Positions 1 to 64,000 of a DNA stretch of 64,000 nucleotides are shown piece after piece. The position numbers were made by a program, and so were the translations under genes. The stretch is taken from positions 15,810,001 to 15,874,000 of the forward strand of contig OY740790.1 in the NCBI GenBank assembly GCA_963514005.1, written 5' to 3'. The notes below the pieces were generated by a model that saw nothing but the letters and a program-made list of their open reading frames with translations, ran no database searches and was not told the DNA's origin. This DNA comes from Raja brachyura. Lineage: Eukaryota. Positions within the stretch are counted from its first letter, which is position 1; every line of letters begins with the position of its first letter.

Positions 1-75
1 GCTGCACCCGCTGAGTTTCTCCAGCTTTTTGTGTAACCCTCGATTCTCCAGCATCTGCAGTTCCTTCTTTAACAA
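1..75 (+). repeat. 3' part of a Penelope pLTR-derived short repeat
   Basis: gctgcacccgctgagtttctccagcttttt...cagcatctgcagttccttctttaaca matches the terminus of the Penelope copies at about 13400-13485 and 24320-24410. Confidence 0.75.
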
Positions 76-589
76 CAAGGTCCATTGTGCTATAAGGTCA
101 TCTATCTCAATATATTCCTGCTCTATTGGCCACCATAACTGGAGAGCAGTCCTGAACTACTATCTACCTCATTGGTTACCTCGGACTCTCTCTGGTCAGA
201 CTTTACTGGCTTCACCTTGCACTAAACGTTATTCCCTTATCATGTATCCCTACGCTGTAAATGGCTCAATTGTAATTATGTATTGTCTTTCCACTGCCTG
301 ATTAGCACGCAACAAAACTGTACCTCAGTACACCTGGCAATAAACTAAACTGAAAATGAAACCTGATGATACCTTTGGATCTGGAAATTGTATATCTCCT
401 TCTTAAATATATTTCACAACTTGGTCATTATGATAGTGAACACCATGGATTGACCTTCCTCCGAAGAAATTGGTCATCTTCTCAGTTCCAAATGTCTTGC
501 CATGGCCTGGAACTATGATGACATGTTCTGCATTCCAAGAAAACATCCACCACCCATCCAGTTTGTCTAATACTATCAGAATGTTAGAT

Positions 590-1160
590 AGATATTTTAC
601 TAATCCCCTTTTCCGGGGAAAATCAGATGTCCTTGCAGCACACTATAAAAATACAACATAACATTAAAGAAGGAATTTAACATTAAAACATAAAAACATC
701 AAAAACATCCCCCCACAATGGTTCCCACTGTGGGGGAAGGCACAAAGTCCAGTCCCCATCCTCTTGTCCACCAATGGTCGGGCCTATTGTGGCCTTCACA
801 GTCGCCGCTACGGCGGCCCGATGTTTAGGCCTTCTCGCCGGCATCGGGAGAACCCTCTCAGCGGCTTGGGATACCTGGAACGGCCGCTTCCTCACCGGAG
901 ACCACGGTTTCCGAAGCCAACAGGCCGCGCTGGATGGAGCTCCACCACTGGCGATCTCAGCGAGAGATCCCAGGCTCCCGATGTAAAGTTCAGTGGCCGC
1001 TCCACAGACTGCAGCTCCACGATGTTTTCAATCGGCAGATCCCAGCATATCGGAGTTCCAGCACGGCGACACAGGCAAGGCATCGCCCTCTCCGCGGTAG
1101 CGCTCCAGCTCTGTGCCGCCGCCGAAGCCGAGGTTCTGGGGGGTTCTGGCGCCCCCTAGT
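590..1160 (-). mobile_element. GC-rich non-autonomous retroposon (copy A) with a Rex/RTE-type 3' stem-loop and tatc tail
   Basis: The minus strand ends ...ttttccccggaaaaggggattagtaaaatatctatcta. Conserved hairpin at 708-738, CpG-rich body, no credible protein. Confidence 0.55.
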
Positions 1161-1417
1161 TGTTTGTTTTCTCTCCTCTCCTCCTGAGCTCTAGTGAATA
1201 AATCCAGTCCATCAAATGTCTCCTGATACAACAGCCCTACCATCCCAGAAAATTGTCTGATTTGCTGCACTCTCTCAATGGCTAGTTGTATCCTTGGAGA
1301 AGGAGACCAGAAATGTGTACGGTACAACAGTTGTGGTCTTGCCAAAACCTGGCAAGGTACACTTTGCAATATTCAAATCCCCTGGTTGTGAAGGCTCATA
1401 TACCATTTGCCCACTTC

Positions 1418-2336
1418 TAACATATAACAACATATAACAATTATAGCACGGAAACAGGCCATCTCGGCCCTTCAAGTCCGTGCCGAACAACTTTTTTCCC
1501 TTAGTCCCACCTGCCTGCACTCATACCATAACCCTCCATACCCTTCTCATCCATATGCCTATCCAATTTATTTTTAAATGATACCAACGAACCTGCCGCC
1601 ACCACTTCCACTGGAAGCTCATTCCACACCGCTACCACTCTCTGAGTAAAGAAGTTCCCCCTCATGTTACCCCTAAACCTCTGTCCCTTAATTCTAAAGT
1701 CATGTCCTCTTGTTTGAATCTTCCCTATTCTCAAAGGGAAAAGCTTGTCCACATTAACTCTGTCTATCCCTCTCATCATTTTAAAGACCTCTATCAAGTC
1801 CCCCCTTAACCTTCTGCGCTCCAGAGAATAAAGACCTAACTTATTCAACCTATCTCTGTAACTTAGCTGTTGAAACCCAGGCAACATTCTAGTAAATCTC
1901 CTCTGTACCCTCTCTATTTTGTTGACATCCTTCCTATAATTGGGCGACCAAAATTGTACACCATACTCCAGATTTGGTCTCACCAACGCCTTGTACAATT
2001 TTAACATTACATCCCAGCTTCTATACTCAATGCTCTGATTTATAAAGGCTAGCATACCAAAAGCTTTCTTTACCACCCTATCGATATGAGATTCTACCTT
2101 CAAGGAACTATGCACGGTTATTCCCAGATCCCTCTGTTCAACTGTATTCTTCAATTCCCTACCGTTTACCATGTACGTCCTATTTTGATTTGTCCTGCCA
2201 AGGTGTAGCACCTCACATTTATCAGCATTAAACTCCATCTGCCATCTTTCAGCCCATTTTTCCAACTGGCCTAAATCATTCTGTAGACTTTGGAAATCCT
2301 CTTCATTATCCACAACACCCCTATCTTGGTATCATC
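1418..2336 (-). mobile_element. 5'-truncated CR1-clade LINE (RT C-terminus + 3' UTR), young copy
   Basis: Intact ORF 1501..2313 (WQMEFNADKCEVLHLG...RPNLEYGVQFWSP...LYSLERRRLRGDLIE) and a short-repeat 3' tail. Near-identical to 19625-20944. Confidence 0.95.
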
Positions 2337-2659
2337 TTCTCTGCATGTTTTCCTCGTGATTCGTATGCAGAACATCCAAGTCTCTTCAAACATCAGCATT
2401 TCTTGCTATATTACTAAATAACAAGTGACAAGAGTGTTTTATTGTCATATGTCCCAATCTGGAACATAAATTCTTACTTGCAGCAGTGCAACAGATATGC
2501 GAACATAGTACTCGGTAAACACCATAATTAGCACCAAAAAAGAAGTTCAGTATTTAAAAAACAAACAATAATGCAAAGACAAAAGCAATCCCCCCAGGTC
2601 TATGTAGTTCAGGGGTTAGTTATTGCTGCTTTTCTGTTTTCTCTTTTGAGGTGGATAAC

Positions 2660-2950
2660 TGCACATTTATCTTGCGCCTGCCATGTTTATGTCTAAGTTA
2701 CTGTGAAGCCTCTTTACGTCTTCCTCACAATTCCAAAACCCACCCATATGAGTGTCTTTGACAAACCAAAAGCTTTCATTTGCGCCCTGATCCAAATCGT
2801 TGAAGTAGATTAGGAAGACCTGTGACCTGAGCACTGATCCCAATGGTACCATAGTAGTTACCAACAGCCAGCTGGAAGAAAACCTATTTCTTCCTGTTGT
2901 TTCCTGCCCTTCAATCAATTGTCAGTCAATGCCAATACATTATCCACACC
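2660..2950 (-). mobile_element. Degenerate CR1 RT fragment
   Basis: Decayed VPLGSVL..FLIYFNDL motif in ORF 2667..2918. Confidence 0.7.
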
Positions 2951-3554
2951 AGGCTTTTGATTTTCCCTTATCTATTCTGTCAGTTAAATTGTCAAAACAA
3001 AATGTTTGTCACACTTTGTTTCCCTTCCGAACATCTACTTTGACTTTGTCTCATGGCACTGCTATTGTCCAGTTTTCCAATTGTCCTATCATTTATAACA
3101 TTCCATAGCACTTTTCCCCTCATGCACCCAGCCTGCATGGAAATGATTGCTTCTTTTGATGCTGTTAATTTCTGTTAAGGTTTTATTAGAAAATAAACAT
3201 TTGCTTAGATTTTTTGACATTTTTCCAGAAATTAACATTACAACTGTTTGACTTGTGCCCAAAGTAGTCAGAAATATATCATATTTAGAAAAATAAGTGA
3301 AGCTAAGAATGGTCACCATTTATCATGCACAAACTGAAAGGCTACATCTGCTGCATGGATTTTGGTAGATAAGTGTAACATATCAGAAGTTGCTGTTAGA
3401 AATTAACTTATTTTGTAGGTGGTATAAAAATGGCATCCCTGCAAATGCTCCTGACAGGCAGCATTTAGCCTGTAACAATGCTCATTATTTCCATTTCACA
3501 CATCTCTGCATTAAATTTCATCTACAAATGTCCATCTAATGTGCCAACTTAGTT

Positions 3555-3716
3555 ATAGACAATAGACAATAGGTGCAGGAGTAGGCCATTCGGCCCTTTG
3601 AGCCAGCACTGCCATTCAATGTGATCATGGCTGATCATTCCCAATCAGTACCCCGTTCCTGCCTTCTCCCCTGACTCCGCTATCTTTAAGAGCCCTATCT
3701 AGCTCTCTCTTGAAAG
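3555..3716 (-). mobile_element. CR1 3' UTR fragment
   Basis: atagacaatagacaataggtgcaggagtaggccattcggccc tail, same family as 40885-41245 and 57318-57677. Confidence 0.8.
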
Positions 3717-5208
3717 ATGTTCGGTTATGTTCTATGGCAATCTGTTATTAACCTCTGTGTTTACCACATCTTCACATTTTGTAGCATCTGAAATTTTTGA
3801 GATTTTAGCCTTCACATCCAAATCATTAGTATATATGTAAAAGAAACAATGGCTTTATCACTCAGAAATACCAGTGTCTATCATTCTCCAATCTGAAAAA
3901 CAACTATTTCACCATGACATGGCAAAATAAAGTGTTAGAGTAACTCAGCAGGTCAGGCAATGGATAGGCAATCTTTTGCCTTGGGACCCTTCCTCAAATT
4001 GATGTCTGAACTATTTACCATGACCATGACTTTAACCATTTCTTATCCGTGCTGCCATTGATAGTTTTATTCCATACCAACCAGTTAGGCTAACTCGTCT
4101 TTTATGGGACTTGATGAAATGCTTTGTGAAAATCCACATAAATAATGTCAATTGCAATTCTGTTGGCTTCATTACCTAATCAAAATAAATCAATAATGAT
4201 GATGAAACAGGAATTGCTTTTAAGAAATCTGCATTGGCTCTCTTTTTGATAATGTAAACTTTTTCACATGCGTTTTACTTTTTTTCCCTGATGATTGTTT
4301 GTAAAAGCTTCTCCACCTGTGAAGTTAAACTTGCCAATCTGTAATTTATAAATGAGAAAAATGTATTGGCCGTTTCCCAGTTCTCTGGCACCTTTAACAC
4401 ATCTTGAGAAGATTTGGAGATTATGGCAATCCGTTCTGCAATCTCCTCCACTTCCCTCCAATGTGTCTATCTGAATGAGATGAGTTGTTTATTTTAAGCA
4501 CTGGTGACCTTTCTAATGCCACCTTCCATTCCAATTTCCCACATCCATTATACGCATTATCTCCATACTTTATTTAAGGTTTTGACAGCATCCAGCAGGT
4601 GAAGGAAGGCCAGTGCAAAGTGTTCATTGTGTTCAACCATACATTCTGCCTCAATCTAAATTGCTTTGTTAATAGAAAGATTAAATGAGAATTTACCGTT
4701 TGAAGTTTGATCTCTATTTTATGCGAAGTTGGAGTGAGAGACTACGTGAAGAACCCGCGCGCCCACATGCATGTCAATCTTCAAAGCAACTGTACGAAAC
4801 CACAGACCTCGTGCACCAAATTAAACTATGGAAAGATTAATAACTCTTGACTTACCGAATTATCTTTATGAGATTCAGGGTTGGGAGTGGAGAGCACATA
4901 GTCGCTCACTCCAACTTCTCATAAAATAAAGATCAAACTTCAAATGGTAGGTTCTCGTTTAATCTTTCTATTTTATTTCAAAGTCTTGTGACGAGGCTAC
5001 TTGAAGCCGTCGAAGCTCTGTGGTTTCATGCAGTAAACCAATCTGTATGTGAACACACTACACAGATAAACCATAAATGGTTGAAAGAAAAAACATAGGC
5101 CATTCAAACATGATGCTGACTTTACATACATGTATATCGCCCTTAACAGAACCAAAGCCCCATTACATCGGAGTTAGTCAAGTGTCTCAATTAACACAGC
5201 CCAGAATT

Positions 5209-5409
5209 CTATCTACAATTGTCCAGCCTGTTAATCGGTTTATTATAAAACTTCCGAAACGTGCGTTCATCTGACCATCCTGCTGTTGCAAGAATGTGAT
5301 CAAGAAGAACCTCCATTCTATTTGCTGCCGACGTGGCTGCAGCCCTGGTAGAGGGAGACTTGAAAATATCAGAATTCACTCCTGCTTCCAAAGCGTACAC
5401 TTTATCCAT
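5209..5409 (-). pseudogene. DIRS tyrosine recombinase C-terminal fragment
   Basis: The HSTR box reads PSTR (His to Pro), followed by AGWS and the FY-KP catalytic Tyr motif; the upstream part is frameshifted. Confidence 0.8.
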
Positions 5410-5975
5410 TTGAAATAGTCTGCACCGACACTCTCTTGTGTGGCTTTTTATAACTTATGAAGAGAGTTTTTTCCTCATCTCGGTGTTTTACTAATCTCAA
5501 TGTACTTTTTCACATAAATAACGCTGCTTCCATGGTGAGCGCTGTGAACCTGCGCATAAAAAAGGCCTCTGGCTTGGTTTTAATTGTGCAGCCTGATGCT
5601 CCAACCAACCTTTGTGCAGCGGTATATGCCGCTTACTTGCCTTGCACAAATCCTTTGCAACACAATTGAGCTCAAACTGTGCATTACACAGTAGTGCTAA
5701 GGCGTCTACTGCAAATCAGACAGCTGCATTCCCTTTACCGACCTTGCAAAGGCCGTAATCCCTCTTGTGAGAAATCTCTGAACTCGCTGGAGTTTTAAGT
5801 CTTTTTACTTTGTTTTGCCATTCAAATTGCCCCAAATGGTGGCATTAACCTTCGGAATCTCTAGTGTCTGGCAGTTATCAGGACTAGCATACTTTCCAGC
5901 AGTGTCCTGCATGTTCTTCTCATTCAGTTGATGAGAAGTCAAGTAACCAATGCTACTTGCCAGTTCTTCCTCTAA

Positions 5976-6462
5976 CGGTTCACGAGGTTGATCCCTGGGA
6001 TGGCGGGACTGTCATATGAGGAAAGATTGAAAAGACTAGGCTTGTATTCACTGGAGTTTAGAAGGATGAGGAGGGATCTTATAGAAACATATAAAGTTAT
6101 AAAAGGACTGGACAAGCTAGATGCAGGAAAAATGTTCCCAATGTTGGGTGAGTCCAGAACCAGGGGCCACAGCCTTAGAATAAAGGGAAGGTCATTTAAG
6201 ACTGAGGTGAAAAAAAACTTTTTCACCCAGAGAGTTGTGAATTTATGGAATTCCCTGCCACAGAGGGCAGTGGAGGCCAAGTCACTGGATGGACTTAAGA
6301 GAGAGTTAGATAGAGCTCTAGGGGCAAGTGGAGTCAAGGGATATGGGGAGAAGGCAGGCAAGGGTTATTGATAGCGGACGATCAGCCATGATCACAATGA
6401 ATGGTGGTACTGGTGCGAAGGGCCGAATGGCCTCCTCCTGCACCTATTTTCTATGTTTCTAT
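5976..6462 (+). mobile_element. 5'-truncated CR1 LINE nested in the DIRS element
   Basis: ORF 5988..6371 (GLSYEERLKRLGLYSLEFRRMRRDLIE...NFFTQRVVNLWNSLP) and a tttctatgtttctatg tail. Confidence 0.92.
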
Positions 6463-7229
6463 GGATCTCCTATTCCCGAGGGGATGGCAAATTCAGTCAC
6501 AAATGCCGGCAGCTCCATTTTAGACTTGAGTTGAAGCATATCATCCACGTGTGGAGGGAATTTGAGATCACGGTCAGCTTCTCCACAGTCCGAGTCTACC
6601 ATGTAATATTCCTCAAAACACCCCTCCTCGAAGCGGTAGATATCATAATGCAACCCTGAACCAGGTGTTGCTGCCGCAGATTCTGACTGGACCTACCTGT
6701 ATAGGTCACCAGTGTGCGGAGCACATTCCCTTCGACCAACCTCTCAATCAGGTTTTCCAGTTTTGCGAGCCGACAGATGATATCCTCCATGGATGTTGAG
6801 GTAGTACCTTCCTGCCCAGTATTGTTCTTTTGGACATATTTTGCCGCTTTGGCCTTGGCCTTCCCCGAACTGCTCCCTTTCGGAGCTTTTGCTTTTTATT
6901 TATTTATTTGTTTGTTTGTTTGTTTGTTTGTTTTTTACATCACGAACCTGTCAGTCAGGTAATAATGCTACGTGCCAGTACGGCCTTTACTGCTTTGCCT
7001 ATCCCCGAGAGGATGGCAAATTATGATCCAGAGTGCTGGCAGCTCTATTTTAGCCATGAGCGAAAGTATTTTGCATGTGATGAGGGAATCCTCAATCTCC
7101 CTGCCTCTGAGCAGGAGATATCCTCAAATATCTGAATTTAACTGCCTGTATCAGTGCTGTGCACTCACTCAGTTATCCTCACTTGTGAGCAGCCTGATAA
7201 CCTCAATCTTTGATGTTGAGGCAGTGCTT

Positions 7230-7890
7230 TATTGGCCAATATGGTCCTTTTGAACAGCCAGTTCCGAGTTGGTATTCCCTTAACCGGGGTCAACAAGCTG
7301 CTCCATTTTGGAGTGTTCAGAGGTTGCTGTGCAGGCCACACGGCCAGCATCTCTGGGCCCGGGGTCAACAAGCTGCTCCATTTAGGAGCTTTCAGTGGTT
7401 GCTGTGCAGGCCATCCTGCCAGCATTGCCAACCTGCTCTTTTTCAGAGCTAGCGATGTTACTGTACAGGCTATGCTGCCAGTGTCTCCGTGCCCGGGTCG
7501 CCAAGCTGCTCCATTTCAGAGCTTTCGCAGAGGTTTGAATGCAGACCCTACCTGCCAGCGTCTCCTTCAACCAGCTGCACCTTATCGGAGCTTCAGTGCC
7601 GATACTTGTGCAGGCCGCGCCTGTTCACCTCTTTGCCCCCACGCTTGACAAACTGCACCCTGTCAGAGCTTTAAATGGAGGTTGCTGTGCAAGTCGTGCC
7701 TGCCAGCGTCTCCGAGCCTGGTGCGACAGGCTGCTCCATTTCGGAGCCTTGGAGGAGATTACTGTGCAGGTCACGCCTGCCAGTTACTCCGAGACCAGGC
7801 CGGGCCACCTGCTCCCTTTCGCAGCTTTAACGGTGGTTGCTGTACAGGTCGCGCCTGTCAGCATCTCCAAGCCCGCTGCACCATTCCTGA
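7230..7890. repeat. Degenerate ~60-75 bp tandem array inside the DIRS element
   Basis: About 9 recurrences of caagctgctccatttcggagctt...gttgctgtgcaggcc. Confidence 0.8.
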
Positions 7891-8254
7891 AAAAAAACAT
7901 CTTACCCGACGGAGCATTTCCGAATGCATCTGTATCTCACGCCATGCGACGGCGTATTGACGTGCATGTGGGCTGGTGGGTTCTTCACGTAGTCACGTCA
8001 CGAGACTGCGAAATAAAATTTATAATGGGCTTCGCCACTCCTTTTACCACCAGTTTATTTGCATTTCTTTGGAAGATTTGTGGTGGGGGTGCCGGAGTGA
8101 TTGTGGAGGCAGATACAATAGTGGCATTTATAAGGCTTTTAGATAGTAACACAGAGGTGCAAAAAATATAGGGATATGGATCATGTAAAGGCAGATGAGA
8201 TCAGTTTAACTTTGCACCATGTTTGGCACTATTCCTGTGCTCTACTGTTCTTTG

Positions 8255-8425
8255 GTTACACAAAAAGCTGGAGAAACTCAGCGGGTGCCGCAGCAGCTAA
8301 GGAGCGAAGGAGATGGGCGACGTCGCCTATTTCCTTCGCTCCTTGGATGCTGCTGCACCCGCTGAGTTTCTCCAGCTTTTTGTGTAGCCCTCGATTCTCC
8401 AGCATCTACAGTTCCTTCTTTAACA
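8255..8425. mobile_element. Fold-back (palindromic) Penelope pLTR mini-insertion with a 15-bp TSD
   Basis: The arms ggttacacaaaaagctggagaaactcagcgggtgc... and ...gcacccgctgagtttctccagctttttgtgtagcc are centred on GACGTC (8319-8324). Flanked by ctctactgttctttg at 8240-8254 and 8426-8440. Confidence 0.85.
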
Positions 8426-10628
8426 CTCTACTGTTCTTTGTTCCTTGCTCACCCATTCTCTTTGCTTATTTTCTATTTATTTCCCCAACTCAATTTATTA
8501 TATTCTGCCTAATTCTCTTAAATTATTCACCGTGATGGATAGTGCTCTTGACCCAATGTTACTAATGTGAATGAACGTTGCTACTGAGATTTTTATTTGG
8601 TTGTAGGTGTCGAGGTTTAATGGAGTCTAATCAACCTTGCAACAATGAAAACTAACTTTTGAAAGTTTTGAGACTCGTACTGCTCAGAATTTAATTGCTA
8701 TGGCAGCATTATTTTTTAATACTTATTAGTGCTGTCTTTTTTTAATCCCTCTATTGTTTACATCAATCTTTTCTTTTTGTCACTCGAATTTTTTTGGTCC
8801 TGGATTTAACATTGAATTTGCTTCTTACCATTCACGTGCTTGTTCAGATCTTTTCACTTCAGACTGTTGTTCATGTGAAACACATGAAATACTTAATCAG
8901 TATTTTGCTGTGAACCACTGGGGAAATTGATTTCTGCTCTTCAAATTCTATTCCCAATTAGGACTGTAATTATAAAAGCTGCATTCCAAATCATTTGTTT
9001 TTTTAATATAATTGTATGCCTTACTTTACAATACCTTTCTTCTTGCCTCTTTTTGGAAGCCTGTGAATCAAGGAGACTCAGTTTCCTCATGCTGTTAACA
9101 TGGATCCTTGTGAAGTGATTGCTGCTTTTCTCTCTGAGTTCATAGTCTCAGAATGAAATAGGCAGCAACGTCTCTAACAGATGGTAGGTACTGTTGGCTT
9201 ATTGATTAATGGAGGTTTCTCTACCATTCCGTTTTTCTCCCTCCTCCATGCAAGCAACATGGATATAAATTTAACCAATGGTACTGATCAAGCATGGCTC
9301 CATTTGAGCATGCAAAATAAATTTGTGCATAAATTAAACACATTTCTTGTGGGTCCAGAACCATTATCTGTTTTTTTCTTCTTTACCCAATTATTGTGGT
9401 TCATTGTCAGTACATGTTCAGAAATCGTTCACTTCAGGAAATGCTTTGACTGAATGTCCAGATGTTACTAATATGCTCCATTGCATGTACATTGAACATG
9501 TATTGACATATGAAGATCCCTTCACAGAACCTGAAGAAGAAATGGAATGATCGCAAAAGAGAACCTTGGGAACAAATGTTGATACAATCTTTAATCAAAT
9601 GAATGTGTTGAACAAATCCAAGGAAAACATTATACTCCCATATTTGTGGTTTACTTTTTGTGACAAAGAATGTCGCTTTGGTTAGTTTGGCAGAGTATTA
9701 AGCTAAGATATAGAACATATTTCATCAAAGTGCCCTGAAACACAAACATACTATTTATCATGTTAAGAAGCTTAATACTCTTTCAATTAAAACCATATTC
9801 TTTCTCCTGGCAAAGTAAACGGAGATAGAAAAATAAATATGATCAAAACTTGGAATTCATTAATATGAGAACATCAGAAAATGTTCAGGTATTTAGTGTG
9901 CAACAGCAAGTGACAAAGAAAGCCTGTGTTGCTGGAACTGTGAATCAGTTTATATAATTGATATAAAGGCAATGTACCTTTGCAACAAAAATGAGCCCTG
10001 AGGTTTAGGCTGGAATTGGTTACATTGTTGTCAAAACGAATTTCAAACCTGTGGCTGAGATGGTTTAGGAGTGAATGGGTTGTTAAATCTGTTGAAAGTG
10101 ACAAAATGTTAGTGAAATTAAACACTAACCCATCAAGCTCCACATTTATCTTGAGTTCATTTGCCCAACTATCTCAAGAGGCGGGTTGCGAAATTCGGTA
10201 GATGTTGTCGAGTTTAACATGCGGTGTGCAGGTTCCCGGAGCTTCCTGAAATTCTGCGATGAGTTGGTATATGGGGGGGGGGGAGGCTGAAGAGTTGACA
10301 GGCCGATCCAGCAAGATAACCTAAAAGCACTCAGCTGCTTTCTTCAACGTTTCTCTGAAAGACTCCTCATAAGTTGTCTTATTATTTGTTATGATTTGGT
10401 CCAACTTTGTGTATGATGGCATTCACTTTCTGTGGTTTGGAAGCATCCACTTGCTAACTGGGATTTCCAGCTCCCCAGGGCTAATCACCTTGGGTGCTTT
10501 TCATGGTGCCAAATGACAGATCCTAGGCTAGCATTCTGGTGCACAGCTACAAAAGATTCAACAGTAGGAGCAGCCTACTCCTCGTAATCCTGGAGTTCCA
10601 CAGTTCATTGGTTCTGTGCATAATGATG

Positions 10629-11032
10629 ACACGGTAGCACAGTGGTAGAGTTGCTGCTTTACAGTGCCAGAGTCCTAAGTTTGATCCTGACCACGGTGCT
10701 ATCTATACGGAGTCTGCAGAAGGGTCGCAACCCCGAAACGTCACCCATTCCTTCTATCCAGAGATGTTGCCTGCCCCGCTGAGTTACTCCAGCATTTTGT
10801 GTCTATCTTCAGAGTTTGTACGTTTTTCCCCTTGACTACATGGGTTTTCTCCGGGTGTTCTGGTTTCCACCCACACTCCATAGACGTACAGGTTTGTAGG
10901 TTAATTGGCTTTGGTAAAAAAAATAATTGTCCCTAGTGTGTGGATAGTGCTAGTGTATGGGGATCACTACTCATTGTGGATTCGGTGGGCCGAAGGGCTT
11001 GTTTCCATGCTGTATCACTAAACTAAACTAAA
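10629..11032 (+). mobile_element. tRNA-derived V-SINE (HE1-like) interrupted by a hammerhead-bearing mini-element (about 10711-10811)
   Basis: tRNA-like head (tagcacagtggtagagt...gtttgatcctg), V-domain (tgggttttctccgggtg.tctggtttcc.cccacactcca.agacgtacagg), CR1-like 3' end gggccgaaggg..tgtttcc and (ctaaa)n tail. Confidence 0.85.
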
Positions 11033-12149
11033 GTCCAGCTCAGAAACAAAACCGCCGCAGTTGTGAAGGCAGAGTGTGAGTTTACTTCCTTGAACAGCAA
11101 CATCAGAGAGGGCTCATTGTTTCATATCACATAGCGGCAAAGACTTGGCCAATACTCATTGCCTGCTGCATCCTGGTGATCATGCTCCAGTTGCGACCGC
11201 CAGTGACTGCCACTTCTTTGCCATGGGATACTGCCAGGCGTTGCAGATTCCTACAGCTATCACACAATAAGGCATCAGGCAGGTGCATGATACCTAGTTT
11301 ACTTTTCCCACCAAATTGCAGCTGTAGGAAACAAGACGATCTCCCTAAGCATGTGTGAAATACTCCAAGACAATGATTGAGCATGCTGTGGCTTGCTGAG
11401 GGAATGCTTTGGATGTTAGAAAAATGTGGAGGTGATCTTAGGGGTGAGTCAGTTGGTGTTGTGCAAACAGCTCAATATCTATTCTACCCACTACTTCAAT
11501 ATGTTCAGAATAATTGTCCTCATGCAAGGTCTTAGCCACTCCTCTGTTGTTTGTTTCTCAGTGTGTATTTTTGCTCCAAAATACACAATGAACCAACCAG
11601 TGAATAATTAGAAAAAATGCGGGAGACATTAAATACCATCATGAGAACCTTCGTATTAGTCAAGCAGGTAGGGCTGAAGTTTGGACCTGCCGGTGTTCAT
11701 CTTAGAAGACCTGCCGGTGTTCATCCTACATGAAATATCTACAGAGATTCCAAAAATCCAGTTTCCAGATATGTCCTAGAGGATCAGAAGTCTGTCATCT
11801 GAATCATACATGATTGGAAGTCAGAAGTTTGTAACTCCAGGATGCTTACCTAATGATTTATTGGAAAAATGTTAGGATCAAGTATTGAAATGATAATAGC
11901 AAGACATTTTAAAAGTCATGATCCAATTATGCAGAATCAGCATGTCTTCAGAAAGGAAAATCTGTTTGACAAATGTATCATAGTTATTTGCTGAAGCACC
12001 AACTGGAGTGTAATGTTCTGGAATTTTAAAATGTAATCACAAGGTGCCACATTAATTTTGTAAAATGAGAGCTCATGGCGTTGGAGGTCGTATATTAGCA
12101 GTATTGGCTAACGAGCAGCAAGTAACAAGAAGATTTAACCAACCAATCC

Positions 12150-36735: not shown

Positions 36736-39700
36736 ATTTGTATTGTTTTATTGTATTGTTTTGTCAAATTGAATAGTATTGTTCTTTGCAGCATTTGTCT
36801 TTTTACTCTCGGTCACGAAGTGGGAGTTAACAATGGAAAATTGCTCTTCTATATCTTAAAAAATATATATTCCTAAGTTCTGAGCTCCTGGTTGAAATGT
36901 TGACTTTCTGCATTGCATTAGGGATCTCTTCATTGAGTGAATATTTTATACTTAAATTCTGTTGCCTGCTGAAAATTTTCTGATTTTGAGATTTCCTCCT
37001 AGTTTAGTTGAGTTTTAATACATCAGACAAAATCAATTTAATTTGTCTTTCAATTTAGTTGTATGTGATACTACAGCTTTGTTTAATTTAAATTATTTTA
37101 CTTGAGAACTATGTTCTGCAGCTCCATCTAGACTAAAAAGATCCTTTCACTGACGGAATTGAACTTGAATGGCCTAATAGTTTCCAAAAGATGTTATCTC
37201 TGCAGTATAGAAGAATAGGTGGTTTTGTTATCTTTTTTATCTATTTGCCTTTATGTTATCTTTAACTCCCCTTCCCCTTTAACCTTGAAGTTTGAAAGCA
37301 ATTACTCTTTGAGGCTGGTTAAATAACAAGTCATAGGCAATTAGGTACATTACGAGAGTGGGCAGATAAAAAGGGCCTCCTGTAAGGGCGGAGGAAGATG
37401 GCCTTAATGATAAGATATGGTGGAATATTTACGCTGAGAAGCATGTGGTTATCGCAGCTCTGCTCTACTGTGCTGCATTTGCCAGGGTGCTGAAGATGAA
37501 AGGACTGCGACTACACTTGTTCTGTAGCTAATGCACTTGGTGCCTCTCTGCTGTGAAAGGTGAAATCTCGGCTGCCTGTGATTTTTTTTTTGGTGAAATT
37601 TGCTGTACAGTAAAGTTCCCTATTAATATAATTTTAAGTTTACATTTCAAAATAGTGGCACTCAAGAATGCTCATGACCACCAAATGTTTAAGTAGATTC
37701 ATGAGATGTAGTTAATAAATATATCAAAGTGAAAATTCTGCCTGCTTGGAGAGCAGGGCATTAAAACCACGAGACTGCCATTTAAAAATGGCAATGGTCT
37801 AGAAATCTGGTTATATACTTTGTTTTGAACATTGAATTCCCCAAGTTTAGGTCCTCATTTTCTGTTTGGGTAGGGTACAACCTGATGACATGAACACTGA
37901 ATTCTCCAATTTTGGGTAAAATATATCAGCCCCACCCCCTTTTTTAAAATTTACCACCTCTCTTCCCAATGTTCAACCACTTTCTCCTTACTCCCGACCC
38001 ATTCCTCTTATATCCCTTTCTCTGGCTTCACTTTTCACTCCTCCTCTCTCCATTGTTTCTCTCTCCATTTTACACTGTTTTGTCTTGTTATACTATTCTT
38101 ATACCAATGTAAAGCACTTTGGCCAATGAGAGTTGTTTTTTTAAATGTGCTATATAAATGACTTGACGACTTGTTTTCATCTCTAGCCTTTGTCCATCTA
38201 TATGCCAGTGAAACACCCTTGACCGGTATCCTTGCCAGGCTTTGTCCTGCCTTCATCTCCTTTCCAACTTTCTCCGCCCCCACTGCCTCACCTCCCAACT
38301 GCCGGCTAAAGAAGGGTCCCGACTCGCAACGTCACCTCTCCAGGTTCTCCAGAGATGCTGCCTAACCTGTTGGGATACTCTAGCACTTTGTGGGGTTTTT
38401 TGTATACTAGCGTCTGCAGTTCCTTCAATCTCCATATAATTTGTTTTATTTGGTGGAATAGAACCCTATTTCAATTGCAAATTTTGACTATGGCAAGAGT
38501 TGCATGTTATATGACATTAACAAATTTGAATTTTGTACCTGTATACAGACATGCTTGAAATAGTTAAGTATTTGTAGCGGTGATATCAATCCCTGTGTAA
38601 AGCTTCCCTTTCCATTTGTGCTATTTATGAGATAGATCTGTAGATTATCATGTGCCTGATTTTTGCCATGATTAGGTGACATATATTAGTCCTTTCCTGA
38701 ACTCTGCCCATATCATTGGTAAATATTGGTAAAATTCCCTTGATTTCTTGATATAATAATCACATGTTAAAAAATAACATGAAATGTCTTTTCCTTTTAT
38801 CCTTTGGCATTTAATTTTATTTGCAACATAGCAAAACTTCATTCAGAATTATGAGAGAATCAAGACCCAACAAAACCCTGCAAATGGACACTCTGACTGT
38901 TCCATTTATTTCCACTCTATATTTTCAGTTACTTTAGAATTATTGCAGTTAAAAGCCATGTCCAGTTTAGACAGCAACAACGATAATGGCCAACTGGTCA
39001 ATTGCCAGGAACAAAAATTATAGAGGAAAGGATATAGGGTGGAACTCTAAAAAAAAGAATGAAATTAGTTAAGTAAGCTTAAAACCAAAGGTGAGTGACA
39101 TCCTACTTTATTTATTGTTAAAAGTAAACACAAAATAGATCAATGGACAGTGATTTGGAAAATGATGGAACATGTTAGAAATCTACAGATCAATCAGAGT
39201 AATATGTACTAAAGCACGTGCCAGCTCACTTAGAGGACCAAATCAGCATGGACTCATTCTCTGCGGTTGCAAAGAAAGGACTCATTATGGTGAAACAATT
39301 TTCAGCATCAAACAGTACCTCACCTGCTGTGTGTGATTATCTCTGTTTAATAGCCGGCAACGGTCTGGACAATTGGATACAGTAAAACCTAACCTTACTG
39401 CCAACTGTCCATTACAGCATCATGGAAATATTAAATGTGGTCCACAGATGTGGGACAGCTTATAAATATACTGCAAGCCATGGATTCCAGCAAGGTCAAA
39501 CCTGCACTGATTGAAAATCAGTCCAATCGCTGCGAATAAAATTGGTTAAGGAAAGTCAGGACACTCCAAATGTGCATTTATAATAGTATGAAACCAGAGG
39601 ATTAATAAACTTCTACCACATATACAGTTGTAGCAGATTGATTCATATAATGTACTGGGTGCATCATTTGCCCCAAGTCCTTCAGAAAAGATGTTTTTTA

Positions 39701-40884
39701 ATATCCCATATTACAGGTCATACCTTGAAAGTACTGAAACATATTTTATGACATTGCCATAGATTATATCAGTTTATTTTAACTTTAGATAGAATTGAGA
39801 GGAAATTACTAAAATGTTATCTTTCCCGTTAAAAAAATTATCCATGATGTCCAATTTGCAGAAATGGTCTGGATTTCAACAAAATGTTGTTTAACAGCCA
39901 GCCCACACTGCAACACTTACTAAATGAAAAGGTAAAATAAACGTAAAAGGATATGAATCCAGTTCTTCCCGCTGAATTTTTGAATGCAAGCATTGTAGAG
40001 AAATTGCAGCAAAGAAGCAGAATATTCATTCCCTGTAACCAATTCCAGTACTCATGCTTACTTGTGCCCCATGATGGGACCAGGCATGTTGCAATTTAAC
40101 TGTGGTCTGAATATTTTGGAGCAGAGGATGAATTTCCACTCTACAGTTGTAGCTCATGTGGTTATTCTGCTTGGGCTTAAAATCAGAGCTTGAAGGCTTT
40201 TAATGTGGTTTACCAAATATATGTAGAAGAGAATAAAGCTGACTGACATTTATGTAGCACTTCATTAAATCTCTTATAAATGTTCCTCACAATTTCATGT
40301 TCAGTAGATTACTTTGAAGAGTGATCAAGAAATTCCCACTGATTGCCACTAGCACTTTGGTGTAGATTTCTTTTTTCCTGAGTTATTAATTGTAAATTAA
40401 ATGTTGACCAGAATACCAAGAGAATTTCCACTTCTTCTTTGACCATAGAATTTTCCAAACTAGCACAGCAGTTAGAAACGATACATGTCTAAAGCATTAT
40501 CATAATGCCAACTTGTTCAAAGTCAAAATGATTGAGTTCATTGACCACATATACTTTTTGGTAGTGTGTGCAAATGTCTAAAATGGGAATTACAATGGAC
40601 AAATTATATTTAGGTAGATCTTAAAGGATTGGCATCATTGGATGCAATTGTGTTTCTGAACTTCAAGAATCATTCCTCCTGCTTCTCAAAAACCCAGGAA
40701 TAACATTAAAGGGAAAAGTTCTGAATGAACTTGGTGGCTGCAGGTTTGGCTTTCTTTATTCAATCACTAGCAGTGCCAACATTGTCCATCGCAAAATAAG
40801 ATTGAACTGAAAGCACAGTTAAGAGCTAGTCACATTGATGGGCATTAAGCCACGTATTGGCCAGGCTGGGTAGGAACATAGGTA

Positions 40885-41245
40885 CTGTTAAAGGTTTGGA
40901 CATGCTAGAGGCAGGAAACATGTTCCCGATGTTGGGGGAGTCTAGAACCAGGGGCCACAGTTTAAGAATAAGGGGTAAGCCATTCAGAACGGAGACGAGG
41001 AAACACTTTTTCTCATAGAGAGTTGTGAGTCTGTGGAATTCTCTGCCTCGGAGCGCGGTGGAGGCCAGTTCTCTGGATACTTTCAAGAGAGAGCTAGATA
41101 GGGCTCTTAAAGATAGCGGAGTAGGGGATATGGGGAGAAGGCAGGGACGGGGTACTGATTGGGGATGTTCAGCCATGATCACATTGAATGGCAGTGCTGG
41201 CTTGAAGGGCCGAATGGCCTACTCCTGCACCTATTGTCTATTGTA
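40885..41245 (+). mobile_element. CR1 3' fragment
   Basis: MFPMLGESRTRGHSLRIRG...LWNSLPRSAVEASSLDTFKRELD and a ctattgtctattg tail. Confidence 0.88.
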
Positions 41246-41827
41246 TTCACCACGGAAAAAAAAGGATGATAGATCAGTGTGGGGTATTCTGATATTCTAG
41301 GGCACATTGAGATCAAGAAGGATGATGGATTGAATCTATTTAAGATGAATAAGTACCTGGGGCCTAACTGAATCTATCCCAGTTTAATGAGGGAGACAAG
41401 AGAGAAAATTGAAAAAAATAGTCAAATCTGAGGAGGACTGCAATTAGCTCCCCAAAGTTTAAGTTATGAACACTCTGCTAACTTGCAACTACCTATGCAC
41501 CTTTACTACTTGTACTCACTGACCTACCTTGGCAAACAGTTCAGCAAAGTCTCAGTCGGGAAATGCTTAACGATTTTTAAAATTCCTTTCACCTTTCTCT
41601 ATACATATAAGTTCCTTCAAACCTACAACATACAAAAATGTCTGCACTCCACCACTTCTGGTCCCCTAATAAATCCCCAGTTTTAATGGTACACCATTGC
41701 GATCTAGGCTTTCTGGTGTCCATTAACGATTCTCTGGAATTCCACCCGTGAATATCTCTCCCTCTTTTACCTAATTGCTCATTCACTCTATTGATTTGGA
41801 AATTTGGGTCTATTAAGAAGCTTACAA

Positions 41828-42790
41828 TAGGATACGATACAAATTAATTCATCCCTGGAGGGAAATTGGTCTGCCAACAGTCACAACACAACAAGGTACA
41901 CGAAAACTTGAAATGAAAGTTAAATTGAAAGTGAGAAAAAAAAAGAAAAAGACAAGCGTCTGTTGGCTGGCTGCCGTGTGTGCACAGCACCTGAACCAAA
42001 CAAACAGACAACAAACGAACACAGACTTATCCCTTGGGCAGAGGATTCAAAACTAGAATGCCTCCCCCACACCGGCTCCCCCTTTGTTCTCTCATGGTAC
42101 TTCACAGCGGTTCCCTCGCGACGGGTCCCCATTGTTCTTCACGGTGGCCCCGCAAGGCTCCCGTTATCGCCGAGGCCCCACCAACGCCGATGCTTCTGTT
42201 GCCGCCGAGGCCCCACCAACGCCAAGGCCCCACTGCTGCCGCCGAGGCCCCACTGCTGCCGCCGAGGCCCCACCATCGCCGAGGCCCCTGTTGCCACCAA
42301 GGCCCCACCACCGCCGAGGCTCCCTTTGCTGCCGAGGCTCCCACTGCTGCCACCGAGGCCCCACCAACGCCAAGGCCCCTGTTGGCGCCAAGGCCCCACC
42401 ACCGCCGAGTCTCCCTTTGCCGCCGAGGCCCCACCAACGCCAAGGCCCCTGTTGCCGCCGAGGCCCCACCAACGCTGAGGCCCCTGTTGCCGCCGAGGCC
42501 CCACCACCGCCGAGTCTCCCTTTGCCGCCGAGGCCCCACCAACGCCAAGGCCCCTGTTGCCACTGAGGCCCCACCACCGTCGAGTCTCCCTTTGCTGCCG
42601 AGGTACCCATCTCTGTCGCCGCTTAAACTCCTTCGGCCCAGACAGGCGTCGCCACCCGGCATCTCCGCTGTCCTCTGGGCGTCGTGTGGGGCGAGTCGGG
42701 TCGGGCCTACCGGGGCGCTTTACAGTTGTCAGCGCGGTTGTTCGGCGGTTGGATCAGGCCCAAGCAGCTCTCCCCGGAGCTTGGGGTAGA
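41828..42790 (-). mobile_element. GC-rich non-autonomous retroposon (copy E) containing a minisatellite
   Basis: The minus 3' end ...aatttccctccagggatgaattaatttgtatcgtatc is the same stem-loop tail type as copy A. Confidence 0.55.
42165..42605. repeat. GC-rich minisatellite built from 15/18-bp modules
   Basis: Repeats of gccgaggccccaccaac / gccaaggcccctgttgcc / gccgagtctccctttgcc. Confidence 0.9.
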
Positions 42791-44979
42791 TGTTAAATAT
42801 TGCAATAATTCACAGACCTATTTCAATATTTCAGACATAGCAATAATTTCAAGACCTGATCAAACATTGAGACAGGTGGACTAGGAGCAAAATAATGCTT
42901 TTTTTCTCTCTCTAGGCTGGAAATTGGTCTATTCCACCATTAGTAATTTTAGAAAATGTTATGGCTCATGCCCCAATCTTCCTAGGATTTAACAACTTGA
43001 TTAAGTTGCATTCTCTTACAATTTTGACAGTAGCTCATTAACTATGGAGAAGGTTAGGTATTCTCTCATTTCTACTCGGAACAGTTTGACCTTCACCTTA
43101 ATCTTAAAATTAATTTATATCCTCTTGTTGTGACCTGAAACTGTTAACGAGCAATGGGAAAATTATTTCCTTACTGGAAGTCTTCAGCCTTCTCTTCCTG
43201 TGGGAAACATTCCGCCTGTTTTCTCTTCTGACATATATTTTCACGTTGAGTCTTTGTGGATGAATGGATCTTCAATGATTTGGGAGGTTCATTATAGTTT
43301 CTCATTGCTAACATCCTCTGGCTTTAATACACCTTATATAATTGAATGCAATAAACGGCCGAGGGAACTGTAACTGCTCTCCACCAGGCACAGGCATTCC
43401 TTTTACTTAAGGACCATCTGTTTTCTAAGCTACAGGCTAAAAATGATAGTCTTGTAAATATGGCTGATAATATTTTGATCCAGAGCGTTGGCGCAATGAC
43501 TGAAATATCCCCAGGGCTGTTGGATTATTTAAATTACTAAATCAGAACTAAAGGGTTATAATTGTAACATTGAAAACAAAAAATTGTCACGATAAAAGGA
43601 CAGGATTGCCCCTTTAGGCAAGGGAACCTGCCACTTTTACTTGGTCTGCCCTCAAAATGATTTCACAACCACCCTCTGGAATGGCCAGAAAACCACTTGA
43701 TTTTATCTAACAATAAAAGCAAGAGGAATGCTCGCTAAACCATGCAGCATTAACCTAGGCACCAGATGTCCGATGTTTCCCTGTCGGCCTTCACAAGGAC
43801 CCCCTTGCAATATTTAAAGACTTGCCAATATTGGGGACATCTCACAGATTAGAGAAGGAATAATTGACTCCCAGAAATAATTCAGCCAAGCATATTCACT
43901 CTATTTCCTATTGACACAGCAGGAGGCTGTTTCAGCCCGTCAAGTCCATGCCAATTCGCAAAACCAATCCCATTTACCCCCAATAACACCACTCCCTGGC
44001 CTGCACTGTACATTAGCCGCTTCCAGCTGCTTCCAGGCCGCTTCCAGGCCGTGCCTGCGTCGACACCGTCACTACTGATCCTTACCAGCTCTCCAGCCTC
44101 TCACGGGCTGTGACCAATGACTCCGTCAATCCTCACCACTCCCATGGCTGCCAGCAAGCCGTGGGCCGTCAACTCAACTGGATTCCAGGCCCCTGTTCCA
44201 GACCGTGATCTGGCGAAAGGTCTCGACCCAAAACATATAGTATCCATTTTCTCCAGAGACGCTGTCTGATGTGCTGAGTTACTCTATTATTTTGTGTCTT
44301 TTTGTATATTAACCAGCATCTGCAGTTCTTTTTTTCTACTACTTGTGCAATGATACTCTATTACTTGGTAATCACCCAATTGGTTATCGCGGACAATCGG
44401 CAATAACGGACACAATTCATCTGCCTTTGGTCTGTTATTATGAGAGTTTACTCCGTGTTCATGAGATGAATGTTGTAACTCAGTATTAGAATTGTGCCTG
44501 CTGTACAGTCACATGTAAAGGAGGGGCAGGGACCTTTTTGAAGTCGGCACAAGTGTTGAGCCTGGTTAAAATGAGTTGCACATGCAACAGCAGCAATGTT
44601 CATTTTACTATCCCTCTTCCTCTTGCTATCTTCACCAGTGTTGTGTGAATGGAAACAAATGCAAATTAAACTAAATGACTGTCTCTCTTCTCACTGTTAC
44701 TTTGTCAGCCTTTTGGGGCAATGACCCAACCCACCCAGTTTGATAATGTTAAAAGCAGATTGGCTGCTGATTTATGAAAACAAAAGTGACTGCAGATCCT
44801 GAGATTTGGCTACTAATTTTGTGCTCCAGAAGGGGTTTTGTTGGATGTGTTTTGCAACCACTGGGTAACCAAGACTGATGGGTATGATGTGGAGAATGCA
44901 CCCGTAGACAAACAACACCCTCAACTCCCAACAACAAGGACTTCAGGGTACAATCTTCTATCTCATTGTACATGCAATG

Positions 44980-45277
44980 TTTAGTTTAGAGATACAGGGT
45001 GGAAACAGGCCCTTTGGCCCAATGATTCCATGCCGATCAGCGATCCACACACACTTACTCTATCCCACACACACTAGGGACAATGTACAATTTTGCCAAT
45101 CCAATTAGCCTACAAACCTGTACAACTTAGGGGGAAACTGGAGCTCCCGATGAAAACCCATGCAGGCCATGGGGAAAACATACAAACTGTATACATACAG
45201 CACCTGTAGTCAGCATCAAATGCAGGTCTCTGGTGCTGTAAGGCAGTAATTCTACCACTGCACCACAGTGCCACCCT
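44980..45277 (-). mobile_element. V-SINE (HE1-like)
   Basis: Reverse complement of the 10629-11032 SINE, from the tRNA head (gtggcactgtggtgcagtggtagaattactgccttacagc) to the ctaaactaaa tail. Confidence 0.85.
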
Positions 45278-45467
45278 TGGTTTTGGACCACCAATATTTG
45301 TGTTAATTTATCAACGATGCCACTAGAGGAGTTTTATTTCCTATTGCTCCCTAAGATAGGTTTCTGCATCAGTTAAATACTGCACTATTTAGAGTCTTTG
45401 AGGCTTGTTAGATGTAAAATTCATATTGCGAGATGTTGATATTCTGTGCTATCCTGTTTTCCTGCAG

Positions 45468-45588
45468 ACTGCAAGTGCTGGGAGGCATTCAGTTAGAATC
45501 ACAGGCCTCAGTATTATTGACTTTCGAGCTGGGTTTTCACGAAAACCAACAATGATTTTCAAGAAGATTGGCAACAGACCTGTGCAAG
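45468..45588 (+). CDS. HMCN1: Hemicentin-1 internal exon (equivalent to exon 7), 121 bp
   Basis: cctgcAG acceptor and AAG|GTCAGT donor; TASAGRHSVRITGLSIIDFRAGFSRKPTMIFKKIGNRPVQ(G). Confidence 0.95.
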
Positions 45589-45907
45589 GTCAGTCTTTAA
45601 TAACCCTATTTTCATCTATGATGGTAAAGAAGATGCTAGTCTACGATGGCACAATATATGCAAATAATTTGAAGTTAGAGCATGAGTGGCAATTATAAAT
45701 ATTCACACTCGGAGCCACTCTATTATCTGACTCATTATTTAATATAGATGCTACTTTACAACCAGATGAAGAGGGAGGGGGAACATCTTTTGTTAACTTT
45801 GATTATTATTATATGTTATTTCAGACAGTATTGTTTTATTGCTGTATTTTAACTGAACTACTTACTGCATCTTTATATTTCACATTTCCTACTACTCATA
45901 CTTGCAG

Positions 45908-46171
45908 GTATCCCAACGTACCTACTGCTGAATACAACTGGACTCGCACCTCCTGCTCGAGTGGATCGCGTGGAGCTTATCAGCACGTCGGGCAAGACAT
46001 TGAAGACAATTCCAATAAGGTATTACCCTGACCGAAAGCCTTACAGCATCCTGAACATGACTGAATTTATTCCACCCGATGAAGCTTTTTTCTTGAAAGT
46101 GACTGGATATGACACCAAAGAGTACCTCTTCCAGCGAGTATCCAGTGTGTCGTACTCCAACATTGTCCCAG
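45908..46171 (+). CDS. HMCN1: Hemicentin-1 internal exon (equivalent to exon 8), 264 bp
   Basis: ttgcAG acceptor and CAG|GTGAGG donor; (G)IPTYLLLNTTGLAPPARVDRVELISTSGKTLKTIPIRYYPDRKPYSILNMTEFIPPDEAFFLKVTGYDTKEYLFQRVSSVSYSNIVP. Confidence 0.95.
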
Positions 46172-46869
46172 GTGAGGCCCACAGTGGCACAGCATTAAAC
46201 CCTGCAGTGCCAGGTGGATGTTAACATTATTCCACTGCTGTGTGGTGTTAGCAATCAACCTGTTACTGTTTCCATGTGAAAGTAATGTCTGCTCTTTGCA
46301 TGAATTGCTTAATATCTTAAAGTAATGGAGAATGGTTTAAAGCAACTTAATTTTACAATTATTTTAAAGATGGCCACATCCTAACAGGCACCATTGATGT
46401 AACCTTTGGTATAAAAGCATCAGTATTATAATTGCGCATCGGCCTATTCGGAACAGAAGGACATTTCCAGCAAGCAACTATTATATACTAAATGGGATTT
46501 GCAATGTAACCTTTCCTCGTTTGGTAACACTGAGGCTGATTATCGTGCTTCCCTATTAATGATGTGCGCTCTCCGAACAAAACAGGAATTGGCTGAACAC
46601 AGCAAAGATTTTATCATCAGAGCCATTCGAGGAATTGCGTTTTTACATTCCTCTCTTAAATAGGTTTTTGCATCAGTTAAATCAATGCACCATTCTGTCT
46701 GTTTGAAGTTTGTTAAAAGTAATCTTTGTTGAAATAATTAAGTTGGATTGATAAAATGGATTTTTCATGCACAAATACAGTACCCTCCATAATGGTTTGG
46801 ACAAAGACATATCATTTCTTTATTTGCCACTGTATTCCACAATTTGAGATTTGTAATAAAAAATTAAAA

Positions 46870-49800
46870 ATCCAGGATGTCATGGACAGAATGCAGAAAA
46901 TCCTCAAGAGCGAAGGTGAACAGCCGGAAGTGGTAGTGCATGTCGGCACAAACAATGTCGAAAAGAAGGGGATCAATATTCTGCAACATGACTTTAGAGA
47001 GCTCGGAAAAATGCTGAAAAGCAGGACCTCCAGGGTGGTTATCTCCGGTTTGCTTCCAGTTCCTCGTGCTGGCGAGAGCAGAAACAGGGAGATACGGGAC
47101 CTGGATGTATGGCTGTGAAACTGGTGCAGGGGGCAGGGATTTCGATTCTCAGATCACTGGGATCTGTTTTGGAGTACCGGGGAACTGCACAAAAGGGACG
47201 GATTGCATCTTAACAGGTGGGGGACCCCTGCCACTGCTACACGGGTGGTTTTAAACTGAATAAGTGGAGTGGGGTGTCAAATGGGATAGTCGAGGATGGA
47301 GTTAAAGGGAAAGAGAAAAAAGGGATAGTTAATGACCCCAGAATTAATGGGAAAGGAAGCTCACAAAGGGATAGTAGAGTATGGCCAAGTGTAATGGGGA
47401 TCAATGTGAAAGGTGAGATGCGTAAGGAATTAAAAGTATTGTATATGAATGCGCGAAGTATAAGAAGTAAAGTATATGAGCTTGAGGCTCAGTTAGAAGT
47501 TGGTAGATATGACATTGTGGGGATTACTGAGACGTGGCTGCAGGAGGATCGGGCCTGGGAACTTAATATTCAGGGTTATACATCAGGTGGGCAGAGGAGG
47601 GGGGGTAGCTCGCTGGTGAGGGATGGACATCGGGACTGACGAGGTAGAGTCGCTGTGGATTGAGTTGAGGAATTGTAAAGGCAAGCAGACACTAATTGGT
47701 GTTATCTACAGACACCCAAATAGTAGCCCGGATGTAGGGTGTAAGTAGCAGCAGGAGTTAAAACTGGCATGTAACAAAGGTAATGCCACTATGGTGATGG
47801 GGGATTTCAATATGCAGGTAGACTGGGAAAATCAGGTTGGTTCAGGACCCCAAGAAAGAGAGTTTGTAGAATGCCTCCGAGATGGATTCTTAGAGCAGCT
47901 TGTAATGGAGCCGACCAGAGAAAAGGCAATTCTGGATTTAGTGTTGTCCAATGAACCAGATATGATAAGAGAACTCGGGGTAAAGGAACCGCTTGGAGGT
48001 AGTGATCATAATATGATTAGTTTTAATCTGCAATTTGAGAAGGAGAAGGTTAAATCGGAAGTGTCAGTGATGCAGTTGAATAAAGGGAACTATGAAGGCA
48101 TGAGAGGGGAGCTGGCCAAGGTAGACTGGAAAGGGATCCTAACAGGAATGACGGTGGAACAGCAATGGCAGGAATTTCTGGGCATAATCCGGAAGACGCA
48201 GGATCATTTCATTCTAAAAAGGAAGAAAGATTCTAAGGGCAATAGGAGGCAACCATGGCTGACAAGAGAAGTTAGGGATAGAATAAAACTAAAAGAAAAG
48301 ATGTATAACACAGCAAAGAGTAGCCGGAAGCCAGAGGATTGGGAAACTTTCATAGGACCACAGAAGGAAACAAAACGAGCAATACAGGCTGAAAAGATGA
48401 AGTACGAAGGGAAGCTGGCCAGGAATATAAAAAAGGTCAGTAAAAGCTTCTTTAGATATGTTAAGGGAAAAAGAGTAGCAAAGTCAAATGTGGGTCCCTT
48501 GAAGGCAGACACGGGTGAAATTATTATGGGCAACAAAGAAATGGCAGAAGAGTTGAATAGGTACTTTGGTTCTGTCTTCAAAGGAAGACACAAACAATCT
48601 CCCAGATGTACTGGAGGACAGAGGAAGGGGGTAGAGGAACTAAACTACATTTTCATTAGGCGAGAAATAGTATTGGGTAGGCTAATGGGACTGAAGGATG
48701 ATCACTGCCCTGGGCCTGATGGTCTGCATCCCAGGGTCCTCGGGGGATGGCTCTAGAAATAGTGGATGCATTGGTGATCATTTTCCAATGTTCAATAGAT
48801 TCAGGATCAGTTCCTGTGGATTGGAGGATAGCTAATGTTATCCCACTTTTCAAGAAAGGAGCGAGAGAGAAAACGGGGAATTACAGACCAGTTAGCCTGA
48901 CTTCGGTGGTGGGAAAGATGCTGGAGTCAATTATTAAGGAGGTAATAATGGGGTATTTGGATAGCAGTAAAAGGATTAGTCCAAGTCAGCATGGAATTAT
49001 GAAAGGGAAATCATGCTTGACTAATCTTCTGGAATTTGTTTGAGGATGTGACAAGTAAAATGGATGAATGGGTGCCAGTGGATGCAGTGTATCTAGACTT
49101 TCAGAAAGCCTTTGATAAGGTCCCACACGGGAGATTGGTTACTAAAATTAGAGCACATGGTATTGGGAGTAGGGTGTTGACATGGATAGAAAATTGGTTG
49201 GCAGACCGGAAGCAAAGAGTAGGAGGGAACAGGTCCTTTTCAGAATGGCAGGCAGTGGCGAGTGGAGTGCCGCAAGGCTCGGTGTTGGGGCCGCAACTGT
49301 TTACCATATATATTCATGATTTGGAAGAGGGAATTAGGAGCAACACTAGCAAGTTTGCGGATGATACAAAGCTGGGTGGTAGTGTGAACTGTGAAGATTA
49401 TGTTAGGAGGTTGCAGGGTGACCTGGACAGGTTGAGTGGGTGGGCAGATGCGTGGCAGATGCAGTATAATATAGACAAATGTGAGGTTATCCACTTTGGC
49501 GGCAAAAACAAGGGGGCAGATTATTATCTCGATGGGGTTAGGTTAGGTAAGGGGGAGGTGCAGCGAGACCTGGGCGTCCTTGTACACCGGTCACTGAAAG
49601 TTGGCGTGCAGGTACGGCAGGCAGTGAAGAAAGCTAATGGAATGTTGGCCTTCATAACGAGAGGATTGCAGTATAGGAGTAAAGAGGTTCTTCTGCAGTT
49701 GTATAGGGCTCTGGTGAGACCACATCTGGAGTATTGTGTACAGTTTTTGTCTCCTAATTTTAGGAAGGACATCCTTATGATTGAGGCAGTGCCGTGTAGG

Positions 49801-50119
49801 TTCCCAATGTTGGGCGAGTCCAGAACCAGGGGCCACAATCTTAGAATAAAGGGGAGGTCATTTAAGACTGAGGTGAGAAATAACTTTTTCACCCAGAGAG
49901 TTGTGAATTTATGGAATTCCCTGCCACAGAGGGCAGTGGAGGCTAAGTCACTGGATGGATTTAAGAGAGAGTTAGATCGAGCTCTGGGGGCTAGTGGAGT
50001 CAAGGGATATGGGGAGAAGGCAGGCACGGGATAATGAGAGGGGACGGTCAGCCATGATCACAATGAATGGCTCAAAGGGCCGAATGGCCGCCTCCTGCAC
50101 CTATTTTCTATGTTTCTAT
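46870..50119 (+). mobile_element. Near-full-length degenerate CR1 LINE (ORF1 esterase end + ORF2 EN-RT)
   Basis: ORF1 SGNH-like VVVHVGTNN motif. ORF2 start LKVLYMNARSI..DIVGITETWL, MGDFN, SDHN, YRPVSLTS, DFQKAFDKVPH, PQGSVLGP, FADDTK; frameshifted; tttctatgtttcta tail. Confidence 0.95.
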
Positions 50120-50262
50120 AAAGGGATTTTAATAAAGGGTATTTTTATACACTTGGGTTTCACCAAGTAGAAATTACATCAGTGTTTGTACATAGTCCCC
50201 CCAATTCAGGGCACCATAATGTTTGGGACACAGCAATGTCATGTAAATGAAAGTACTCATGT

Positions 50263-51286
50263 TTAATATTTTGTTGCATATCTTTTGCATGCAATGACTG
50301 CTTGAAGTCTGCGATTCATGGACATCACCAGTTGCTGGGTGTCTTCTCTGATGATGCTCTGCCAGGCCTGTATTGCGGCCATCTTTAGCTTATGCTTGAT
50401 TTGGGGGCTAGCCCCTTTTCAGTTTTCTCTTCAGCATATAAAAGGCATGCTCAATTGGGTTTAGATCGGGTGATTTACTTGGCCACTCAAGAATGGACCA
50501 TTTTTTAGCTTTGAAAAGCTCCTTTGTTGCTTTAGCAATATGTTTGGGATCATTGTCTTGCTGTGGATTGAACCGCCGGCCAATGAGTTTGGTTGAACTT
50601 GAGCAGATAGGATGTGTCTATTATCTTCAGAGTTCATTACACTACTACCGTCCGCAGTTGTATCATCAATGAAGATAAGTGAGCCAGTACCTTCAGCAGC
50701 CATACATGCCCAGGCTAGAACACCCCCACCACCGTGTTTCACAGATGAGGTGGTCTGCTTTGTATCTTAGGCAGTTCCTTCTGTCCTCTATACTTTCCTC
50801 TTGCCATTACTCTGATATGTTAATCTTCATCTCATCTATGCACAAGACTTTTTTTCCAGAACTGTGGTTGTTCTTTTAAGTACTTCTTGGCAAACTGTAA
50901 CCTGGCCATCCTATTTTTGTGGCTAACTAGTGGTTTGCATCTTGCAGCGTAGCCTCTGTATTTCTATTCATGAAATCTTTTGTGGACAGTGGTCATTGAC
51001 AAACCCACACCTGACCCCTGAAGAGTGTTTCTGATCTGTCGGTCAGGTATTTGGGGATTTGTCTTTACTTTATAGAGATAATTCTTCTGTCCTCAGCTGT
51101 GGAGGTCTTCCTTGGCCTGCCAGTCCCTTTGCGATTAGTAAGCTCATCAGTGTTCAATTTCTTCTTAATGATGTTCCAAACAGTTGAGGAACATCATTAA
51201 GAAGAATTGGTAAGCCTAAGGTTTGGTTGATGTCTCAGTCTCATAATGGCTTCTTCGACTTTAATTGGCACAATGTTGGTCCTCAT
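50263..51286 (-). pseudogene. Tc1 transposase pseudogene
   Basis: Candidate ATG at 51286 and TAA at 50263-50265. KHGGG..LAWACM and SPDL motifs lie in shifted frames. Confidence 0.8.
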
Positions 51287-52824
51287 GTTGATGAACAGCA
51301 ATAAAAGTTTCCAAAGGTGATGGAAAGACTGGAGAAAATACTAGGTGCTGGGAGCTCTCTTATACCTGCATTAAGGAGGCATTTAAACACACCTGAGCAA
51401 ATACAAATACCAATGAAGCCATGTGTCCCAAACATTATGTTACCCTGAAATGGGGGGGACTATATATAACACAGCTGTAATTTCTACATGGTGAAACCAA
51501 AATGTAGAAAAATACCCTTTAATAAAATCTGACAATGTGCACTTTAACCACATGTGATTTTTTTCTATTACACATCTCAAATTGTGGAATACAGAGGCAA
51601 ATAAATAAATGATGGGTCTTTGTCCCAAACATTATGGAGGGCACTGTAATTGTTTCCAATTTATTTTCAAAGAGGCGTTTTTGCCATTTTGTATGCTTAT
51701 TTACTCAAAAGAATTTCAATTGTAACAGCACTTTACTTGCAAAGGAAATTCCATGTGACTAATGTAGTGTAGTAGCCTCATTAAAGCCAGGGATGGAACA
51801 CTGCAAATATTGTAGTAACAATCCTCACATTCCATCGAATGGTACCCGCTGTGAACACGTTGTTGCTTCACAGATGTAGCCATAAGAACAGTTACATACT
51901 TTTCAATCTAAAAAAGATTTAAAGTAAATGCATGGATGAAATTGCTTTTGTGTTCTCAGATTACCTGTAATCACTTAGAACAATTTTAAGACCTGCTCCT
52001 TGGGAGAACTAGGGGTGTAGATGATTATCACCAGCATTTAAATCACATTTTCTGCAACAAGGGACCCTAAATCAACCATGACTCATGCCGCAGAGATCAA
52101 CTCTGGTTCTTGCATGTCCCACTGTTCCCACCCTGTCATTTTACCTCAAATGAAGGCTTAAATTTCACCAGAAATTTTCTGTGCTATTAAGTTTCTTAAA
52201 ATATTGCATTTAACTGTAGCCACATGAATCACAGTATACATCAAACATAAAAAGTGTTTGTAAAATAAAATGAAATTATATAATCTCCGGAAGAAAAGCT
52301 TTTTTTTGGTAGAGATGTAGCATTGAGGAACATCTTCTCTCAGGATGAGAACAACATTGGTCGAATAAGCATAAGCAAGCACCCCTGAAAAAACTGTGGA
52401 ACTTGAAGCTGCCCCATTGGACCCAATGGGAACAATGCTGCCACTGGCATGTACTCAAACCACCAATTGACGTCCAAAGACAAACAAGACTCCAAATTAG
52501 CACTGGGTGACCTGTACCATCACTGCTGTGGTCAGTAAAATGGCAGCCATTTGTACATGTCATCAGTGCCATTTTGCAACTAGCCTTGGGGGTTATGATA
52601 TGGCAAAGACAAATATATCACCTTATATTACCTCATGCAAACTGGTTCTGGAGGTTATTTTGTAAAATGAGTGGTGCTAATAAATACTGTGGCATTAAGA
52701 TTTTCTGTGAGACTGTTACCCAGAAGTATGATTTGAAACATGATTTAATATGATGAAAAATATCCATTTAATACCGCCATAAATTTAATTTTAAAAATTC
52801 ACAAAGCATTACTTCTTTCCGTAG

Positions 52825-52969
52825 GTGCTCCAAAGGTCACAATGCCGGCACAGACTCCAGGTTACTATCTGCAGACTGGCTACATCTCATGTACTGTGGA
52901 AAGCCTCATTCCCTTCACGCTGCGTTTCAGCAGAGCTGGTTCAAAACTTGGAACTGACCAGTTTTACAA
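52825..52969 (+). CDS. HMCN1: Hemicentin-1 internal exon (equivalent to exon 9), 145 bp, first half of Ig domain 1
   Basis: ttccgtAG acceptor and CAA|GTATGT donor; (G)APKVTMPAQTPGYYLQTGYISCTVESLIPFTLRFSRAGSKLGTDQFY(K), containing the first Ig cysteine. Confidence 0.94.
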
Positions 52970-53069
52970 GTATGTACAAAAGATACATTTGGATGTGGTT
53001 TCACATATTATCTGCTGTAGTCATGATTTGATCAGCCAAGCTTGTAACATTCATCACTTAGAATATAAG

Positions 53070-53600
53070 GATCAGACATTGGTGGCCAAATTTGGAACAT
53101 TGTGTGCAATTTTGGGCCTCACATCTGAGGAAAGATGTGCTGGCTTTGGTTAGGGTCTCAAAGCGATTTATGAGAATGATCCTGGGATGATTTGATTAAC
53201 GTATGAGGTGCATTTGAAGCCTCTCGGCTTGTACTCACTGGAGTTGAATAGAATGAGGGGGTCATCTCATTTAAACTTTCCAGTTAATGGCCTAGACAGA
53301 GTGGATGTGGAAAGGATATTTCCAGTAATAGGAGCGTCTAGAACAAGAGGGCACAAGCTCAGAAGAAAAGGACATGCCTTTATGAAGGAGATGAGGAGGA
53401 ATTTCTTTAGCTAGAGGGTTTTGAACCTGTGGAATTCGTTGCCACAGACAGTTGTTAAGGCCAAGTCATTGCGTATTTTTAAAGCAGATTCATGATTAGT
53501 AAGCGTGTCAAAGGTTACGCGGAGAAGGCAGGAGAATGGGGTTGAGAGGGAAAAATAGATCAGTCATGATTGAATGGCGGAGTAGACTCTGAGCTGAATG
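53070..53600 (+). mobile_element. Degenerate CR1 3' fragment
   Basis: LGLYSLELNRMRG...SRTRGHKLRRKG...EMRRNFFS. Confidence 0.82.
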
Positions 53601-54138
53601 GCTGAAGTGGTGAATCCCATTGGAGGTGGCAAAAATATTGGAGGATTATGTGCTGTATGTGACGGCTGATGGGGAAAACAGTGAGGACTAAGGGGACTGT
53701 CCCTGTTGCGACTTGGGGAGGGGGAGCAAGAGCAAAGCTGCTGGATATCGTGGAGACATGAGTGAGGGATTCATCTATGATGGAAGAGGGATGTAAACAA
53801 TAAGGTGAGATGTCCTGGTAGATCCACTAAATCAATACCTTTATGCTGCAGTGAGACACTCAACCCTGTTAATGCAAGTTGCATTCAAAATGAGAAAGGT
53901 GAGAACCACCTGACCACTGAAAAATGTGGATTCTCAAAATTCTTTAAGCATATTACTTCGCTAAACATTAATGCATTTACGGAAAATATTTAAATTCTCA
54001 CAATCAATAGTATTTATTTCCTTTAGTTATTTTGGGTTTGTCAGATTAACAATATACTTCACCATTTCAAACGTTTTTCTTGTTCTGATTTTGTGACGAT
54101 AATTCTACTGACTTGATCTTATATTCTCTCTCCTAAAG

Positions 54139-54260
54139 GGAATCTGCCATTGTGGGTTTGGAAATCCCTCGTGTTTCTGCAGTGCATGAAGGTGTTTATG
54201 AATGCATAGCAATCAGCAGTGCTGGCACTGGACGTGCACAGACCTTCCTGGATGTATCAG
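54139..54260 (+). CDS. HMCN1: Hemicentin-1 internal exon (equivalent to exon 10), 122 bp, second half of Ig domain 1
   Basis: ctaaAG acceptor and CAG|GTCAGA donor. Phase 2 continuation: (K)ESAIVGLEIPRVSAVHEGVYECIAISSAGTGRAQTFLDVS, with the Ig xxGxYxC motif. Confidence 0.94.
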
Positions 54261-54774
54261 GTCAGAATCCACTCAAATGTGCCTTAGTATTTCCATTTCA
54301 CATAGAAAAGTCTGTACAGAGAAGCTACACAATTTTAACACCTGAATGTGAATGCAAATTTTCATTTTGCGTTTCAGGATTTATCTCTGTCTGGTTCCCA
54401 AAGGGTGTTATGATGTTATATTGACAATGTCCATCCTTGTCTCTGATTGATAATTGGCAATCAGGCAGATTTCAAATGTTATAGTTATTGTCAAGGTAAT
54501 GGGGCCAATTTTAACCCATCCCATGCCAACAGAACAGGAATGGAGCTGTGTCTGATGGACCATTATTTTAATCGCTCACGGCAGGGTGGTGGCTGAATAA
54601 AATGCTGTAACCAGATGGGAGCATTTGTGCCTATGTAAATCGGCCTAAGGTCATGTGTCTAAATGGATTTTAAACAAGGCTGGATTGCTGATCCTTTCAT
54701 AATCTAAATGTCAGGTGAAGGCAGGACGTACTGTGAGGAAAATTTATAATTTCCCTTGCTCCCTTCACAACTTA

Positions 54775-55067
54775 GTTTTTGAGATAAAAGGTGGAGACAG
54801 GCCCTATGGCTCACCAAGCCCGTGTCAACCATCGAACACCCGTACACTAGTTGTATGTTGGGACACTTTCACATCCTGCACACTAGCGGCAATTAAGCTA
54901 CAAACCTGCACGTCTCTGCAATGTGGGAAGAAACCGGAACACCTGGAGAAAGTCCACACGATCTCAAGGATAATGTACAAACTCCCTACAGACAACACCC
55001 AAAGTCTGGATCGAAACCGGGGCTCTGGCACAGTCGGCAGTAACTCTACTGCTGTGCCACCGTGCTG
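54775..55067 (-). mobile_element. V-SINE (HE1-like)
   Basis: Head gcagcacggtggcacagcagtagagttactgcc...ccggtttcgatcc on the minus strand; V-domain present. Confidence 0.8.
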
Positions 55068-55893
55068 CGCTTTCTCCCAGACTGGCTTCTCATTACCTGA
55101 CTTGTTTGCCATTAATCTTTCATGTTTCTCAGCCATTGTTAATGAGGCTCTGAATCATGTTCTGAAATTTCAGAATGTCACATTACAGCGTGGGAACCTC
55201 TATTAATTGGCTTCGTCTTTTCCTGCAGTTGAATAGGATGCCAAAGAATGCTTCCAAATTTAAATTTATGCTTAAGATTTAAAACCAGACACAATTGCCA
55301 GTTGAAGATCAGAGATATGGGGGCGAATCAACTATAAATATAGATTTAAATGTAGAGATGGCTGGAGGAGTAGAGTGCATCAACTTTTTGTTTTGGCTTG
55401 GCAAATTAAAAACATTTAAAAAAAAAAACTCCTACGTTCTGGATATCGGAAATAAAAACATGATATTAACTACTTATCTTTCCATGGATGCTACCTGAGC
55501 TGCTGAATGTTTCAGGACTCTACTATTTTAACATTACGTCAGTTAGCACATGTAGAAAGTTAATATTTCTGTTCAAAGACCCTTCACCAGTACTGGGAGG
55601 GAGGAAAATGTTTGGATTAAGTTGCAGGAAGGATGGAGGGAGACAGATAGGTCAAGAGGAATATCTCTGGTGGAGTGAGGCCAGGCTCGCCGTAACAATA
55701 AACTTAGCCAAGGTTATTTGGTCAATGGGTTAATGAGGGCAGTTTAGGGAGAGAGAACGTGTATAAACATATCCATAAAATGTACGAACTGAGTGCAGTT
55801 AGTGAGTTGGTTTGTCTAGATGTATCTTTGGTCCTCATTGTACAGTCTCAACATCCATTGCTTTCATTTGAAGAAAAGGGGTAAACTATCAGC

Positions 55894-56376
55894 TAAATGT
55901 GTTTGTTTCTTGTCTCTTGCACAGTCGAATTACTTGATACGATTACTGAGTACCAATTCCATTTGACATCTAAAAGACCACCATAAACTGCACATGGCAT
56001 TTATATGAAACTTGATGTTTTAACATCATGGCGATGACACCTGTGACATTTTGACCGAGTATTCACCGTTTGCACCATGACTCTGGGTCACACCAGTTTA
56101 CAAATCTTTGTTAAACATCTTCAGCTGATATTCACCTGTTGTCTCACATTTAGGTCAGACCTTGTGAGGTTATATAAATAGCTTTACTGGAATAAAATAA
56201 TGACCACATAGGAATTATGTTCCTTGTCTCCCACTTAGAAGATAACACATGTTTTTAAGTTTCGGATAAATGCCATGTGCAGTTTATGGTGCTCTTTTAG
56301 ATGCCAAATGGAATTGGTATTCAGTAATCGTATCAAGTAATTCAACTGTGCAAGAGACAAGAAACAAACACATTTA
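55894..56376. repeat. Long inverted repeat (two 111-bp arms, 261-bp spacer), MITE-like
   Basis: 55894-56004 is the near-perfect reverse complement of 56266-56376 (a handful of mismatches). Confidence 0.85.
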
Positions 56377-56484
56377 TTGATTAGCAATAGGCTTTCCAGC
56401 ACATGTAGATGTTACATCAGTAAGTTGTCAAGAGTGTTTATTTGTAACATCTTCCCAATGACATTCCTCTTTGGTGCAGATTCA

Positions 56485-56658
56485 NNNNNNNNNNNNNNNN
56501 NNNNNNNNNNNNNNNNNNNNNNNNNNNNNNNNNNNNNNNNNNNNNNNNNNNNNNNNNNNNNNNNNNNNNNNNNNNNNNNNNNNNNNNNNNNNNNNNNNNN
56601 NNNNNNNNNNNNNNNNNNNNNNNNNNNNNNNNNNNNNNNNNNNNNNNNNNNNNNNNNN
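56485..56658. other. Assembly gap (174 N)
   Basis: Run of n characters. Confidence 1.
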
Positions 56659-56689
56659 TTTAAATGAACTAGATCATGATGGTTCAAAA

Positions 56690-57260
56690 AACAAGTACAC
56701 AGAACAACCATTGTAGTGCAAAGTCTATAGCGGTACCATGCTGAGGTTGTGCAGGATGGTTCAAGAACCTAATGTTTGAAGGGAAGAGGCTGTCCTTGAA
56801 CATGAGGTAATGAATCTCAGGTTCTTGTACCATCGCAGTGAAGAGAGCGTAGCCAGGGTGATATCAGCCTTTGGTGATAATAGCTGCCTTCTTGAGGCAA
56901 GGCTTCCTGTTGAACATTTGATGGTGGGGAGGTCAGCACAACTCAAGGACCAGGCAATGTCCACCACTCTCTGCAGCCAACCCCATGCCTGAATGTTTGT
57001 GATTCTAAACCAAGCTGAGATGTAACCAGTTGGTATGGTCTCCACCACGACATGCCAAATATCCTCAAACTTCAGTAAAGATTTTTGTGAGCTTTCTCTG
57101 TGATTGCAACGTGTACAAGCCCCTGGACAGATCATCAGAGACACGTATGCCGAAGTGCTTGAAACTGTTGACTCTCTCAACCACCTTCCTATCAATGAAT
57201 TCATGGTCCCTATCTTTCCCTTACTGAAGCCTACAATCCACTTGCTGATTGCAAGTGTAT
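56690..57260 (-). mobile_element. Degenerate Rex/L2-type LINE 3' fragment
   Basis: IVGFSKG...GYISAWF...LQRVVDIA...DLPTI motifs in ORF 56761..57270. Confidence 0.7.
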
Positions 57261-57317
57261 AGAGTTCCACAGTGAAATTGCCATGACCTCAGAAGATGCT
57301 GTATAATAAATAAATAC

Positions 57318-57677
57318 TTAGAAACATAGAAATTAGGTGCAGGAGTAGGCCATTCGGCCCTTCGAGCCTGAACCGCCATTCAATATGATCATGGCTGATC
57401 ATCCAACCCAGTATCCCGTACCTGCCTTCTCTCCATACCCTCTGATCCCCTTAGCCACAAGGGCCACATCTAACTCCCTCTTAAATATAGCCAATGAACT
57501 GGCCTCAACTACCCTCTGTGGCAGAGAGTTCCAGAGACCCACCACTCTCTGTGTGAAGAAAGTCCTTCTCATCTCAGTCCTAAAGGATTTTCCCCTTATC
57601 CTTAAGCTGTGACCCCTTGTCCTGGACCTCCCCAACATCGGGAACAATCTTCCTGCATCTAGCCTGTCCAACCCCTT
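57318..57677 (-). mobile_element. CR1 3' fragment
   Basis: KGLDRLDAGRLFPMLGRSRTRGHSLRIRG...FFTQRVVGLWNSLP and a tagaaacatagaa tail. Confidence 0.9.
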
Positions 57678-58169
57678 GAAACTGTTGACTCTCTCAACCA
57701 CGAGATACTTCTACCTTAATCCATGTTAATCAATGTGCCAAATATTGATTTGCTTGCTGTAAAATATTTAAAAGGTCACTTCAGCGGTCTCATCTTCCTG
57801 ATTTCCCCTTTGACCCCATACTTCAATGTAAATGGCTGTCCTTTTACGGTCCGAAGAAAGGTCTGAAATATCATCTGTCCATTTCCCTCCATAGATTCTG
57901 CCTGACCCGTTGAGTTTCTCCTTGCACTAAACGTTATTCCCTTTATCTCGTATCTGTGGCTGTTTCGATTGTAATCATTTAATGCTGGTCTTTAATGCTG
58001 ATGACATAGTGGTTTTCTGGATTGCAGAGATCCCATGTGATTAATGGCAGAATGAAAATAACATGAAATAGAAATCCTGCCATGTTGCCACTGCATTTGT
58101 GATCAGAGCTCAATGGCAAGCACCACAACTTTGATGTTGACATGAAAGAATGCGCTATTAGACTTTCCT

Positions 58170-58387
58170 TTAGACTTTGGAGATACAGCACAGAAACAGG
58201 TCCTTCGGCCTACGTTGACCAGCGATTACCCTGTACACTAACACTATCCTATATACTCGGGACAATTTTACAACTTACCAAAGCCAATTAACCTACAAAA
58301 CTCTATTTCTTTGGCGTGTCGGAAGAAATTGGAGCACCCTGACAAAATGCACAGGGAGTATGACCGCTCCGTACAAAGCACCCGTAG
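58170..58387 (-). mobile_element. Truncated V-SINE
   Basis: gagatacagcacagaaacagg.ccttcggcc...aagccaattaacctacaaa matches the SINE 3' half. Confidence 0.75.
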
Positions 58388-59539
58388 CCAATTGATCAAT
58401 AACCAGATACTGATTTTATCAAAATGCACGAGTTATGTTCAATTTGTGTGTATTTGCATGCATTCTAAACTTTTTGCACTAAACATTAGGTTGAAACAAA
58501 ATCATAATGAGGATGTGGTGGATTCAGATGTTTGGCTATAAAAGGAAATGTATGTTAGATTCTGGTGCAACGTGACTGGTGGAAATTGTCCTGAAGCTGT
58601 GCATCAGATCTGCATAATATTAAATGAAAGTGAAAGTTTAAAGCCAACTTATTAACAGTGCTTTGCTCCACACAATGCAAGCAGCCATAAGAAGTTTGAT
58701 GGCTAGCTTGCCGTTGACTTTGTGGTGACCTAACTTCAGGGTTATGCAGAACATTTTTAGTATTTTAGGTTTCAGAGATAAATGAGCCCAATGTGTGTCT
58801 GTGCAAGCTTCTGGATAAATGCCATTGGGCTGCCTGGTGGTCCATTCCCATGCTGGACTAATCTCCTGCTTATAAATTGGAAAGGCCTGAAATTAAATTT
58901 ACTAAATTACCTTGGTGAAACCTCATGGAGGCCACATGTGGATTTTATTCTCTGGTGGTTTCATCTCAATCTACAGACATTCCCAGGCACTGCTGGGGAT
59001 TCCATGAGGAGGTTGACAAAGGTCATAATAATTAACATAAAAGCTGTAATTAAAATGTTGCAGTTGATTCAGTTAAAATGAAATTATCTTTAGCAAAGGA
59101 ATCTTTGCAAATATTCATAGGACACTAAAACTGTTGTTCTCCAGTCACAGGCATTCAAACATGTTTTCTTTATTACGAATTCTATATTTTAAATATTGGG
59201 ATTCATTCCCATTTGTCCATTCATTGATTCTATTTTTTTAATTGATTTTCAAGTTAGTATGTTGAAAGTTAGTGTCGCAATGGAAAGAAAATCATGTATC
59301 TTAATGTGTACCAAACCTATTCCATGAATGGTTTTGAGGACAAGAGGAACTCAATTTAATGCTTCAAACTCATTCTCCCATTCACTACGTTCATGGCTGA
59401 TCTGTGACCTTTCTCCTTGACATTCACCTGCATTCCTTAATATAATAGGTTGGCAAAAAATTATTAATCTTTGATTTAAAGTTATCAATTGACAGAGCAC
59501 CAATTACTGTTTGCTAGAAGAAGTATCCTAAATTTATCT

Positions 59540-59644
59540 GTATTATCAATCTGAAGAAGGGTCTCGACCCGAAACGTCACCTATTCCTTCGCTCCATAGA
59601 TGCTGCCTCACTCGCTGAGTTTCTCCAGCATTTTTATCTACCTT
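59540..59644 (+). mobile_element. 105-bp hammerhead-bearing pLTR mini-element with a 12-bp TSD
   Basis: Flanked by ctaaatttatct at 59528-59539 and 59645-59656. Confidence 0.85.
59551..59578 (+). ncRNA. Minimal type-I hammerhead ribozyme core (intact, sense to HMCN1)
   Basis: CTGAAGA-A-GGGT-CTCG-ACCC-GAAA-CGTC, with predicted cleavage after C59578. Confidence 0.72.
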
Positions 59645-60109
59645 CTAAATTTATCTCACTCTGTTTAGAAGTGTTTCCTAACTTAATTCCTAATTTATTT
59701 GTCTTAGATCCCCCAATAATTAGAGATATGTTTCTGTCTATACACTTGGTTCCCCTTGATATTGAGTACTTCTATTTAATCATCCCTTTGGCTTCTTTGA
59801 AATACAACCCCAGTTTGCAAAATCTTGTTGTTCAACCATTGGAATTTGGCTGCCCAGTTAAATCCACACTGCATTTCCTCTGCGGTCATTATATCCTCCC
59901 TGAGGTATGGTGCACAGATCTGCTGATGGTACTTACGTTTTGAGCATTGTATATTTATTTACATTTTTGTATATTTGTGGCATAACTTTTATCATGTATT
60001 TGGTCACCTGGAGTAGAAGAATATTCCATTAACCTTTATGATTATTTTCTGCACCTGTCCATTATATTTTAATGATCTGTCCAGATGTGCCCCTCAAGTT
60101 TTATGCACT

Positions 60110-60870
60110 CAACAAATATGAGGTGATGCATTTTGAGAAGTCAAATGGGGATAGGACATATTCAGTAAATGGCAGGATGTGAAGGAATGTTGATAAATAC
60201 AAGGCCCTTGTGATTCAAATTCTCATTTGTTCCTTGGATATGGCACACATGTCTGCTTTTATTGGACTGGGAGTAAAATATAAGACCTGTGACATTATGC
60301 TGCAACTTTACAAACTTTAGTTAGACTGAACAAGGCCCATTGTGTGCATTTCTGGTCACCATACTATAGGAAGGATGTGGTTATGTTGAGAGAATGCCAA
60401 GGAGATTCCCCTAGAAGTTGCCTGAACTGGAGGACTTTAGTAATGGGTAGGGATTGGATAAACTGGGCTTGTTTTCTCCACAGTGAAAGAAGCTGAGGGT
60501 TGACATGAAAGAGATGTATGAAATTCTAAGGGGAATAGATGGGGTAGATGATCAGAATTTCTTTCACCATGGTAGGGGAATCATAAACAAGAGGATATAG
60601 GTTTAAGATGAGAAGAAAGCTCATCCCTTAAAGGGGATTTCAGGGATGTTTATTTACACATAGAATGATTGATATCTGAAATGTTGTCATCCAGAGGTGG
60701 AGGAATCAGATACAATCACTACATATAAGAGATGTTTGGACAAGCACTTGAATAGGCAATACATAGAAGGATATGGATCTAATGCTTTCAGATGGGATTA
60801 ATGTAGATGGGCAAACAGGTCGGATAGGACATGGAGGGCCGAAGGGGTTTGTTTCTGTGTAAAAGACTGT
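60110..60870 (+). mobile_element. Degenerate CR1 3' fragment
   Basis: ttctggtcaccatactataggaaggatgtg and gggccgaagggg.ttgtttctgtg 3' end. Confidence 0.78.
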
Positions 60871-61944
60871 GATTACTTCCACTGCTCCTAGCTTTCCACT
60901 CTTTTTGAAATATATTCTCCAATTCCTTTTAGCTCAAACATAGTGGACCTCAGATTTACTGAGTTTGCAATCAAATTGCCCGAATTTTGCTTGTTCACAT
61001 TTGGCATTTTAATGATGCTATCACTGCTTACAATATCACCTATTTTTGTGTCTTTAACAAATGTGGAATCATGGTTTTCAGTCTCATCACTTACAGCAGG
61101 AATAAATGAAATAACCAAAAGCCCTTAGCATTGGAATTGGTTCCACCAATATCTTCTCTCTGTAGGAAGCTCTTAATAATCATGGTGATTGATGTGTATT
61201 TTCTTTAATCATATGCAGGCACATGATGTGGGTTGGAGAAAACTCTCTTGAGTCCTAGCGGCCTGGTTAGTGGGTAGTCACATTAGCAAGTGAGCAGGTC
61301 TAGATTTTACACCATAGATCTCTTCAACAGGCCTGACATCCGGTCACCGATTGACCCGAACCTTTGATTCCCAATCCCTTTGCCACCCATCCATTGACAG
61401 GCCTGCCCCCAAGATTCTAGTTGGGTTTATGACTGTTGGCCTCATCTATCCCCAGGACCTAGCCTGGAACACCATTAAGGTTTGCAATTGATGGGCCATG
61501 TCCAAAATGACCGCTGGAACAACACGGTTGTGACTATTTATTGTGCATCAGAATATTTAGCCTTGGAGTTTTAACATTACTGACATAATTCAAACAATAT
61601 TCAGTTGGCATGGTCTTATTTGGAAACGAGTTGTTTGGTAAACATCAATTAGATAGTCAAATATTTATTTATTTGATTTCTCGAAACATTACATTTGATT
61701 TAAATGTATCAATAGATAGATAAAGGCAGTCATATCAATTGACATTTTGTTTTATTCTTCTGCTTTTCTTTATAACTCAATAACATTTTCAGTTGTGAAT
61801 CACTTTTTAAGGTTAAAAAGTCCTTGACTGTGGATTCTTGAGAATAACGAAATAAACACTTCAAATCTTTAAAAAATGTCGATTCTGTCAGATTATATCA
61901 ATTATCCATGGATGCCAGGATGTTTCAAGGAAATCAAAGGATTC

Positions 61945-62756
61945 AAAGTTATTTTATTGTCACATGTACCAGTTAAGTGATATGTGAATGACCATACAGC
62001 CATACGAAAAAATAAGCAACAAGACACACAACTGCGTAAAAATTAACATAAACATCCACCACAGCAGATTCCCCTCATTCCTCACTGTGATGGAAGCCAA
62101 AAAAGTCCAATCTTCCTCTTTACTCTCCCGCGGTCGGGGCAGGCGAACCATCATCGCGGTGATCAAAGCTCCTGCAGCCGGCGGTCGAATCCCCCGCATT
62201 GGGGCGATCGAAACACCCGTGTCAGGGCGATCGAAACTCCCATGTCAGGACAATTGAAACTCCCGTGTCGGGACGATCGAAACTCCCGTGTCAGGGCGAT
62301 CGAAACTCCCGCTTCGGGGCAGTCGAAACTCCCGTGGCTTGGAGTTCCCGAAGTTGGTCTGACCAGAGACCGTGGGCTCCGTGATATTAAAGTCCGCCGC
62401 GCCCATGGTTGGTGCTCTGAGGTCGATCCCTGGCAAAGGGGTCGCGAGCTCAACGATGTTAAAGTCCCGTAGGCTCCCTGCAGTGGAGCTCTCGAAATCG
62501 GTCTCCAGCAAAGGCCGCCAACTCCTCGATGTTAGGCCGTAGTGCGGACGGAGATACGATACGGAACAAAATCGCATCTCCATCGAGGTAAGAGATTAGA
62601 ATAATTTTCCCCCAACCTTCCCCCCCCCCCCCCCACCCCCCACATAAAACAAGTTAAAGAACACTAAAAACACCCATTTAACACATACAATTAAAACACA
62701 AAGCAGGAAAGGACAGACAGACTGTTGGCGAGGCAGCCATTGCTGACGCCACCCGG
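61945..62756 (-). mobile_element. GC-rich non-autonomous retroposon (copy D) with an internal ~22-bp tandem repeat
   Basis: Body homologous to copy B. Minus 3' end ...ggtacatgtgacaataaa. About six gggcgatcgaaactcccgtgtc units at 62200-62335. Confidence 0.65.
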
Positions 62757-63835
62757 AAATGTACCCACAATTCGGATTTAGCACTCAATTAAAACTTTTC
62801 AATTTTAAGTACAGTGCCTGGAACATTCCTCTGAGTCCAATAAATGTATTGGGGACAAAAGCTGACATATTTTAGGAATGAGAGCTGTTGGTTTTCTGTT
62901 TACAAATGAGAAGTTGGAACAGTCAACTGAAAGAGATCCAACTCATTGGAATAAAGCACAGAACAATCCAGAGGTCCCATTTACTAATTAAAGGCGAGAC
63001 TAAATTCCTAGCTTTGTGGTCAGAGGGGATCCTGCATATGCAAAAGTCCTGGAACATTACGTAAATAAAACAATTTGTGGCCTAGAAATTCATTAACATA
63101 GCACACCATGTGCTAAAATGACACAGGGAAGTACTTATGCCTTTCTGCCATATGTGTGTGGTTTTCAAGTTCACACCCCAGATAGGAATTTACGTGCTTA
63201 GGATGGGTCAATCATGGTTTTCTCATGAACATGTATTAAGCGCCAGCAATTTTAGGAGCCCTGTACCATTTGCTGAAACCTTTTAGTGCTAATCAATGTA
63301 ATTTGTGAACTCTAAAAGGGTAGGTGGCCACTGAATCAAACAAATAATGGATTTTCTTCTGCCTTTTCTAAGGCAGTCCCTCAGCAATGATGATAACTAG
63401 TTCCCACTCCAGTTCTGTGTGTTCTGAGGTGGCTAATGTAGCCTCACTAAAGACTTTAACACTCTTCTCAAATTTAGCTTCCTGATTGAAGTTTGATTAC
63501 AGGAGCGTTTATATTTATTGTACTGAGCAGGGGAGGCCTCATGCATGAACATGTGTCCCTCTACAACTCCTCTTCTCCATATATAAACTCAGGCAAAAAA
63601 GTTTTAAATATTATCTATTGGTTTTGAGAGACCCGCTTATAGGTGTATTTATTAGCTCATTTTTTTTCATCGGACCTGTGTTTTGATGCTAAAGGCAATT
63701 TGTAAACAAAAATCAGTGGCACCTAGCATAATAATGTTTTTTTATAATGGACTTGGAAGTAGTATGCTAGCCACCTCCTACGAAGGTCCCATTCAGCAGG
63801 ATCTTGGACAATTTGTGGGAGACAAATACTGTAGC

Positions 63836-64000
63836 TTAGTTTAGCGATACAGCTTGGAAACGGGCCCTCCAGCCCACCGAGTCCACGCCAACCAATGATC
63901 ACCCATTCACGCTAGTTCTATCCTACACATAGAGGGACCATTTACATTTTTGACCATTTACAGAAACTAATTAACTTGCAAACTTGCATGTCTTTGGAAT
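63836..64000 (-). mobile_element. V-SINE 3' half running off the window
   Basis: ttagtttagcgatacagc.tggaaac.ggccc...aattaac.tgcaaac..gcatgtctttgga. Confidence 0.78.

Follow-up and report, generated by a model that had tools for sequence, protein, structure and literature searches.

The 64-kb window (the whole stretch of DNA that was analyzed) carries six exons of a hemicentin-1-like gene and, at a density of one copy per 4 kb with decayed copies counted, a family of short dispersed repeats (Table 1). The earlier note had listed 11 sites as hammerhead-type pLTR repeats of a Penelope-like element (PLE). All of them proved to be family members: with the copy at 59551 as the only query, nhmmer matched the remaining 10 listed sites at E ≤ 5.4e-5. 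Their coordinates held in essence, with small offsets that place core position C3 at 3997(-), 24445(-), 36603(-), and 44210(+). A profile built from nine copies gave 16 matches at E < 1e-9, nine of which are the profile's own members and match by construction; the best E value in the reversed-window control was 0.077. Five of these matches (1+, 8322+, 8321-, 16670-, and the 28652- arm) were absent from the earlier list, and a weak match at 55478 (E = 0.007) and seven weaker profile rows were excluded from all counts. The 28-mer occurs three times within 3 mismatches (59551+, 36576-36603-, and 24418-24445-), and 100 shuffles produced no occurrences. No tandem array of the pLTR unit was present among the 25 tandem-repeat rows of the window. 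Rfam covariance models returned no hammerhead row for the window, either at the gathering threshold or at E ≤ 10; the 20 weak rows from this search all represent other families, and the best ones fall on the inverted pairs.

Table 1. Host gene and pLTR-derived insertions in the 64-kb window
Positions	Strand	Feature	Details
1..75	+	3' part of pLTR with tail, cut by window edge	5' end unreadable; profile E 2e-12
3919..4008	-	Short pLTR copy, decayed, with 4 core positions broken	5' end 11 nt ahead of C3; flanked by imperfect target duplication of ~16 nt (4009-4024 and 3902-3918)
8255..8425	.	Head-to-head fold-back insertion	Arms 8255-8321(-), short, and 8322-8425(+), tailed, meet in the middle of helix III palindrome ACGT; flanking 15-nt target duplication exact (8240-8254 and 8426-8440)
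10711..10810	+	Short tailless pLTR copy within another dispersed repeat	5' end at C3, AGT microhomology; core change A6>C
12131..13486	+	5'-truncated PLE	Broken RT (12173-12790), Cys-rich linker and GIY-YIG (12880-13260), pyrimidine-rich spacer, pLTR, tail; hammerhead at 13367, deletion takes out GUC region
16545..16740	-	Old pLTR copy; family sequence upstream of it is pyrimidine-rich	Broken core; absent from earlier list
24321..25224	-	5'-truncated PLE	GIY-YIG remnant (25146-24662), spacer, pLTR, tail; hammerhead at 24445 with G12>A, G16.2>A; 23-nt inverted pLTR stub at 5' end (25202-25224); 17-nt target duplication (24304-24320 and 25225-25241)
28537..28750	.	Head-to-head pair	Arm with tail, 28537-28652(-), starts inside stem II; other arm, 28652-28750(+), at C3
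30427..54274	+	Host gene, hemicentin-1-like	Six exons, which begin near 30427, 34043, 45462, 45922, 52824, 54137
36330..36461	+	Short tailed pLTR copy, core broken	Starts at C3, between exact 9-nt target duplications (36321-36329 and 36462-36470)
36472..36725	-	pLTR copy with ~120 nt of upstream family sequence	Antisense to host gene; tail-to-tail with 36330 copy; sole copy with full core, 4-bp helix II (A-U at 10.1-11.1), and 2-bp helix I
38240..38430	+	Old pLTR copy, pyrimidine-rich sequence upstream	G5>A, A13>C
44209..44335	+	Short tailed copy, core broken	Similarity begins at C3; A10.1 opposite C11.1, uncompensated
57849..57921	+	Short decayed copy	A10.1 and T11.1 flank internal stem II deletion
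59540..59644	+	Short tailless copy	Intact core 59551-59578; 5' end 11 nt before C3; G2.2>A leaves 1-bp helix I; exact 12-nt target duplication (59528-59539 and 59645-59656)

The proposed origin of these repeats in the pLTRs of a PLE is supported by two copies that form the 3' ends of broken reverse transcriptase (RT) and GIY-YIG frames (tblastn E values of 3e-61 and 2e-45). These frames, at 12173-13260(+) and 25146-24662(-), align to protein P0003, in which the Pfam families RVT_1 and GIY-YIG both scored; no PLE-type Pfam family scored in the window's own broken frames. The order characteristic of EN+ PLEs, RT followed by GIY-YIG in one ORF, is found via this alignment, and the window itself shows their 5' truncation, an inverted 5' arm, and the 30-40 bp tail that is optional in them. 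Related proteins, P0003 among them, come from skates, rays, and sharks, the closest being those of Leucoraja erinacea (82%) and Amblyraja radiata (79%). The linker reads CRKCYTC at ~12895 in the window and CNRRKCYTC in P0003 and is thus of the CX2-5CxxC type that, between RT and EN, marks the Neptune and Nematis PLEs (PMC8557442). The clade assignment is based on this motif, which makes the element a likely member of the Neptune type. Members of the Neptune clade (PMC8557442) have the same RT with a C-terminal GIY-YIG and the same Cys-rich linker (found also in Nematis); they share the truncation at the 5' end, the inverted 5' arm, and a tail of 30-40 bp that is optional, a likeness seen here without a full-length ORF. 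No full-length ORF or copy was found within the 64-kb window.

Exact target duplications of 9, 12, 15, and 17 nt flank some of the insertions, and inverted 5' arms occur at 8255-8425, 28537-28750, and 25202-25224. No target duplication was found for the copies at 44210 and 57851, whose 5' ends are defined by loss of similarity alone. The copy at 10711 interrupts a dispersed repeat, which we take to be SINE-like, with uninterrupted versions at 45070-45273 and 54890-55064. In run X1, the loose 3' ends lie, among the matches listed (24 of 1,767 rows), at 36473 (2,202 contigs) and at 36508-36510 (1,018, 1,496, and 879 contigs). These two 3' ends, 35-37 nt apart, correspond to the known tail; the same is seen in runs X5 and X10, and the flanks are A/T-rich. 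Among the same matches, the main loose ends near C3 are at 36608 (906 contigs, X1), where the consensus is G-rich and resembles the upstream sequence of another subfamily. The pile-up of contigs from related sequencing runs bears out the earlier suggestion of a very large family, with the reservation that summed contig depth does not equal copy number (core/flank, 1.9-2.9e5 in X1; ~6e3 if each base was counted 31 times). Inverted 5' arms and an optional 30-40 bp tail have been described for PLEs in general (PMC8557442). The study of PAc, a Poseidon element of Anolis carolinensis (Frangieh et al. 2024, PMC11167929), describes a 30-40 bp tail with two RT start sites, tail-spaced 3' ends, and A/T-rich targets like those seen here.

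All 15 copies with a readable 5' end span both sides of the GUC site, so that their template was likely uncut RNA; insertions of PAc likewise span the hammerhead cleavage site (PMC11167929). None of the 15 5' ends falls at the cleavage site, and 7 of them lie 0 to 11 nt before C3, which gives p < 1e-4 against a crude exponential-truncation null, for a window chosen post hoc. Random truncation does not account for this clustering. PAc, however, belongs to a different clade, and the available part of its description reports no 5'-end clustering at the hammerhead. By analogy with the anole element, the RT/GIY-YIG protein would nick A/T-rich DNA, and reverse transcription would begin at either of two pLTR RNA sites 35-37 nt apart. 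Most events, judging from the structures, would end early, with closure through microhomology or a head-to-head inverted arm, and would leave stubs of 100 to 135 nt with 9- to 17-nt target duplications. The inserted copies would then decay, chiefly at the three CpGs of the motif, where most of the observed decay is indeed found; this decay is likely neutral. It is possible, and here only tentatively suggested, that the solo pLTR stubs are non-random, with reverse transcription from the internal start of the 5' pLTR running off the natural 5' end of the uncut transcript 0 to 11 nt before the core. Hundreds of thousands of skate insertions might then record the RNA start, and the fold-back arms might anneal at the ribozyme palindromes.

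The same 5' ends, and the target duplications that short copies carry on their own, would also suit an independent non-autonomous element (SINE-like or a retrozyme) that has its own hammerhead-headed transcript and is mobilized by the PLE protein. Non-LTR retrozymes, as described in bioRxiv 10.64898/2026.07.22.740005, are similarly pLTR-derived, hammerhead-bearing, and non-coding, and tandem ones are reported there from one chondrichthyan genome. However, tandem repetition is part of the definition of a retrozyme, each unit of the array having its hammerhead, whereas the copies in the window are single or in inverted pairs, with no tandem array of the unit and no starts at the cleavage site. 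Furthermore, subfamily letters are common to short and ORF-bearing copies (59551 with 13367; 8322 and 1+ with 24445), and an independent element appears improbable. As an origin of the short copies, a spliced RNA was considered as well (AG right ahead of the core, as in Drosophila virilis), but inspection by eye revealed no evident splice donor.

Conservation of the hammerhead itself was assessed in an alignment of 13 copies (A2). The boxes had been described as kept in the best copies, which is true of both boxes in four copies (59551, 36603, 28652+, and 13367), but the whole 13-position core is kept in just two, 59551 and 36603. The same two are the only matches in the window to a minimal-hammerhead descriptor (null mean of 0.025 per shuffled window, maximum of 1 in 200). 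The CUGANGA and GAAAN-NUH boxes, the extra base 9/10.1, and the palindromic 15.2-16.2 are found together in 2 of the 13 copies. In 6 of the 13, G12 is replaced by A, with loss of the catalytic base (for the role of G12, see PMC6155905). Helix I has 2 bp at best (36603) and 1 bp at 59551, with 68% of its alignment cells paired; in minimal PLE hammerheads it usually has 3 to 5 bp, and 2 bp in some (PMC4209133). The predicted minimum-energy fold is not the hammerhead (z ~0.5). The published consensus, CUGANGAH, G..C, GAAAN, NUH without a helix III loop (PMC4209133 Fig. S3), is matched by the best copies, and this fit, which includes features outside the core boxes, suggests that the fold was likely selected in the source elements, as the earlier note held, albeit not on the strength of the A-U double change in stem II. 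On the whole, the repeats are very probably dispersed, mostly decayed pieces of the pLTR 3' end of a likely Neptune-type, likely skate, Penelope-like retrotransposon, whose source elements carried a minimal hammerhead motif; cleavage by this motif would likely be confined to tandem transcripts of the element.

Stem II does read GGGT/ACCC at 59551 and AGGT/ACCT at 36576, but this difference does not serve as evidence of selection for compensatory change. The covariation score was 0.143 versus 0.153 in shuffled data, 286 of 500 shuffles scored as high, and none of five measures rose above the shuffles in this test, which has low power as it covers 13 decayed copies and not family consensuses. 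Across 12 copies, the pair 10.1-11.1 is G-C in seven, A-U in two, and unpaired in three; A10.1 accompanies T11.1 in those 2 of 12 with P = 0.13. Position 11.1 falls on the C of a CpG in which decay runs in both directions (CG in 4, TG in 3, and CA in 6 of 13 copies), and CpG decay likely accounts for the 3' partner in the A-U pair of the 36576 copy. In the run contigs (letter figures from 40 of 67 rows), non-C letters make up ~55% of the depth at 11.1 versus 8-12% at other CpGs, a count biased by the T of the reference, and source subfamilies with G-U or A-U at 10.1-11.1 may exist.

The A-U pair might represent a real source subfamily, with stem II covarying among source elements even though the window cannot show it. 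T11.1 is present in two of the three copies with A10.1, non-G letters at 10.1 amount to 11-15% of the depth (above the 5-6% at two positions private to the reference), and published minimal hammerheads include A-U and G-U closing pairs (PMC4209133). The zebra shark read-through protein P0013 ends in SLMKGLRPKRQ, and back-translation would preserve the boxes and give U at the free position 7 and G at 11.4. We nevertheless regard such a subfamily as rather unlikely, given the covariation measures and P value above and the A10.1 opposite C in the copy at 44210. In the unphased and reference-biased letters, G at 10.1 accounts for 85-89% whereas C at 11.1 accounts for 43-45%, so that most 3' changes are unmatched on the 5' side. 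Modelled stem II pairing falls from ~0.7 to 0.05 in the A-U version because an alternative helix becomes possible.

The earlier note spoke of sense copies in one long intron, but six host exons between 30427 and ~54270 split the set, which is spread over at least three introns. Ten copies are in sense and six in antisense orientation (p = 0.45, small sample), and this window-level count shows no depletion of sense copies within introns. The earlier suggestion that sense intronic copies pair as double hammerheads and cut nascent hemicentin RNA would be surprising if true, but the evidence here runs against it. Pairing is permitted in principle by the helix III palindrome, ten copies are in sense orientation, and dimers are considered the active form of minimal hammerheads (PMC4209133; reviewed in PMC6765202). 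The depletion of tandem retrozymes from Xenopus introns, reported in bioRxiv 10.64898/2026.07.22.740005, also counts for intronic cleavage. However, an intact core is found in only 1 of the 10 sense copies (59551), with a one-pair helix I, and intronic dimer cleavage is therefore unlikely. Among the remaining sense copies, an intact GUC box is kept in 10714 and 38306, which are 49 and 21 kb away, in other introns. Modelled hammerhead dimers have energies of +0.1 (59551) and -2.1 (36603) kcal/mol versus -21.1 and -20.7 for the best co-folds, i.e., ~19-21 above, in a model without tertiary contacts or protein. Cleavage by dimers in vitro was weak (PMC4209133), and 8 of 9 Xenopus dimers showed no cleavage in the bioRxiv report. 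Likewise, the anole ribozyme depended on the protein of its element, and RNA-seq yielded no reads with an end at the ribozyme's site (PMC11167929). Cutting of the host RNA is thus highly improbable.

The closest known counterparts are the minimal type I hammerheads in the pLTRs of metazoan PLEs (Cervera and De la Pena 2014, PMC4209133), which share the CUGANGAH box, the extra base before helix II, G10.1-C11.1, GAAAC-GUC without a helix III loop, and the position downstream of GIY-YIG. Like the copies in the window, they are mostly single dispersed copies from truncated PLEs, with ~4,000 in coelacanth and 9,000 in Xenopus; the density in the window is above those reported there, under different counting rules. 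The 4-bp helix II and 2-bp helix I lie towards the lower limit of published lengths; the Drosophila, Culex, and Oikopleura rows also have 2 bp. Fig. S3 (56 rows) and Table S1 of that paper include no chondrichthyan. Literature searches yielded little on chondrichthyans, in line with the earlier note, and no description from skates, to which a pattern known since 2014 is here extended; the chondrichthyan data of the bioRxiv report may already include the family. The size of the family is of interest chiefly for repeat annotation. What the hammerhead does in EN+ PLEs has been called unclear (PMC8557442), and a genome with so many dated copies could probe it via 5'-end counts. A pattern scan with free stem II gave no matches in viral contigs or prokaryote genomes; three metagenome matches, with no similarity to the window, were dropped as chance. 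A protein search using the pLTR reading frame gave 1 match among 11 candidates, and the Leucoraja gene model P0066 reads through a copy.

A search with nhmmer, using as a query the 59551 copy (copies are named by the first base of the hammerhead core, C3), recovered the ten other sites listed in the earlier note, all at E≤5.4e-5. A profile built from nine copies gave 16 matches at E<1e-9, or one per 4 kb of the window, against a best E value of only 0.077 in the reversed window. The 28-mer motif had three matches with ≤3 mismatches and none in 100 shuffles. The repeat family is thus real, abundant, and had been correctly recognized; five matches (1+, both arms at 8255-8425, 16670-, and the minus arm 28537-28652) are additions to the sites in that note, and the copy counts leave out a weak match at 55478 (E 0.007) together with seven still weaker rows. 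The family is very large, as had been proposed, judging from the contigs of four related sequencing runs, aligned to 36450-36810 at 80% likeness: 183,690 (X1), 189,889 (X5), 206,579 (X10), and 17,156 (X18) contigs were placed there, with a summed depth in X1 1.9-2.9e5-fold higher in the core than in the flank (∼6e3 at worst-case overlap counting), a ratio that is not a copy number. Extrapolation of the window density to the 2.13 Gb estimated for the little skate genome (PMC10115646) would give ∼5e5 copies.

Broken coding frames upstream of two copies (see the table), together with the consensus fit of the motif, support the reading of these repeats as hammerhead-type terminal repeats (pLTRs) of a Penelope-like element (PLE). 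The RT piece matched 17 proteins among 94 candidates, best one from Leucoraja erinacea (82%) and next one from Amblyraja radiata (79%), followed by other rays and sharks, which makes a skate host likely; one related public protein, P0003, scores both RVT_1 and GIY-YIG. The Cys-rich linker is of the CX2-5CxxC type, a marker of both Neptune and Nematis (PMC8557442), and the family is, judging from this motif, likely Neptune. A PLE RT-thumb fragment at 53554-53793(-) (tblastn E 4e-8) has no pLTR match nearby. Skate and shark public gene models P0066, P0013, and P0002 read through pLTR or PLE RT sequence, probably as annotation artifacts.

This kind of PLE hammerhead was described in 2014, with thousands of single motifs that stem from truncated PLEs in coelacanth and Xenopus; chondrichthyans are absent from the alignment and table of that paper (PMC4209133). 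Literature searches for Penelope, hammerhead, and shark and for hammerhead ribozymes in elasmobranchs found no relevant description among the papers listed, and Penelope is unmentioned in the main text of the skate genome paper and of a preprint on shark and ray genome sizes, in line with the suggestion that the family is poorly described in chondrichthyans; retrozymes are reported in one of them (bioRxiv 10.64898/2026.07.22.740005). The skate repeat extends an already known kind of hammerhead PLE pLTR.

Coordinates of target duplications and coding remnants in the window (RVT_1 was scored for two of the four LINE RT remnants)
Feature	Position	Strand	Remarks
Exact target duplication	8240/8426		15 nt
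Exact target duplication	24304/25225		17 nt
Exact target duplication	36321/36462		9 nt
Exact target duplication	59528/59645		12 nt
Broken coding frame upstream of one copy	12173-13260	+	RT motifs, Cys-rich linker, GIY-YIG
Broken coding frame upstream of second copy	25146-24662	-	GIY-YIG
LINE RT remnant	1501-2331	-	
LINE RT remnant	13728-14831	-	
LINE RT remnant	19705-21027	-	
LINE RT remnant	47214-50070	+	

In the best copies, CUGAAGA and a single additional A precede a helix II of 4 bp, with G10.1-C11.1 as its closing pair, and GAAAC-GUC without a loop; helix I has 2 bp. This agrees with the consensus that Cervera and De la Pena published for minimal PLE hammerheads (PMC4209133). Rfam gave no hammerhead match in the window; a minimal-hammerhead descriptor gave two, versus a null mean of 0.025. 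All 13 core positions are intact in 2 of the 13 aligned copies, and 36603(-) alone also retains helix I. Because the motif fits the published consensus, the fold was likely selected in the source elements, as is also suggested by the residues of the zebra shark read-through protein P0013, which imply U at free position 7 (inferred from amino acids); covariation lends this part of the earlier note no support. The GGGT/ACCC and AGGT/ACCT variants of stem II had been read as a compensatory change, but five covariation measures on the 13-copy alignment were all at the shuffle level (score 0.143 versus 0.153 shuffled, with 286 of 500 shuffles as high). At the closing pair, A10.1 and T11.1 each occur in 3 of 12 copies and together in two (P=0.13), and in the 44210 copy C faces A. 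The C at position 11.1 forms a CpG with G12, the catalytic base of the hammerhead (PMC6155905), and this dinucleotide reads CG in four copies, TG in three, and CA in six, as is typical of a CpG decaying in both directions.

In the aligned contigs, whose letters are unphased and reference biased, G accounts for 85-89% at 10.1 and C for 43-45% at 11.1, so that most 3' changes lack a 5' partner. This mismatch, and a pairing of A10.1 with T11.1 no stronger than in shuffles, make a minor source subfamily with an A-U closing pair rather unlikely, even though A-U and G-U closing pairs are known in published hammerhead families (PMC4209133) and, in the same unphased and reference-biased letters, bases other than G make up 11-15% at 10.1, above a floor of 5-6% at private positions, and T11.1 is far commoner than decay at other CpGs (8-12%).

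The host gene is hemicentin-1-like, on the + strand, with six exons between 30427 and ∼54270; no further exons of it were found in the window, and the stretches before and after are therefore inferred to be introns. Rather than sharing one long intron, as had been assumed, the copies are spread over at least three, without sense depletion (10 copies are sense, 6 are antisense; p=0.45). Cutting of nascent host RNA by dimerized sense copies, for which the depletion of retrozyme copies in Xenopus introns (bioRxiv 10.64898/2026.07.22.740005) could speak, is not supported: only one of the sense copies retains an intact core, and its helix I is reduced to 1 bp; its candidate partners lie 21 and 49 kb away with exons between; and the hammerhead dimer is less stable than the best co-fold by 19-21 kcal/mol when modeled with neither tertiary contacts nor protein. 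Published hammerhead dimers show weak activity (PMC4209133), eight of nine Xenopus dimers show no cleavage (bioRxiv 10.64898/2026.07.22.740005), and the anole ribozyme is protein dependent, with no reads ending at its site (PMC11167929).

Target duplications are exact at four places (see the table) and imperfect for the 3997- copy; the 10714 copy sits inside another repeat, splitting it. Three insertions carry an inverted 5' arm, the inverted-copy-plus-tail pattern of PLEs (PMC8557442, PMC3846280), the tail here being an optional 3' extension of 35-37 nt. In the fold-back at 8255-8425, flanked by a 15-nt target duplication, the arms, one tailed and one tailless, are 91% complementary and join at the center of the helix III palindrome ACGT. 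Loose 3' contig ends concentrate at 36473 and 36508-36510, with A/T-rich flanks; these ends fit the anole element, in which RT was shown to start at two sites (PMC11167929). At 36330-36725, two copies lie tail-to-tail with ∼10 nt between them; such pairs are common, because opposite-strand joints of the tail end (36472-36474) to 36505-36525 recur in ∼285 X1 contigs among those listed.

The clustered 5' ends are the one lead worth following across the genome. Among the 15 copies with readable 5' ends, five extend into pyrimidine-rich family sequence and seven (3997-, 10714+, 28652+, 36330+, 44210+, 57851+, and 59551+) end 0-11 nt before C3, similarity farther upstream being no higher than background (p<1e-4 under a crude truncation null, for an interval picked post hoc). 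Three inverted arms are broken within the motif; in two, the break falls on the center of the helix III palindrome. None of the 15 copies has its 5' end at the GUC cleavage site, and all 15 include sequence on both sides of it, which points to an uncut template for reverse transcription, as in the anole element (PMC11167929). Two causes of the clustering are likeliest: a transcript that starts there, with run-off from its 5' pLTR, or stalling plus AGT microhomology at the pyrimidine-tract edge. In the Leucoraja read-through protein P0066, another locus is joined at the same point (n=1, from amino acids). The 11-nt 5' extensions of two short copies, at 59540-59550 and 3998-4008(-), terminate in TCAAT instead of the YAGT of long copies. 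In 13367+, 24445-, and 36603-, the upstream pyrimidine-rich tract ends in YAG one base from the core, resembling a 3' splice site, with no donor evident by eye; in Drosophila virilis Penelope, an intron ends at helix I (PMC4209133).

The window also contains G+C-rich tandem arrays at 42153-42603 (35-nt units) and 62180-62336 (23-nt units), and repeats that we take to be SINE, CR1, and L2, the LINE RT remnants being presumably CR1/L2. LINE copies 1424-1723 and 19628-19927 are recent, as they are 98% alike. A 120-nt inverted repeat (55894-56013/56257-56376; 95% complementary), close to the assembly gap at 56485-56658, may represent a MITE-like element or result from the assembly.

Follow-up and report, generated by a model that had tools for sequence, protein, structure and literature searches.

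Penelope-like retrotransposons pose two open questions, how their inverted ends are built and what role their weak hammerhead motifs play. A 171-bp insertion within the window (the whole 64,000-nt stretch of DNA that was analyzed) is a palindrome whose axis falls in a remnant of such a motif. The question raised by this locus is whether the palindrome records cleavage of the RNA template by its own ribozyme or whether the two arms were joined in some other way.

Architecture and family of the 171-bp insertion

The palindrome has two 68-nt arms (8254-8321 and 8322-8389) separated by a spacer of 0 nt and complementary at 62 of the 68 pairs (91%, 6 mismatches). When folded as single-stranded DNA the unit gave -75.9 kcal/mol (z -17.7), a value that none of 200 shuffles equalled. 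Its centre is GACGTC (8319-8324) with the axis between the C and the G of ACGT, that is, between 8321 and 8322. A direct repeat identical at 15 of 15 positions (8240-8254 and 8426-8440) brackets the palindrome as a target site duplication (TSD); upon 500 shuffles of one flank the longest common word was 11 letters, versus the 15 observed. As G8254 belongs to both the TSD and the inverted arm, the TSD can be counted as 14-15 nt and the unit as 171-172 nt. A 36-nt segment without a partner on the left side (8390-8425) separates the right arm from the right TSD. Given the diverged arms and the TSD, an assembly fold-back artefact is unlikely.

Positions on the element are numbered such that +1 is the first base 3' of the predicted hammerhead cut. 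The landmarks are then the upstream edge of the motif (-31), ACGT (-5 to -2), the short end (+65) and the tail end (+100). The sense arm spans -5 to +100 and the inverted arm -5 to +65, and the overlap of the two is ACGT (Table 1). The unit is a short, 5'-truncated and TSD-flanked stub of a Penelope-like retrotransposon having the inverted-arm-plus-tail layout.

Table 1 Coordinates of the 171-bp insertion and of the window copies compared with it
Feature	Position	Strand	Basis or remark
Left TSD, 15 nt, last base also in the inverted arm	8240-8254	+	Exact repeat
Inverted pLTR arm, element +65 back to -5, starting at the tail-less short end	8254-8323	-	Start shared with the inverted arm at 25202-25226
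ACGT, a 4-nt inverted microhomology present in each arm; in the minimal hammerhead motif it is the helix III palindrome	8320-8323	.	
Predicted hammerhead cut after GTC, 3 nt downstream of the axis; mirror position 8318/8319	8324-8325	+	Alignment to the intact motif at 59551-59578 and the consensus described in PMC4209133
Sense pLTR arm, element -5 to +65	8320-8389	+	
Penelope tail, 36 nt, one arm only	8390-8425	+	Tail of 30-40 bp as described in PMC8557442, PMC3846280 and PMC11167929
Right TSD	8426-8440	+	15/15 identical
Comparison copy, same subfamily: TSD, inverted arm of about 23 nt from the same short end, sense part of about 885 nt (GIY-YIG remnant, hammerhead motif, tail)	24317-25226	-	
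Second palindromic insertion, older subfamily: tailed arm from stem II (about -18), tail-less arm from the motif upstream edge (about -28); 14-nt TSD with one mismatch	28531-28749	.	
Copies starting at the motif upstream edge	3996, 10711, 28652, 36327, 57849; probable 44209, 59549		

The stub derives from the 3' end of an endonuclease-positive (EN+) Penelope-like element. Its closest long copy, 24317-25226 on the minus strand, is 93% identical over 106 nt and carries a GIY-YIG remnant that falls short of the Pfam cut-off (E 0.024), the stub itself having no open reading frame. The remnant is preceded by a CxxC linker (CNRKRCYTC). Among 217 candidates there were 40 protein homologues of this long copy, the best named ones being from skates, rays and sharks (Leucoraja, Hypanus, Rhincodon, Mobula and Stegostoma), and an 889-residue relative (P0034) has RVT_1 (E 6e-9) followed by GIY-YIG (E 3e-4). 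The hallmarks of EN+ Penelope elements found here are therefore a reverse transcriptase (RT) followed by a C-terminal GIY-YIG domain (by way of the linked long copy and the relative), a pLTR with a hammerhead motif, an inverted copy plus tail, and a TSD. The CxxC linker before GIY-YIG suggests that the family is Neptune-like by the criterion described in PMC8557442, a linker motif that Nematis shares. Pfam searches found no match in the RT stretch of the 12161-12517 copy and nothing relevant in three open reading frames of the 12-13 kb copy.

Several other assignments were considered and set aside. The Rfam matches at the palindrome (mir-2756, Plastid-psbJ-4 and others) all lay below the gathering score and are generic hairpin matches. 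A MITE or DNA transposon does not fit, as the inverted arms are not terminal (the 36-nt tail lies outside them), the TSD is 15 nt and the sequence is a retroelement 3' end. Nor is this a non-LTR retrozyme, the definition of which, as given in bioRxiv 10.64898/2026.07.22.740005, is head-to-tail tandem units each with a complete hammerhead; the present unit is single, head-to-head and devoid of the core. A metagenome scan for the element gave 66 loci, of which three had BLAST matches of only 20-23 nt and none had longer ones; these were taken as chance matches and dropped.

The hammerhead motif and the ends of the window copies

Intact copies of the family read CTGAAGA, an extra A, a GGGTC/GACCC hairpin, GAAA, CG and TC, which matches the minimal hammerhead consensus as described by Cervera and de la Pena (PMC4209133). 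The likeness extends to the CTGA-n-GA box, the extra base, the stem II hairpin, GAAA and a palindromic 15.2-16.2 pair followed by UC. The motif was recognized by eye against the published consensus in the copies at 59551, 36603, 13367 and 28652 and in the copies aligned with them. In the intact motif (59571) and in copies 36470, 10711 and 38302 the bases directly after GAA are ACGTC. Rfam searches returned no hammerhead match either at the gathering score or at E values up to 1, and the canonical CTGATGA hammerhead pattern had 0 matches. Minimum-energy folding put none of four intact copies into a hammerhead (z -0.2 to 0.8), helix I being short and mismatched. By its sequence the family motif is thus a candidate ribozyme, with cleavage predicted after GUC. 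In contrast to the intact copies, the 171-bp unit lacks all of the core except its final 5 nt and cannot itself be a ribozyme.

A profile built from ten window copies gave 17 matches. Two pairs of these are the arms of single palindromes and a weak match at 55478 was dropped, leaving 14 insertions; the 5' end is readable in 13 of these, the exception being the copy at 1-74, which runs into the window edge. Five of the 13 readable copies clearly start at the motif upstream edge and two more probably do so, five reach more than 100 nt upstream, and one is the 171-bp unit. None (0/13) starts at +1. The 3' ends fall into two classes, +60 to +67 and +92 to +101, and the two arm starts of the 171-bp unit, +65 and +100, match these classes. 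Non-inverted copies, too, have the short end as their 3' end, which fits an RT start site.

Three insertions in the window are head-to-head, each composed of one short-end arm and one tail-end arm. Their junctions are at -5/-5 (the 171-bp unit), about -28/-18 (28531-28749) and about +43/about -785 (24317-25226), so that one of three lies at ACGT. The 5' sides of four long copies (13363, 16546, 36470 and 38302) gave best local scores of 12-23 and revealed no inverted arm.

Two further arrangements were seen among the window copies. At 36321-36782 a pair of pLTR insertions with separate TSDs (9 and 11 nt) lie tail to tail and form a 280-bp imperfect inverted repeat, which is not a head-to-head inversion. 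At 10640-10860 a tail-less pLTR stub that starts from the motif upstream edge lies within another repeat, which we take to be SINE-like, and has a duplication of only 4 nt.

The sequence-only reading of this locus had described a near-perfect pLTR palindrome centred on GACGTC, inserted as a single 171-bp unit with a 15-bp TSD, of Penelope identity and missing the remainder of the ribozyme core. All of this description holds.

Probable joining of the two arms at ACGT

The bases at the centre of the palindrome bear directly on the state of the RNA template. A downstream RNA released by cleavage would start at GCC (8325), and a cDNA running off its end would stop at 8318, the mirror image of that start. 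The hexamer GACGTC enclosed by these cut-site positions comes from the upstream cleavage product; thus, the template was continuous over the scissile bond for at least one cDNA, which read 3-5 nt past that bond. A single cDNA can template at most five of the six central bases, and either both cDNAs crossed the scissile bond or one crossed and one untemplated base was added. For the Anolis Penelope system PMC11167929 reports that ribozyme mutants left insertion in vitro unaffected and that no RNA reads ended at the cut. The 171-bp unit was likely copied from uncut RNA and is no record of self-cleavage.

We consider it probable that the palindrome arose from two target-primed cDNAs, one per RT start site, that were joined at the self-complementary 4-nt ACGT. 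What is seen directly is the TSD, the two arm starts (the tail end at +100 and the short end at +65) and the 4-nt overlap upstream of the predicted cut. The endonuclease would nick both strands about 15 nt apart, one nick priming RT at the tail end and the other at the short end. Both cDNAs would then extend for about 70-105 nt, pass the uncut scissile bond and stop in or just past ACGT. Their 3' ends would anneal ACGT with ACGT, followed by fill-in, as in microhomology-resolved L1 inversion junctions. The ACGT:ACGT DNA duplex of two such ends (GACGT) has a predicted stability of -4.0 to -5.2 kcal/mol. ACGT would have been used because it is among the few palindromic words near the common 5'-end zone of the family and not because the RNA was cut there. 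Other palindromic 4-mers of the element are TCGA (-15), TGCA (+30) and AGCT (+50). In favor of this joining of two cDNAs, the layout is as published and the arm starts coincide both with the 3'-end classes of the window and with the RT start sites mapped in vitro. Against it, a symmetric junction is a minority outcome under the null model given below, palindromic junctions are read as self-priming in PMC3846280, and the two-start-site result described in PMC11167929 comes from another clade, Poseidon.

Self-priming is a possible but doubtful route. A single cDNA (or an antisense template) would fold back near ACGT and copy itself into a hairpin, to be resolved by endonuclease or repair at the short end such that the tail remains on one arm, without any link to ribozyme cleavage. 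Palindromic inverted Penelope junctions have been published as self-priming products (PMC3846280, as described by Arkhipova et al. 2013) and the tail as a product of endonuclease-mediated resolution (as described in PMC8557442). Moreover, fold-back would give exact symmetry in one step and the same subfamily markers on both arms, which is what is seen. However, priming would be required from at most one terminal base pair across a 2-nt loop, and no terminal hairpin was predicted on the cDNA end, a result that is partly a model assumption since the program disallows loops of less than 3 nt. Also against fold-back, the other two inversions of the window are strongly asymmetric, and the short end serves non-inverted copies as well, as expected of an RT start site.

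A more specific proposal is that two RNAs were paired via ACGU in a hammerhead dimer and that two RTs, coming from two nicks, met head-on at the interface where their cDNA ends annealed. If true, the ribozyme would be a structural clamp that builds the inverted ends of Penelope elements whether it cuts or not. Minimal Penelope hammerheads have been proposed to work as dimers paired via the palindromic helix III (as described in PMC4209133 and PMC6765202), a dimer is also predicted for the Anolis protein (as described in PMC11167929), and the junction is exactly symmetric at ACGT. Two templates would also fit the differences between the arms. Five of the seven substitutions in 8254-8425 are A/T to G/C, the ancestral CpGs have decayed at 0 of 8 sites and the TSD is perfect; given these intact CpGs and this TSD, the 6/68 differing sites may reflect either two templates or palindrome-templated repair, a comparison that is uncalibrated. 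We nevertheless regard such a helix III hotspot as improbable. This is a single case, two of three window inversions have their junctions elsewhere, and a two-strand fold of an intact copy showed no pairing through ACGU.

Junction positions were also sought beyond the window by comparing contigs of four public runs (4 of the 21 listed, with four organism labels; no RNA data set was among the runs listed) with window positions 24295-25260. Of 4008 loose ends, 387 joints and 705 filler joints, the rows listed were 24, 15 and 12, respectively. Among the rows listed, loose ends with unrelated flanks pile up at 24447-24448 (element -30/-31), with at least 284 plus at least 552 (at least 836) for X1 and at least 321 plus at least 554 (at least 875) for X3; single listed rows gave at least 584 for X7 and at least 418 for X10. 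None of the rows listed falls at ACGT or at the cut (24417-24423), a comparison that perfect palindromes would partly escape. Next to ACGT the contig reference carries two substitutions, and assembly of a perfect palindrome is expected to break off close to its centre; thus, an ACGT hotspot could be missed. We attribute the loose ends at 24411/24412, 24367 and 24356 to subfamily divergence and do not count them as insertion ends.

A side observation concerns the filler joints, 7 of the 12 listed of which run from 24448 to 24412 or 24415 and so bridge -31 and +6 or +3, with 1-4 letters inserted, in three of the four runs. A same-strand tandem of bare hammerhead cores fits the filler letters of all rows and an inverted join fits those of all but one. 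The former would provide a tandem ready to dimerize, the latter an inverted arm that completes helix I.

To judge the junction itself we used a null model in which both ends lie between -31 and +65 and are joined at maximal inverted microhomology of at least 4 nt, applied to three intact copies. The ACGT/ACGT join was 1 of 15, 1 of 19 and 1 of 10 distinct solutions in the three copies. When arm order was counted these became 1 of 28, 1 of 35 and 1 of 18, and with microhomology of at least 3 nt, 1 of 88 to 127. The exactly symmetric junction is therefore a minority outcome, which could reflect a real ACGT preference or the fold-back route. Given 14 insertions per 64 kb, however, chance ACGT junctions are to be expected now and then; they should arise many times genome-wide, so that a single case counts for little. 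A junction peak at helix III, if found, would link the inverted ends with the role of the hammerhead; the single 171-bp copy does not provide evidence for one.

The sequence-only reading had proposed that RT ran off a ribozyme-cleaved RNA 5' end and that the cDNA snapped back on ACGT, making the palindrome a footprint of self-cleavage with stem III and the cleavage site at its axis. The axis does fall in the self-complementary ACGT of helix III, yet it lies 3 nt upstream of the predicted cut, and this proximity is what speaks for the proposal. Its literal form is contradicted by the central GACGTC, which comes from the upstream cleavage product and indicates an uncut template. A cDNA stopping at the cut has no ACGT on which to fold, and its arms are predicted to abut or overlap at the GC just 3' of the cut, without the six central bases. 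Snap-back on ACGT itself would leave a loop of 0-2 nt held by at most one terminal pair, which should not be able to prime. The absence of +1 starts among the 13 readable window copies, the different junctions of the other two inversions, the failure of all four intact copies to take a hammerhead shape in minimum-energy folds, and the in vitro findings on ribozyme mutants and Anolis read ends described in PMC11167929 all point the same way. The proposal might be rescued by an RT jump over a cleaved but still base-paired nick, or by one cleaved template plus an untemplated base. We judge a cleaved end very improbable and consider the joining of two cDNAs from uncut RNA more likely.

Least credible of all is the later loss of the middle of a longer insertion by a cruciform or by microhomology-mediated deletion between two ACGT copies, as palindromes usually tend to lose symmetry and the creation of a perfect centre would run counter to this, while short insertions of the family are common without such an event. 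Microhomology-mediated deletions are described as common in Penelope copies (PMC3846280).

Published systems and surroundings

The unit fits an architecture already published for Penelope. An EN+ Penelope insertion, as described by Craig et al. 2021 (PMC8557442), has an inverted 5'-truncated copy and a tail of 30-40 bp at one end. Pen2a_Av, for example, has a 31-bp tail, a 15-bp overlap and a 9-bp TSD, and overlaps or palindromes occur at the inverted junction, as described in PMC3846280. The 171-bp unit shares with such insertions the 5' truncation, the head-to-head copy, the 30-40 bp tail on one arm, the TSD and an overlap or palindrome at the junction. It differs in being very short, with neither an open reading frame nor a full pLTR, and in having a junction exactly symmetric on the helix III palindrome. 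Among the freely accessible articles searched, we found no paper that maps Penelope inversion junctions onto the hammerhead.

Assays with the Anolis Penelope protein in vitro showed that both strands are nicked and extended and that two RT start sites bound the tail (as described by Frangieh et al. 2024, PMC11167929). This element, PAc (Anolis Poseidon), resembles the present family in that a minimal hammerhead motif is followed, a short way downstream, by two fixed arm starts with 36 nt between them. Unlike PAc, the present family has a CxxC linker before GIY-YIG, which is Neptune-like, and the joining of cDNAs is not part of the in vitro result as described there. L1 twin priming (as described in PMC11702581) is alike in that cDNA is primed at both ends of the target, the TSD is kept and the junction is end-joined with short microhomology. 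L1, however, inverts adjacent and mostly non-overlapping RNA segments, whereas the 171-bp unit copies the same 68 nt twice, and therefore two templates, or one that was re-used, were needed.

The remainder of the window contains several other features. A degenerate GC-rich tandem array of 69-78 nt units (7284-7879) lies 400 bp upstream of the 171-bp insertion. Probable host exons are at 45853-46224 and 52749-53153, the first of which has a weak VWA7_4 Pfam match (E 8e-4) below the cut-off; both resemble hemicentin-type sequence. Given these exons, the window repeats may lie in introns. Two LINE-type RT 3' fragments of 918 bp (1421-2337 and 19627-20542) are 99% identical, which by sequence indicates a recently active family. 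Finally, a GC-rich tandem repeat at 42057-42790 has long open frames on both strands.

What the first reader, a model, noticed from the sequence alone, without database searches (positions are those of the whole stretch)
59528..59656. Independently inserted 105-bp hammerhead-ribozyme mini-retroelement in an HMCN1 intron
Seen: a 105-bp insert consisting of little more than an intact hammerhead core (CTGAAGA-stem II-GAAA-CGTC) and a short piece of Penelope pLTR, bounded by a perfect 12-bp direct repeat. Established: Penelope-like elements carry minimal hammerheads with a palindromic stem III in their pLTRs, proposed to cleave as dimers, and TPRT gives variable-length TSDs. Inference: this is a non-autonomous, retrozyme-like unit mobilised by the Penelope RT/GIY-YIG machinery (present at 12150-13485). 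It lies sense to HMCN1, so it is transcribed into the pre-mRNA.
Basis: partly seen in the sequence, partly recalled or inferred. Interest (0 to 1): 0.75.

Follow-up and report, generated by a model that had tools for sequence, protein, structure and literature searches.

The report
Short Penelope retroelement stub with hammerhead
The 105-base insert in a hemicentin-1 gene is the end piece of a very common Penelope-like jumping gene carrying that family's known small hammerhead motif; it is likely a dead-end copy rather than a mobile element of its own, but such stubs start unusually often right at the hammerhead's front edge, which may mark where the parent RNA begins.

Summary
In detail: 105 bp (59540-59644) between perfect 12-bp direct repeats, with all minimal-hammerhead core letters, sense to HMCN1. 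The 'independent retrozyme-like family' reading is not supported. The insert is the tail-less 3' end of a Neptune-type Penelope-like element (PLE). Its nearest in-window relative is the RT-bearing copy at 12150-13485 (94%), and short copies do not form a clade (p-AU 5e-8). It is a solo 105-mer, not a tandem array. Helix I has only one pair next to the core, the hammerhead is not the favoured fold, and sense copies are not depleted, so cutting the pre-mRNA is unlikely. The insert is old: its 5' junction is shared by three organism labels, probably four. Against plain random truncation, 7 of 13 in-window copies begin within about 7 bases of the hammerhead's front edge, and about 2,000 contigs per run end there with unrelated flanks; no pile is listed at the cleavage site. 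Best reading: the parent's internally starting RT runs off a fixed RNA 5' end (start site or splice acceptor) at the hammerhead edge, repeatedly making fixed-size stubs. Mostly ordinary; the 5' hot spot is a modest, testable mechanistic clue.

The parts
59528..59539 (+). 5' target-site duplication, 12 bp, AT-rich
   Evidence: chance 17 of 4,977
59540..59549 (+). 5' junction: about 5 unexplained bases, then ATCAA, read as the element's ATCAG with G>A (this removes helix I pair 2.2-1.2 and the AG)
   Evidence: (contigs align from 59545); origin of the bases is inference
59550..59584 (+). minimal type I hammerhead motif (U2.1, core, stem II, palindromic ACGT helix III, predicted cut 59578/59579, 3' arm of helix I)
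   Evidence: sequence read against the min-HHR description in PMC4209133; no Rfam hit
59585..59644 (+). rest of the pLTR to the tail-less 3' boundary; holds an ATG near 59600 whose frame stays open through the tail in the long copy, likely the first codons of the PLE ORF
   Evidence: 1 difference from 13366-13452 over this part
59645..59656 (+). 3' target-site duplication
12150..13485 (+). 5'-truncated, frameshifted PLE copy (RT end, thumb, endonuclease, pLTR with a deletion in the hammerhead, 33-bp tail 13453-13485); nearest relative of the insert
24318..25110 (-). second long PLE copy, with linker Zn-finger-like motif C-x4-C-x2-C (Neptune/Nematis type) and tail
   Evidence: clade trait from PMC8557442
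10713..10810 (+). second tail-less stub starting at the hammerhead edge, inside another repeat, with a 5-bp imperfect TSD; paralogous repeat copies are uninterrupted there
36321..36470 (+). tailed stub starting at the hammerhead edge, 9-bp TSD
3908..4024 (-). old stub starting about 7 bases before the hammerhead, 11-bp TSD (91%)
28518..28763 (.). fold-back pair: one arm starts at the hammerhead edge and is tail-less, the other is tailed; 14-bp TSD (93%)
54137..54265 (+). last HMCN1 exon found upstream of the insert

Best explanation
The insert is a TSD-flanked 105-bp copy of the hammerhead-bearing end of an abundant Neptune-type Penelope-like element, likely a dead-end product of the parent's own reverse transcriptase rather than a self-propagating element. 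Shown: TSD, identity to a long RT-bearing copy, tail-less 3' end, a 5' hot spot at the hammerhead front edge, and no clade of short copies. Inferred by analogy with the anole element PAc (PMC11167929): the endonuclease nicks AT-rich DNA and RT starts internally at the tail-less site on uncleaved RNA. Inferred and least certain (about 0.45): when RT uses the start site in the 5' pLTR of the element's mRNA, it runs off the RNA's 5' end just in front of the hammerhead (an initiator-like YYAGTCT), giving stubs of about 95-100 bp without tail and 120-135 bp with tail. This copy's hammerhead is likely inactive, and the insert likely neutral to HMCN1.
For: Insert is sister to the long copy 13366 (94% over 87 columns; tree support 84/65), and holding the 7 short copies together is rejected (delta lnL 42, p-AU 5e-8). 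7 of 13 copies start within about 7 bases of the edge; rough exponential null P(>=5)=1.5e-5. Loose ends before 59550: 2058/2211/2104/1996 contigs, AT-rich, agreement 0.33, ending CAG or GAG. Before 59545 and 59546: 559-813 each, pyrimidine-rich pLTR, agreement 0.38-0.41. Back-joints and inversions also land on 59550; 3 of the 5 listed spacers for 59584->59550 end in GAG, as expected if an extra G precedes AG (cap copying is recalled knowledge, not from a call). No pile is listed at the cleavage site, matching PAc, where uncleaved RNA is the main template. 3' ends fall at the tail-less or tailed boundary; both fold-back pairs have one arm of each. Helix I has 1 adjacent pair; P(stem II) about 0.1 and P(2.1-1.1) 0.0 in the ensemble; the homodimer MFE is not the hammerhead. 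Single-arm copies: 8 sense, 4 antisense to HMCN1 (two weak hits left out).
Against: The query itself has no pLTR upstream of 59550, so longer copies also clip at 59545-59551 and inflate those piles. Contig counts favour unique flanks, and the tool said some loose ends were not counted (749 rows, 66 joints and 613 spacer rows not shown). The same letters fit a splice acceptor (polypyrimidine tract + YAG; the D. virilis intron ends at helix I) and a small palindrome TCAG-T-CTGA. Two of the 7 short calls (44209, 57851) lack a TSD. The null used approximate lengths and a window chosen after the fact. The tree has 96 columns and is weak (1 of 10 branches starred); several independent mini families are not excluded. 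PAc is a Poseidon-clade element; this one is Neptune-type. No RNA data.
Confidence: 0.7

Rival explanations
1. A self-propagating non-autonomous family (retrozyme- or SINE-like) of about 100 bp, transcribed, cleaved as dimers and mobilised in trans by the PLE protein.
For: Discrete size, with both ends clustered. Some head-to-tail joints 59643-45->59550, 6-18 contigs per row in X1, spacer not known. Two stubs share ATCAA before the core. Retrozymes are reported to derive from pLTRs.
Against: Short copies are not a clade and each sits near long copies. Solo, 105 bp, one hammerhead; described retrozyme RNAs are about 170-400 nt from tandem repeats. Head-to-tail joints are a tiny share of about 88,000 contigs. 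5' ends are not at the cleavage site, as a cleaved monomer would need.
Confidence: 0.1
2. The 5' hot spot is a splice acceptor: spliced element or host-element RNAs are the template, so copies begin at the exon 2 edge, or RT is stopped by factors bound at the acceptor.
For: The 5 long copies have a pyrimidine-rich stretch (72-93%) before the core, 4 of them ending in or next to YAG. The D. virilis intron ends at the 5' end of helix I, and a 5'-UTR intron is shared by distant PLEs.
Against: AG is usually kept in the loose ends, and no common exon 1 shows upstream (agreement 0.33). Listed spacers at 59584->59550 are only 3-5 bases. PLEs are reported to retain introns on transposition.
Confidence: 0.2
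3. Ordinary premature termination: RT stalls or the cDNA folds back at the structured hammerhead and the TCAG-T-CTGA palindrome, and microhomology with the target fixes the junction; no RNA end is involved.
For: Fold-back copies are centred on palindromes (8254-8389 on ACGT; 28652 junction). Self-priming at palindromes is proposed for PLEs. TSDs at 36329 and 10713 overlap the element's AGT.
Against: The peak is sharp and lies just past the structure rather than at its 3' side. The insert and the 3996 copy show no microhomology. G at -3 is the majority letter in 2 of 4 runs.
Confidence: 0.25
4. The copy is a co-opted intronic ribozyme that cuts or regulates HMCN1 pre-mRNA.
For: Sense orientation, core letters and ACGT kept (2 of 11 aligned copies keep both), and present in several organism labels.
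Against: Helix I is degraded and the fold unfavourable. Minimal PLE hammerheads show no monomer activity and low dimer activity, or need the PLE protein. Flanks are also 98-100% conserved across those labels, so retention needs no selection.
Confidence: 0.03

Closest known systems
Solo minimal hammerheads (min-HHR) of truncated metazoan PLEs (Cervera & De la Pena 2014, PMC4209133)
   Same: Type I core, bulged base before stem II, G10.1-C11.1 pair, palindromic positions around helix III, short helix I; most occur as single genome-wide motifs from truncated PLEs.
   Different: The parts read do not report skates or a 5' truncation peak at the hammerhead edge; this copy's helix I is reduced to one adjacent pair.
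PAc, Poseidon element of Anolis (Frangieh et al. 2024, PMC11167929)
   Same: Two 3' boundaries (tail-less and about 33-bp tail), ORF start inside the pLTR near the hammerhead, AT-rich target, no ends at the cleavage site.
   Different: Here the linker has a Neptune-type Zn-finger motif and the ATG lies after the hammerhead, not at stem II; the paper's main text does not describe fixed-size 5' run-off stubs (Fig. S2 not seen).
Metazoan non-LTR retrozymes (PMC7229834; bioRxiv 10.64898/2026.07.22.740005)
   Same: Non-coding, type I hammerhead, related to PLE pLTRs, TSD longer than 4 bp; dispersed monomers exist.
   Different: Retrozymes are tandem repeats with at least two hammerheads, giving about 170-400-nt linear and circular RNAs; this is a solo 105-mer with a minimal motif, nested among long PLE copies.
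Solo and inverted pLTR insertions of EN+ PLEs (PMC3846280, PMC8557442)
   Same: Heavy 5' truncation, inverted pairs with a tail on one arm, TSDs of 8-15 bp, palindromes at inversion points, Inr-like motif in the pLTR.
   Different: Much higher density here (15 loci, 2.7% of the window) and a sharp 5' boundary.

Membership tests
EN+ Penelope-like element, truncated pLTR copy | Sequence is the terminal repeat of an element with RT followed by a GIY-YIG-type endonuclease | tested here: met
   94% to 13366-13452, which follows RT and endonuclease matches to P0023/P0004; direct Pfam scan of the broken frames gave 0 hits, homologues carry PF00078, PF26215 and (P0018) PF01541
EN+ Penelope-like element, truncated pLTR copy | Optional 30-40-bp tail; 3' ends at two sites | tested here: met
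   insert tail-less; 33-bp tail at 13453-13485; both fold-backs have one tailed arm
EN+ Penelope-like element, truncated pLTR copy | Variable-length TSD | tested here: met
   12 bp here; 5, 9, 11, 14 and 15 bp at relatives
EN+ Penelope-like element, truncated pLTR copy | pLTR includes the first codons of the ORF | tested here: inconclusive
   ATG frame open for 26 codons through the tail in 13366; no full-length element in hand to confirm
Neptune/Nematis clade | [quoted passage not shown] | tested here: met
   C-x4-C-x2-C in the 24318-25110 copy; a shorter Cys cluster in the 12150 copy; trait
Neptune/Nematis clade | RT phylogeny with reference Neptune elements | not tested
   no named reference sequences were fetched
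Minimal PLE hammerhead | Conserved core CUGANGA / GAA / NUH, base between 9 and 10.1, palindromic helix III | tested here: met
   sequence 59551-59578
Minimal PLE hammerhead | Helix I of at least 2 pairs next to the core | tested here: not met
   1 pair then 3 mismatches; the family usually has 2
Minimal PLE hammerhead | Covariation in helices | tested here: inconclusive
   76.6% of 77 cells paired (slid controls 14-49%), but 1 compensatory cell, no better than shuffles (422/500); copies are decayed and few
Minimal PLE hammerhead | Self-cleavage as dimer or with protein | not testable with these tools
   bench assay needed
Non-LTR retrozyme | Tandem repeat with at least two hammerheads | tested here: not met
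   solo copy; head-to-tail joints rare genome-wide
Non-LTR retrozyme | Own lineage distinct from autonomous copies | tested here: not met
   monophyly of 7 short copies rejected, p-AU 5e-8
Non-LTR retrozyme | Abundant 170-400-nt linear or circular RNA | not tested
   no RNA run was laid; unit is 105 bp

The most novel reading that the evidence does not exclude
In cartilaginous fishes, Penelope-like elements mass-produce fixed-length stubs because their internally starting RT uses the start site in the 5' pLTR and runs off a capped RNA end placed right at the hammerhead. The stubs would be a genomic record of the transcription start and of cap copying, and the hammerhead would sit at the very 5' end of the mRNA, where cutting would decap it rather than release a monomer for circularisation.
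Probability: 0.3. Interest if true: 0.6.

Novelty: new member of a known kind. Interest (0 to 1): 0.3.

Why it matters
The single insert matters little: it is one of very many decayed PLE ends. The role of PLE hammerheads is still open (circular-RNA model in PMC4209133 versus uncleaved template in PMC11167929). Copy ends at the hammerhead's front edge, and not at its cut site, favour the uncleaved template and point to the RNA's 5' end. With so many copies, this can be tested directly in skate genomes and 5'-end RNA data. I found no description of this 5' hot spot in searches (open-access library only; Repbase/Dfam, subscription journals and Lunse et al. 2017 not seen).

Tried and rejected
No whole genome was held, so copies could not be collected genome-wide. 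Pattern scans found 0 matches in metagenome, viral and prokaryote collections. Rfam: 0 hits at gathering threshold; one chance lncRNA hit at E 4.7. MFE folds of the insert are no better than shuffles (z -0.72). Pfam found nothing in 4 of 4 broken PLE frames. The protein atlas gave only sub-0.9 bacterial look-alikes for the HMCN1 exon. No RNA holder listed. No empty-site joint was among the 15 joints shown in 4 of 21 listed runs (66 not shown); the left flank in organism D had no cover. Summed depth was not used as copy number. Covariation test negative against shuffles. Supplement search of PMC11167929 found nothing in 3 text files; its Fig. S2 may bear on the 5' boundary. Supplements of the bioRxiv preprint were not seen. 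Lunse et al. 2017 was not held. A literature search for cap-derived G gave one irrelevant paper. Rejected: a cleaved-monomer origin (5' end is 29-39 bases upstream of the cut site); a recent insertion (shared across organism labels); the 5' 10 bases as an inverted copy of the element start (no match by inspection).

Full report
Observation. The window holds a 105-bp insert at 59540-59644 between two identical 12-mers. An exact repeat this long at this spacing came up at 17 of 4,977 random positions. The host gene is HMCN1 on the + strand: six exons map from 30427 to 54265 and none after it up to 64000, so the insert lies 5.3 kb into what is inferred to be an intron, in sense. The nearest named PLE proteins are from Leucoraja and Amblyraja (79%), which points to a skate-like host.

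Parent element. The insert from 59550 matches the 3' end of a broken element at 12150-13485 whose frames match PLE RT, thumb and endonuclease. That copy runs 33 bases further (the PLE 'tail'); the insert stops at the tail-less boundary. An ATG in the repeat opens a frame that runs through the tail, as in other PLEs whose pLTR holds the first codons. A second long copy has a C-x4-C-x2-C linker motif, the Neptune/Nematis trait. Clade membership was not tested by tree.

Hammerhead. All core letters, the bulged base, G10.1-C11.1 and the ACGT palindrome fit the minimal PLE hammerhead. Rfam does not detect it. In this copy 59549 is A, so helix I has one pair then three mismatches; 7 of 11 aligned copies keep the second pair. 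Stem II pair probability is about 0.1, and neither monomer nor homodimer MFE is the hammerhead; the same holds for the better copy at 36604, so folding alone does not prove inactivity. Covariation among 11 decayed copies is no better than shuffles. Published minimal PLE hammerheads are inactive as monomers, weak as dimers, or need the PLE protein. Single-arm copies are 8 sense to 4 antisense (two weak hits left out; the region before 30427 is assumed intronic). Cutting of the pre-mRNA is unlikely.

Copies in the window. nhmmer, built from 9 in-window copies, gave 18 hits. I dropped 3 (one cut by the window edge, two weak fragments) and counted each of two fold-back pairs once, leaving 13. Seven begin within about 7 bases of the hammerhead's front edge (3996, 10713, 28652, 36329, 44209, 57851, 59550), five continue into pyrimidine-rich pLTR (13366, 16670, 24446, 36604, 38306), and one fold-back is centred on ACGT. 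TSDs support the boundary for four single stubs and flank the 28652 pair; 44209 and 57851 have none and are less sure. A rough exponential null with approximate lengths and a post hoc 8-base window gives P=1.5e-5 for 5 of 13 and 1.5e-8 for 7. Fifteen loci cover 2.7% of the window.

Are the stubs a family? No sign of it. The insert's nearest relative is the long copy 13366 (94%); the label short/long needs 5 changes on the tree, no fewer than shuffles, and forcing the 7 short copies together is rejected (p-AU 5e-8). The tree is short and weakly resolved, so several separate mini families cannot be excluded, but repeated production from different parent subfamilies is simpler.

Public runs. Four of 21 listed runs, one each for organism labels A-D, were laid as contigs on 59300-59900; A may be the window's own source. 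Between 87,572 and 105,104 contigs were laid per run, nearly all on the insert. In A, B and C a contig crosses the 5' junction with 33-34 insert bases; in all four a contig starts 26 bases inside the insert and crosses the 3' junction (short of the tool's 31-base rule). No empty-site joint was among those shown. The insertion is therefore old and shared. The largest loose-end pile is before 59550 (about 2,000 contigs per run), with AT-rich letters of near-random agreement (0.33) ending CAG or GAG. Piles before 59545 and 59546 (559-813) carry recognisable pLTR. Inversions and back-joints also use 59550. No pile at the cut site is among the 24 rows shown of 773. Caveats: the query lacks upstream pLTR, contigs favour unique flanks, and counts were incomplete.

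Mechanism. In the anole element PAc, RT starts inside the RNA at two sites that define the tail, the target is AT-rich, and uncleaved RNA is the main template. A PLE mRNA carries this start region near its 5' end as well, because the promoter and first codons lie in the pLTR. RT starting there would reach the RNA's 5' end after about 100-135 bases and leave a fixed-size stub. The letters in front of the core fit an initiator (YYAGTCT; consensus recalled), the AG is usually kept, and GAG is common at joints (3 of 5 listed spacers; majority in 2 of 4 runs), as cap copying would give (recalled). The same letters fit a splice acceptor, with a precedent in D. virilis, and a small palindrome, with a precedent for fold-back. 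I put run-off from a start site at about 0.45, stall or fold-back at 0.25, splicing at 0.2 and a true mini family at 0.1.

Comparison. It works like, and is filed as, a truncated PLE pLTR copy with a minimal hammerhead. It fails two retrozyme criteria (tandem with two hammerheads; own lineage), as defined. An earlier AI note on another shark-like genome (e1-7858200) reached a similar reading; it is not counted as evidence.

Papers seen: PMC4209133 parts 1-2 of 4; PMC11167929 parts 1-2 of 4 plus an empty supplement search; bioRxiv 10.64898/2026.07.22.740005 parts 1-3 of 5, no supplements; PMC2377424 parts 2-3 of 4; PMC8557442 introduction and passages; PMC3846280, PMC6765202 and PMC7229834 passages only; Lunse et al. 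2017 only as cited in PMC6765202.

Verdict. Real, old, almost certainly inert, and of a known kind. The non-random 5' boundary is the one point worth following. Interest 0.3.

Noticed in passing
window 8240-8440: Fold-back PLE insert with a perfect 15-bp TSD; 68-nt arms meet exactly on the hammerhead's ACGT palindrome, just 5' of the predicted cut; one arm tail-less, one tailed.
   Followed up: partly
window 59550-59584 (joints): Contigs in all four runs show head-to-tail repeats of the 35-40-base hammerhead core alone (59584->59550; 12-18 contigs per run), a possible natural minimal dimer.
   Followed up: no
window 36329-36604: Two PLE ends of different subfamilies lie tail to tail about 30 bases apart on opposite strands.
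   Followed up: no
window 36564-36614, minus strand: Copy with intact core, two helix I pairs and an A-U for G-C change at the base of stem II; the best natural candidate for a cleavage assay.
   Followed up: partly
window 3998-4008 (minus) and 59540-59549: Two unrelated stubs both carry ATCAA instead of ATCAG before the core; chance or a shared 5' processing step.
   Followed up: no
window 1501-2331, 19705-21027, 47749-50034, 13728-14831: Several LINE-like (CR1/L2/Rex-type by recall) RT fragments; those at 1501 and 19705 have near-identical translations, suggesting recent activity.
   Followed up: no
window 41924-42796: GC-rich tandem repeat giving long open frames on both strands.
   Followed up: no
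window 59657-59668, organism D: 12-base deletion right after the 3' TSD in one run.
   Followed up: no
P0002, P0008, P0010: Database proteins named as host genes (nicotinamide riboside kinase 1, DIPK1C, CHID1) of rays and skates contain PLE RT sequence; likely annotation chimeras.
   Followed up: no
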